Origin: Octopus vulgaris
Taxonomy: Eukaryota
Length of the DNA: 64,000 bases
Assembly: GCA_951406725.2 (NCBI GenBank)
Contig: OX597819.1
Location: 112,530,001 to 112,594,000, forward strand
Direction of reading: 5' to 3'
The notes beneath the pieces were generated by a model. The model made no database searches and was not told the DNA's origin. It was given only the letters and a program-made list of their open reading frames with translations. Every line of letters begins with the position of its first letter. Position 1 is the first letter of the stretch. Below, piece by piece: positions 1-64,000 of the stretch. The translations under genes and the position numbers were made by a program.

Positions 1-63
1 AAAATCGTCCAATCTATGCTAGCATGGAAAGCGGACGTTAAACGATGATGATGATGATGATGA

Positions 64-124
<61 letters not shown>

Positions 125-340
125 TATATGTATATGTTTGTGGGTCTGTGTTTGTCCCCACCAACATCGCTTGACAACCGATGCTCGTGTGTTTACATCC
201 CCGTCACTTAGTGAGACCGATAGAATAAGTACAAAGAATAAGTCCTGGGGTCGATTTGCTCGACTAAAGGTGGTGCTCCAGCATGGCCGCAGTCAAATGA
301 CTGAAACAAATAAAAGAATATAAAGAAAAGAAAGAAAAAG

Positions 341-375
<35 letters not shown>

Positions 376-557
376 CGCACACATGCACAAACACACATAC
401 ATACATACATACATATATACACATATGTACAATATTGCACACTCAGATCTATACACATTTACACACTCTTACATGTACTGAGGTACAATGGTAGAGAGAT
501 GAATAGGGAGAGAAGAAAGATGAGAAGGAAAATGATGATGTTGATGATGCTAACTGA

Positions 558-613
558 TGACTCCGCCCCCATGTCAGTCATTTTAAGCCATTTAGGCCTC
601 ATTATCCAATCAG
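558..613 (+). promoter_or_regulatory. Candidate GC-box plus CCAAT-box element upstream of KMO
   Basis: CTCCGCCCCC at 561-570 and CCAATCAG at 606-613 in a non-repetitive island about 1.3 kb upstream of the ATG. Confidence 0.25.
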
Positions 614-656
614 AACAGCATTGAATTTTATGAAACCATGCCCACTCTCTTCTCTG

Positions 657-703
<47 letters not shown>

Positions 704-756
704 TTATGTGTGTGTGTGTTTGTGTGTGTGTGCATGTGTGTACATATATATATATA

Positions 757-795
<39 letters not shown>

Positions 796-804
796 TTACA
801 ATTA

Positions 805-839
<35 letters not shown>

Positions 840-973
840 ACACATATATGTATGTATATATATATATATATACTCACATATAGAGAGAAAGGAAGTGAGA
901 GGGAGGGAGAGTGGCTAAGAGTGAGACAGAGAAAAAATGTGTAAGGTTATACAAAAAATGCAAATATGCATGG

Positions 974-1019
<46 letters not shown>

Positions 1020-1103
1020 ACACTCACACACTCAGGCACATACATATACCATCCAAAGACAAGACCACATTATAAGTTCACAAATATATTTATCTCATCC
1101 TAT

Positions 1104-1139
<36 letters not shown>

Positions 1140-1869
1140 ATCTATACTTATTTGTGTGTGTGTGTGGGTGTATGTGCATGAAAGAGTACATACACACACA
1201 TACATAAACTCACACACACACACACACACACACACATAAATACACACAGTCTTATTCTGTATCCACCAACCATGCTTCTCAAATGCTACTACTCTACCTC
1301 CACTAATCACCCTCACCTACACACATGTGTGTTTATATACATATATAAGTATAAATCTCCCACAGCTTTATCTCATTTAAGGCCACTTGCAAAAGTTCAG
1401 CCTATTGATTGGATTTTCCATTCATTTTTTTTGTTATCCCACCTGAGGGTGACGGTTATTCTTTTTTTCTCTTCCTCGTTATTATTATTATTATTGTTAT
1501 TATTATTATTATCATCGTCATCATATAACAAGTGCCAGAATCAATGACCCTATGTACAAAGTAGTTCATAAAATCGAAAACAAGTGAAAACAGTAGCAAA
1601 AACAACTACAGTCACATATACACATACATATATATATATATATATATAAAGCACATTTGCACACACACTCACAGATATACATACACATTCACAAGTATAC
1701 ATACATTATATATATATATTTAAATATATATATATATATCAATATATGTATTGAGAGAGAGAGAGACATAGATACGGAGATAGGTGTTTTGAAGATTATA
1801 AGAACTAGGTGAAAGTGAAAGAAAACTTTTATTGACACCAGGTGTCAGGTAAATCAATAAAAATTCAAT

Positions 1870-1917
1870 ATGGAGACCAATGATATCAAACATGTAGCAA
1901 TTATTGGAGGCGGTTTG
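1870..1917 (+). CDS. KMO: KMO coding exon 1 (METNDIKHVAIIGGGL)
   Basis: ATG at 1870; start of the Rossmann GxGxxG FAD motif; donor GTAAGT at 1918, phase 0. Confidence 0.88.
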
Positions 1918-2712
1918 GTAAGTGATGCTTCAATTTTATTTTTTATTTTTGTTTCATTTCTACTATTTTCTTTTTGAATATTTTGTCTTTTTTGAAATCG
2001 CATCCACTTTTTTTTTTGTTATTTTTGTGAAATATTTTGTTGAGTTTTTTATAAGCATTTTTTAATTATTATCCTTGGATTTCAAAAGTCTTTCAATTTT
2101 GCTTTCGTTTCATTTCTTACATGTTTCAGAAAATGCTCATAATATTCCACAATCTCATCATGATATTCAATATTGTAATATATATTGTGATTTTTAACAT
2201 TTAGAGATCAAATCTTACAAAAACTCCCTACTCCCTTCATCCTCATGAAGTCAATATATAACCCCATGTAGGAACTGGGAGGTGATCTTAGTCAACTGTT
2301 CCCACCCTTAAAATTTAATTTCTTGTAGCTAGGCAACAAAACAGACATCCTCATATGAGTTTATACTGCACCGTTTCGTGCACTTCATTATTCCTGTGGT
2401 TCATTGCAGCTGCACAATTATGGTTCTATACTAAACATGTTTTGTTTTATTATAAGATATTTTTATTGTTTATTATACCTTGTGTTAATTCAGTTATTTT
2501 ATTTATTGTGTTAGAGAATGCAAAATAGTTGTCGCATTATTTTTGTTTTAGTACTGGACTGCAATTGGGTAGAGTATGCGGTTTATCGCTTTATGGAATT
2601 GAGCAAGTCAGCATACAGACTAAAACATGTACTGACAGAGTTATATAATATGATGGTAATTGTATAGAAAGTGTACCATGTTTGTGTTTAGTATTTAATT
2701 ATATTGTGATTG

Positions 2713-2940
2713 AGGCAGTGATCTGGCAGAAATGTTAGCATGCCGGGCGTAATGCTTTGTGGTATTTCGTCCGGTGTTGCGTTCTGAGTTCAAATTCCGC
2801 CGAGGTCGACTTTGCCTTTCATCCTTTTGGGATCGATAAATTAAGTACCAGTTATGCACTGGGGTCGATGTAATCGACTTAATCCGTTTGTCTGCCCTTG
2901 TTTGTCCCCTCTATGTTTAGCCCCTTGTGGGCAATAAAAA
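2713..2940 (+). mobile_element. tRNA-derived SINE with Meta-like central domain (representative of many copies)
   Basis: B-box-like GAGTTCAAATTC and core GACTTTGCCTTTCATCCTTTYGGGGTCGATAAATTAAGTACCAG; recurs at about 2945, 3592, 3898, 4208, 5409, 10968, 11869, 12813, 20088, 38390, 44896, 48788 and on - at about 31180, 56725, 58705, 59585. Confidence 0.8.
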
Positions 2941-4110
2941 AAAATGTTAGCGCATTAGGCGAAATGCTTAGAGGTATTTTGTCTGTCTTTACATCTGAGT
3001 TCAAATTCCACTGAGGTCAACTTTGCCTTTCATCCTTTCGGGGGTCAATAAATTAAGTGCCAGTTGCATACTGAGGTTGATCTAATCGACTGGAACCTTC
3101 CCTCAAAATTTTAGGTCTTGTTCCTAGTGTAGAAAAGATTATATGGTGATTGTGTAAAATCTGTTGTGTGATTTAGTCACTGAGACAGTGCACTGTGTTA
3201 GCTATAACATTACATTCAAAGTATCATGTGTAGGATATGGGCTGTGCTTACCAGGGTTACAATTAGAAGTGTGTGAAAACTGTAATCACTGGCATATTGT
3301 ATACTGCTTCTGTCTACACTATTCTTGTAAGCAAAGGGAACTTAAGCTCAATAAACTTAATGCTTTAGAAAGAGATATACTATCAGAAGGGCAGATATTG
3401 GGGTTGTGGAATTACAAAGAGGAGATGAGTTTTGGGTGTTCATGCTGAAGGGGTGTCATATGCATATATTGGCTATGGAAACTGACAAGGTTTTGGTGTA
3501 TGTCTCACAGAAAACAGAAAATCCTGGAGACTTCTTTCTGAGTTATATTTTGCTCAGAGGGTCTTGAAGTTATTAATATTATTATTATTATTGGTGAGCT
3601 GGTAGAATTGTTAGCATGGTGGGGGAAAATGCTTAGCAGAATTTAATTCATCTTTGCGTTCTCAATTCAAAATCCACCGAGGTCAACTTTGCCTTTCATC
3701 CTTTCAGGGTTGATAAAATAAGCACCAATTGAGCATTGGGGTCAATGTAATTAACTATCCCCTTGCCCCAAATTTCAGACTTTGTGCCAATAATAGCAAG
3801 GATTATCAGATTATCATTATCATCATCATCATCATCATCATCCTCATCCTCATCATCATCATCATCATTATTATTATTATTATTATTATCATTACTAAGG
3901 TGGTGAGCTGGCAGAATCATTAGTGCACTGGACGAAATGCTTAGTGGTATTTCACTCATCACTGCGTTCTGAGTTCAAATTCCTCCAAGGTCAACTTTGC
4001 CTTTCATCCCTTCGGGATTGATAAATTAAGTACCAATGAAACACTGGGGTCGATATCATCAACTAATCTCCTTTCCCAAAATTTCAGGCCTTGTGCCTAT
4101 AGCAGAAAAG

Positions 4111-4184
<74 letters not shown>

Positions 4185-4339
4185 TATTGTTATTATTATC
4201 ATTATTAAGGCAGTGAGCTGACAGAAACATTAGCACACTGGGCAGAATGCTTAGCAGAATTTCCTCCATCTTCATGTTCCGAGTTCAAATTCCACCAAGG
4301 TCAACTTTGCCTTTTTATTTTTCCATGGTCGATAAAATA

Positions 4340-4700
4340 ATTGTTTCTGTTTTTTGACCCCACATTCGAGTTACCTCTATTTCCAGGTCTTTGTATTTTG
4401 AAAGTTTCTCCATTTCTTTTAGAGAAACATTGTCATCTGTTGGTATTGATACATCGATTAGAAAGTTTTTTTTTTCTTGATGATCTCTGACAGCTATATC
4501 TAGCCTATTGGCCTTAATTTCTCTCTCTATGTGTATTGGTATATCCCATAGTATGGTTGCTTTCTCATTTTCTGTGATCTTTTCTGGCTTGTGCCTATAC
4601 CTTCTTTTTTCTGTTCTTATTCCATAATGTTGGCATAGCTTCCAGTGTATATAGATCCCAACTCTGTCGTGTCTGTGAATATATTCCTTCTTAGCCAGAA
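4340..4700 (-). mobile_element. R4/Dong-like non-LTR retrotransposon fragment (restriction-like endonuclease domain)
   Basis: Minus-strand translation ILWDIPIHI...RLDIAVRDHQEK..FLIDVSIP...EKLSKYKDLEIEVTRMW (PD-D/ExK type); abuts a (TAA)n tract. Confidence 0.75.
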
Positions 4701-4707
4701 CTGGCTA

Positions 4708-4769
<62 letters not shown>

Positions 4770-4979
4770 TATTATTATTATTCTATGTTTGACTTTTGCT
4801 TTACATTTGTACAAGTTGACTCCAAGTCTCACCCAGAGAAGTTCATGTTGGAAGTTCATGTTGGTGTTATGCCTAGGGTGCCATACATTTGGTTTTGTAC
4901 ATAGTGTTGTACTAGTGAATGTCTAACAAAACCATATGAAAATTATGTTTGTTTTAAAACTTGAGATTACTATTATTAC

Positions 4980-5026
<47 letters not shown>

Positions 5027-5255
5027 CTTTATGGGTTTTATGCAATCATTTGCTGGGCTTTTTACCAGTGGCCTGGAGCAAGAGAAGGCAAGGGATACTA
5101 TAGTCACTTTCAGCTAGCTATACAGAAAGTGTCACAAAAACACATTAATTACAGGAAGAAATAAATGCTTTATACATGCCTTGCTGATGAATATCTGTGA
5201 AATGCAGATGTAAAGTATAATTTAAATTAGGTGGGGAAGGCACACTTTTACTACA

Positions 5256-5316
<61 letters not shown>

Positions 5317-5357
5317 TCATTATATTTTTGTTGTTGTTGTTATTATTATTATTATTG

Positions 5358-5407
<50 letters not shown>

Positions 5408-5623
5408 ACAGGTGGTAAGCTGGCAGAATCATTAGCATGCTCAGCAACATGCTTCACTGAATTTCATCCGTCTTTATGTTCTGAGTTCAAATTCTGCTGA
5501 GGTCGGCTTTGTCTTTCATCCTTCCAGGGTCGATTAAAATAAGTACCAGTTGAACACTAGGGTCGATGTGATTGACTTAACAACTCCCCGAAAGTACTTG
5601 TCTGTCAAGTCACAACAAGGACC

Positions 5624-5795
5624 TCAGACAAACAGTACTCTACGCAATATGCATTCATTTCCAAGTAAAGCTGATTTTTGCAATACGCCAAGATTGTAGG
5701 GTATTTCTAAAGTGTTCAAATGTTTTTTCAGATAGGGTAGTATTGAACCCAATGCTCTGAACACAACAGGAACAACCTTTATGTTTGAAAATGTA
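5624..5795 (-). mobile_element. R4/Dong-like LINE C-terminal fragment
   Basis: KVVPVVFRALGSI...LQKSALLG..ILRRVL, typical end of an RLE-LINE ORF. Confidence 0.7.
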
Positions 5796-6050
5796 ATCAT
5801 GATGATGATGATCATCATCATCATCATTACCATCATCATCATCAGCATCAGCATCATCATCATCATCATCATCACCACCACCACCACCACCACCACCACC
5901 ACACTCATCATCATCATCATCATCATCAACCTTTATGTTTGAAAATGCAATCATCACCATCATCATCATCATAATCATCATCACCACCACCACCACCACC
6001 ACCACCACTACCACCACCTTCATCATCATCATCATCATCATCGCCATCAC

Positions 6051-6086
<36 letters not shown>

Positions 6087-7754
6087 TATTATTCAGTGAG
6101 AGAGCGGTGCATACTATCAAAGTGACACTGGGGTAAAATATACGAAGCCCAGTATACCCATCATGACTATCCGTCTGATAAGGGTTCACCAGGCACATGC
6201 ATCACAACCATATGTGTGTGACATGGTGATCTCACGTTTCCAGATTTATTCTGTAATAATGTTTACATGAAAAGTGTGTGCTTGTCTTTAACTGGCTTGT
6301 CAATCAGTTAGTTAACATTGCATATTTAATAGGTGCATATCAATGATGTAATATCTGCTAAGGCATTTTGCATCTCCATTTTGCATTTCAGATGAACCTT
6401 TATAAATCAAATCTTATTCATGTTGTAAAAAACAGTTTGCTGATAATTCAGCACCCTTAATGTTCAATATCATTTCAAGTGTTTATGGACTTCTTAGAAA
6501 ACCACATTGACTCCCAGGGACCAATATTGGCTACTTTACTAACAACTGGTGTAGGGAATGTACAGTGTGGAAGGTAGAGATCGTTCTGTGTAAATTAAGC
6601 AACTGAATTGAAAACGCCTTGCACAGCATGTAGACTATACTTAGCAAGGTCTATTTTGTGAACCATGTTTAGAGTTGTGAACCATGATGTGGTTTTTCAT
6701 GCTTATATTTGTTATACGTCGACCCTGTGCTTGAGGAGATCCATTGAGTCAAGTACACCAACATCAAAAATCAATGGAAACTGCAGTTGTGATCCCTGTG
6801 CTGGTGGCACGTAAAAAGCACCATCCGAACGTGGCCGATGTCAGCGCCGCCATGACTGGCTTCCGTGCCGGTGGCACATAAAAAGCACCAATCTGATCAT
6901 GGGCTTTGCCAGCCTCGCCTGGCACCTGGCCAGTGGTACATAAAAGCACCCACTACACTCATGGAGTGGTTGGCATTAGGAAGGGCATCCAGCTGTAGAA
7001 ACACTGCCAGAAACACTGGTGCAGCCTTCTGGCTTCCTAGATCCCCGGTCGAACCGTCCAACCCATGCTAGCATGGAGAATGGATGCTAAACGATGATGA
7101 TGTTTTACCTTTTCAGTTCTCAAATTATTACTGTTAATTACTTAAAGTAATCCATATTGTAATGTGGTTGGTGTTAGGAAGAGCATCTAGCTGTAAAACT
7201 CATGCCACAGCAGATAGTGTAGCTGGCACAGTCTTCTGGTTTACTAGCTCCTGTCAAGCCATCTAACCCATACCAGCATGAAAGATGAATGTAAAATGTT
7301 GATGATGATGAGGATTTTATTTATTATTTGTAATTAAAATTATCTTTAAACAGTCTCATTTGTATGCTGTGTTTTTTAGTGCAACTCTGCATTTACTAAT
7401 GATTGGCAACCTGTCTGTTATGACAATGAGTGTCCCAGTTGATCCAGCCAATGGAACAGCCAACTCTTGAAATTGGCATGCATGTGGCTGAGCACTTCAC
7501 AGACACACATAACCTTAACGTAATTCTCAGAGAGATTCAGCATGACAGAGAACGCGACAAGACTGGCCCTTTGAAATACAGGTACTACTCAATTTTACCT
7601 GCTGTGTGAATTGAACCAGTGTGAAATAAAGTGCCTCGCTCAAAGGGACAACATGCCACTTGGTATCAGACTCACAACCTTACAATTGTGATCTGAATAA
7701 CCTGACCACTAAGCCACAGGGTTTCGTTTTAGCTTTGCATTTTTTAATGACTCT

Positions 7755-8362
7755 CTCTTTCCTTTTACTCTTTTACTTGTTTCAGTCATTTAACTGTAGC
7801 CATGCTGGAGCACCGCCTTTAGTCGAGCAAATCAACCCCAGCACTTATTCTTTGTAAGCCTAGTACTTATTCAATCGGTCTCTTTTGCCGAACCACTAAG
7901 TTACAGGGATGTAAACACGCCAGCATCGGTTGTCAAGAGATGTTGTGGGGACAAACAAAGACACACAAACATATACACACACATACATCATCATCCTCAT
8001 CATCATCATCGTTTAACGTCCGCTTTCCATGCTAGCATGGGTTGGATGATTTTCCTGAAGGCTGGCAAACCAGATGGCTGCACCAGGCTCTAGTCTTGAT
8101 CTGGCAGAGTTTCTACAGCTGGATGCCCTTCCTAACGCCAACCATATATATATATATATATATATATATACTCATATATTAAACGATGATGATGATGATG
8201 ATGACGACGGCCTTCTTTCAGTTTCCGTCTACCAAATCCACTCACAAGGCTTCGGTCAGCCCGAGGCTATAGTAGAAGACACTTACCCAAGGTGCCATGC
8301 AGTGGGGCTGAACCCAGAACCATGTGGGTGGTGAGCAAGCTACTTACCACATAGCCACTCTG
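7755..8362 (-). mobile_element. CORE-type tRNA SINE (octopus OR-like) with a nested RTE-type tail
   Basis: Head TGGCTATGTGGTAAGTAGCTTG, CORE-like GCACCTTGGG(C/T)AAGTGTCTTC; same family at about 135-325, 36205-36550, 43157-43538, 45638-46130, 57218-57445, 62433-62822. Confidence 0.75.
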
Positions 8363-9342
8363 TACAATGCATAATACTGATGTTTTCTCTATGATCTACA
8401 TATCTGTAAGTCTTGTGGATTTGGTTATGTATTTCTCTGTAATCATTCCTATCTCAGCTTTTATTATAGGAATTTTTTTTTCCTGTTTTCAGTCCTTACA
8501 TTCTGGTTATCTCTATTTCCAGATCTTTGTATTTAGATAATTTCTTCATTCCTTTCAGACAAGCATTATTGTTTGTTAAGATGACAAATCTATTTGATAC
8601 TTGATAACAATATGCAATAATTTAGCTTTGATCTTTCTCTATCTGCATTAGTATAAACAATCATACACATATGTATATGTGCATGCATGCATGCATGTGT
8701 GTGTGTGTCAGTCTGTCTGTCTGTTTGTATGTATGTATGTATGTATGTACGTATGTATGTATGTACGTAAGTATGTATGTATTTATGTATATGAATTTTT
8801 TTCGGGGTATATCAAATCCTTTGTGTAGGAAATTTGCTTACAACAATTTGTTCAAAACTGCAAACAGCTGTAATAGAATAAATATTACACTTCTTTGAAA
8901 CACTGAGGTATTCTATTCTGGAGCTAGTCAATCAGTATAATTTGGGTTCAATAATGAATCAGAAGATTGTATAATTGTTATTATTATTATCCTTTAAAGT
9001 CTAGATATATTTGGATAGTGAAGTAGTAAAATGTCATTCTGAGTGCCAGAATATATACCTATGCTGTTTAATAGGGTTCTCAGTAAATCCTATTTACATC
9101 TATGTATTATAGTCATCTGACAGGTTGACTTCTAATACTTTAGAAAGACATTTTCAGAAGGAGAGAGAGACAGAGAGAGAGAGAGGGAGAGAGAGAGAGA
9201 AAAGAGAGAGTTGAGAAAGATAAGAGAGAAGAAAGAAAGAAAGATTCTGTTACACAAAAACATAAACATGCCTATAGTTTTATGTTGGAAGTGTATATTG
9301 GTTTTCATTTGACGGATATTTGTCTTCATTTTGTTTGTTGTT

Positions 9343-9385
9343 AACACATTTCGGCTGATATACCCTCCAGCCTTCATCAGGTGTC
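9343..9385 (-). ncRNA. Degenerate minimal type I hammerhead motif (stem III lost)
   Basis: Minus strand GACAC CTGATGA A GGCTG-gagggtatat-CAGCC GAAA T GTGTT. Confidence 0.5.
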
Positions 9386-10281
9386 TTGGGGAAATTTTGA
9401 ACCTGGGTTCTCATTCCTAAGGTATTTTTTCGATGTTATTATTATTATTATTACTGCCTGGAATCAAACTTGGAATCTTGGGGTTAGTAACCCACACTCT
9501 TAACCACTACGCCATATGCCCACGGGCATTTCAGGCAGTGACCTGAATAATAATGATAATAAAATGTAAATAATGTACATAATTCCTCATCTCTTAAATA
9601 TAGAACTGTGTACATTGGTTTATGTATATGTTGATTAGTGTTAGAAAAACCTGGGTGACATATACAAGTTTCCGTTTTGATTGGGGTGCATGTGTAGAGA
9701 TCACTGTAGCAGTTTTGCATTATATATTTACTTATATTTACTTTTATTAGTAACTCTAATATTCCCGATGTGCTTTTCAAAGCCCTCAAAGACTGCTTCC
9801 AATGTTCCAATTGCTACCCATATCACAATCACTTTCTCAATACTCCAAAGCCCATCTCATCCCTCAGTTGCCAGTATTTTCTAGTTCTTTATTTTTCACC
9901 TTTGAATCACCCGATATTGCAACTTCTATTGTCTTAACTGCTTAACTGCTTTTACATTTTTACTGCTGTGTACAATATCTGGCCATCTTGACTCTATGAC
10001 TTTGTCACATTGTATATGTGTGACTATGTTCTTGGAGAGACTCTTGGCATCAACAAAACTTGACTGGCTGGTCTGTTCTATAGGACTTTGGGGTTGGGGC
10101 CTCTGGATAATTTCCAAAAACCCTTGGCTTGGCAGTCCTATGGGGATGTATTGTCAGTTCAAGATAAACTCTACAGTCATGGAAGTGTTGTTGGCTGAGC
10201 TTACCTGAGATGCATGCGAAGCAACAGAACCGTTCTGCATGTTCTTGTCCGGTGCTTGAGCATTGTTAACTTGTGGGTTTA

Positions 10282-10684
10282 TGTCAACCACTTACAGTCA
10301 CAGGTAGGATGGATCTAGCTATCAGCTGAATCCATTGTGAAGATTGTCCCACTGGCCAGGAAAGGCAGGCAGTTTTCCTTTGTGTGGTGGCCTTAGGGAA
10401 CGAGGTTGTGTGGTGGAGCAGATTGAAAGGGCTGAAGACAGATACTTTTCTCTTTGGTCAAGCTCTCATCAACTTTTCCACTTACTGTCAAACACTTACT
10501 GTCACGTGTAGGATGGATCCAGCTATCAGCTGAATCCATTGTGAAGATTGTCCCACTGGCCAGGAAGGGCAGGCAGTTTTCCTTTGTGTGGTGGCCTTAG
10601 GGAAAGAGGTTGTGTGGTGAAACAGATTGAAAGGGCTGAAGACAGATACTTTTCTCTTTGGCCAAGCTCTCATTAACTTTTCCA
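10282..10684. repeat. Tandem duplication, two units with 204-bp period
   Basis: GTAGGATGGATC at 10304 and 10508; both units end AACTTTTCCA (10480, 10684). Confidence 0.9.
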
Positions 10685-11179
10685 AGCTTTGTTTGAAAAG
10701 GAGAGTGAGGAAGAAGTGCTGCCCCCCAGCAATTTTATTGAAAGGTGGGTGAATGTGGCAAGAATTGTACGAGTGAACAGGCCTACATTAAACATACACC
10801 TGCAAATGATGTGGAGTGGGCACTTGCCCTAGTGGTCAGAGGCTCTATGGTTTTGTGGTATTTCCATGAGCAGCCCTAGGTAGTCTTCCTCCTCTGGAGA
10901 ATTATTCTTTGTTAAAATTTATATTTTTGTAATTTTTTACTTTTTTACACATTTTATGTTACCCCAAGTTGGCAGAATTGTTAGCACACTGGGTAAAATG
11001 CTTAACAGCATTTCGTCCCTCCTTATGTTCTGAGTTCAAATTCTGCCATGGTTCACTTTACCTTTCATCCTTTCAGAGTCAATAAATTAAGTACCAGTCA
11101 TATACTGGGGTCAGTGTGATCAACTTACCCCTCCTCACAAATTTCAGGCCTTGTGCCTACAATTGAAAGGATTATTATT

Positions 11180-11690
11180 AATAGTGTTTGTGGGATGAAC
11201 ATGATGTCAGTTTGAAAATGAAAATAAGTGTATACAAATCTTGTATTTTGAGCACACGTTTATATGGAGCAGAAGCTTTAACTCCTTACTACAGATATGT
11301 AAAGAAACTTAAAATCTTCCACGTGTTGTTTGTGCAACATACGCAACATAAAATGGCAAGATAAGATATCTAATGTTAAGATCTTAGAAGAATGTGATAT
11401 CTCAAGTATCCGAAGCATGCTGGTGAGAATCCTGTGCAGATGGGTAGGATGTTGTTTGAATAAAAGATGTCCACATTCCAAAAATTCTTTCGTATGATCA
11501 AGAAGCATAGGGATATTGTGGCAAAGGAAGACCTTTCCTTAGGTATAAGGGTCAGTTGAAGCAACCAGTAAAATCTCTACAGCTTAATTTGACATCTTGG
11601 GAAAGTTGTTGCCTAGATTGATATGCATGGCGTATAATGTGTCATGATGCATCCAGACAATTTGCGTTGAAGAAATAGAACAATAAAGAA
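11180..11690 (+). mobile_element. Degenerate RTE-clade LINE 3' ORF fragment
   Basis: KMKISVYKSCILSTRLYGAE...KWQDKISNVKILE...RWVG with frameshifts. Confidence 0.65.
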
Positions 11691-13254
11691 TTATATCCTC
11701 TAACCAACAGACATATTTGTCCAATCCCAGGCAAAATCAAAATCATCAATGTCCCTATATCGATTTCATAGCAAAATACATACATGGATTCAAATTACAT
11801 TCCACACATCCATTGCAAGTAGATACAGCTCTTTTTATTTCATTTTTTAAAATTATTTATTTTTGCTATGGCGGCGAGCTGAGAGAGACATTAGCATGCC
11901 AAGCGAAATGCTTAGTGGTATTTCGTCTGTCTTTACATTCTGAGTTCAAATTCCGCTGAAGTCAACTTTGCCGTTCATCCTTTCGGAGTCGATAAATTAA
12001 GTACCAGTTGTGTACTGGGGTCGATCTAAGTAACTGTCACCTTCCCCCACCAAATTTCAGGCCTTGTGCCTAGAGTAAAAAAGATCATTTATTTTTGCTA
12101 TTACTCTCTTCAAACACTCATACATCTGAGCTGATGGGGGTGACCATCATCATTACAAGACCTGCGGATTAGTAGAATAGTTAAAGCATAATAAAAAAAT
12201 ATTTGGGAGTATTTTTTAGGGGATTTTTAAAATCTGATTTAGCATTCTGGGTTGGATTTTTACATTCAAATCCTACAATGATCAACTTTATGTCCTATCC
12301 TTCAGGGTCTGATAAAATTAAGGATCATCAACTGCTTGGGTTTATAGAGTCGACTACCCTTTACTTAATCTGTGTCTAACATAGAAGAAATTATAATTAT
12401 CAGTGTTCTCTTGCTTTCCATCGCATTTCTTTTTTGCCACACTTGTCACAATTAATTAGCATTACTCCGCCTAATTCCAGCACAGATATGATTATATCTG
12501 GGTCGCACCTATCAACTGTTTTATTGTTGTTGTTGCTGTTGTCGTTGTTGTTGCTGCTGCTGTTGTTTTTATTATTATTGTTATTAAGGCAATGACCTGG
12601 TAAGTCATTTTGCACTTCACATAGTTAGTCCTTATTGCTTGTTCTAGTACTGTGCATATAATTGCTTCTGTCTCTGTCTTCAGGTCACACCTCCTCATCC
12701 ATAGCCACTGGTCTTCTGAATCTGTCTTGGTATTTGTATCTCTTTATTATTATTATTATCATCATCATCATCACCATTATTATTATTATTATTATACAAC
12801 TACAACATATATGGAGGTGGCGAGTTGGCAGAAACGTTAGCATGCCAAGCAAAATGCTTTGCGATATTTCGTCTTCCGTTACGTTCTGAGTTCAAATTCC
12901 ACCAAGGTCAACTTTGCCTTTCATCCTTTCGGGGTCGATAAATAAAGTACCAGTTACGCACTGGGGTCAATGTAATCGACTTAATACCTATGTCTGTCCT
13001 TGTTTGTCCACTCTATGGTTAGCCCCTTGTGGAGAATAAAGAAATAGGTATTTCGTCTGCCATTACGTTCTGAGTTCAAATTCCACCAAGGTCAACTTTG
13101 CCTTTCATCCTTTCGGGGTCGATAAATAAAGTACCAGTTACGCACTGGGGTTAATGTAATCGACTTAATCCGTTTGTCTGTCCTTGTTTGTCCCCTCTAT
13201 GTTTAGTCCCTTGTGGGCAATAAAGAAATACATACAACTACAACATATATGATC

Positions 13255-14830
13255 ACCTGGATCAACTGGATCAGCCAGGCTGTCTGGTGCCAAGTTGGCT
13301 TCACTGGCCACAACATTTGGTCCGTTCCCCTCATACTCTTGCCATTCCAAACATTTTTCGTAAAATCATCTTCCCACCTCATTGGCAGTTTTCCGAGTGG
13401 TCTCTTCCACTCATGCGGGTACCACTTGACAACTGCATGGGTTGACCAATTGTCTGTGAACCTTGTGACATACATGACTGGCCCATTGTAGCTTTGAGTG
13501 GTGGTATTCTGCGACAGCGTCCTTCACTCCAGTTCTATCCCTGATCTCCTCATTCTGGATATGATCTCTTAGCAAGATTCCCAACATCAACCTTTCCATA
13601 GCTTTCTGCACCGTAAGCGGATGTTGTTGTTCTCCCTTTTTCAAGGTCCGAGTCTCTCATGCATATAACATTGCAGGCAAGACTGTGCTGTTGAAGATGC
13701 CTTGTCCAGGTCCACCTTCAGCACATCCTTCACTGAGTAGAATGCTCTCTATCTCCAACAACATATGTGGTCTGATCAATAAGTATCTGGACTGTTGCCA
13801 TAGCAATGAAGCTAAAGCATGCAGAGTAAAGCTGCTTGGTGCAGATTGACCTTGAACTATGTTGTGCATGTTCACAAAGTTTTAAGGAAGGCATGTAGCG
13901 TGTGAGGATTGCATTGACTATGACAGAGAAATTTGAGCAGAGAATCTACATTGAATTTTGCCAAAAGCTTCATGATATCTGCTCAGTGGCCTACACAAAG
14001 TTTTCAAGAAGTTTTCATTATTTTTGACACAATCAAGATCTTGTGCAACTGAAACCCAAGTGTCTTTTTGGTCAACTGAAAGCAGTTTTGGCACAAACTT
14101 GGCAGACACATGTCTCATACCCAAATCTTCAGGGATTATGGACAGAGCTGAATCTTAATTAATTTGCACATCCTATGATAACTCATGGATTGTGATTTGA
14201 CGATTTTTCCTCACAGCTGTATGCACATCTGCAATGTTTTTCTCAGTTCTTCTGGTTGCAGATCTCCCAAAACGTTTGTAGATAATGACATTTTTTCAGC
14301 CATCTTGGAAATGTCTCAACCATTCGTACACTTGTGTGCAGCTCATACACTCTTCCCCATACACTTTCTGCAAACTTGCATAGGCCTCTGAGCAGATATC
14401 ACCATGACAACTTTCTCTGTCATGGTCAATGCAATGATCACACGCTACACACCTTCCTTCCAAGCACTGCTGTAAACAGCAGAAGTGAGCTAGAATGTTA
14501 AATCTTAGTGCACATGCACAGCAGAGTTCAAGGTCAGTCTGTGCCCAGCAGCTTTATACTCTGCGTGCTTTAGTTTCGTTACTATGGCAACAATCCGAAT
14601 ACTTCTTGATCAGACCTAGTACATTATATCACACATAAATACAAACTGTCTTACCTCCTCCAGTATGCTCCTAACGGATGTTCAGGTTGCTGGATGATCA
14701 ACTGAGGGTTTGATGGAAGGGATGGGTTGATCTACAGACAAAAATTTGAGGGTTTAGAAACAGCAAATGTTTGGTGTAGGGAAGTGTGATCGGAGCAGGT
14801 TGCTACATAACGACTGCATTGTTGTATTTA
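13255..14830 (-). mobile_element. RTE-clade LINE fragment interrupted by a mariner
   Basis: NSTVLPAMLYA...AMERLMLGI.LRDHIQNEEIRDRTGVKD...KRPLGKLPMRWEDD; LEEVRQFVF resumes beyond the mariner; upstream boundary approximate. Confidence 0.7.
13766..14619 (-). mobile_element. Rearranged mariner element with long inverted 5' ends and TA TSD
   Basis: TIR GGTCTGATCAA.AAGTAT..GGA.TGTTGCCATAG at both ends, flanked by TA; transposase remnant VSAKFVPKLL and MTEK.EQRI.I.FCQKL. Confidence 0.8.
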
Positions 14831-14985
14831 TTGTCTATTAAACAACCTGAAGGTATGTATTGTTCACTTTCATAGCTGTAATTATTATCATTACTTAGCA
14901 CCTAGAACGTCATGCCTGCCTCTTTTGTTTCGTATTGCTCTGTGCTGCTACTCATGTGATCTGTCTGATGCATAGGTCTGTCTCC

Positions 14986-15029
<44 letters not shown>

Positions 15030-15293
15030 GAGAGAGAGAGAGAGAATGAGAAAGATTAAAAGGTTATGGTATCCACCTCCACAACATATATGTATATATA
15101 TATACAGAGAAGGGAAAAGAAAGGATTATGGTTCTCTCTTATACATTACCATATATATATGTGTGTGTGTGTGTGTATGTGTGTGAGTGTATGGGGGTAT
15201 AGGGGTGTACATGTGTGTATGCATGTATTAATATATATATGCACACACATACACACGAACATGCAAACATACATACATATATACATACATACA

Positions 15294-15324
<31 letters not shown>

Positions 15325-15539
15325 CTCTGTGTGTGTGTATTTATGAGACATATATAAGAAAGTGAAAAGATTAGCTTCCCAAAATGTGTGTGTTTGTGTG
15401 TGTATACATATATCTGCATGTGTGTGTGTGTGAGTGTGTGTGTGTGTGTGTGTATGTTTGTTTGCGTGTGTGTGTGGTGTGTGTAAGTGTGTGTGAGCAA
15501 TTAAATTCAGTTTTTAGTTTATATAGCCATAAAAACAGA

Positions 15540-16210
15540 ACATTAACTTAATAAAGGACTCATAACAGGTATAGACTCAGATATTCTAAATATCTGAATA
15601 ATGCGTTGCTAAAGAATATTCGAGGCTGGAATACTTTGTAACTGAAATCAGCAAGAAACTATTGATACTGTTGCAGCGCTCAAGGAATACAATATATTTG
15701 AACTTTACCATGTGAAGAATTCACTTCATTATTCTCGTCTGTCAGGAAAGTTATGTAATGCGAAATAAGAAGTCTTGAAACAAGGTATCTTCTAACCGCA
15801 GTAATTTTCCACCAGAATATATCTTTATATATAAAAGTGAAGTTGTGTGTCTGTCTCCTACGATTTAGATTCCTAACTACTCCCACATTTTGCGGTGCAG
15901 TTTAACCAAAACCGGGTATCTTATAGTCGTGATTCATATCGAGCCCTTCTGGGTATTAGCGCACATCTACGATGAGTCTACGATTAAAAAAAAAATTTAC
16001 CATAATTTTTTTTCCCATTTTTAATGCAATTTTTTGCTATTATATAAGGGAAGTAACTCTCTAAAAATGCTTATATAGTTATTTCCCTTACAAACCCGAG
16101 CAACGCCGGGCGATACTGCTAGTAAATAATAAAACTGCAGCTGAAACCAGTTTGAGAATAGCTTATTTGTTAGCAAAGAAAGAAAAACCATTTACTGAAG
16201 GTGAATTAGT
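15540..16210 (+). mobile_element. hAT (Charlie/Buster, GTF2IRD2/EPM2AIP1-like) transposase fossil, 5' part
   Basis: TVAALKEYNI..YH...YSRLSGK before the Helitron and TSLRIAYLLAKKEKPFTEGEL after it. Confidence 0.7.
15822..16122 (+). mobile_element. Non-autonomous Helitron, copy 1 (internally deleted)
   Basis: A|TCTTTATATATAAAAG start; subterminal hairpin CCCGAGCAACGCCGGG; CTAG|T end; no TSD. Confidence 0.88.
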
Positions 16211-16947
16211 TTATCGCCATTGTCACCAGGAGTTTTGGTTGGCTGTAGAGTAAGTTTATTATGGGTTGTGCTGAGTTGCGTGCTGCAAACAGGAAACTCA
16301 GACATTTGATAATTTATTTAAAATAAAGGCTGTACACAAGCACGCATACATACACACATAAACACACACATACACATACACACACACATACATACACACA
16401 CGCACGAACTTTCATTGTAAGGTGACTTAAGATATAGGTATTGACTTTCGGTGTCTACATTGTACAGTCATCAATGACTTACGCTAGAGACAGGAACAAA
16501 TTGGTCTTGAATGAATACTGAGATGTGAGTTTTACCGAATCTGTTCACTTCTCTGGTTTGTTTTGGGCAAGAGTGAAATAATGTGTCTTTACTGAGAGAT
16601 AAGATGTTAGTCCGCCAAATCTTGCTAAAACTCTACCCTGGTCTGGCTTGCTTGTGGTGATAGGTAAGATGTGTGTTCCCTGCTTGCTCTCAACCTCTGC
16701 CAAGATTCTTGGCACCAGACAAATTATAAATAGAAGAAAACGTCAGAATCTTAAGGACATTCACATTTGTCCTGACTTTGTGGTATAATCTGCAAGTCGA
16801 TTAGTTGATAAATTGGATATACACGTAATGATTGCATGGTCCATTCATGACAACAGCTTGTTAACTTAGAAAATGGAGTTCAAATCCTAGATTTCATTGC
16901 TAATTGAAGAGATATGTCCAGAAAAATCATATAGTCATTGAAAGTTA

Positions 16948-18260
16948 CACTGTACAACAAATTATGAAGTTGACTATGCTAAATTCGAATTTTATAGCTA
17001 AAATTTCCCATCGCGTCAAATTTTCTCCTAAATTACCGACTTAATAACTATGGAATTTAAACCAATTTCCACGATACCATAAATTTATTTTGCTCCCAAA
17101 GTCAGATTAAATATGTCCATTGTAATTAATTCCTGAATATATAATGGATCGGCATGTTTGTTAGCATTATATAATGTATTAATCTATATTTTAGTATTTA
17201 CTTCGTTTATAAGACATCTCATGCTTCAGGTTCCAGTATAGCTGAGCTCCATTTTCCCCTTATACCTGTTTTCCATTGACGCAATATCTTGATGGAACCG
17301 CTCTCCATGTTCATCACTCACATTTACTGTATTCTCTGGGAAGGAGGACAGATGAGAATGAAGAATGTGTATCTTCGGTGACATACTGCATCGGAAATCT
17401 TGGTAGCATTTGATTAGGCTCTCCACTATACTCTCTCAGTGGGCCACTTAGTACTTTCCCAGAACTTCTTTGTATACAACTTTGAATGCATGCCAGGCTG
17501 CTAGCTCAGTTTCATCCATTGTTGCCTCGAAGTCCTCATCAGTTATAAGTTGATAAATCTGAGGGCTTATGAATATGGCTTGTTATGTTGCAGTACTTTG
17601 GTAAATTGCTTCATTAGGCCTAGTTTTATATGCAGTTGTGGCAAAATGATTTTCTCCTTCTTAACTTGTGGCTCATGATTTACATCATGGCATCCTTGTG
17701 ACATAGTTTCCCGAGGTGGCCATTCTGAGCATACATAATGTTCTGATCTGGCCCTGCTGTCCCACTTACAAAGGAAGCACATAAACTTGGTGTATCCAGT
17801 TTGTAGTTCATTAAGTAGGGCTACTACTTGTGAGTCCACACAAATTAGCCACACGTGCTCCTTGTCGACTAAAAGCAAGGTTCTCATACGTTTCTCTTAA
17901 AATGACTGACTGAGCAATTGGAACTGAAGGTATGGTGATCTTCCGAATGTGCAAGAGAACCGCATTTATGCTGTAAAGGGATGCATCTATGAACGACTTC
18001 TACTCATTTGGTTTATAGGTTAGCCCAAGGCCAGTGAATAGGTCAATACAATAAGTTAAATTGTTTTCCAAAGTGAAGAATTGCTGTAGATCTGCAAAAT
18101 GCTTCCTAAATACTGTAATTCAAGCATCTTCATCCAACAGATTCCATTGTTGCGGACTTGAGGCCAGGACTTCACTTTGTTGCTTAGTAAGTGTTAGATC
18201 ATGAACTAGATCATTGAGTTCAGGTCGGGTGATGGGGTGTGGTTTCTTGTCAGATTTACA
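16948..18260 (-). mobile_element. CMC-superfamily (Chapaev3-like) transposase pseudogene
   Basis: GYTKFMCFLCKWDSR (CxxC), LPQLHIKLGLMKQF (LH), KIHILHSHL (HxxxH), VSDEHGERFHQDI; CACTG terminus at 16948; frameshifted. Subfamily call from memory. Confidence 0.7.
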
Positions 18261-18689
18261 ACAGATGTGGACCCATATAACTATAAAAATATTGAGTGTA
18301 CTTCATAATTTTCATAGGTTAGGTTGACAAATACCCTGGTCTGGCTTGCTTGTGATGATAGGTAAGATGTGTGTTTTTACCTATCACCACATTAAAATTA
18401 TATCAAAATCCATTCATAACTTTTAGAGTTGACAGTTTCGGTCCAATCCTGTTTGCAATCAATTCCTACGGAACCATCAGTGTATTTAACGTAAGATAGT
18501 AATTTAGGAGAAATTGGATGGTCACATAAAGAAATGGATGTTATATATTCCTTATCTACACACAAAATACACCTAGTAAAGGTTATTCTCATTTCTGTTT
18601 TTTTTTTTTTTGTTATAGTGTTATTAGTTTTCATGCAAAAACTAAGCAGTTGAAATTACATCATGCACCAAATATACAACAAAGCACAA

Positions 18690-19380
18690 GATTTCCACTG
18701 GTTTTCATTGGCTCTTAATGAATCAATCTTAATGTCAGACTATTCAGTATTTTTTTTTTTTTTTTGAGAATCAACGTTGACTTTAACGTGACAGAAGGAC
18801 ATTCTTCATTAATGAGCGTGCATGGGCAGGGATGGACTGCAGGTGAAAACGTTTTCAAATGCATTTTCAGAGAGGAGGTAAAAATGTCGACAAAGTACAA
18901 TCTGGTTTGGAAACGGCTTAAGTGTATTACAAGCGATAGAGGGAAAGTATTTGAGGTGTAGGAGAAGATTTCATTAGACAAGTCTACAAAGCTTATGATA
19001 GTATAGGATGAACAAAATCTAAGTGATTCACTTCATCATTCAACAGCAGTAAACATTTATGTCTGTCAAGTGAAAATGAGCCAATTTTATCAAGGGTGAA
19101 TTTTATTTAGTTGCATACCATCAATCATCATTAGTTTCCAGTTTTCTTAGGAAATAAAAGGTGGATATAGCGATTTGCTGCACCGCACTGCTGTAAGATG
19201 GTTGGCGAATGGTTCAGTCATCTCACGATTGTTTTGTTTTGGTTTTGAACTTCAGAAAGCGATTGACAATTTTTACGATTGAGAAAATTTTTGTTCAGTC
19301 GCTGCTTGTAAATGGTGAATGGTTATGGAAATTAGCTGACTTAATGATGCATCTTAATGAGTTCAATGTTAGATAACAAA
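18690..19380 (+). mobile_element. hAT transposase fossil, 3' part (same family as 15540-16210)
   Basis: NVDFNVTE...MSVHG..TAGENVF..KYNLVWKRLKCITSD; YSDLLHRTAVRWLANG; EWLWKLA..MMHLNEFN. Confidence 0.75.
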
Positions 19381-20974
19381 ACGTCTCTCCCAATATGCTT
19401 GAATATCCAATAGTGTTGATGTATATTTCATTCAGTTATGTTTTTTTTTTTTTTTGGTAATGGCCTTGAAGAATATTCTGGTATTCAAATATTTGTTCTT
19501 CTATAAGTGTTCACAATTAGATTTTTTTTTTCTCTTTCATACTGGTTCCTTCCATTTCCATTTCACTAATGAAAATTTATGTCGATAGAATTGATCTCAA
19601 AACAAGTATCGTGCTAAAGCTACTCTGATACAAACTAAAGCTGAAACATTAACTCTTGATACCAACCCATCTGAGACTCCCTCTAGTTCTTCGATATAAA
19701 ACGTAATATTTTCAAGCGTTTATATTGACAGTAAATTAAAACCTTCCATCATAATTTTATATATACTCTTTTATCAAGTTATGTTTCAAAGAACAACTGA
19801 AAAGATAAGTTATTTTACTAACTCCTGCCAAATTCTTGATTATTTTTAAAATTCACAGAAGTATGTAGATTGTGTTTCATTATAAATATGATCATGAAAG
19901 AGTGAAATTACATTTAGACTTTGAAGGCACACACACACACACACACACACATTTACACCCCTACCCCATACAAGATATCCCAGTGATAAACTACAGCATT
20001 GTTATCTGAAATGGACAGTATTTCTATTCACGAGTGAGATTTTACTTCATCCATTGATGCAACACTGCCAATATTGTTTATAGAACTGGCGCCGAGCGGG
20101 CAGAAAAGTTGGCATGCTGAGTGAAAAGCTTAGCGGTATTTCATCTGCCATTACATTCTGAGTTCAAATTGCGCCATGGTCGACTTTACCTTTCATCCTT
20201 TTGGGGTCGATTAAATAAGTACCAGTTACGCACTGAGGTCGATATAATCGACTTAATCCGTTTGTCTGTCCTTGTTTGTCCCCTCTGTGTTTAGCCCCTT
20301 GTGGGTAGTAAAGAAATAGGTATTTCATCTGCCGCTATGTTCTGAGTTCAAATTCCGCCGAGGTCGACTTTGCCTTTCATTCTTTCGGGGTCGATTAAAT
20401 AAGTACCAGTTACGCACTGGAGTCAATATAATCGACTCAATCTGTTTGCCTGTCGTTGATTGTCCCCTGTGTATGTAGTAAAGAAATAAGAATCGTGGGC
20501 ATGCCGGACAAAATGCTTTGCGGCATTTCGTCCGCCTTTATGTTCTGAGTTCAAATTCCGCTGAGGTCGAATTTGCCTTTCATCCTTTCATAGTCTATAA
20601 AATAAGAACCAGTTGAACACTGAGATTGGTGTAATCGACTTACCCCTCACACGAAATTGCTGGCCTAGTGCCAAAATTTGAAACCGATATTATTTATAGA
20701 ATTCCAGGTGAACTTAGTATCCATTGGACCTAGAGGGAGTCTGTGTGACAATACTAGAGTCTATAAGAAACTTAGCCCAGTACTCTACTATATTTCATAT
20801 TTCAATATCCCACACTATAAGTACCAGTTACGCAATGGGGTCGATGTAATCGACTTAATCTCTTTGTCTGTCCTTGTTTGGCCCCTCTGCCACCACCACC
20901 CCTGTGGGCAATAAAGAAATAAATATCCCACACTGTGGTATGTATATTAAAACTACGTAATTTTCTATTTCCAG

Positions 20975-21044
20975 GTTGGGTCCTTGAACGCTTGTTTCAT
21001 GGCTAAACGTGGATTTAAGGTTTCACTGTATGAATTACGAAAAG
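20975..21044 (+). CDS. KMO: KMO coding exon 2 (VGSLNACFMAKRGFKVSLYELRK)
   Basis: ttttctatttccAG acceptor, GTAAGG donor, 70 nt; completes the GGGLVG motif with exon 1. Confidence 0.95.
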
Positions 21045-22031
21045 GTAAGGGTTTCAATTTCTCTCTCATCATTGTTTGCTATCATCACTTCATCACTATC
21101 ATCATCATACCAACAACCTTCAATATTGTCATTGTTGCCATTGTTGTTGCCAGCATCACCATCAACATCATCATCATCATCATCATCATCATCAGTGTCG
21201 TTGTCGTCGTCGTCATCATCATCATCGTTGTTGTCGTCGTCAAGATAAAACAATGCTTAAATAATATTAAAAATATAAGTATATGCCATGATTAATATGT
21301 GTTTGTATACTATGTGTGTGTGTGTGTGTGCTGTGTGTGTGTGTGTGTATGTGTGTGACAAACAGACGCTGTCTGACCAAATACCGCAGGCACACGGACA
21401 CATCTATTCACACCCGCATACTCACCTCCCAATAACCCCAAAATCATTGATGCTTGAAGGGGAACCATAAACAAAACTGGGTACACATTTTTTTCTCTCA
21501 ATTCAACTTTTCAGCTAAAGTGAACAGGTCAGTAAAAACAAATTCTCGCCTTCAATTCAAAATATTCTGAGATGTATAAAATATCCATTTTAATTTTTTC
21601 TGTCAATATTACAAATTTTCTCACCAAACTATTGCACTTCCTTATGTCTTTAACATGTCCTTTCTACCAAAGACTGTATATATATACATGTAATGTGACA
21701 ATTTGCGACAACCAATAATTAACGCAACCAAATTTCCAATAATATATTTGTTTTATTCTTTTCTGCCAATTTTTCCAAATATTCTCATCATACTATTGAA
21801 CTTCTTTATGCCCTTAACATATCTCTGTTACCAAACACTATATTTATACATGTAATGTGACAATTATGTATAAAAAAACATTTTTGAATTCATAATATTC
21901 AATGTGACAATTATGTAAAAAACTTTTTTGAACCCATAATATTCAATGTTACTTTTGACAATCTTTTACCAAAGAGTGAAACCGGTTAAGTAAATAAACA
22001 TCTTTTAAATTGCATTTTCAAACCTTCTTTC

Positions 22032-22091
<60 letters not shown>

Positions 22092-22245
22092 GTTTACATA
22101 TTTATTGGCTGATTTCATTCATTTACTTGCACCACTTAAGCACATGTTTGTTATCATTTGATAAATAAATATAATGGAATGTTTACTACCTGATGTTTGT
22201 CGATTTTATATCCTCTCTGTTTTCCTATTTGCCTTATATATATAA

Positions 22246-23900
22246 TCATTGTTTAACGTCCGCTTTCCACACTAGCATGGGTTAGACGATTTGATTGAGG
22301 GCTGGCGAACCAGATGGCTGCACCAGGATCCAATCTTGATCTGGCAGAGTTTCTACAGCTGGATGCCCTTCCTAACGCCAACCACTCCAAGAGTGTAGTG
22401 GGTGCTTTTTATGTGCCACCGGCACGGGGCCAGTCAGGCGGTACTGGCCACGACTCACTCAAATCATTTTACACGTGCCATCGACACAAATGCCAGTAAG
22501 GCGATGCTGGTAACGATCAAGCTCGAATGGTGCCTTTTACGTGCCGCTGGCACGGAGGTCAGATAGACGCTCTGGCAACGATCATGCTCGGATGGTGCTC
22601 TTAATATCCCACCAGCACGGGGCTCAAGTGCCATAAAGGCAACGCTGGTAACGATCACATTCGAATGGTGCCTTTTATGTGCCACTGGCATGGAAGCCGG
22701 TTAGCCGCTCTGTCAACGATCACACTCGTATGGTGCTCTTTGCACCCCACTAGCACGGATGTCAGTCATCGAATTTGATTTTGATGTTGATTTCACTTGC
22801 CTCAACAGGTATTCGCAAGCAGACTTTTATTATTCAAAGAAGGAAAAGGTACGCATAAGTGCGCTGGTTACGCTCCTGGCATAGGCCACGAGGTTATGGT
22901 CACATTTGGCTTGCCAGGTTTTCTCAAGCACAGCATATTTCCAAAAGTCTTGGTCACTAATCATTTCCTTGGTGAGGCCTAAAGTTCGAAGGTTGTGCTT
23001 CACCACCTCGTCCCAGGTCTTACTGGGTCAACCTCTTCCACAGGTTCCCTCAACCGCTAGGGTGTGGCACTTTTTCACATAGCTATCCTCATCCATTCTT
23101 GCCACATGACCATACCAGCGCAGTCATCTCTCTTGCACACCACATCTGATGCTTCTTAGGTCCAACATTTCTCTCAAGGTACTTACACTCTGTCGAGTAT
23201 GCACACTCACATTACACATCCATCAGATCATACTGGCTTCATTCCTTGCGAGCTTACGCATGTCCTCAGCAGTCACAGCCCATGTTTCACTGCCATGTAG
23301 CATGGCTGTTCATACACAAGCGTTATACAGTCTACCTTTTACTCTGAGCGAGAGGCTCTTTGTCACCAGCAGAGGTAAGAGCTCTCTGAACTGTGTCCAA
23401 GCTATTCTTATTCTAGCAACTACACTTTCAGTGCACCCTCCCCTGCTACTGACTTGGTCACCTATATAACGGAAGCTATCCACTACTTCTAGTTTTTCTC
23501 CCTGGAATGTGGCGGAAGTTGTTCTCTGCACATTTTCAGTGTTTTTTGCTCCCGAGCATCTGCCACATACAAAAACTATCTTTCCAGTTAGCCTTCCTTT
23601 GATATTACTGCACCTCTTATGTGTTCATAGCTTACACTGGGTACTTCTTATAGAGTTTCTACTTATGCCTCTACTACAGATTGATCAGGGCCATCCACCT
23701 GAAGGGATTTGTGGTTTACCTGCCTTCCTACTTATTAGGACTTTAGTTTTAGCTAGGTTGGTTCTAAGGCCCTTCGATTCTAATCTTTGTTTCCACACTT
23801 GAAACTTCTCCTCTAGTTCTGATAGTGACTCAGCAATTAGAGCAAGGTCATCAGCACAGAGGAGCTCCCAGGGGCATCCTATGTTATTGCCTGGAAGACT
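22246..23900 (-). mobile_element. 5'-truncated RTE-clade LINE with RT remnant and repeat-rich 3' UTR
   Basis: GCPWELLCADDLAL (YADD decayed), NLAKTKVL, LEVVDSFRYIGD, RVKGRLYNACV; 3' UTR ends in GGACGTTAAAC, a tail shared with dispersed short copies (about 1-60, 6940-7100, 60990-61135, 62175-62350). Confidence 0.85.
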
Positions 23901-23903
23901 ATA

Positions 23904-23934
<31 letters not shown>

Positions 23935-23937
<3 letters not shown>

Positions 23938-24680
23938 TTCTTCCCGCTCGTGTGTGACACTTCTGTCTGGCAGTCGCCATGATAGATCGTTAGACACTAC
24001 ACACATTTTTTCTCTCCTTGTTTTTTCTGTGTCCCTTTCTGTAGAAGAGCGTAGGCTCGAAATGTAAAAGACTTTTTCTATTCCTGAGCGTTATACTAAT
24101 ACATCTGTTTGTTTTGTACACCACCTGTCTTCGTCTTCTGTTTTTTTTTTGTAAATTCTCCCTATATATCACACGCTCACGTGGTCGCACATGTTGATCC
24201 TGTCATTTCTTACAACACACGAACTTCTCCACCGGACTCTCTATCTACCCTCTACGGATTCCCGTTTGGACATTTACCCTCCGGCTGTACCCCTCCTACC
24301 TACGGATCACTGTGGACTCTACTCTTGATGAGAAATCCTTGCAATACACCACAACGTCAAAACCTGTGAACGTTACGTAAAACTGTTATTATTATCATTA
24401 CTTTATTTTTATACTTTCTAAACATCCTTGCATTTTCTGGTCTTATCTCCCCTACTTCTTCCCTCTCATGTGTCGCCATGATAGATCATTAGCCACTACA
24501 CACATTTTTTCCTCTCCTTATTTCTCTCTTTGTTTTTTCTGTGTCCCTTTCTGTAGAAGAGCATAGGCTCGAAACATAAACGACTTTTTCTATTCCTGAG
24601 CGTTATACTAATACATCGGTTTGTTTTGTACACCACCTGTCTTTGTCTTTTGTTTTTTCGTGAATTCTCCCTATATATAT
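23935..24680 (+). mobile_element. Penelope-like/retrozyme-type partial tandem repeat with two hammerhead-like motifs 512 nt apart
   Basis: About 230-bp direct repeats (23935-24168, 24454-24678), each with CTTT CTGTAGA A GAGC-RTAG-GCTC GAAA NN TA AA; flanked by (TA)n. Confidence 0.7.
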
Positions 24681-24727
24681 ATATCATATATGTGTGTGTA
24701 TGTATATATATATATATGTATGTATGC

Positions 24728-24762
<35 letters not shown>

Positions 24763-24963
24763 AATAATAGTATAAAGGAATATTATTCCAAATAAGCCAC
24801 ACACACAGGTATATAGAGATATCTAAACACACATGCACATATATGTGTGTGTGTATTTATAGAGAAAGAAATAGAAGGATGTACATATATGTAGATATGA
24901 CTATATAATGCATATGTATATAAATATATATAAATGCTAATATAAGCGTATAAAATATTTCCA

Positions 24964-25003
<40 letters not shown>

Positions 25004-25038
25004 TTATAAATAATGCCAATTATTTTTGTATTTTTCAG

Positions 25039-25226
25039 ACATCAGAAAAGAAACCCATGTAAGTGGCCGGAGTATAAACTTGGCCCTTTCTGAACGGGGT
25101 TTGTCAGCACTAAATGAGGTGGGGCTGCGGGAGAAGGTCAGACCCTTTGGCATCCCTATGTATGCACGGATGATACACAATAGGGATAGCACCAAGAAGA
25201 GGATACCCTATGGCAGAGAAAATCAA
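25039..25226 (+). CDS. KMO: KMO coding exon 3 (DIRKETHVSGRSINLALSERG...IPMYARMIH...IPYGRENQ)
   Basis: KMO signature GRSINLALS and ARMIH; tttttcAG/GTAAGT; 188 nt, phase 1 to 0. Confidence 0.97.
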
Positions 25227-25840
25227 GTAAGTTGGTTGGTGACTATTATGGTGATTATTATGATGTTGATGGTGTTGATAAATAATGTGATGGTGGTGAT
25301 GGTGGTGATGATGTTGACAGTGGTGATGATGTTGGTGGTGATGATGGTGATGTTGGTGAGGGGGAGTTAGTAATCATGAAATGGTAATCGTAACAGATCA
25401 ACCCTGACTGAGCAGATCAATGATTAATCCATTCCAGTCATGACCATCCCATCTGCTTTCATGCAATGTGCACTCCATATTACATTATACAACTTTTTTT
25501 AAGGTGATAGGATTTGATTTGAGGTAGATTTGGTTGTTATATCTAGCTACTGGAATAACTATACCGGGGCTTCCTTGTTAAACTGTGGATATGATGAAGG
25601 TTTTAATAATTGTGATATTGGTGTTGTTGCTATTGTTGTTTGACTCCAGGTCAGCCTTAATTGAGCAGACTGAAGCATTCCAGCTGTAGCAGTTCCTTGT
25701 TTTGAATGACTAGCTTATGCTCCAAAGTGTCCTTCCTTTTGCTAATATAGAATTTGGCTGCTATTTCTTGCAAGTCAATTCAACACATATACGTTCCTTC
25801 ATTGGTGATGGTGCAGGTAATGGTGATACTGTTGATGATG

Positions 25841-25887
<47 letters not shown>

Positions 25888-26005
25888 GGTGGTGGTGGTG
25901 ATGATGATGATGGTGGTGGTGGTGGTGGTGGTGGTGATGATGATGATGGTGGTGATAATGATAATGATAATGACGATGATGACAGTGTTGATGATGATGA
26001 ATATA

Positions 26006-26037
<32 letters not shown>

Positions 26038-26544
26038 CGTGATGATGATGATGATGATGGTATTGGCTGATGGTGGTGATAATAACTATGTAGTTATTTA
26101 ACCCTAAGTCAGCCCTGATCAAGTATGACTATGATCAAAGTCATACCAGTCCAAAGAACCTGGTCATCTTTTCTGATATCTTTGTTAAAAGAGGTACGGT
26201 AGTTACACATGACCTTTCTGTGTAACTGCCTTTGAGAGAGACTGGCTTGGTCTGAATGCTTGTTACAGAGCAGACACCACTAAAGATTCAGGTGGCAGAG
26301 TTAAAATGAAAGACCACTCGAGACCAGAGACAATCCATTGGATCAGCCTCTGCAGCACCACCTTAAAAGGTTTTACTCAAAGAATTAGACCCCAGGACTT
26401 ATTCTTTGTAAGTCTCGTACTTATTCTATCAGTCTCTTTTGGCAAACCTCTAAGTTACAGGGATGCAAACACACCAGCATCAGTTGTTAAGCAATGGTGT
26501 GGGGACAAACACAGACACAAAGACATACACACATAAATATATAC

Positions 26545-26742
26545 AAAGAGAGACAGAGACAGGCAGAAACAAGGAAAATGGCCCTTGTATTTGAATACTA
26601 TGCAAATATTCTCTTAAAAAACTTTTCACTTAATTTTTCTAAAATTTAATTGTTTTCCATACTTACAGTTGAAGAAGTCTCAATGGCTGAAATATTTTTT
26701 ATAAAATTATTTTAGCATTTTCTACCTTGACTTTTTTCCATA
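26545..26742 (+). mobile_element. Copy of the 60553-60957 repeat family; hammerhead-like motif with stem III deleted
   Basis: Shares AAAGAGAGACAGAGACAGGCAGAAACAAG...CCTTGACTTTTTT with 60744-60957; TTGAAGA AGTC TCAAT GGCT GAAA; ends at (TA)n. Confidence 0.7.
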
Positions 26743-26873
26743 TATATATATATATATCATCATCATCATCATCATCGTTTAACGTCCGCTTTCCATGCTA
26801 GCATGGGTTGATATATATATATACATATATATGTATGTATGTATGTATGTATATATGTATGTATATATGTATA

Positions 26874-26913
<40 letters not shown>

Positions 26914-27190
26914 CGTGACCAGCCAGGTTATCAGATGTTGCTACACATCACTGGTCACAATGTGCTTTGCATTGTTTTAGCCTTCAAATGACGCCACCCT
27001 GCTGGCTAAGCGAGCAGGCCAACAGAAGAAAGAGTGAGAGAAAGTTGTGGCGAAAGAGTACAGCAGGGGTTGCCACCACCCCCTGCTGGAGCCTCGTGGA
27101 GCTTTAGGTGTTTTTGCTCAATAAACCTCACAATACTCAGTCTGGGAATCGAAACCGCGAGTCAGCTGCTCTAACTACTGGGCCATTGCA

Positions 27191-27254
<64 letters not shown>

Positions 27255-27609
27255 CATATATATATATATACCATATTTTAGCATGTATAAGGAACTGTCT
27301 TTGGCAAAAATTAAGTTTAAAATATATGGGAGTTTCTTATACATGGATAGTATTATAATCCCTTACAAAACCTTTTTTCTCCAAATTTTAAACCCAAAAT
27401 ATTAAGGGGTTCCTTATACATGTTAAAATACAGTGTATATGATAGGCTTCTTTCAGTTACCAAATTCACTCTCAGGCTTTGGTCAACCCGAGGCTATAGT
27501 AGAAGGCATTTGCCCAAGGTGCCACACAGTGGGACTGAACCCAAAGCCATGTGGTTGGGAAGCAAGCTTCTTACCACACAGCCATGTCCACGCCTATATA
27601 ATCCCTATA

Positions 27610-27920
27610 TATATCTCAACACTTCTACATATTAGATATTTCCACTTCCCAGAACACTCTAGGGATTCTTTTGTTTCTGTTAAGATTTTTGTCTTAGCTA
27701 GATTTATTTTTAGACTTATTGATTCTAGGCTCTGCATCCATTTTTGGAACTTCTCTAATTCCTTCAGTGATTTGGTCATAAGTGCCAGGAATTTCCCAAG
27801 GACAGCCAGTCTTGAACAACCCTATCATGGCCTGGAGAACTAAAATACAGAGGAAGAGGCCAAAAACTGACCCCCGCCCTCCGTGGATGCCTACATGCAT
27901 GCTAAATATGTGAGTGACTG
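27610..27920 (-). mobile_element. RTE LINE RT fragment
   Basis: VGIH..GSV..LFL.ILVLQA...KTGCPWE and LKINLAKTKIL; same family as 22246-23900. Confidence 0.7.
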
Positions 27921-28040
27921 GTGTACATCTCAGTTCACCAGATTTATTCTGCATCTCAGCAATAATCCCTGATAATCCAATACTTTCCTTACTTCCATAT
28001 CTGCCCCTTTCAACCATATTAGCTGTAAAATTCAATAGCT

Positions 28041-28134
<94 letters not shown>

Positions 28135-28469
28135 CCCTCTCCTTCTTTCTCCTTCATGCGTTCTCCAATTTGGCAGTTGCTCTTTGTAACAATTCCATGT
28201 CTCTTTCTTCTTGGTGTCAGAAGGTTGAGTGCTTTACTGTTATTCTATTACTGTTTCCTTAACAATATCTTGATTTATGCTCAAACACTGCTTAGCAATT
28301 TGGAACAACTTACACTTCTGAGCATTGGCAAACCTCTTACTTTCTGCTTCTCTCCCTGATATATGTAGATGCATGCATGCATGTATGTATGTATGTATGT
28401 ATGTATGTATGTATGTATGTATGTGTGTGTGTATGTATGTATGTATGTATGTATGTATGTATGTATGTT

Positions 28470-29024
28470 ATGTCAGGTCACTTTCGAGTGCTACTGGTAA
28501 CATGTAACCCAGTACAACTGGTTGCATGGTCGGGTCGTCGGCGACTAAACCGGCAACCCCACCAAGCTTGCTTGGTGAGGAGGGTGTTTATTGGACACCC
28601 TGCGGGATGAAAAACAAAACCCGTCAAAGGGTGGAGGAACTCTTGAGAGTCAACGGCCATCCAATAAATGCCTTAAGGCTGTATCATGCATGGGGACATA
28701 AAAATAATCGAACTGAATACCCGATCGTGCGGTTAAACCATTGGGAGTGAAGGACTCCTAGCCTTTGTTAGGGCATCCTTCTAGGAGAAGGTAACTCAGG
28801 TAACTGGGATAACTCCGACATAAAACCTGAGGCTCAGTGGTTACTGATGATGTTGACTTGTTCTTCTTTTCGGATTATGGCTGCTGTTGCTTAGTGAGTG
28901 GAATTGACTCAGTACACAGCCTTTCCTCACTTTAAAAAAAATCTTCTTGCACAAGCATTGCACGATAACAACATTGATTAAGCTTCATGCAATAGCCATA
29001 CTCGATAACGAGGGGACAGCCACC
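28470..29024 (+). mobile_element. GC-richer structured non-autonomous element with RTE-type 5' UTR motifs, inside (ATGT)n
   Basis: CCGGCAACCCCACCAAGCTTGCTTGGTGAGGAGGG and GGGCATCCTTCTAGGAGAAGGTAACTC resemble RTE 5' UTR motifs; (ATGT)n on both sides. Confidence 0.55.
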
Positions 29025-29055
29025 ATGTATGTATGTATGCATATAAGTATGTATG

Positions 29056-29089
<34 letters not shown>

Positions 29090-29217
29090 TATTCTTTTAC
29101 GCTTTCACTTGTTTCAGTCATTTGACTGTGGCCATGTTGGAGCACCACCTTTATTCAAGCAAATCAACTAGTACTTATTCGGTTGTTGATGCTGGGGGGA
29201 CAAATACAGACACAGAA

Positions 29218-29260
<43 letters not shown>

Positions 29261-29942
29261 CATACATATATATGATGGGCTTCTTTCAGTTTCTGTCTGA
29301 CAAATCTACTCCCGAAACCATGTGGTTGGTAAGCAAGCTACTTACCACACAGCCACTTCTTCAACTATATTTGAAGAAGGAGAGACAGAGAGAGAAAAAG
29401 AGAGAGAGAGAGAGGTACATTGATGGCTAGCTAGATGCCTGTATGTATGTCACACAACTATATATGTTGTGCAACATAAAATATATATTGGTTATTTCGT
29501 ACTGCAATATGAGACAAAGATGGATGCTCGTAGATCAAATATATAACTCATAGTTACATGTCAAATAAAACATAGATTCTTGAAGAATGAAAATGTGACA
29601 TGTAAAAATCTAATATACAGTAAGGTTACTGGTTAGATCAGCAACAGAACATTATACATTTATCAGGATCTCTCTTTTAATTAAAACAAGCTACAGGGTA
29701 TTTGTTGACATGTTTTCATTCAGTAAACATTTCAGATCACATTTTTTTTACAGTAATCATTTGAAATCTCAACTTTATTTAAAACAAACTCATGAACATG
29801 AGTATGAGTATAATGATGATGATGATGATGATGATGACGACGACAAAAATGACATGGTTACTGTTCCAAAAATGCTATTTATTTGAAGTGGATATGGTTT
29901 GGGGAATTAACTCCATCACACAGCATCTGTCTCAGCTGAAGC

Positions 29943-29986
<44 letters not shown>

Positions 29987-30485
29987 CCTGATTAAAATAA
30001 AATGATGACAATGTGGATGATAATGACGATGACAATGACAACAACGATGATGGGGATGATGAAGGTCATAGTAGTGATAATGAGGATGAAGAGCAGAAGG
30101 AAGGGGGTGGAGGTGGGTGAAGGTGAGGGTGAAGACAATTATGATGATGATGATGATGATGATGATGTTGAAGTTGAAGGTCATAGTGGGGATAATGGGG
30201 AAGAGGAAAAGAAGGAAGGAGAGGAGGCGGTGAAGGTGAGGGTGAAGCTGATGATGATGATGAATTCAATTGACAATGTATTATCTTCTGTTAAGCTTCT
30301 TAAAAGAATTATATGACTAAAGGGAGAGAACAAAGCAACAACAACAACAACATCAGCAACAGCAAAAACAATAATAACAGTGACAGATGCTATATTTGAA
30401 GCTCTTCCTGCCACCCTGTCATCATCATCACCATCATCACAACCACCATTACTACCACCTTCACCACATCTGTATGTACTACCAA

Positions 30486-30520
<35 letters not shown>

Positions 30521-30545
30521 ATAATAATAATAATAATAATAATAA

Positions 30546-31106
30546 TGGGGGAGCATCATAGCCATGTGTTGAGAGGGATTCTTTGGGGTTTGAATAATTC
30601 ACCTCTGGAAACATGGGTGTTTCGTTCAACACCCTCAACCCTTTAGCATTTAAACCGGCCATATCCGGCCAAAAATATTCTACCTGTTTTATGTTCAAAC
30701 TAGCCATATTTGGTCTCTCACACCAACCCTACAATATTGTTTAAAAAATTAACAGCTACCTCATCAAAATCTCATAGCTACAAGATAATGCATGATTAAT
30801 TCAAAACAATGTAGATGAAGAAGCATTAATTTTGGCAGAATAATGCAAACACTAAAGGGTTAAACAATCCTTATTCAGAGACCTTTCGAGTGGGATGGGT
30901 TACTCGACCTGAAGAAAATTCTAACTGGTCCCCACCTGCAAGGTCATGTGCTGTTTATCTTGATATGAGATCACCATGTCGCGCACATATGGTTGTGATG
31001 CATGTGCCTAGTGTACCCTTATCAGACGGGTAGTCATGATGGGTATACTGGGCTTCGTATATATTTCCCCAGTGTCACTTTGATGGCATGCACTGCTCTC
31101 TCACTC

Positions 31107-31107
<1 letters not shown>
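30546..31107. mobile_element. Short element inserted in (AAT)n, probably a non-autonomous R4/Dong partner; partial inverted copy at about 6093-6235
   Basis: (AAT)n on both flanks; ACCCTTATCAGACGG.TAGTCATGATGGGTATACTGGGCTTCGTAT shared with the reverse complement of 6093-6235. Confidence 0.6.
30639..30859. mobile_element. piggyBac-type MITE
   Basis: TCAA|CCCTTTAG...CTAAAGGG|TTAA; terminal inverted repeats with a TTAA-like target. Confidence 0.75.
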
Positions 31108-31160
<53 letters not shown>

Positions 31161-31393
31161 CATAATAATCCCTTCTACAAAAGGCACAAGGTCTGAAATT
31201 TTGGGGGAGGGTTCTAGTCAGCTACATCAACCTCAGCATTTCACTGTTACTTAATTTATCGACTCCGAAAGAATGAAAGGCAAGGTCGACCTCGGTGGAA
31301 TTTGAACTCAGAACGTAGAGATCAGTGAAATGCTGCTAAGCATCTTGCCCAGCATGCTAATGATTCTGCAAGTTTGCCATCTTAATAATAATA

Positions 31394-31447
<54 letters not shown>

Positions 31448-31519
31448 GTAATAACAACAACAACAATAATAATAATAGTAATAATAATAATAATAATAAT
31501 AATGATAATAATAATAATT

Positions 31520-32030
31520 TTGCAGAATGACCCAAGTTGGTTCAGGGAGAATATAAAAATTGATATCATGGCCAAGTTGAGAAAGTTTTGCACTGGAAAC
31601 CCTGTCAGAAATGAGGGTTTGAAGCTGGAAGTACTTGGTATAAAGAGTACATGAGTTGGAAAATGCAAGATTTAAATGGATAAAAAAACAGAAAGTAATA
31701 AGCCAGATATAACTTTAATAGACAAGGAAAAGCAAATTTGCTTACTGATTGATCCATCGAGTCCATTTTATTCCAGAATTGTGAAGAAGAAGTGAAAAAA
31801 TAAAAAAAATATATATAACTCCCTTAAAATTTGAGATTGCAAGAATTTAGAATACGAAAACTAAAGATTGTGCCTGTAATAGCTGGTGCATTAGGAACTG
31901 TGAGTAAAGATACAGACAAATGGTTGAAGGAGATTGGAATGTAATGTCCTGTAGAGCTTCTACTGAAAGTTTGCCTCTTAGGAACAGGGAAGATAATAAG
32001 AAGCGTTTTGAGCACATGAAAGATTGCTGA
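31520..32030 (+). mobile_element. R4/Dong-like RLE LINE 3' fragment
   Basis: KIVPVIAGALGTVSKDTDKWLKEIG..CPVELLLKVCLLGTGKIIRSVLST; follows an (AAT)n tract. Confidence 0.7.
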
Positions 32031-33015
32031 AAGCTTGTGGATATGTGAGGTTACAGGTAATAGCTGGATACCTACATAAATTCTATAAGGAATAATATCA
32101 ATCCTGAGTCAGGTTGAAGAGTCTTATAATAATTCTGCATGTCCTTGCATTACTTAGTTTGTCGGTAATGCTTTCATGTTTATTTATGTGCCCTTTTCAA
32201 GCCTAGCCAGGCTCATGGGCCTGGTTTCCCGGTTTCTGTGGTGTATGTGTTCCCCCCAGCTGGACGGGATGCCAGTCCATCGCAGCGTTACTCAAGAAAT
32301 AGGAAGGAAGATTGAGAGAAAGTTGGGGTGAAAGAGTACAACAGGGGTTGTCACCACTCCCTGCCGGAGCTTCGTGGAGCTTTAGGTGTTTTCGCTCAAT
32401 AAACACATACAACACCCGGTCTGGGAATCGAAACCACGATCCTCCAACTGCGAGTCCACTGCCCTAACCACTGGGCCACTGTGCCTCCATTGCTTTCATG
32501 TAATTAGAGAAAAAGCAGGAGAGAAAAGCGTCCATGATGTGAGGTAGAGGGAATGTAATTGTGACTCTTTCAGGTGATTAGTTGAAGGGAAAGAGAGGAG
32601 AAAGAAAAAGGTGAGAAAAAAAGGGGATAAGGCAAAGAGGGAGAATGAAAAAGAGGGAGAGAGAAGTGTCCATGATGTGAGGTAGGGGAAATGTAATATT
32701 CATTACATGGTTAAAAAAAAGTTAGTTGAAGGTAGAGGAGGAGAGTTAAAATATAATTTTAGCAGAGGGGTGATGTTCTGATGGCGAGGTTAAAGAAAGG
32801 CACAGTGAGAAGGGGAGGGAGAGAGAGAAGGGAGGGGCAAGAAAGACAATGATGGTGGTGGTGGATGGCAGATACATGCAATTCAATTAAAGCTTGTATC
32901 ATATGTACTGGGGATATTTTTTTTGTTTATAAGAAAAATAGAAAAATAAGAGTGAATATTTATTTTATGAGTATTGTGTATTAAGTCTATAAAATTGTAC
33001 ATAAAGTATATAAAG

Positions 33016-33610
33016 ATATTTAAACATAATCAAATAGGGTAATAAAATAAATTATTATTACCAGTGGCCTAGCACAAAAGACAAATTAGTCATTAGACTA
33101 TATATTTTTCGTATAGAAATATAATAAAAGGCTTCCAAATAAGGAAGCTTAGTGCTAGAAACACAAAAAGGGATAAATTCATGAAAGGAATGAAAATTAA
33201 AAACATTTACCATCTCAGCTATATCCCAGACCGATTGGTTTCTACCTATTTTTAGCAAACACAGAATATATTTGCCAGGCCAGGTTCTTCAGTGGGAAGC
33301 CTTCGTAATCCTAGATGCACAGACTGTTAGAAGCACATGTAGATCTAACGGTTTGTATATCCTAACTTTTCAAACCTTTGCGCAGACGCAAAACATACCC
33401 GGCGAACAGAGAGGATGCTGGTAAAAAATTTACGAACAAATTTATCAAGCAATATTTAAACATAATCAAATAGGGTAATAAAATAAATTATTATTACCAG
33501 TGGCCTAGCACAAAAGACGAATTAGTCATTAGACTATATATTTTTCGTATAGAAATATAATAAAAGGCTTCCAAATAAGGAAGCGTAGTGCTAGAAACAC
33601 AAAAAGGAAT
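33016..33610 (-). mobile_element. Retrozyme/Penelope-like insert: 156-bp terminal direct repeats, 436-bp period, 11-bp TSD
   Basis: 33016-33171 matches 33452-33607 with 2 substitutions seen; AGTATATAAAG at 33005-33015 and 33611-33621; internal hammerhead. Confidence 0.8.
33224..33297 (-). ncRNA. Type I hammerhead ribozyme with canonical core
   Basis: Minus strand UCCCA CUGAAGA ACCUG[11-bp inner hairpin]UAGGU A GAAA CC-AAUC-GG UC UGGGA; predicted cut after GUC (33229/33228). Confidence 0.78.
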
Positions 33611-33784
33611 AGTATATAAAGTGTATATTCAAAGTGCATTAAGTAATCATTGTATTTCATTTTCTTTCACTTTTCAATGAGCAGCAGATGAGTGACTATC
33701 TTTTGATACAGACAAAACCACAGGCTGCACTTTCAGGTTTTTGGGATAAAATTTTCAGAAATAACCCAATAGGTTTACCATTAT

Positions 33785-34247
33785 TTCCATGAATTCACAG
33801 GTCCCACTAGTAATTCCGTGAATTCACAGGTCCCGCTAGTAATTATGTGAATTCACATGTCCTACTAGTAATCCCATGAATTCACAGGTTTCGCTAGTAA
33901 TTCCATGAATTCACAGATCCCACTAGTAATTCTGTGAATTCACAGGTCCCCACAGGTCCTACTAGTAATTCCGTGAATTCACAGATCTGGCTAGTAATAC
34001 CATGAATTCACAGGTCCTACTAGTAATTCCTTGAATTCACAGGTCCTGCTAGTAATTCCTTGAATTCACAGGTCCTGCTAGTAATTCCGTGAATTCACAG
34101 GACCCACTAGTAATTCCATGAATTCACAGGTCTCACTAGTAATTCTACAAATTCACAGGTCCTGCTAGTAATTCCGTGAATTCACAGGTCCCATTCGTAA
34201 TTCTACAAATTTACAGGTCCTACTAATAATCCCATGAATTCACAGGT
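33785..34247. repeat. 29-bp minisatellite, about 16 copies
   Basis: Unit TTCCRTGAATTCACAGGTCCYRCTAGTAA, contiguous, no spacers. Confidence 0.92.
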
Positions 34248-34492
34248 ACCCCGGTGCTTAACTAAATGATGAAAGGCAAAGTGAAACTTTGCAGAATTTG
34301 AACTTTGAACGTAGAGATGGATAAAATGACAACTGCAAGAATAATGCCCCCCTAAAACCACTATCACTTCAGTTACCATGACTACCAGTAAAACTACCAC
34401 CAACACCATTACCTAGCCACTACAACAACCACCACCACTACACCTATCATAATGACTAGTTCAACTATGAACTAGCAGCAGTGCATCTATAT

Positions 34493-34787
34493 CAGGCATC
34501 GGCAAACTTTTTTGAGAACTTAGCCACATGACATGGCTCATCATTAGGTGGGCCACATGAGACATGGCTCATCATTAGGTGGGCCACGTGAGACATGGCT
34601 CATCATTAGGTGGGCCACATGAGACATGGCTCATCATTAGGTGAACCACATGACACATGGCTCATCATTAGGTGGGCCACATGAAAATGGCTCATCATAA
34701 AATTCAAAGTAATTTTTAATTAAGCGTGCCATTTTGAAAGTCCTGTGGGCCACATGTGACCCAAAGGCCACAGTTTGCCCATGACTG
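34493..34787. mobile_element. hAT-type MITE with an internal 31-bp tandem array
   Basis: TIR CAGGCATCGGCAAACT / AGTTTGCCCATGACTG (14/16); about 5.5 copies of ACATGGCTCATCATTAGGTGGGCCACATGAG. Confidence 0.75.
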
Positions 34788-36769
34788 AGAGTCTGTATAG
34801 CTTCTATATTGACTCTCAATCTGCATGAAATAGCAGCCAAATCTTATTCGTAGTCATAGACTGATTCACTAATCCTGAAAACAAGACATAGTGGTCATGG
34901 TTGGAATGCCTATGAATTTAGGTCTGTTCAGTCAGGGCTGACCTATGGTTAAACAACACCAGTAACAACAACAAACAACAACCAGTACAACTACCATTAC
35001 TGCAGTTAATGACACTATTGGAAGTGCAAATCACCACTGCTCCCACTACTATAAAACACTATCATCATCATCATCATCATCATCATCACTGCTACAACCG
35101 CCAGAACCATCATCACTATAGTAACAACTACAACAGCTACAGCTGTGAGTACCATCCATACTACAATTACCAACGTCCCCATCAGTGAGATCAGCACTGT
35201 TGTAAGTAACATGACCTCTTGTATTGCTAATACCTCACCAATGCTACCAACAGTGCTGTTACCACCACCACCACCACCACCACCACCACCACCACCACCA
35301 TAACTACTACAACCATTGCAACCACCACCATCATTGTCATCATTATCACCACCACCACCACTACCACCATCATCATAGCTACAACAACCACTACACTCAC
35401 CACTGCGACTGCAACTGCCACTACCGCTGTCACCATAACTACCACCGACACTGCAACCATCACCACAAACACCACTAACACCACCACCACCACCACTACC
35501 TTCACCACCATTACAATAGCTACAACACCTTCCACTTTCTCATTATCAGCACCACTATGGAAAAGTTCAGGTTGTCCAAAACAAAAACAAGAACAGGAAC
35601 AAGAAGAAAAAAGAACAACAACACTAGTAACAACAACAACAACAACAATAACAACAACAACAACAATAACAACAATGACAACATCAACTGCAGCAACAGC
35701 AACAGGAGTAGCAACAACAACATCAACAGAAGTAACAGCAACAGTGACAGAGCCTGTCTTAACCTATTTCACTCATTATCCTCTTACTGACAGTGTGATG
35801 GTGGTAGTTGTGGGGTGTCTACTGTGACCTCTACCATGGTCTGGTTTGTAGTGGTGGTGGCGGTGGTGGTGGTGGTGGTGGTGAGGATATTGGTCTTGTT
35901 GTTAATACCCAAGTCAACCCTAATCACGTACAACCAGGATAAAGCGGAGGGGCCCAACCAGGACCATCATGTCTTTTTCTAAAGAAATCTTGAACTACAT
36001 GATCTAACATCCCCTTCTTTTTTTTTCATGACGATGAGCTTTACTTTGAGTCAATTTTGGCTATTATTTCTAGCAAATAGAGTTAATAGGTGTAAGCTTC
36101 TTTTACAGAACATTTATTACTCCTTAAAGCAGAGGCTGCAAGGCAAAAAGCAGTATCATTGTTAAATGTAAGGCAGTGAGCTGGCAGAATCATTGATATA
36201 TAGATGCAGGTGTGACTCTGTGGTAAGAAACTTGCTTCCCAATCACATGGTTACAGGTTCAGTCCCACTGTGTGGCACCTTGGGCAAGTGTCTTCTACTA
36301 TAGCCTCAGACTGACCAAAGCTTTGTGAGCAGATTTGGCAGACAGAAACTGTGTTTGTCCCCCCAACATCGCTTGACAACCAATGCTGGTGTGCTTACAT
36401 ATCCGTCACATAGCAGTTCGGCAAGAGAGACTGATAGAATAAGTACTAGGCTTTAAAAGAATAAGTCCCAGAGGTAGATTTGCTCGACTAAAGGCAGTGC
36501 ACCAGCATGGCCGCAGTCAAATGACTGAAACAAATAAATGAATAAAAGAATAAGGAATTATGCAACCACTCTGGAGTGGGTGCAATGAGATAATGCATCC
36601 ATTACATTCTGTGGAGTGGTTGGTGATAGGAAAGGCATCCAACTGTAGACACCAAAACAAATGCCATGTACAAGTATCAGTTATGTTTGTGGGAGTAGTT
36701 GTTTCAAATAACTGTGATGACCCATCCAACCCATGCCAGCATGGAAAGCAGGCATGAAATAATATTGAT

Positions 36770-36866
36770 GCTGTTGATGAAGATCATAATGATAATGACA
36801 ATGTTGATGACAACGGTGGTGGTGGTGGGGGGGAGATTGGTGGTCGTGTTGGTGGTGGTAGCAGTT

Positions 36867-36898
<32 letters not shown>

Positions 36899-37175
36899 GA
36901 TGATGATGATAATGACAATGTTGATGATAATGGTGGTGGTGGGGAGATCAGTGGTGGTGGTGGTGGTGGTAGCAGTTATGATGATGATGATGACGATGAT
37001 GAAGATGACAATGTTGATGATAATGGTGGTGGTGGGGAGATCGGTGGTGGTGGTGGTGGTGGTGGTGGTAGCAGTTATGATGATGATGATGACGATGATG
37101 AAGATGACAATGTTGATGATAATGGTGGTGGTGGGGAGATCGGTGATGGTGGTGGTGGTGGTGGTGGTAGCAGTT

Positions 37176-37209
<34 letters not shown>

Positions 37210-37280
37210 CAATGTTGATGGTAACAGTAGTGGTGGGGAAATCAGTGGTGGGGTTGGTGGTGGTGGTTGTGGTGGTGATG
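36770..37280. repeat. Higher-order compound (GAT)n/(GGT)n repeat, about 100-bp unit, about 4-5 copies
   Basis: Recurring GACAATGTTGATG...GGGGAGATC.GTGG...TAGCAGTTATG anchors. Confidence 0.85.
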
Positions 37281-37690
37281 TGTAGGTTTAAACATTAGAT
37301 TCATGACAAAAGAACTGTGCTCTCATTTCATATGCAATAACAGCCTACTAATTGAATCTGGATTTCAGTTCTCTGTTTTTGTGAATCAAGACAAAATCTA
37401 GAAGTTACATGAAGCCATAGGTAGACCTGCTGATTACAGTCAGCTAGAAAGTTCTACACTTTTGCTGAGGCTATACATGAGAAGCAGTCACAAAGAAATC
37501 AGTGAATTTTCTGTTCCCATTTATGATTGAGTTAATTCAGTTCACATATGCAGTTGATGCATCGAGTTGAAAGCTAATTTTATTTTTAGTTCAGTTTATT
37601 CTTCCAAAATGCTACAAATGAATCATTTTAAAAAAAAAAAAACAGTAATTATCTCTTAGAAAATTAAAAAGATTTCATTTTTATATTTGA

Positions 37691-38088
37691 CTAGCAGTAT
37701 CGCCCGGCGTTGCTCGGGTTTGTAAGGGAAATAACTATATAAGCATTTTTAGAGATGTAAAGTATAATAGCCATCTCAATATGGCTAACCACAAAGTAGG
37801 GGGATGTTACTGTAGCTTTTTACGTTCTGAGATTTAATAATAAATTTTTAGAGAGTTACTTCCCTTATATATGCCAAAAATGCATTAAAAATGGGAAAAA
37901 TTGATGGTAAATTTTTTTTTAAATCATAGACTCATCGTGGACGCGCGCTAATACCCAGAAGGGCTCGATATGAATCACGACTATAAGATACCTGGTTTTG
38001 GTTAAACTGCACCGCAAAATGTGGGAGTAGTTAGGAATCTAAATCGTAGGAGACAGACAGCACACAACCTCACTTTTATATATAAAGA
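37691..38088 (-). mobile_element. Non-autonomous Helitron, copy 2
   Basis: TC start, hairpin and CTAG end, inserted between A and T; 398 bp. Confidence 0.9.
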
Positions 38089-38747
38089 TTTGCAAGATTC
38101 TTGATGTCAACTTGTGTCTTGAGACAGATTTTGTTGCATCTTGGTAGGGTCGTTATGCCAATAATAACAAATGCACTGATTCTGTTCCACTTCCTTTATT
38201 ATTATTATTATTCTGACTTCATGGTTTGAGTTCAAATGCCAAGGTGGTTGAATCTACCTTTCGTCCTTTTGGGGTTGATAATGTAAGTAGCAGTTGAGTA
38301 CAGGAGTTTATGTAATTGACTTACCCACTCTCTTGAAATTGCTGGCTTTGTGCTAAAATCTGAGACCACTATTAGCCAACAAAGCAGCAAGCTTGCAGAA
38401 TCACTAGTATGCTAGGTAAAATGCTTAGTGGCATTAGTTCTGGCTTTATGTTCTGAGTTCATATTCTTCTGTTGCTGACTTTGCCTTTCATCCCTTCTGG
38501 GTCAATAAAATAAGTACCAGTTAAGCACTGGAAGGGGTGTAATCAGCTAGCTCCTTTCCACCAAAAATTTCAGGTCTTATGTAGAAAGAATTATTATTAG
38601 TCAACAAATCAAATAATTAGCTGTTTGATTTGTCATTAAGTAATCCCCTGAAGAAACACATCTTACGCTTTTAATGGGGTTCAACGGACCGTTAGGTAAC
38701 AACTTAGTTATGCAACCCCATGCTCCTCAGACACGGCAGTTATGGAT

Positions 38748-38789
<42 letters not shown>

Positions 38790-38932
38790 CCGGAGTAAGC
38801 ACTTAAATGTGGAACAAGGTGGAAGAAAGTGTACTCAAATACCAGAGGTAGAGTAATATGCTTTATTTAAAAGCAGAAGAAATATAACAAAAGCTGTTAC
38901 TCATTCATTATTTCTTTTCTTTTTTAACAAAT

Positions 38933-38970
38933 CTGTCCGACGAATGGGAATGTGAAACTCTGAGTAACAC
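38933..38970 (+). ncRNA. Decayed minimal hammerhead motif within an inverted Penelope-like repeat
   Basis: CTGT CCGACGA ATG-GGAA-TGT GAAA CTC-T-GAG TA ACAC; inverted arms 38856-38903 / 38961-39008. Confidence 0.55.
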
Positions 38971-39154
38971 CTTTTGTTATATTTCTGCTACTTTTAAATA
39001 AAGTATATATATATATATAAAATTAAATAAGGGTAGAAATTGATATTAATCAATTAAAACCAGTGGCCTAGCATATTTTAAAAAAATTTGAAGATTAAAA
39101 ATTTTATACATACAAAATTTAGTGGTCATTCCTCTAAATTTTGTATATATATAT

Positions 39155-39335
39155 AAAGGGAAAATTTATGAAAATAAACAAAAGACGAAGGCAGGTGGTA
39201 TACAAACAAACAGATGTATTAGTATAGCACTCAGGAATAGAAAAAGTTGTTTACGTTTCGAGCCTACGCTCTTCTACAGAAAGATACACAGAAAAAAAAC
39301 AAGGAGAGAAAAAAATGTGTGTAGTAGCTAACGAT
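39155..39335 (-). mobile_element. Solo copy of the CTGTAGA hammerhead-like repeat
   Basis: Minus strand CTTT CTGTAGA A GAGC GTAG GCTC GAAA CG TA AACA at 39248-39283; abuts (TA)n. Confidence 0.7.
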
Positions 39336-39428
39336 ATAAGCATGTATACATGCATTATGTATGTATGTGTATATGTATGCATGTTTGTAAAATAATGTAA
39401 TATCAATTTTTATTTATTTATCTTACAG

Positions 39429-39477
39429 TTTATTATGTCCATTGACAGAAGAAAGCTGAATGAGTTAATACTATCAG
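39429..39477 (+). CDS. KMO: KMO coding exon 4 (FIMSIDRRKLNELILS)
   Basis: tcttacAG/GTAGAT; 49 nt, phase 0 to 1; matches the KMO S.dR..LN segment. Confidence 0.92.
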
Positions 39478-40823
39478 GTAGATAAAAAGGAATTTCTTTG
39501 TTTTTACAGTAATTTGGTTTTAATTATTTTACATATTCTGAAATCTCTACCCATCATGTACACATTGCTTAGTTGATTTACTCTACAACATATGTCATAG
39601 CACCTATTTTCCCCCCTTTTTTTTATGGGAAGTTGTAATCAGTGAAGCCAATCTATGCACATAAATTTTATCCATCAGTAAACGACAAAAGACTAAACTG
39701 GACTGCAACCAGGTTTTCATTTATTTGTTCTTTCTTGTCACAGAGTCACATATTTTGGGAGGAAGGTTTTAGGATTAAATGCTTTGTTGTGTTGGCACAT
39801 GGCTCAGTGGTTAGGGCATCAGGCTCACAACCATGAGGTAGTGAGTTCAATTCCTGGGCCAGGCCTTGTGTTGTGTTTTTGAACATGACACTTTGTTTCA
39901 CTTTGCTCCAGTTCACACAGCTGTAGAAATTAGTTGTTGTTGTTGTTGTTGTTAAGCAACAAGACAGGTAAGGGTGAGTAGGTGATGGTCTAGGGCTTAG
40001 GGGCAGGGGACCCCAGACCTTGGGGAAAAAAAAACTTTGGGCATCTTGTTGTAGTCGAGGGCTTTTCGTTGACACCCGACACCACTGGGAGGTGGCCCTT
40101 GAAGTGGCTGGAAATGGAGATCTCCGGGTCCAAATTCTTGAACAGCAGAAATGAGTTGTGTCATCATTGGTGTCAAGCTGTATCAGCCCCTTTGCCTTTC
40201 CTTGGACAACATCAGTGGCAAGGAGAGAGGAGGCTGGTATGCATGGGCGACTGATGGTCTTCCATAAAACAACCTTGCCCAGACTTGTACCTCAGAGGGT
40301 AACTTACTAGGTGCAATCTGATGGTCATTCATGATCAGAGAGGGTCTTTACCATTCATCCTGTGTTGAGCTATGAGTCCCTTTTGTTTTTGAGTTCAAAT
40401 CCAAATGTATTTCTTACTTGATATATGAACTTCTTGTATTGTTACATAGTTTTTCTGTGAGCATCAGTTAATAAGTCTTCTGAGACAGATTAGTCATTTC
40501 ATACATGTTCTTTGCTACATGTTTCTGTTATTTATTATGTTATTTGTTGCATGTCTGAGATGCTGTATGACTGAATACTTAACATACATATCTCAATCAC
40601 AAAGACCTGGGTGTGATCTCACTGTGTGGCATCTTGGGCAAATGTAATTTTCTGTAACATCAAGTTACAGAAAAGATTGTAAGTAAAACCAAACTCAAAG
40701 GAAATAGTGGAGAAGCCCCATGAGATGGATTATACCAGGAATTCAAAGTCTCAGCTGTGCCTGATGCACTGTATCACATTGACACTGCTTGAAAATTGCA
40801 TAAAGGCTTTTTATATCCTACTA

Positions 40824-41213
40824 CGAGCAATATCACCCGGTGTTGCTCGGGTTTGTAAGGGAAATAACTATATAAGCATTTTTAGAGATGTAAAGTATAA
40901 TAGCCATCTCAATATGGCTAACCACAAAGGGGGGGGTACTGTAGCTTTTTACGTTCTGAGATTTAATAATAAATTTTTAGAGAGTTACTTCCCTTATATA
41001 TGCCAAAAATGCATTAAAATGGGAAAAATTGATGGTAAATTTTTTTTTAAATCGTAGACTCATCGTAGACGTGTGCTAATACCCAGAAGGGCTCGATATG
41101 AATCACGACTATAAGATACCTGGTTTTGGTTAAACTGCACCGCAAAATGTGGGAGTAGTTAGGAATCTAAATCGTAGGAGACAGACACACAACCTCTCTT
41201 TTATATATAAAGA
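40824..41213 (-). mobile_element. Non-autonomous Helitron, copy 3
   Basis: Near-identical to 37691-38088; 3' CTAG mutated to CTCG. Confidence 0.88.
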
Positions 41214-44045
41214 TTACTGGATAAATAATTCAATGAAGCAGTGATGGAAAGAAAGTTTTCTCTCAATGCAATACAATTACTGTTACATACCACTCAATGC
41301 TCTCAATCAACGCCTCACAGTGAACTGCTAGCTAATCAATTGGTCACCATTCTTTATTTTATAGCAATCTATCAATCCACTTTTATTCACATAGGGATGG
41401 TCGGAATCCTTCCACAACAAGGCTACTATATCCATAGAATATTCAGCTGTTTATTGAATAACTGATTTTTCATAGGTGCAAATTCCAACCAAGATCCATT
41501 TTATCATTTTTGGTGTTTCAAAGACAGCCAGCCGGCAGAATCATTACCATGTTGGACAAAATGCTTAGTGGCATTTCTTTTGCTTTTATATTGAGTTAAA
41601 ATTCCACCATGGTTGACTTTGTCTTTGATTCTTTCAGGGTCAATAAAACAAGAACCAGTTCAGCAGACGGCTTCATTGACTAATCCCCACTTCCTTCAAA
41701 ATTTCTGGCCTTGTGCCAAAACTTAAAATCATTAATTTTGATGTTTCATGACTGCTGTGCATCATATGCTCAATGTACTGTCCATATGTGTATGTCTATT
41801 ACTACATGTGACTATAAAGTACCACATGTGAATTTTACTTGTTGCATTTGTCTTTTGTGTTGCATATGTCCATTGCTTCTCACATGTAGTTGCTACATAT
41901 CGAGGTATGTCTGATTTGTCATGCATATCTGTTGAGGTATCAAACAATTCAGTAATCTTTCAGTTACCAAATAAAGTATGTTTTTTGCCCAGAAACTCTT
42001 TTTTACAACAAAAATAATCTTGGAAACAAGGTCAGGTTGCACAATTTTGAAGTCTTTAGCTAAGGGAAGCAACTCTGTCTGAACAATATGTCTTAGATAG
42101 AGCATAACGAGAAAATGTTTAAAATACATGGAGTTTCGCCAGGGAATGAAACTTTGAAGCTATACCATCAACTTTATTATTATTATTTAATAGATAATCT
42201 TTTAATGTGAAGTATGTTTATCTGTGTTTTGTTTAGCCAAGAGTTGCCTCTGATGTAACAGACCCATTGCTTACATTCTTTTTCTTCCTGAAATACTGTA
42301 AATCTGTGTCTTTTGATATAAGGGTGTGTTTTAAGAGAGATTTGGCTGCTATTTGTAGCAGCTCAAGTTACCACAGAGACACCTGTGTGAGTGTATGTGT
42401 GTGTTTTGTTGTGGTGAAAAAATACTATTACTCAGAACATTTTGCACAATAATTTTAAAGAAATCTGGACATCTTTCTTACTACTAACCATTCAACTTCA
42501 AATTACAATTGTTAATTGCTGGAAGCCAAGTAGACTGAGATGTACATATAGCGTAATCGTTTAGAAGTTCAATACAATGTTTTGAACTCATTATCTTGTG
42601 GTTAGTAATCCATTACCTTAAATTTGAAGCCATTAAGTCATTAAACATTATTTTACTGGGTTTAGTCTTTTGACTGTCGGCATGATGGGGTATCACCTTC
42701 AAAAATTTAATTGATTCTACTGACCTCAGTATGTAATTCAATCTGGCATTTATTTTATAGATCTCTGCTTGATGAACTTTGAGACACAGTGGGACACAAT
42801 ACTTGATTTAATGACAAATGTAAACACACATCCACACACACATATTAAGTGCAAGAACGACTGTGTGGTTGAGAAGTTTGCTTCCCAACCACATGGTTAC
42901 ATGTTCAGTCCCTCTGCATAGTACCTTGGGCAAGTATTTTCTACTAATTCCCTAGGCCAGCCACAGACTTGTGACTGAATTTGGTAGACGGAAACTGCAG
43001 CATTGTTCATCAGAAAATGACCAAATAGCATGTTTATAAAGAAGAGTTGTTTACTTCACACTCCTCGTGTGCCAATTCTGCCTATAAGAAAAGAACATAT
43101 AATACAAAATGGCTGTAGGTCATAACACCCGGGCAATGCCAGGGTGCATTACTAGGCTATATGGTAAGTAGCTTGCTAACGAATCACATGGTTCTGGGTT
43201 CAGTTCCACTGCATGGCACCTAGGGCAAGTATCTTCTACTATAGGCTCAAGCCGACCAAAGCCTTGTGAGTAGATTTGGTAGACGGAAACTGAAAGAAGC
43301 CTGTCATATATGTGTGTGTGTGTGTGTGCATGTGTATTTGTGTGTCTGTGTTTGTCTCTCCAACATCGCTTGACAACCAATGCTGGTGTGTTTACGTCCC
43401 TGTAACTAAGCGGTTCGGCTAAAAGACCAATAGAATAAGTACTAGGCTTACAAAGAATAAGTTCTGGGGTTGATTTGTTTGACTAAAGGTGGTGCTCCAG
43501 CATGGCTGCAGTCAATTGACTGAAGCAAATAAAAGAATATATATATGTATATATGTATGTGAGGGCTTGTATGTACCCTTGACATGACATCATTGCTGTA
43601 AACAAGCATCAGTGCTTGGCCATGGGGAAATATTACCTTGTTTGGAAACAGGCGAGGGTTAGTAACAGGAAAGGCATCTGGTCATAGAAAATCTTACTGT
43701 ACTTTTGAATATCACATGTTAGTTGTAGTCACTGCATGTCACATATGCCTGTTTAAAGTTACATGTGACTACTGCTTGGTGCAAATGTTAGTCCTTGCAT
43801 GTTACAACAAAGTGGTATCATTCGAAGGCAAAGAACATTGTGACCAGTGGTAGTCTGGTCAGTCATGTGATCATATAACATATAACCACTGTATGTTATG
43901 CATACCATGTGCATGTTACATGTAACAGCTGAATGTCATATATGCCTCTCATGTGGGAGATTTAAATTGTTGCGTGTCACATATAGTTATTGTTTGTTAC
44001 ATGTGACTGTTATATGTTACACACATGTCTGTTTCAAATTTTCAG

Positions 44046-44136
44046 TGTCTGAGTCACATCCCAATGTTGAATTACATTTCGAACATAAACTGAAGCAATG
44101 TTCTTTCAATGGTAAACCTAAGGCAATTTTTGAAAC
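44046..44136 (+). CDS. KMO: KMO coding exon 5 (VSESHPNVELHFEHKLKQCSFNGKPKAIFET)
   Basis: ttttcAG/GTGAGT; 91 nt, phase 1 to 2; PNV..HF.H.L motif. Confidence 0.93.
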
Positions 44137-44578
44137 GTGAGTATTTTACATTGATGAATGTCAATAACAATCACATTATACCATAATCATCATCATTATC
44201 ATCATCATCACCACCACCACCACCACCACTTCCATTATCACCACTACTATAACCACAACCTCCCACCATCATCATCATTAACACCACCACCACCACCACC
44301 ACCACCACCACTAATACTATTACCACCACCATCATCGTCCACCATTGCCATCAATAACACCACCACCACTACCACCATCATCATTACCATCATCATTCTC
44401 AGCAACAACAATACTAGCAGCATCTGCCATCCTCTTGTTCCTTTTCTTTCTCCCCATTTTCATCATTAATATAATCGCAAAAGCACTTCCAAAGCCACCA
44501 CAACTACCACCACCAACACCAATACAAAAGAGTTATCATCTCTCCACCTCTAATATCCTAAACTTTCTATATTGTCAG

Positions 44579-44747
44579 ACCTTCAAAAGAAACTGTAGAG
44601 CAAGACTTTGATGTAGTGTTTGGCAATGATGGAGCTTATTCTGCTGTCCGGAACCAAATTATGAAAACAACGAAGTTTGATTTCCAGCAGAAGTTCATTC
44701 CACACGGCTACATGGAATTAAGTATTCCACCTAACGAGGCGGGACAA
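44579..44747 (+). CDS. KMO: KMO coding exon 6 (PSKETVEQDFDVVFGNDGAYSAVR...FIPHGYMELSIPPNEAGQ)
   Basis: DG motif DGAYSAVR and HGYMEL; attgtcAG/GTGAGT; 169 nt, phase 2 to 0. Confidence 0.96.
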
Positions 44748-45385
44748 GTGAGTACCATGGTGTTCATACGCATACACAAACATTGTACATTTGTGTATGC
44801 ATATCAGTGTGTGAGCATGTTGATGTATGCCTCCATGTACATACATACACACATGTAGGGTGCATGACCTAGTGGTTAGGGTGTTACTTGAGATCAGCGA
44901 GCTGGCAGAAACGTTAGCACACCGGGCGAAATGCTTAGCGGTATTTCGGCTGCGTTACGTTGTGAGTTCAAATTCCGCCGAGGTCGACTTTGCCTTTCAT
45001 CCTTTTGGGGTCGATAAATTAAGTACCAGTTACAAACTGGGGTCGATGTAATCGACTTAATACCTATGTCTGTCCTTGTTCGTTCCCTCTGTGTTTAGCC
45101 CCTTGTGGGTAATAAAGAAATAGATTAGGGTGTTACTTGAGATCATGGTTTCAATTCCTGGACTGGGTGGTGCACTGTGATTCTTGAGCAAAACACTTCA
45201 TCTCATGTTGCTCTCCAATCACTTTAACACCTGATGTGCACCTGTTCTAACGATGTCAATTTGATAGAGGAAGTGAGCTAATATAGAGTATATATATTTG
45301 ATCACTGTAAACAGATCGTTTATGCAGGTTGTTCAACATTAAATTTCAGAATTGTCTTCCTTGGACTATGAGAAACTACCATTCA

Positions 45386-45429
<44 letters not shown>

Positions 45430-45434
<5 letters not shown>

Positions 45435-45610
45435 AGAGTTTATGAAAAAAAACAAAAGACGAAGACAAGTGGTGTACAAAACAAACAGATGTATTAGTAT
45501 AATGCTCAGGAATAGAAAAAGTCTTTTACATTTCGAGCCTACGCTCTTCTACAGAGAAGGACACAGAAAAAACAAGGAGAGAAACAAGGAGAGAAAAAGA
45601 AGAGAAAAAT
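45430..45610 (-). mobile_element. Solo copy of the CTGTAGA hammerhead-like repeat, inside (TA)n
   Basis: Minus strand CTGTAGA A GAGC GTAG GCTC GAAA TG TA AAAGAC at 45521-45561; (TA)n on both sides. Confidence 0.7.
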
Positions 45611-45849
45611 AATATATATATATATATATATATTATTTTATTCTTTTACTTGTTTCAGTCATTTGACTGCGGCCATGCTGGAGCAGTACCTTTTAGTTGA
45701 GCAAATCAACCCCAGGGCTTATTCTTTGTAAGCCTAGTACTTATTCTATCGGACTCTTTTGCCGAACCGCTAAGTTACGGGGACGTAAACACACCAGCAT
45801 CAGTTGTTAAGCAATGTTGGGGTGACAAACACATACACACATTTACATG

Positions 45850-45880
<31 letters not shown>

Positions 45881-46378
45881 TTACTGGATCAGCCCCTGGC
45901 TTCCCAGACCCCGGTCGAACCGTCCAACCCGTGCTAGCGCGGAAAACGGACGTTAAACGATGATGATGATGATGACATATATATGACAGGCTTCTTTCAG
46001 TTTCCATCTACCAAATCCACTAACAAGGCTTTGGTCGGCCCGAGGGTAGAAGACACTTGGCCAAGGTGCCATGCAGTGGGACTGAACCGTGTGGTTGGTA
46101 AGCAAGCTACTTACCACACAGCCAACCCTGCTGGTATACATATGGCCTTCCAGCAGAGAAATCGTCTCCAGTTAGGGTTTGACTACTGTTTACAGCAGCT
46201 TCACATAACTATCTGAACTGAGGCCTAAGGTCCTATCAAAGAACTGGAGATGAATTCTAGTGTGTGGATGCCTATTGTGTTTCTTCCTTGTGGCCACAGC
46301 ATTGTAATTTCCATTGCAGCTGTCCATGTCATATTTTACAACCTGTACAGTGTTCATAGAGCATTGAGCAGCAGTTGT

Positions 46379-46580
46379 AGGAGGCGCAATGGCCCAATGG
46401 TTAGGGCAGTGAACTCACGGTCGGAGGATTGCGGTTTCGATTCCCAGACTGGGCGTTGTGTGTGTTTATTGAACGAAAACACCGAAAGCTCCACGAGGCT
46501 CTGGGAGGGGGTGGTGGCAACCCCTGTTGTACTCTTTCGCCCCAACTTTCTCTCACTCTTTCTTCCTGTTTCTTGACTCC
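46379..46580 (+). mobile_element. Third tRNA-derived SINE family
   Basis: A-box TGGCCCAATGG and B-box-like GGTTTCGATTCCC; other copies at about 26915-27192 (-), 32190-32490 (-), 63000-63300 (+). Confidence 0.75.
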
Positions 46581-47309
46581 GACTTCCTATGCAACTGCTG
46601 AGACTGGATGCGCATCCAGCCATCTGTCGATGCTCTCGGTATCGGGGGTTGACCTGCTTTCTCTTCTGCGGGTCTTACGAATAGCAAAGGACCACGTTTT
46701 GGACTTCTCCCATCTTGCATGTTCTGGGACGAAGACCGTTCACTCAACAGCAACAGAAGCAGTTGTAATGTTGATATTTTGATACCCAGTGCAAATTATC
46801 ATGATACAAGTAACCCTTTCCCAATATTCAGATGGCTGAATATTTTTTATGCTTTCCAAAACCACTGACTGTTTACCAATACAACAAATTGTTCCTGAGA
46901 AAAGGAGACGTAAAAAATTTATCAAGTTTAGCCCAAACACTCTGTACATTGTCGAAAGCCTGATAATTTGCAATATAATTCTTCATAAAGCTTCTCTTAT
47001 AGACATAGTGTTAAAAAAACACACACACACACAGAAAATTATCAGCAGAAGGCAAAAATTGTCCAGCAGCAACAGTGGCATTGGTCAATCTAGTTTCTTT
47101 TTTTTGAACTTCATCAGTAGCAAGTAATAATTTATTTTCCATTTTAATTTAGCATGACTAGGTTTTCTCTTTAAGCTATTGAAACCTGTAGCATATTTTG
47201 ATAGAAATGTAAATACTTCATTTCTTTAATTCATGATAAAGTTTGCAAAGCATTTTCTTCATTTTAATTTTTAATATATATGTATATATATTTTTAATAA
47301 CCTCCATAG

Positions 47310-47504
<195 letters not shown>

Positions 47505-47635
47505 TGAGTGACAAACATTCAGACACACATGCACAATTATAAACACCTATATTTATGCAGGATAGTATCATGCTTTTATATCACTATACACACACATTTA
47601 CAAATATTTATATGTATGTGTATGTGTTTGTGTTG

Positions 47636-47667
<32 letters not shown>

Positions 47668-47779
47668 GCATTAATTTATTTCTGCCAATAAATTTGTGCG
47701 CACGCATGCAAGCATATTGACATAAATAAATCTGTACATATGTAGAGATATTTACATACATAATTTATGTTTTATTTCA

Positions 47780-48050
47780 GAGATGTACTTGCATGGCAAG
47801 TGATCTGATCTGAGATCGTGTGCTGGAACGAAAACAATTGCAGCGTGGAAGGTTTTTATAAGCCATTTAAGAAACACAAAATCCGTCAGATTCACTTCAA
47901 CATTTAAATTTAATTTGCCAAAATATTTTCGTCTCTTTGAGACCACGACTTGTTCACTGACAAATTTCCGTGCAAAATGTTAAAGTGAATCTAATGGATT
48001 TTGCGTGTTTCTCAAATGGCTTATAAACACCTTCCATGCCGCAATTGTTT
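47780..48050 (-). mobile_element. Penelope-like inverted-repeat element with a G3-C8 hammerhead motif (47914-47964)
   Basis: Arms 47832-47905 / 47975-48050; minus strand TTTGTCA GTGAACA AGTC..GAC GAAA ATAT TT TGGCAAA. Confidence 0.7.
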
Positions 48051-49046
48051 ATTTATGTTGTAAATATACAGAAAATATACGTAGACATTTTACTGTTATC
48101 GTATCATTGGAATAATTTATGTCGACAATTTTAATGTCTGCAAACATGTATGTGGTCATCACATAAAGAAATATCAGTCAAATATACATATATTTATTGG
48201 CAGGAATTCTGTCGCGACTATGTCCAGGTAGACATTAATTGCTATCAAATGAAAGAGAAAGAGTGAGCAAAACACAAACTGGCACGTGGCTACTGTTGGG
48301 TTATGGTCAGAAGCAGAGAGAGGCTTGCTTGGGTCGGGCGAATGACTCCAAGCAAAAAAGAGAGAATTGTATCTGTGCCTGTAAAATTGTATAACCCACT
48401 AACCACTGATCTCCGATTGGTCTAAGCAATACACTCGATACAACGAAGTTAGCTATTGAAATGAGGAAAATAATGTCTTTACATGTGCAAAGAATTTAGG
48501 ATAACATGCAACGGTCCTGCTTTGAGGTAAATGAGTGTGATTTAAGGGATATTTGGCCATTATTTCCAACTGATTGAGCAAACATGCTGTTGCTCCCTGC
48601 CCAGTGATTTTGGGAGTTCAGCATCTGCTCGTCTTTGAACAGTCAGCCGGGTCATTCTACGTGACTTATATCAGCCTCCAGTCAAATATATTGACTCCTC
48701 TGTGTGTGTGTATGTGTGTGTGTGTACGTGTATGTATGTATGTATAGATTTTCTGTAGGTAAAATCTGGCAATATGTGGGTTCTGTAGGGTGGTGAGCTT
48801 GTAGAATCGTTAGCATTTCGGACGAAGTGCTTAGCGATATTTCGTCTGCCGTTACGTTCTGAGTTCAAATTCTGTCGAGGTCAACTTTGCCTTTTATCCT
48901 TTCGGGGTCGATTAAATAAGTACTAGTTACGCACTGGGGTCGATGTTATCGACTTAATCCCTTCGTCTGTCCTTGTTTTTCCCCTTGTGGGCAACAAATA
49001 AATAAATATGTGAGTTCTGTTCGTGTTTACTTGATATATATATATA

Positions 49047-51081
49047 TGTAAGGAATATGTGAATATCTCCTCTTGCACTTTTGGGGTGCAAGTTGGTGCA
49101 ATCACTTTCCGTTGCTTTTATATCCAGACTCTACCAGTCAAAGAAACACAAAACGCAGACGTAAAAAATAGATATACTTTATTGTTTTATACCGGTGAGA
49201 AATCAGTGGTATATCTGATGTCCTTGGTTCTGGGCGCGCAAGGCTGAAAGTTAATCGATTGTAATATTTACAATGTTCAGCCGCTAAAAATAGAACGGGT
49301 CAAAATGGCGTCCGGAGGAAGAAGATGATGTCTGCAACAATTCAGGTTAAAAGTCTTCGGCCAAAAGACTGCTGCTATCAAAACCGGAGAGAAAACGAAT
49401 TAAACGTCTGCTTCTATGAAAAGCCTGCCGCTGTCTCGTCAGACGCTAATGGTCAACGCTTTACGCTCCCTTGCCTCTTTGTTAAGGCTCACGCTCCCTT
49501 GCCTCTTTGTTAAGGCTTGCGCTCCCTTGCTAAGGCCACGTCAGCAAGGCCACGTCAGCTAAGGCCACGTCAGCAAAATTCCCTCTTTCGGACTTCGTGT
49601 ATTCGCGAGAGGGCGTTGCGCGCGCTGTTGTATAGGATCACTACAAAGCTCCCCTCCAGTGCCTAAGCACGAACAACAATTCCTTGTAGTGACCATAAAA
49701 CTCAAGGTGGACACCAGATAACCAAAAATAGCACACAATATAATACATTAAACAGCAAAAAAAAATTCACCTTAAAGGTAAAAAGAGAAAAATACTCAAA
49801 ATGAGCAAAGTTCAATGAGTATTGAACTGTCACTGGGAAGTCAATTGAAAATGTCAAATATAAATAGTTTTGGAAAGTTTTTTCGGCCAGTGAACAGTTC
49901 TGCCTGACCTCGTAACATAAGGTCTGTTCGAGGCAGGCTGCGACGACGAAGGTGGTGTTGTCGATGTTGGTGTTGATAATGGTGCATGTGTAAATAGTGG
50001 TGTTGTCAAAGGTGCATGTGAAGGTTCAACGATGGTTGTGGCAGTGGGGTCATTAAAAGATATGGACACCTCAAAATATGCCCTTTTAAGACGATCTACG
50101 GAGACGGTCTCCGAACGACCGTTAATTTCAAGTTTGAATACCTTCGGCGTGCGAGAAATCACACGAAAAGGTCCTTTATAAGGAGAAACAAGAGGTCCTT
50201 TGACAGAATCATCACGAATAAAAACATGCGTCCAAGAATTAAGGTCTGATGGCACACTAGAAGGAGGATTTTGGTGTCGAGGGTCCATAGGAGGAAGGGC
50301 AGAAAAATATCTGCGTAATCGAGCAACATAAGACTCTAAATTAAGAGACTGTGACTTGTCTGGCACCAACATCGTACCAGGCAATGCCAGTGTGGTACCA
50401 TACAAGAGCTCGGCAGACGAAAAACCAAGGTCTGCTTTAATCGCAGTCCGACATCCAAGCAAGACGATCGGTAGAAATTCAGTCCATGACTGTGGATTCG
50501 GCGAGGCACGCAAAGCGGCCTTAAGTTGCCTATGGAAACGCTCCACCATCCCATTAGAAGCAGGGTGGTAACTTGTGGTGCGTATATGATGCATCCCCAG
50601 GATTCGTGATAACTCACGAAACAATGCAGACTCGAATTGTCGACCACGATCTGTGGTTAAACTGTACGGTACACCATACCTCGAAATCCAATTAGATACG
50701 AAAGCCCTCGCAACAGTTTCAGCTGAAATGTCTGCTATAGGAATAGCTTCCGGCCAGCGTGAAAAACGATCAATTCAGGTTAAAAGTCTTCGGCCAAAAG
50801 ACTGCTGCTATCAAAACCGGAAAGAAAACGAATTAAACGTCTGCTTCTATGAAAAGCCTGCCGCTGTCTCGTCGGACGCTAATGGTCAACGCTTTACGCT
50901 CCCTTGCCTCTTTGTCAAGGCTCACGCTCCCTTGCCTCTTTGTTAAGGCTTGCGCTCCCTTGCTAAGGCCACGTCAGCAAGGCCACGTCAGCTAAGGCCA
51001 CGTCAGCAAAATTCCCTCTTTCGGACTTCGTGTATTCGCGAGAGGGCGTTGCGCGCGCGCGCTGTTGTATAGGATCACTAC

Positions 51082-51082
<1 letters not shown>
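49047..51082 (-). mobile_element. Internally deleted Ty3/Gypsy LTR retrotransposon
   Basis: 3' LTR 49047-49645 (TGTAG...TTACA on -), PPT ACTGGAGGGGAGCTT adjacent; partial 5' LTR 50771-51082; inserted in (TA)n. Confidence 0.93.
49854..50774 (-). pseudogene. Gypsy integrase C-terminal part (rve core and GPY/F), N-terminus deleted
   Basis: [12 protein letters not shown]...[10 protein letters not shown]...[17 protein letters not shown]...SPYKGPFRV; open for 307 codons including the stop; HHCC finger and first catalytic Asp missing. Confidence 0.92.
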
Positions 51083-51120
<38 letters not shown>

Positions 51121-51639
51121 CCATGTATTTGAGTAAACATTGATTGACGTAGCAATTCATGATGGGGTTGGCCGGAGTTTTTGATATGATATATTTTGTT
51201 AATCTGTCGTATTATTGACAGGCACATATGTTCGACGAATTGACATGTCTAGCTGCTCTCTCCTTAACAATTAATCTACAACGTTCTCACCTCTTCACCA
51301 GCTTTTATCTACCATTCTTTTTCTCTCGATAATGTCTATATCTTAACTATTCATCAATGAATTATTATGTATCATATTGGCACGAGCAAGGAAGTGTTGA
51401 AAATGTTTATTTTTGTATATACGTAGCAATGACGGTTTCTATGGAACGCTTGCGTTAAGAAAAACTAACACTTCTGAGTTTGTCGTAGGTTAGCTTACAC
51501 GCTGTTAAATAACTTCCTTTTGAAATTCTCCCTGAGGATATATCCAATTCACTGGTTTCGAATATGGAATTTTATTTCTGTAAATGAAGAATCGTGTGTG
51601 GAAACAGCTGTAGGTAGGAATTTTGATGTATGAATTTGA

Positions 51640-52007
51640 CTGTCTTTAAATAAAATCTCCACCTGTCTAACTCCCGTGGACATGTTTACAAAGTCAGAAA
51701 ACAGCACAGCTCCCATGACTTTCAGAAACATTTGTTCACGCTAAGAGTTGCCGAAGCATGGAACAAACTGCCGGCATCAGTTGTTAGTTGTCGGAGTACT
51801 GCATCCTTCAAAACTTCCATGCTTCCTGAGATTCGCCAACACTACACCTGATTTTCTCCCCTCCATACACACGCAAGCATGTATCTGACTCATACACTGT
51901 TCGCTTTCCAGACATTTGTACATTACTGCATATACTCTATACACACTTTTGACAAGTTGTGGTGCACCTGAGCACTGTATACAATAATTTCATTATTATT
52001 ATTATTA
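51640..52007 (+). mobile_element. CR1/L2-type LINE 3' end
   Basis: FTLRVAEAWNKLPASVVSCRSTASFKTSM followed by a short 3' UTR and (ATT)n tail. Confidence 0.75.
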
Positions 52008-52209
52008 AAAACATCTGTACATAAATCTTTATCCATTTTCTTCATTTTATTTAAAAAGGTTTATTTAAATACTTCTACGTTTCGGTGATAAACTAATATA
52101 CTTGCTTTTCTCTGAACGCTGGTATAAACCGGTGAACTAGGATGTTCGCATCTCTTAAGAGACTTTAGTACCTTCACTAATTAAAATGAAATATCTATGT
52201 ATGTATTAT

Positions 52210-52465
52210 GGAGATGTACTTGCATAGCAAGTAACTTGATCTGACATCGTGTACTAAAACAAAAATAATTATTTCAGCTTTTAAGATATTTGTAAGTTAT
52301 GCAAGAACACACAAAAACTGCACCAAGTTTTGTCAGTGAACAGGTCGCGGTTTCAAACCGACGAAAATATTTTGACACAAACTAAATTTAAATGTTGAAG
52401 TGAAACTGATGGTTTTTGTGTGTTCTTGAATGGCTTACTAACATCTTCCACGCTGCAATTGTTTA
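52210..52465 (+). mobile_element. Second copy of the G3-C8 hammerhead repeat (motif 52331-52377)
   Basis: TGTCA GTGAACA G GTCG..CGAC GAAA ATAT TT TGACA; same leader GAGATGTACTTGCAT.GCAAGT as 47780. Confidence 0.72.
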
Positions 52466-52575
52466 TATATATTACTACCAGATCTGTACATATTTTACAA
52501 CTCAAAATTATTATTATTATTATTTTGTTTTTTGTTTTAAAGTAAAGTCTTATTAAGGAATTATTTTCCTTTCAG

Positions 52576-52633
52576 AGAAGCCCTTGTTGAAACATTCTTC
52601 AGTAGAAAAGCTCTTCCAATGGTAACAGTCAAG
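52576..52633 (+). CDS. KMO: KMO coding exon 8 (EALVETFFSRKALPMVTVK)
   Basis: ttttcctttcAG/GTAAAT; 58 nt, phase 2 to 0; keeps the frame. Confidence 0.92.
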
Positions 52634-52997
52634 GTAAATATGAGGAGTTATCCCCCCTCGCATTTTTTTTTTTTTTAGTTCAGCATTATGATTTTCAGAC
52701 GCTGTTTAACTCCATGCTCACCTTGACTGAGAAACCAAAAGCATTCCAGCCGTGACCAACTTTATCTTGGTAATGCATCAAACAACAATTTAACCCCAAG
52801 TCACTCTTGATCGAGTAGTCCTATGATCAAAAACAGTTCCAGCTGTGACCATCTCGTCTTGGCATTGATTTCTGGAATGTGCGACTGATATTTCTAGCAG
52901 GTTGAGCGCTATCTCCTCATTTTTGTTGTTTAACACTGATGACCAAGATCAAAGATATTCTAGGCGTGACCATCCAATCTATTTAATTTTTAGATAT

Positions 52998-53545
52998 ACA
53001 GGATGTCCCGAAATTAAGGCAACCGAAGTTTCGGGCTTTAATAACTATCAATAAATGTGATAAGATATGAAACTTATACATCATTATAAAAGTTTAGTGT
53101 GTCTTCTTTTTATTTCAGACTAAATAAATCCAGATTTATAAATTAGATAATGGCTATAGACCAAAATACAATCATAACTTTTTACAAAGGAAGCGAAAGT
53201 AATACATCTATAGCAAAACAACTTTAAATTAACCGAAGAACAGTCTGGAAAATTGTCAAGAAATTTCAAGAGACTGGTTCCATTGCTGAACGACCTGGAC
53301 GTGGCCGAAAAAAGAATATGCAGACCCCTCAGCTTATCAAAAGTATCGAAAAATAAGATACAGTGAAATCCTCGATGTTCCGCCAGAAAACTGGCTACCA
53401 CAGCAAAAATAAGCCGAACATCGATGTATCGAGTGCTGAAGGAGGATCTCAGGATCCACCCCTACAAGACGATCTGCTGTCATGAGCTCATGCAAATTTA
53501 TAAGGCCATGAGACTGGAGAGGATTCGTCTTATCCTGCGTCACAT
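52998..53545 (+). mobile_element. 5' half of a Tc1/mariner-superfamily element
   Basis: TA|CAGGATGTCCCG terminus; HTH remnant INRRTVWKIVKKFQETGSIAERPGRGRK...SARKLA..KISRTSMYRVLKEDLRIHPYK. Confidence 0.7.
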
Positions 53546-54169
53546 TGCTGAAAGCACGCTGCTCAACCAGGTGGTCACTCCAGGATACTGAAATTTCCAG
53601 ATACTATATCTCGGGACTCAGGACTGGATATTAGAGATCTGAACACAGCAATGCAGGACCGTGTAGTGTGGAAAGAGGTTGTCAATGGGGTTCCGATCAA
53701 CCATAAGTTGGTCGGAGGATGATGATGATGAGTAACATTATTAATTCTAAGAATGGTTGTAGAAATGAAATTATAGCAGCTATGGAAAGTTAGTTTGGGT
53801 GTAGAAAATGTTTAAAGAGCTGTTACCTGTTGTGGATCTTTAGGTTGTTTGTTTCAGTTAATGGTATACTGGGTAGTTATAGTGGTGTGTTCACCTTTCA
53901 ATTGGTACTGTGATTTGATTAACGATTTTTGTGACGAAATGGAGCAGGATTTGTCTCAGGTTTTTTGGCAAAGAGGGAGTATAGGATGATGATAGCGACG
54001 ACAACGACGACGATGATGACGACAATGATGATGATGATGACGACGACACATGAGGTGTGTTGACATGTATGTGCATTCTGAGTAGGTTTCCTAATGCTGC
54101 TACTGCTACCGATGAAGATGATGAGGACGACATCTTAATCTCTTTCTTTCTTTGATTCTTTGATTCTAG

Positions 54170-54301
<132 letters not shown>

Positions 54302-54443
54302 TGACAGGGTAAGGAGCCGAGTCGCCCAACTCGTAGATTGCGAGTTCATATTTCACATTACACATTTGCCTAACACTTTACCACTCCTGTCTCCGTTCAT
54401 AGTTTCTCCTGCAGAAGTTGATTAACCTTCGCATGCTCAAATA

Positions 54444-55323
54444 CACTGGTTCTCAATCGGGGTCGATTTGACACCTGAGGTCTTTATAAGAGTTTTGGAG
54501 GTCCACGCACGCAAAATAATAAACTGGGGATGCAGAGTTCGTTTTATATGTATTGGGCTGTCCGGAAAGTTCGTGCCGATTTATAGTAGCTTACCTTTTG
54601 ACATATTTTAGAACATAGTTCAGTCTATAAAATAGCATTTGACTGCACCTCCATTTAGAGCACAGTTTAAGCTATCTTTTCGTGGAAGAAGGTTTATGCT
54701 CTTATAACCTGTTTTAATTCTGTAACCTTTTAAAATGGAAGATAAGAAAGTTCATTTTCGGCACTTGATGCTTTGGGAACCAGACAAAAATTGCTGCAGC
54801 TCGGATGGGATGTGTTACCCCAGTCTCTATATTCACCTGATATTGCTCCTTCGGATTTCCACTTATTCAGGTCTCTGCAGAATAGTCTTAATGGTAAAAA
54901 TTTCAATTCCTTGATGACGTAAAAAGATACCTTGATGAATTCTTTGCCATGAAGCTACCTCAATTCTGGGAAGAGGGTATTTTCAAGTTAACGGAAAGAT
55001 GGAGACGCATTGTGCAATAAAATGGTTAATATTTGGTTGATTAAAAATGTAATGGCAAGTATTTATTGACCTTTTTCTTTCTTTTAAAAATCAGCACGAA
55101 GTTTCCGGACAACCCAATATTTATTGGAAGAAACAGCTAGGATTCTTTCTCTAACATTTTACGTAGTTCAGCGTACACAAGTTTAATGTGTGAAAAACAC
55201 AATAGGAATCTTGAATGAAGTATCTATAAAACTAGTTTTTAAACACCGAGTGGCAGTGGGGTTCCACCGGAGTAGAATAGTAATCAAAAGGATCCATAGA
55301 TAAAGAATGGTCGAGAACCCCCG
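54444..55323. mobile_element. hAT-type MITE hosting a nested mariner
   Basis: Degenerate TIRs CACTGGTTCTCAATC / GGTCGAGAACCCCCG. Confidence 0.55.
54553..55117 (+). mobile_element. Internally deleted mariner
   Basis: About 30-bp TIRs TTGGGCTGTCCGGAAAGTTCGTGCCGATTT with TA TSD; MEDKKVHFRHLMLWE joined to LGWDVLPQSLYSPDIAPSDFHLFRSLQN. Confidence 0.9.
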
Positions 55324-55720
55324 TGGTAGCTGAACATCAAGTACGCCAGCACTTGATGTGGAATGAAACGATTCTGCACACTAGTTACGTTCACTCACAT
55401 TCTTGATGCAATTCTTCCATGAACAGAGACAAAGAAAATAAGTTGCTATTTCCAGCAAATCGAGCGATTACCAAGAGACTATTTAAACAAAATATTAATG
55501 CAAAAATAAGTGTTGTGCAAAAGAGAATGCAGAAAGTTTGCATCCACTGAAGAAACGAACCCGTGTCTCATTAGCTTGGGTGGGCATTTCTTTCGCGTAA
55601 CTCGCCCCTAAAAGTTTCTTAGAATTCTCCATTTTTATATTTACTTATTTTGTTGGTTTAAGAGACAAACAAATCGAAGAAATAAAACGATATACATATT
55701 TCACTTATTATATTTGACAG

Positions 55721-55778
55721 GGATTTGAAGACTGTATTGTCATGAGTCAGTTCCTTGACGAATATAACAATAATTTCG
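55721..55778 (+). CDS. KMO: KMO coding exon 10 (GFEDCIVMSQFLDEYNNNF)
   Basis: GFEDC motif; tttgacAG/GTAAGT; 58 nt, phase 0 to 1. Confidence 0.95.
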
Positions 55779-58700
55779 GTAAGTTCTCTTTTCTTTATAT
55801 AACCGACATACCATATTTTCTCATTCATTATCACCTTTGAAAGAGTAAATTCTAAATACAAAAGTTAAAATTCAGGGGAGGTAACTCAGGTTCGACTATT
55901 TCTTACATCAAGCATAAATAAATACATCTATCATCGTTTATCACAGATTCATTCATCAATGATCCGGAATAACACGGCACGATCAATTGTGAACCATGTT
56001 ACGCTAATCCTGAATTAATCTGTGATAACACGGGTCAGCAATCAGTCAAAGATTCTACTTGCTAAGATATATTTCAGTTATTTATTTATTGTTTACAAAT
56101 CATATGTTATTAAATTTTATTCTAAACATTTTTTTCCAAGCACGAAATAATATTAATCTGTTTAAAAACTGCCAGAGGTTTATTTGGGTAAGTTAGTGGT
56201 GGTGATGGTGGTGGGGACAACTTGGAATCTCGGAACCAAACCTAATATTCCCATGTGTTCAATTATTTTATTTATGATGGTGTTGGTTGTTGTTTTTTTC
56301 TTTTACCAAACCCCCGTGATAAACGAAGATAGATGTATTCTGTTGTGCATTTCTGTTATCATTCCTTCAAGGCGATATATTGAATTATAAAATACTTTGG
56401 TGCCTCTGTTATATCTAATTTGCTTCTTCATTACTTTAGTTGCAAGTTTGCAATCTCAGTGACTATTCAAGTTAAGATATATATAAATTCTATTTTATCA
56501 AAGAAACAATATTTTCCCATTTTTTAAATGAGTTATTTTAATACTATTTAGGCGATCTCATCCCATTTAACTTACCATGTACTAGGTGAGTTATGAATGA
56601 TAGGAAAAACGAAATAACTTCCACCAAAATCGAACAGAAATGTTCGCATATAATGCACTATTTTTTCAAACATGGCTGACAACAAAACTAGTTGATAGTA
56701 TAAAATGCATTGGAATATTGATCTCAAATTTTGGCACAAAGGCAGCAAGTTCGGGGTGGGGGGCTAATAGATTACACCGGCTCTAGTACTCAACTGGTAC
56801 TTGTTTTATCGGCCCTAAGAGGATGAAAGGCAAAGTCGACCTCGACGGAATTTGAACTCGGAACGTAAAGACAGACGAATTGCTGCTAAACATTTTGTCC
56901 ACTGCGTTAACAATTCTGCCAGCTCTTCACCTTACTTCGCTAATATAAATCTTTTATACTATAGGCACAGTGCCTGAAATTAGGAGGACGAGGCAGTCGG
57001 TTACATCGACCCCAGTACTCAAACTAGGACTTATGTTATCGACCCTGAAAGGATGAAAGGCAAAGACGACCTCGTCGGAATTTGAATTCATCCACTAGGC
57101 TACAATGAGTTAACAACTCTGCCATTGCGCCGCCTTATTTCGCTGTATAAATATAAAATAAATCTCAGTCGGTTTTGACGATATGTATTCAATTGTTTTG
57201 CGCCGCCTTATTTCGCTCTCTTTACTCTTTTGCTTGTTTTACTCATTTGATTGCGGCCATGCTGGAGCACCGCCTTTATTCGAGCAAATCGACCCCAGGA
57301 CTTATTCTCTGTAAGCCTAGTACTTATCCTGTCGGTCTCTTTTGCCGAACTGCTAAGTTACAGGGACATAAACACACCAGCATCGGTTGTCAAGCAATGT
57401 TGGAGGGACAAGCACAGACACACAAACATATACACACACATATATATAAGCATATTAAAAGGGCTCTTTGGTAGTGAAAAGGTTAGGAACTACTGATGTA
57501 GACCATCACCATTATAATCTGACTCAGTTTTATATTCGGGTTTTGACTGAGTCCAAGGGCGATAACTGAGATATCTTGATACCGTTGACACTTAAAATAT
57601 AGATTCAATTCCTGTTCAGAACTGTTTATTCTCTTCTTCCTCCAATTCACTTATTTACTCATGCGGCAAAATATGACACAAAGAAATCATTTTACCCATA
57701 ATTCACTATTTTATTTATTTAAAGAGTGGAAGCGAGTGACTTAGTAGTCAGGATGTTGGACGTATGATCGTAAGATTGTGGTTTCGATTTCTGGAGTGGG
57801 CGACGCGTTGTTCTTGAGCAAAACACTTCATTTCACGTTGTTCCAGTCCACTCATTGGGCAAAAATGAGTAATCCTGCGACGAACCGGCGTCCCGTCCAG
57901 GTGAGAATATATATACGCCATGGAAACCAGTAAACCTGCCTTATGACTCGGGGAAGATATTGGATGTTTTTTTTATGGATCTTTTCACTTTAACCGGCAG
58001 ATTTAAAAAATGATTTTTTGTAACTAAACACTTTTAAACTTCGTATACTGATAGAATGTGTCACATAAAACATCTTTTTCTTTTGGCGTTCTTGAGAAAA
58101 TTGTGTAGTTTGTAAGCTATTTGTTGTTAAATTTCTCGTATTTCGGCAATTTCAACCAATCAATGACATCTATTGAGGTGAATACAATTTTGGTTTTAAA
58201 AAGATTATTATTTAGAGTGATGGTAAGGACACCTGGCGTGCAGAGGCGTTAGATCGTTGGACAAAATTCTTTATGGCATTTCTTCCGACTCTTTACGTTC
58301 TGGGTTCAAATCACACTGAGGTTAATTTTGTCTTTCCTTAAATGTATTGTGTAGGCCAATCACTATTTAGAGAATCAAAGAGTCTTGTGGCCATACTGGG
58401 GCACCACCTTCAAGAATCAATCCTAGTACTTGGTCTATTGCTTTCTTTTGCCAAAACACTATGTCACAGGGACGTAAACACACTAACAAAGCGGTAGTGA
58501 GGAACAAAGTTATACACATACATACGACGGGCTTCTTTCAGTTTCCATCTACCCAAATCTACTCACAAGGTTTTGGTCGGCCAAAAGGGTGTAATAAAAG
58601 TTGCTTGCCCAAAGTGCCATGCTGTGAAACTGAACCCAGAACCATGTAGTTGGGAAGCAAACTTCTTACCACACAGCCACGCCTGTGCTTACCAAAATAC

Positions 58701-59212
58701 CTATTTCTTTACTACCCACAAGTTGCTAAACACAGAAGGGACAAACAAGGACAGACAAAGGGATTAAGTCGATTATATCGACCCCAGTGTGTAACTGCTA
58801 CTTATTTAATTGACCCTGAAAGAATAAAAGGCAAAGTCGACCTCGGAGGAATATGAACTCAGAACGTAACGGCAGACGAAATACCGCTAAGCATTTCACC
58901 CGGCATGCTAACGATTTTGCCAACTCACCGCTCCACAGTTAAGATACATTGGATTATGTTATACAAAAACTACAGGGCTGTCACGATCAGAATGTCTTTG
59001 TCGTTCAAGGCCAACATGAACAACTTTATTAGCTTCAGACGAAAACAAGAGCAGAACTGACACGTTGAAATAATAATTAACATTAAAGAGTTATCTTAAC
59101 TATTGTTTTCCTCAACAAATGTCGTCCCTGAGCCTTTTGAAAGGGTTTATGTATTTGTCCTTACTAAACAATATCACTTCTACATTTTCTTTTTCTTCTT
59201 AAATCTTTGCAG

Positions 59213-59295
59213 AAGAAGCGTTACCAAAATACACTGAGTTTCGACATGTTGATGCTGTGTCCATTTGTGATTTAGCCATGTATAATTATGTTGAG
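59213..59295 (+). CDS. KMO: KMO coding exon 11 (EEALPKYTEFRHVDAVSICDLAMYNYVE)
   Basis: ICDLAMYNYVE motif; ctttgcAG/GTAAGT; 83 nt, phase 1 to 0. Confidence 0.95.
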
Positions 59296-60320
59296 GTAAG
59301 TCTGTTTCATCACTCCTCTACCTTTTGATGCTCTTTCTCTCTCCCTCTCTCCTTCTCTCCTCTCAAATATAGTTGTATGTACCACGTGATCATAGCCTTA
59401 TGTCCTTTTATATTTTATAAGAAAACATTCCAAATGATCGAACTTAGTCATATGCACTGTGGAGACAGTTATATGTCCAAATGGAGTTGTATGTCCTAGC
59501 ATAATTATACGTCACATGTGAACATTATTCCACGTTCGTGTGTACAGAGAAACACTTAAATATGATGTATACATCACCGTGGTGCAAGGCCAGCAATTTG
59601 GTGGTGGTGCTGCTGTAAGTCGATTACATCATCCCCAGCACTCAGTTGCTGCTTATTTTATCGACCCCGAAAGGATGAAAAGCAAAGTCGACCTCGGCGG
59701 AATTTGAACTAAGAATGTAAAGACGGATGAAATGCCGCTAAGCAGCGACGATTCTGGCAGCTCACCGCCTTATATAATATTAAATATTAGTTTGTCTGTC
59801 TTCATGCTCTGAGTTCAAATTCTGCCAAAGTCAACTTTACCTTTCATCCATTCAAGGTTCGATAAATTAAGTACCAGTTGCATACTGGTGTCGTTATAGT
59901 TGGCGAGACCTCTCCCCAAAAATTTCGGGCTTTGTGCCTAGAGTGGAAAAGAATATTAAATATTGGTTTCAAATGTTGGCACAAGGCCAGCAATTTGGGG
60001 TGGGGACGGTGTTTAGTCGGTTACATCGACTCCAGTGCTCGACTAGTTCTTATTTTCTTGACCCTGAAAGGATAAAAGTCAAAGTTGACCTTGGCGGAAT
60101 TTGAACTCAGAATGTAAAAGCAGACGAAAAACCTTTAAGCTTAATGACATGCTTTATGATAATAAATATTAAGATCTAAACTCATACGTTTTGAATATTT
60201 ATTATTCTTTTTAGTTATTTTTTTTTAAAGAATATTTCGCTTTATGTTATAATGATATTTACGAGACCTTTATCCACTTCTCTGATATTGTGTTCTTATA
60301 ATGTTTTTTTTTATGGATAG

Positions 60321-60422
60321 ATGCGGTCTTTGGTGAATTCTAAATTTTTTCTGGTGAGGAAACTTGTGGACAGCTTTCTCAATAAACTGTTCCCCCATCA
60401 CTGGATTCCACTCTACTCAATG
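60321..60422 (+). CDS. KMO: KMO coding exon 12 (MRSLVNSKFFLVRKLVDSFLNKLFPHHWIPLYSM)
   Basis: MR..VN and WIPLYSM motifs; ggatAG/GTAAAA; 102 nt. Confidence 0.95.
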
Positions 60423-60552
60423 GTAAAACTTTTAAATATCTATCTATCTATATCTATATCTATATACTTATATGTGAGTGTGTGTGGGTATACATATGTA
60501 TATATATATATTTATAGATATATGTATGTATGTATATAAATATATATATATA

Positions 60553-60957
60553 TGACTGAAACCAGTACTATGTTTTTTATGATAAAATTATTTTAGTATT
60601 TTCTTCCCTATATATATAGGGAAAATAAGTCAAGGGAGAAAATACTAAAATAGTTTTATCATAAAAAACATTTTAGTACTGGTTTCAGTCATTGAGACTT
60701 TTTCAACTCTAAGAATTCACAACGACCTTGAACCCACGAGAGTAAAAAAGAGAGACAGAGACAGGCAGAAACAAGAAAAATGCCCCTTGTATTTGAATAC
60801 GAGGCAATATTCTTTTAAAAAACTTTTCATGTAATTTTTTCAAAATTTAATTGTTTTCCATACTTAGTATTGAAAAAGTCTGAATGACTGAAACTGGTAC
60901 TGAAATGTTTTTTATGATAAAATTATTTTAACATTTTCTACCTTGACTTTTTTACCT
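60553..60957. mobile_element. Penelope-like inverted/tandem repeat cluster with U3-A8 hammerhead motifs
   Basis: Motifs at 60673-60712 (-) and 60864-60903 (+): TTGAAAA AGTC-T(C/G)AAT-GACT GAAA C(CA/TG)G TA CT; partial third copy at 60553. Confidence 0.7.
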
Positions 60958-61450
60958 TATACATATCAACTCGTGTGTTCCTTTTCATGGCGTTAGGAAG
61001 GGCATCCAGTCGTAGAAAGATTGCCAGATCAGACTGGGCCTGGTGCAGCCTTCTGGCTTCCCAGACCCCAGTTGCACCGTCCAACCCATGCCAGCATGGA
61101 AAGCGGACGCTAAACGATGATGATGATGATGATGATATATATATATATATGTATATATATGTATAATGAATATGATATATTATACATATCTTTAAATATT
61201 ATATTGTATGCACACATTGCGACCATTCCTGACAATTATGCTTCTTCTTCTTCTTCTTCTCTTCTTCATCCTCCTCCTCCTCCTTCTTCTACCATTTATA
61301 AGTACTTTCACTGCTTCTGCTATTTAGCCATAGTCTTTCATGTCCATGTGCCTCAGCTAACATCAGAAGTGAAACCTTGACTCTCAGAAACCAAAGCTGA
61401 TTATAAAAAATTAATTTCTCTATTAATTATATAATTAATTATATTTGCAG

Positions 61451-61510
61451 GTCAGCTTTTCCAGAATTCGTTACCATGAATGTATTGCTAAGAAGAAATG
61501 GCAGGACCAG
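61451..61510 (+). CDS. KMO: KMO coding exon 13 (VSFSRIRYHECIAKKKWQDQ); gene continues past this exon
   Basis: V.FSRIRYHE motif; tttgcAG/GTGAGA; 60 nt; no stop reached. Confidence 0.94.
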
Positions 61511-62374
61511 GTGAGAAAATGCACTTTCATTTCATGCATGCATATACACACATATGCACATATAAATGCATATATATACATATACACATATGCATGCACA
61601 TGCATATACATTCTCACATACATTTGCACATGCTCCAATACATGCACACACACACATATATGCATATGCATGCACACATACGAACAGTTGCACATGTGCA
61701 CATAAATATGCATAAGTAGGTGACATGGTGCATGCACATGCACATTGATGTATACACACATGTACGTTGGTGCACACAGACATGTACACTAATACATGCA
61801 TATATTTACACTGCAGCCAAACATGTACACTGTTGTACACATACACAGATATATGGTGAAGTTCACACACATGCACAAGCATGCATATATATGCACACAG
61901 TCTAACACACAAACATATACAAATACACATGCGCAATCACTATATAAACATTTTTGTATAATCCCATAGTCCTGTATGCACAAAAACTATCAAAAATGAA
62001 ATTTTCCCAAGATGCCATGCACTGGAATTGAACCTTGGAAGTTGTGGTTGAAAAGTAAAGCTCTTAACCATTTCACCATTATGCATATGCATTAAACTAC
62101 ATACAGAAATTACAGACATTAACAAAGACATTGAGTTTTCAACAATGTTGTACATGAAGGCATTTATGGAGACCACGTAAAAAGCACCCACTACACTCTC
62201 GGAGTGGTTGGCATTAGGAAGGGCATCCAGCTGTAGAAAACACTGCCAGATCAGATTGGGGCCTGGTGCAGCCTCCTGGCTTCCCAGACCCCAACCCATG
62301 CCAGCATGATAAACGGACATTAACTGATGACGATAATGATGATGATGATCTACAGACACAGACACATACACACA

Positions 62375-62412
<38 letters not shown>

Positions 62413-64000
62413 TATTCTTTCTTTTTCTTTTCTTTTATTCTTTTACTTGTTTCACTCATTTGACTGCAGCCATGCTGGAGCACCACCTTTAGTTGAGCAA
62501 ATCGACCCCAGAACTTATTCTTTGTAAGCCTAGTACTTATTCTATCGGTCTCTTTTGCCAAACCGCTAAGTTACAGGGATGTAAACACACCAGCATCGGT
62601 TGTCAAGTGATGTTGGGGGGACAAGTACAGACACACAAACATATACACACACATACATATATATATATACTCACATATACGACGGGCTTCTTTCAGTTTC
62701 CATCTACCAAATCCACTCACAAGGATTTGGTCAGCCTGAGGCTATAGTAGAAGACACTTGCCCAAGGTGCCACACAGTGGGACTGAACCCGGAACCATGT
62801 GGTTGGTAAGCAAGCTACTTACACACACACACACACATACACAATTTATCTCAGTGGTTTAGACAGTTTCTATAAAAACTAAAGGAATTTTGCAGTATGC
62901 CAGCTACGATGAGTGGCTGATCAACAGAATAATCAGCTCATGAAATGACATGCTAATGGCTGAGTACTCTGCAGACACACATTCCCTTAAATTAGTTCTC
63001 AGTGGAGGCACAAGACCTAGTGGTTAGAGCACCGAACTCGCAGTCGAGGCATTGCAGGTTAAAACCTTAGACTGGGCAATGTGTGTGTTTATGAGCGAAA
63101 CACCTAAGCTCCACGTGGCTCTGGTAGAAGGTAATGGCGAACTTCTGCTGACTCTTTCGTCAGAACTTTCACTCTTTCCTACTGCATCTTGCAGCTCACC
63201 TACGATGGACAGGCATCCCATCCAGGTGGGGAACCTATACACCATGGAAACTGGGAAACTGGCCCTTATGAGCCAGGCATGGCTTGAAAAGGAACAAACA
63301 ATCTAAACAAATTAGTTCTCAGGGAGATTCACTACCATAGAGAATGTGACAAGGCTGGCCCTTTGAAATACAGGTACTACACATCTTTGGCAAGCTGAAT
63401 GGACTGGAGCAACATGAAATAAAATGTCTTGCAAAAGGACACAATGTACCACCAGGTATTGAACTCAGGACCTTACAATCATGATCCAAGTACCCTAACC
63501 ACTTCTACAGAGCAACTTTCACTCACAAGGTGTTTGCCATTGTGAGACTCTGGTTGAAGTCGTTTGCTATTACTGTACTAAGAGATAGAACTGGAGATTC
63601 TATGGTTGAGGGAGTGAAGCTGCAAAGCACAACAGCTTACTTGTGCCACGTGTAAATATTTGTGAATGGTGTATGTGTGTATTTGAGCAAGTGTTAGTCC
63701 TTTGTCCATTGTTTGTGTGTGTGTGTGTTGGGGGGTGGACAGATTGTGATTTGCATGTGAAATTGTGTTGCACATCTGTTGGTGATTAGCAATGATGATA
63801 ATGATGAAGATGATGACGATGGTGACTATGATGATGATGGCGGCGGCGGCGGTGGTGGTTGTGGTGGTGGTGGTGGTGGTGATGATGAGGAGGATAATGA
63901 ACGTGATGTGGATGAAGATGATGAAGATTATGACAATGATAACGTTGGCAGTGATGACAATGATGAAGCATATGATGACGGTGGTGATGTGATGATGATA

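Follow-up and report, generated by a model that had tools for sequence, protein, structure and literature searches.

The pLTRs of metazoan Penelope-like elements (PLEs) carry minimal type I hammerheads, or min-HHRs (Cervera and De la Pena 2014, PMC4209133). In the passages of that study considered here, the motifs have a short stem I, one additional nucleotide separating position 9 from 10.1, and a palindromic mini stem III; a genome holds many families, mostly as solo truncated copies and also as opposite-strand pairs, and a U3-A8 variant has ~1,300 matches in Schistosoma. The octopus families described below share these features. The same passages name no cephalopod and do not mention the family-wide G3-C8, U6, and C4 cores by which our families differ. 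The published min-HHR descriptor fixes cuganga as the core. In PAc, a Poseidon element of Anolis, the hammerhead lies upstream of fixed internal starts of reverse transcription and targets are AT-rich, as in our families; in the sections drawn on here, the PLE hammerhead is protein-assisted, is partly rescued by C3G/G8C, and is dispensable for insertion in vitro (Frangieh et al. 2024, PMC11167929).

Natural core variants such as U3-A8 covariation, A6C, and a viroid U4C resemble ours, but they have been described as rare single cases (Perreault et al. 2011, PMC3088659), whereas ours are family-wide; the portions of that text considered, figures aside, name neither G3-C8 nor U6. Non-LTR retrozymes, too, are non-autonomous repeats that carry type I hammerheads and are related to PLE pLTRs, but in the parts of the reports consulted (PMC7229834; 10.64898/2026.07.22.740005) they form tandem arrays, their motifs are canonical, and they have circular RNAs, whereas our families are dispersed truncated stubs. 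PLE hammerheads, natural U3-A8, and the C4 variant are already known. PLE-associated hammerhead variants with a reduced stem III and cleavage as dimers were reportedly described by Lunse et al. 2017; compared by description only, our families are similar in their reduced stem III and PLE association. In the accessible portions of the literature on octopus or cephalopod hammerheads, natural G3-C8, A6U, and Penelope tRNA SINEs, we found no description of F1 to F7, and no report of natural G3-C8 or U6 as the state of a whole family came up in the literature compared, which lies outside the variant list of Lunse et al. 2017.

Hammerhead-type motifs in the introns of a KMO gene

The window, by which we mean the whole 64-kb stretch of DNA analyzed, contains a gene for kynurenine 3-monooxygenase (KMO) (Table 1). 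The exon at 25050-25214 matches PDB KMO chains (E value, 1e-11), and the remaining exons were placed by what we take to be KMO motifs. At least seven retroelement families (F1 to F7), each with a hammerhead-type motif, have left decayed end-pieces in the introns of this one gene. We confirmed the motifs listed in an earlier sequence-only reading: all six types lie where it had placed them, with spans starting exactly at 9343 (-), 33224 (-), and 38933 (+), and its counts of four CUGUAGA copies, two GUGAACA copies, two UUGAAAA copies, and one UUGAAGA copy lacking stem III are correct. Its estimate of at least six families holds, with a seventh, F7 (UUGACAA, 21949), overlooked. The place and core of its hammerhead at 9343 are right, but the cut site is lost; since 3 nt including U16.1/H17 are missing, this copy holds no intact motif.

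Table 1. Coordinates of the host gene and of the hammerhead-bearing features in the window
Feature	Position	Strand	Remarks
KMO host gene	1876..61480 (approximate)	+	every motif intronic
KMO coding exons (approximate starts)	1876, 20978, 25052, 39438, 44612, 47331, 54209, 55721, 59272, 60408, 61457	+
F2 hammerhead remnant	9343..9385	-	core CUGAUGA; cut site lacks 3 nt
tRNA-like segment of F2 end repeat	9454..9521	-	A-box, B-box-like; upstream of hammerhead
F7 hammerhead	21949..21993	+	core UUGACAA (U3-A8); stem III ACCGGU; apparently intact
F4 hammerhead	24035..24070	+	core CUGUAGA (U6) at 24039; stem III decayed to AUGU
F4 hammerhead	24547..24582	+	core at 24551; stem III ACAU; mismatch in stem I
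F6 remnant	26666..26696	+	core UUGAAGA; ~12-nt deletion, stem III and cut site gone
F1 element	32988..33611	-	434-nt unit in partial tandem; hammerhead 33224-33297, core CUGAAGA
F3 element	38856..39008	+	hammerhead 38933-38970 with core CCGACGA (C4); 5' arm inverted
F4 hammerhead	39248..39283	-	core CUGUAGA at 39279
F4 hammerhead	45523..45558	-	core CUGUAGA at 45554
F5 element	47832..48059	-	hammerhead 47914-47964 with core GUGAACA at 47957; 5' arm inverted
F5 hammerhead, second copy	52329..52379	+	core GUGAACA at 52336
F6 inverted pair	60552..60966	.	core UUGAAAA (U3-A8); hammerheads 60674-60709 (-) and 60867-60902 (+); cores at 60706 and 60870

Each of F1 to F6 has more than 1,000 candidate copies. 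The window copies are decayed, with stem mismatches in most, and only 4 of 9 folded better than shuffled sequences (z<-2). Within the window, our strict descriptor recovered 3 of the 11 motifs listed earlier; a looser one recovered 4 of them as well as F7. In the window, the best 150 of 160 Rfam matches (E<=10) included no hammerhead, and two loci gave nothing at the Rfam gathering threshold. The F4 copies at 24035 and 24547 have the same sense and lie 512 nt apart.

The window holds 12 copies in 64 kb, against ~84 per Mb elsewhere; this is about a twofold difference, and the clustering in this gene is nothing special. No joint for a putative intron with its end immediately before the F6 core turned up in contigs of four sequencing runs of uncertain kind, which speaks neither for nor against such an intron. 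Most likely, KMO function gains nothing from the intronic copies, and the gene context is incidental.

Family majorities and pairing between positions 3 and 8

The majority sequences of F1 to F7 have the minimal type I layout (stem order, GAAA, U16.1-H17), as had been claimed for the first six; the window copies at 9343 and 26666 lack it. Only F1 and F2 have a canonical CUGANGA core; F3 has C4, F4 has U6, F5 has G3-C8, and F6 and F7 have U3-A8. F1 has a long stem II arm and a stem III of ACCG-UU-CGGU, F3 has ACUC-U-GAGU as stem III, and the F6 majority has ACCGGU. F5 combines a 7-bp stem I and a 5-bp stem II with a stem III of AAUAUU; the palindromic stem III reported earlier is thus present in the families, but the 10-nt palindrome given for GUGAACA had taken in letters of the core and stem I. 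Pair 10.1-11.1 is G-C, as in min-HHRs, in F4 (stem II GAGC) and others, and A-U in F3 and one F6 subfamily. F7, which has a second copy in locus L232, has a U10.1-U11.1 mismatch that also occurs among natural variants (PMC3088659, in part). An exact F2 pattern had 6,326 matches genome-wide (reversed control, 0). An exact F5 pattern with the core left free had 1,646 matches, and 89 of the first 100 retained both G3 and C8. In the parts of PMC11167929 considered, G3-C8 is a partly active laboratory mutant of PAc (C3G/G8C); in F5 it is natural, with >1,600 exact matches.

Since the descriptor itself demands the layout, only positions left free count as evidence. An unbiased 1 Mb, made up of pieces taken at fixed positions (100 x 10 kb), was searched with 3 and 8 left free. 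At a score of >=9, we found 31 C-G (1.0 in shuffles), 8 U-A (3.0), 4 G-C (1.5), and 2 A-U (5.0) combinations, and the other 12 combinations totaled 23 (~23 in shuffles). At the level of copies, there is a strong excess for C-G only; the 3-8 signal stems from the family majorities. With both positions unconstrained, 30 of 35 distinct majorities pair (permutation p<1e-5; 31 of 36 with F2 counted twice), upholding the claimed complementarity across families, and a mismatch occurs in 4 of the 35 passing clusters, all two-copy. Homologous loci switch from C3-G8 to U3-A8 in L133 versus L084, where stem III also swaps one palindrome for another, and in L260 versus L357. As read from alignments, a C-G pair in stem I becomes G-C among F4 subfamilies, which also vary at N7 and H17, and pair 10.1-11.1 changes from A-U to G-C among F6 subfamilies. 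The 3-8 covariation is not new as such, U3-A8 in PLE hammerheads having been published.

The core had also been expected to be better conserved than its flanks. This holds for non-CpG mismatches in mixed subfamilies of F4 (core, 18/714; tail, 424/4999) and F6 (4/361; 152/1425). It barely holds in young copies of F3 (0.026 versus 0.029) and F2 (0.028 versus 0.032), and unselected F3 copies have a core no better kept than the tail (5/75 versus 18/299). Stems I and II occur together in the predicted lowest-energy monomers of only 3 of 6 majorities, and the stem III dimer is the predicted lowest-energy dimer for F6 only. In the unbiased 1 Mb, a CUGANGA descriptor misses 59 of 84 family-assigned copies. 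The earlier expectation that such a search misses most copies is therefore correct, but mainly because of positions 4 and 6: 42 of the 84 escape through C4 or U6, and only 17 through a 3-8 change.

Linkage to Penelope-like elements and insertion anatomy

In the full-length loci L214 and L223, F6 occurs in both end repeats, ~4,410 nt apart, flanking at both ends an ORF with RT, CxxxxCxxC, and GIY-YIG (RVT_1 and GIY-YIG domains). The RT-EN linker of L214, CGRPNCGIC, has the CX2-5CxxC form that defines the Neptune/Nematis clade (PMC8557442); judged by this linker motif, the F6 parent is a Neptune-type PLE. In 11 of 30 GIY-YIG loci, a sister family of F6 with UUGAUAA lies downstream of the ORF. 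In L166, F2 follows a Penelope/Poseidon-type RT-EN ORF (RVT_1 match; EN recognized by eye, without a Pfam match). No linked ORF was found for F1, F3, F4, F5, or F7 within the 2.05 Mb of DNA examined. The 3' ends of the copies are fixed and mostly run into (TA)n, whereas the 5' ends vary and bear inverted or tandem arms. This anatomy of 5' truncation, inverted or partial-tandem arms, and microsatellite targets has been described for PLEs (PMC8557442), and the four families without a linked ORF in the earlier set of six show it, with inverted arms least frequent in F4. The Penelope-like origin proposed earlier thus stands by ORF linkage for two of those six families and is likely for the other four, which show the insertion anatomy.

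A tRNA-like segment lies upstream of the F2 hammerhead in 7 of 8 unbiased copies; neither ARAGORN nor Rfam at the gathering threshold called it. In L166 it comes after the ORF stop, which disfavors F2 as a separate tRNA-headed SINE. The F2 cut site is absent from 9 of the first 100 matches in position order. Inverted arms are discordant for this 3-nt deletion in L157, L165, L170, L180, and L265, which suggested that it might be a footprint of cleavage at each insertion. However, the next repeat has a 3-nt slip in 6 of 100 matches, in linked combinations with the cut-site deletion, and this control left no basis for a decision.

Among 159 copies chosen independently of the motif, 6 of 27 breakpoint events fall at the predicted cut (expected share, 0.077; p=0.015), in a count whose hypothesis came from the same data, which leaves out F1 and shared subfamily indels, and in which one event is possibly inherited, one lies at a palindrome, and an equal peak occurs near -34. 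We regard these breakpoints as only a hint of cleavage.

Discussion

The interpretation in the sequence-only reading is partly supported. We consider it highly probable that the window copies are decayed, 5'-truncated pLTR copies, directly of PLEs for two families and likely for the rest, with hammerheads predicted to self-cleave slowly. A source element would be transcribed first, its RT/GIY-YIG protein would nick AT-rich or (TA)n DNA, and reverse transcription would begin from a set site, 50-170 nt downstream of the motif; a fixed start is known from the Anolis PLE (PMC11167929, in part). Early stops and strand switches would leave behind short stubs, whether direct, inverted, or partly tandem, almost all of which include the motif; stubs of this anatomy are what we observed. 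In source elements, the motif would be kept as a structure, as is suggested by the compensatory changes found both at 3-8 and in all three stems and by the free N7 and H17. It would probably serve transcript trimming, as a dimer via the palindromic stem III or aided by an element protein. Weak catalytic demand would explain both the slower cores (U3-A8, G3-C8, C4, and U6) as family norms and the common F2 copies with a deleted cut site.

A bolder version, which we advance tentatively and think rather doubtful, is that this genome amounts to a mutational scan of the hammerhead core made by nature, that G3-C8, U6, and C4 cores are working protein-assisted ribozymes under selection, in ~200,000 copies (an order of magnitude, extrapolated from 84 per Mb) of at least 30 families with mostly non-canonical cores, and that DNA breakpoints record cleavage in vivo. 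It is also conceivable, though rather unlikely, that families with these variant cores are catalytically dead and that their fold persists by descent or because it acts as a signal for protein binding or translation or as a template. Changes at positions 4 and 6 reduce activity in published assays (PMC3088659, in part), and in the sections of PMC11167929 considered, catalytic mutants leave PLE insertion in vitro unaffected and no reads end at the cut site; moreover, the ~9% of F2 copies without a cut site have common linked changes, suggesting inheritance. Against this, 3-8 pairing, GAAA, and UH are retained across ~30 families and through the homologous switches. In the known hammerhead structure, the 3-8 pair serves catalysis. 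The C3G/G8C rescue, too, points to catalytic use of this pair (PMC11167929, in part).

A further reading, which we think unlikely, is that non-autonomous retrozymes, spreading via small circular RNAs from double self-cleavage, are present among the families, with F1 the foremost candidate. F1 occurs in partial tandems of its 434-nt unit, and L102 and L113 each have two hammerheads of the same sense; the predicted cut is touched by 6 of 27 breakpoints; and a 2026 preprint, in the part considered, derives animal retrozymes from PLE pLTRs (10.64898/2026.07.22.740005). However, partial tandems are normal PLE anatomy, and the motifs are minimal, unlike the canonical type I motifs that retrozymes carry (PMC7229834, in part). 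Long tandem arrays are absent from the loci examined (at most 1.4-2 units, in F1), none of which has an array with a complete hammerhead per unit; the retrozyme-type members proposed earlier were therefore not recovered. Chance matches within unrelated repeats or MITEs are very improbable: the descriptor gives 31-37 matches per shuffled Mb and F5 elements resemble palindromic MITEs, but it is whole-family majorities, beyond single copies, that pass the descriptor and are paired at 3-8 with these positions free, F5 inverted arms differ in length and end at variable points, for which reason we reject F5 as a MITE, and direct PLE linkage already refutes this reading for F2 and F6.

Families fixed for supposedly slow cores provide ready constructs with which to address selection for cleavage and the rescue of weak cores by PLE proteins, and in such a genome, CUGANGA-based censuses can miss ~70% of copies.

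Hammerhead motifs in the host gene

All hammerhead motifs named by the sequence-only reading were found in the window at the places it had given, and the observation is real. Individual window copies have decayed. With a strict descriptor, 3 of the reading's 11 motifs were regained; a looser one regained 4 of 11 together with a new family (F7; core UUGACAA). Four of nine copies folded better than shuffles at z<-2, and Rfam matching of the window gave no hammerhead among the best 150 of 160 matches. At the cut site, 3 nt are missing from the 9343 copy (family F2); a deletion of about 12 nt affects the 26666 copy (F6). Because the kynurenine 3-monooxygenase (KMO) gene spans the interval listed in the table, every motif is intronic. 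One KMO exon was placed by protein match (E 1e-11), the others by KMO sequence motifs. Two F4 copies are in the same sense, 512 nt apart within the KMO pre-mRNA; stem III has decayed to AUGU in one and to ACAU in the other, and these strands are exact complements. Judged from sequence, the pair could dimerise through these strands; the complementarity is probably a coincidence of CpG decay. The surrounding 2.8-Gb genome is rich in microsatellites.

Features of the window and of other loci of the genome (L-numbers), with family majority cores
Feature	Position	Strand	Detail
KMO gene	about 1876 to 61480	+	
F1 majority			CUGAAGA
F2 majority			CUGAUGA, stem III ACGU (intact copies only)
F3 majority			CCGACGA
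F4 majority			CUGUAGA
F5 majority			GUGAACA
F6 majority			UUGAAAA
F7	21949		
F4 pair	24035-24070, 24547-24582	+	
Pyrimidine-rich run	60858-60870; also in L214		
29-bp minisatellite	33718-34308		about 20 units, adjoining F1 element
LTR retroelement integrase (rve) fragment	49854-50774	-	direct repeats of about 310 nt either side: 49338-49645, 50771-51082
Three abundant SINE-like families	e.g. 2688-3151, 7762-7970, 6728-7102		22, 19, 12 copies in the window
Second G3-C8 candidate	L237:6724-6760		
Inverted F2 insertion	L283:780-860		

Family majorities and the 3-8 pair

Six family queries against the genome each gave 1,074-3,213 first-look candidates, and alignments of 30 loci per family yielded six majorities, all clean type I hammerhead layouts. 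N7 and H17 vary among subfamilies, and compensatory stem changes occur between subfamilies of F4 and of F6. Among 51 aligned F2 copies, 26 are intact and 24 cut-site-deleted, a split biased by a query that is itself deleted. Exact patterns matched 6,326 times for F2 and 1,646 times for F5 (reversed controls, 0). With the F5 core left free, G3 and C8 were both kept in 89 of the first 100 matches, among which there was no other compensated 3-8 pair. A second G3-C8 candidate, GUGAUCA, is unrelated to F5 and has a very short stem II and two copies only. When mixed subfamilies of F4 and of F6 are compared, the core is clearly better conserved than the tail. The difference is marginal among young copies, as neutral decay of insertions would predict, and there is none in unselected F3.

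A 1-Mb sample drawn from fixed positions was searched leaving positions 3 and 8 free, and the counts were compared with four shuffles. C-G (31 versus 1.0), U-A (8 versus 3.0) and G-C (4 versus 1.5) were found, with the remaining combinations at background. We also clustered 441 descriptor matches from 2.05 Mb and tested each cluster's majority, leaving out 12 clusters whose majority failed; 36 passed, or 35 once an F2 duplicate was merged. These comprised 19 C-G, 8 U-A, 2 G-C, 1 A-U, 1 U-G and 4 mismatched, each of the last a two-copy cluster. Pairing was significant by permutation (p<1e-5); many of the clusters consist of just two copies and could reflect chance or overlap between retrieved loci. 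A switch from C-G to U-A is seen in two homologous pairs (L133/L084, L260/L357).

The published minimal hammerhead descriptor has cuganga fixed. As predicted, CUGANGA-only searches miss most copies. Once the F2 duplicate and a cluster likely due to chance are set aside, the unbiased megabase contains 84 copies assigned to families; 25 have a CUGANGA majority and 59 another, chiefly via positions 4 and 6 (U6 23, C4 19, U3-A8 8, G3-C8 7, U3-G8 2). Minimal hammerheads of Penelope-like elements (PLEs) and natural U3-A8 are already in print (PMC4209133, PMC3088659). The published text searched, which does not extend to Lunse 2017, figures or one supplementary file, yielded no natural family-wide G3-C8 or U6.

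Probable origin in Penelope-like elements and possible cleavage

The proposed link to PLE reverse transcriptase (RT) and GIY-YIG endonuclease (EN) ORFs stands for F6 and F2; F1, F3, F4, F5 and F7 had no linked ORF in the 2.05 Mb of loci searched. Long F6 copies extend into RT and GIY-YIG sequence, and F6 lies downstream of most of 30 loci from a protein search. In L214 and L223 the F6 motif occurs at each end; the two occurrences are spaced by about 4,410 nt and enclose ORF1 and an RT-linker-EN ORF. An F6 sister family has the core UUGAUAA. The F2 motif of L166 lies downstream of a broken ORF of Penelope/Poseidon type (RVT_1 E 2e-9, without the CxxC linker), with first a tRNA-like piece and then an AAT run in between. 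In the five families lacking a linked ORF, the 3' end is fixed and the 5' ends are truncated, inverted or tandem; PLE insertions are described as having this anatomy (PMC8557442). F5 5' ends gather at a point some 20 nt before the core, which suggests a fixed transcript start, and several F5 inversions have their switch point within the 7-bp stem I.

PLE hammerheads are described as cleaving weakly and as dimers. For an Anolis PLE, PMC11167929 reports fixed internal start sites for reverse transcription, a hammerhead that requires protein and is rescued in part by C3G/G8C, and insertion in vitro independent of cleavage. We infer that slow, assisted trimming may be what the fold is retained for in source elements; a weak demand on cleavage would let slower cores become fixed, and the stubs would be by-products. 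Against this proposal, energy folding prefers the stem-III dimer for F6 only, and the cut site is missing in 9 of 100 F2 matches. Breakpoints fell at the predicted cut in 6 of 27 cases (p=0.015, post hoc), and both arms of the inverted F2 insertion start exactly there, one with three tandem 17-nt restarts; these hint at in-vivo cutting but do not establish it.

F6 and F5 cores lie immediately 3' of a splice-acceptor-like, pyrimidine-rich run ending CAG. An intron of D. virilis Penelope ends at stem I; contigs of four runs of uncertain kind showed no splice joint at the F6 core.

A young Neptune-type family (L337, L342 and others) has many intact 781-aa frames, and in L342 a UUGAUAA (U3-A8) hammerhead motif lies downstream. 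This family is a good source for tests of protein-assisted cleavage.

Follow-up and report, generated by a model that had tools for sequence, protein, structure and literature searches.

What is the insert that interrupts a repeated sequence near the middle of a 64,000-nt stretch of Octopus vulgaris DNA (the window; contig OX597819.1, positions 112,530,001 to 112,594,000), and by which machinery did it arrive there? The initial annotation had described it as a recently mobile, non-autonomous retrozyme, present as a circularly permuted copy of more than unit length and bearing a hammerhead on the minus strand. We conclude that the window copy is a real, moderately young member of a hammerhead retrozyme family. 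Its mobility is borne out; its recency is relative, given its divergence from the family consensus (Table 1), and the nearest paralog found is 96.6% identical to it.

The insert and its target site

The direct repeats of 156 bp with two substitutions that had been reported at the two ends of the insert are present (33016-33171 and 33452-33607), and the two differing positions are 33083/33519 and 33149/33585. Three nucleotides at the right-hand end, previously set aside as extra, turn out to belong to the unit, from which they differ by a single substitution at 33608, and the overlap is therefore 159 nt. The family unit is 438 nt long, non-coding and arranged head-to-tail, with a GC content of 35%. 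As had been stated, there is no ORF of note: the longest that begins with ATG, when the unit is tripled, encodes 51 amino acids, and no ORF for a reverse transcriptase (RT) with GIY-YIG was found within the unit or contiguous with it.

The 11-bp duplication just outside the insert, AGTATATAAAG, occurs in the window only at 33005 and 33611. Contigs join 33004 to 33611 over a single 11-mer; thus, the duplication is a true target-site duplication (TSD), as proposed. The empty form, along with versions shifted by 1-2 nt, was found in four of four runs (X1, X2, X4 and X8; DNA-type or unlabelled), the joint in X4 sharing 6 letters at the 33004 to 33611 row and 9 at the shifted row, and one contig from X2 crosses the right-hand junction in its filled state. 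The search suggested earlier, for an empty allele with a single 11-mer, was successful as regards the empty form but gave no proof of an allele, as the empty forms are probably paralogs of the high-copy repeat that the insert has split. Across the family, TSDs were detected at 5 of 125 loci compared with 1-4 in controls, which is no better than control, and a scheme with TA tracts written inside the TSDs is unsupported by the same counts. Possible 9-bp TSDs were seen at loci L203 and L022, that of L203 enclosing TA tracts, in a setting where the family-wide count does not exceed the control.

Other features of the window may be mentioned here. A 29-nt minisatellite (33718-34308) begins 100 nt to the right of the insert. 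A hammerhead-like CUGUAGAAGAGC-GUAG-GCUCGAAA repeat is present at 24030-24150, 39170-39300 (minus strand) and 45445-45587; it probably represents a further family of PLE ends, one in which the core is altered. A short exon-like match to kynurenine 3-monooxygenase lies at 20972-21043 on the plus strand (E 0.003, weak); no further exons were found in the 143 of 228 plus-strand segments covered by a Pfam scan. A 306-aa open frame (49857-50774, minus strand) resembles by eye what we take to be an LTR-retrotransposon integrase.

Table 1. Positions of the insert, its parts and neighbouring features, in window coordinates
Feature	Position	Strand	Remarks
High-copy host repeat split by the insert	32850..33717	.	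Depth, joints, loose ends; paralogs show the pre-insertion state
TSD, left copy, 11 bp	33005..33015	+	Empty form 33004 to 33611, 11 shared letters
TSD, right copy, 11 bp	33611..33621	+	
Whole insert	33016..33610	-	595 nt = 1.36 units; 9 substitutions and one 2-nt deletion relative to the family consensus
Ends of the insert in RNA sense		-	5' end = consensus nt 280; 3' end = nt 438
3' (downstream) copy of the repeated 159 nt	33016..33174	-	
Upstream partial unit, pseudo-LTR-like	33452..33610	-	Includes the three nucleotides first read as extra
Head-to-tail junction	33439..33470	-	Seamless, no inserted TA tract; the 32-mer has 18 exact genomic matches, control 0
98-nt tail between sites B and A	33021..33118	-	Modal ends at consensus nt 335 and 433
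Family 3' end site B	33119; internal copy 33555	-	Modal end = consensus nt 335
Family 3' end site A	33021; internal copy 33457	-	Modal end = consensus nt 433
Superfamily motif TGCTAGGCCACTG	33062..33074; second copy 33498-33510	-	2653 genomic matches, control 3
Type I hammerhead variant	33224..33297	-	Predicted cut 33229/33228
Stem I, UCCCA/UGGGA	33297-33293/33228-33224	-	
CUGAAGA	33292-33286	-	
Stem II, ACCU(G)/(U)AGGU	33285-33282/33247-33244	-	Inner hairpin of 11 bp with 3 G-U pairs
Unpaired A between stem II and GAAA	33243	-	
GAAA	33242-33239	-	
Stem III, ACC-AAUC-GGU		-	C17 at 33229
Sister-family short inverted pair	39005..39155	.	Motif at 39061-39073; TA tracts flank; by eye against L122, L126 and L129

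The hammerhead and its core

A type I descriptor scan of both strands of the window gave three matches, of which the only convincing one lies in the insert; an Rfam search gave no hammerhead match. The ribozyme had been called complete and intact. Its stems, core and predicted cleavage site are indeed in place, including the C3 U4 G5 A6 N7 G8 A9, G12 A13 A14 A15 and U16 H17 positions listed as canonical in PMC3088659, but loop 3 reads AAUC where the family has GUUC, and the unpaired A at 33243 makes the core a variant. The stem II pair 10.1-11.1 does not adjoin G12, the extra A being found in 57 of 57 tail-selected passes, and the stem II variants AACU/AGUU and CACU/AGUG within the family fix the register such that this A is left unpaired. 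A sister family of 449 nt has an A-A mismatch in its place. GUUC is the main loop 3 of the family and a sister subfamily has the palindromic ACU-GAUC-AGU; a GAUC palindrome closed by CC/GG was rejected as the family loop, having only 3 matches. The hammerhead insertions named in the text of PMC3088659 are A6a, U13a and two near C3, and PMC4209133 mentions a base left unpaired in stem II, at its 5' end rather than its 3' end. No report of an insertion between 11.1 and G12, or of the octopus family, was found in the literature searched, to which Figure 5 of PMC3088659 and the supplements could add. The extra A could lower ribozyme activity.

There is evidence that this structure has been maintained. 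At loci picked by the tail alone, independently of the hammerhead, the 12 core bases show 6 changes in 627, compared with 1649 in 19431 at the other positions of nt 1-355 (permutation p=0.0006); that is, variability of 1.0% against 8.5%, or approximately eight-fold lower in the core. N7 varies freely (21 A, 20 C and 6 U). Among 65 distinct hammerheads, 95.5% of cells pair and 36 two-sided changes are found in stems I, II and III (0 of 500 shuffles), where it should be noted that these were chosen via the core pattern and that related sequences inflate the covariation count, which represents few subfamily events. With its conserved core and covarying stems, the hammerhead looks to be under selection, and its cleavage is predicted to occur after C17. 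The predicted pairing probability of stem I is 0.96 for the isolated ribozyme and 0.01 within the whole insert. For related elements, Li et al. (10.64898/2026.07.22.740005) describe eight of nine Xenopus retrozyme dimers as giving no cleavage in vitro.

These data bear on the proposal that a LINE, or duplication at the DNA level, has spread the unit as a SINE- or satellite-like repeat in which the hammerhead is a decayed passenger. An 11-bp TSD and 5' truncation would also suit LINE-type priming, and the hammerhead departs from the canonical form and escapes recognition by Rfam. The low variability of the core relative to the rest of the unit argues against a passenger, as does, for SINE-like spread, a unit with neither a poly(A) nor a simple 3' tail.

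Dispersed copies and their 3' ends

The genome searched comprises 2.8 Gb in 227 contigs. A search with the unit gave 81 matches among the 40 scored of 2021 candidates, and exact patterns gave 46 matches for a 27-nt stretch of the hammerhead and 175 for a 26-nt stretch of the tail, as opposed to 0 for the reversed controls, so the family is not a product of chance. It consists of at least 175 copies, scattered and not arrayed, which agrees with the earlier description of a mobile, non-coding, hammerhead-bearing, retrozyme-type element with many paralogs. A mixed sample of 150 loci (30 selected for similarity, 35 for the hammerhead pattern and 85 for the tail pattern) was mapped on the 438-nt consensus, 125 loci remaining after removal of duplicates. 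Two hammerhead positions on the same strand, complete or nearly so, are found only in L052, L153 and L223. The window copy has a single hammerhead, outside the repeat, and would thus be unable to cut out a monomer.

When arms of at least 40 nt are counted, leaving out the window copy, the 190 arms of the 125 loci end at site A in 104 cases (mode nt 433), at site B in 62 (mode nt 335) and elsewhere in 24. Since 166 of 190 3' ends are confined to two sites, 98 nt apart, the free circular permutation expected from the initial annotation is rejected; the arrangement is the signature of a PLE 'tail'. (TA)3 is found within 20 nt of 132 of these 166 ends, inverted pairs are of the A+B kind in 38 of 48 cases and never A+A or B+B, and the 5' ends are ragged and scattered. 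The related proposal that the template continues past the end of the unit does hold, junctions being seamless and 21 of 84 tail-selected loci exceeding one unit; the longest arm is 822 nt, and none is longer than 1.9 units. Ragged 5' ends, partial tandems, an inverted copy and a tail are the anatomy described for PLEs by Craig et al. (PMC8557442), the optional tail being attributed by Frangieh et al. (PMC11167929) to two internal start sites of reverse transcription, and TSDs of 8-10 bp are given for rotifer PLEs in PMC3846280. A 5'-end hot spot at consensus nt 324-331, just upstream of site B, gives tail-only copies (13 of 151 passes at 324-328), and could reflect either microhomology involving TA or blockage at the second start site.

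Returning to the SINE or satellite proposal, the copies are dispersed instead of arrayed, and LINEs are not known to show two fixed ends inside the unit or inverted pairs of the A+B kind. We consider this explanation very improbable.

The family belongs to a wider group defined by the 13-nt tail motif (Table 1). Of 70 motif sites sampled, 50 have a simple repeat 30-75 nt after the motif. Units in tandem are spaced at 449, 492, 515, 524, 533 and 536 nt, several with related hammerheads. The window contains a second representative: the fragment at 39010-39145, taken earlier as a relative of the insert, shares a motif of 13-15 nt and the architecture of the end, but BLAST against the unit gave nothing at E 0.01 and it is assigned to a sister family.

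Coding PLEs with an RT plus a GIY-YIG domain at the C terminus are also present in this genome, and in one of these the two ends run into (TA)n with a modal separation of 98-99 nt; at 30 loci, the end is the near one in 14 cases, the far one in 10 and unassigned in 2, and 4 are without a hammerhead. Among 150 coding candidates that were scored, the longest open frame has 685 aa. The tail of this PLE has a long hairpin and then a CUGGU...UACC hairpin, and the family tail is predicted to fold alike. A loose version of the CUGGU...UACC pattern fits 54 of 70 motif loci, a count without a control. BLAST of the PLE with the 98-99-nt tail against the unit did not find shared sequence, and no homology of the unit to a coding PLE terminal repeat was seen among 80 coding loci, which represent two PLE groups from more than 10,000 candidates. 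This GIY-YIG coding PLE is a candidate partner of the octopus family. Loci L061-L110 hold abundant coding PLEs in which a long asparagine-rich stretch separates RT from GIY-YIG, one family having a hammerhead with a palindromic stem III and the 98-99-nt tail; a second coding group (L231-L260) has a hammerhead approximately 300 nt past the ORF and two ends approximately 65 nt apart, as judged by eye.

It might be argued that the unit is itself the pseudo-LTR or 3' end of an unfound coding PLE, all copies being truncated. Fixed ends and a tail are indeed characteristic of PLEs, the coding PLEs of this genome bear similar hammerheads near their ends, and the searches scored the best candidates only. 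The initial annotation had anticipated such a case, in which the ends are fixed and attached to a coding PLE; the former holds, but none of the copies continues into a coding PLE. Arms that extend past the 5' end of the unit enter another unit and never a common outside sequence or ORF, and the loci longer than one unit speak against truncated ends in the same way. The sister families, with spacings of 449-536 nt, act likewise. Across 70 loci with the motif, 125 loci of the family and 80 coding loci, no ORF is contiguous with the motif or the unit, the GIY-YIG fragments near 4 of the 70 motif loci being separate insertions. This reading appears improbable.

Template and relation to known systems

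Mobilisation by a PLE is, taken by itself, highly probable. The fuller explanation that we favour is that a 438-nt non-coding hammerhead element is pasted into the genome by a PLE RT/GIY-YIG endonuclease from circular or end-joined RNA. The element would then be a small parasitic RNA that depends on PLE enzymes for its copying. The rare loci with two hammerheads (L052, L153 and L223) would be transcribed, the hammerheads would excise the monomer and a host ligase would close the circle. A PLE protein would then nick AT-rich DNA and begin reverse transcription internally, at site A or B of the RNA; copying would pass the rejoined cleavage site, proceed for more than one turn and then truncate. 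The window copy would have begun at A and ended 1.36 turns later, making it a daughter that, with one hammerhead, is no source of monomers. For the chain as a whole, the balance of probability is modestly in favour.

The main competitor retains the PLE and dispenses with the circle: the template would be linear, uncleaved read-through of a tandem locus, and the hammerhead would serve for trimming or RNA-level control. In the only PLE tested in vitro, that of the anole, cleavage is reported in PMC11167929 to be dispensable and the main template is uncleaved RNA. In the octopus family, 86 of 92 passes read through the predicted cut site, which suits a closed circle as well as a linear template, and the 1.9-unit ceiling on arm length fits a linear template. 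The 5' ends at nt 224-228 account for 6 of 92 passes compared with a 2% baseline (p=0.010; approximately five independent events, measured on 140 arms with at least 85% identity), an excess that is weak, with the windows 73-77, 286-290 and 324-328 equalling or exceeding it. Four inverted or fold-back loci (L142, L187, L189 and L197) have their turn at the predicted cleavage site or no more than 2 nt away from it. In favour of a circle, the two repeats of a tandem locus agree in their subfamily variants (24 loci; 96 shared against 53 + 53 one-sided), two short overlaps being poor (13% and 29%); young tandem masters would also yield matching repeats. A linear template is harder to reconcile with the finding that no upstream-versus-downstream differences are inherited consistently across loci, the 11 recurrent sites each occurring in 2-3 loci. 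Moreover, a ragged family capped below two units should shrink unless a monomer rebuilds the tandems.

Locus L150 (1033-1586; duplicate L151) also counts against a linear template. Here, a 253-nt unit without the ribozyme is repeated approximately 2.1 times, and nt 40 is fused, in the absence of microhomology, to nt 226, which lies immediately past the predicted cut. This is the pattern that would be expected from a rolled RNA circle. The junction has three genomic matches, all at L150 and its duplicate, and is a single event; a separate 253-nt mini-unit family is rejected on that basis. Related retrozymes of coral, mussel and axolotl are described as forming circles (PMC7229834). All told, we regard a purely linear route as unlikely. 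A bolder picture, for which the odds are short of even, is that of a long-lived, viroid-like lineage of RNA circles without a coding relative (at least seven unit sizes, 438-536 nt; approximately 2,650 motif-bearing insertions), which would exploit a PLE of the Neptune/Hydra type through mimicry of its two initiation sites, both in shape and in their 98-nt separation. The RNA would be cleaved by a new variant of the hammerhead, in which an unpaired A precedes G12, and rolling reverse transcription would integrate it, L150 being the fossil of a mis-ligated mini-circle.

The retrozyme class is already known, and the octopus family is a variant of it. Plant LTR retrozymes, as portrayed in PMC7229834 and by Li et al., are likewise non-coding hammerhead retroelements with direct repeats and a TSD, but have type III hammerheads in both LTRs, a 4-bp TSD, PBS/PPT and a Gypsy partner, whereas the octopus insert has a TSD of 11 bp and a single hammerhead, of type I, that lies outside the repeat. 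The non-autonomous Chlamys elements such as MRC1 (PMC8557442) are similar in being non-coding PLE dependants with pLTRs and head-to-tail insertions; according to the same account, MRC1-type elements generally resemble the 3' end of their autonomous partner, and canonical hammerheads are lacking from most Chlamys elements. With EN+ PLEs of the Neptune/Hydra type, which have a C-terminal GIY-YIG (PMC8557442, PMC11167929, PMC3846280), the family shares 5' truncation, partial tandems, an inverted 5' copy, an optional tail, (TA)n targets and a hammerhead. It differs in having no ORF and a tail of 98 nt, compared with the 30-40 bp described in those papers; the local coding family also has approximately 98.

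The closest relatives are the animal non-LTR retrozymes (PMC7229834; Li, Clavereau & Pollet 2026), with which the family has in common a non-coding unit of 150-450 bp (350-390 bp in mussels), a type I hammerhead, low GC, a TSD of more than 4 bp and co-existing PLEs. In contrast to these, octopus copies are mostly dispersed, of sub-unit to 1.9-unit length and in inverted pairs instead of arrays; there are two documented fixed 3' ends; the hammerhead has a long stem II and, ahead of GAAA, an unpaired A; and no match of the unit to a coding PLE pLTR was found. Li et al. (10.64898/2026.07.22.740005) proposed animal retrozymes as non-autonomous PLE derivatives on the basis of co-occurrence and pLTR similarity, and neither two fixed ends nor A+B pairs are documented in the consulted text of that preprint or of PMC7229834. 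Both sources treat as open the identity of the mobilising enzyme and whether RNA circles serve as the template. The octopus element is an animal non-LTR retrozyme, or non-autonomous PLE, with variant features, and very likely uses PLE machinery. It provides direct genomic footprints, namely two fixed initiation ends, A+B inverted pairs and a cleavage-site junction, together with a named candidate partner that shares its tail length, and the published in vitro PLE assay is therefore directly applicable. To the known systems, it adds a natural variant of the hammerhead core, and its tail is over twice as long as those described.
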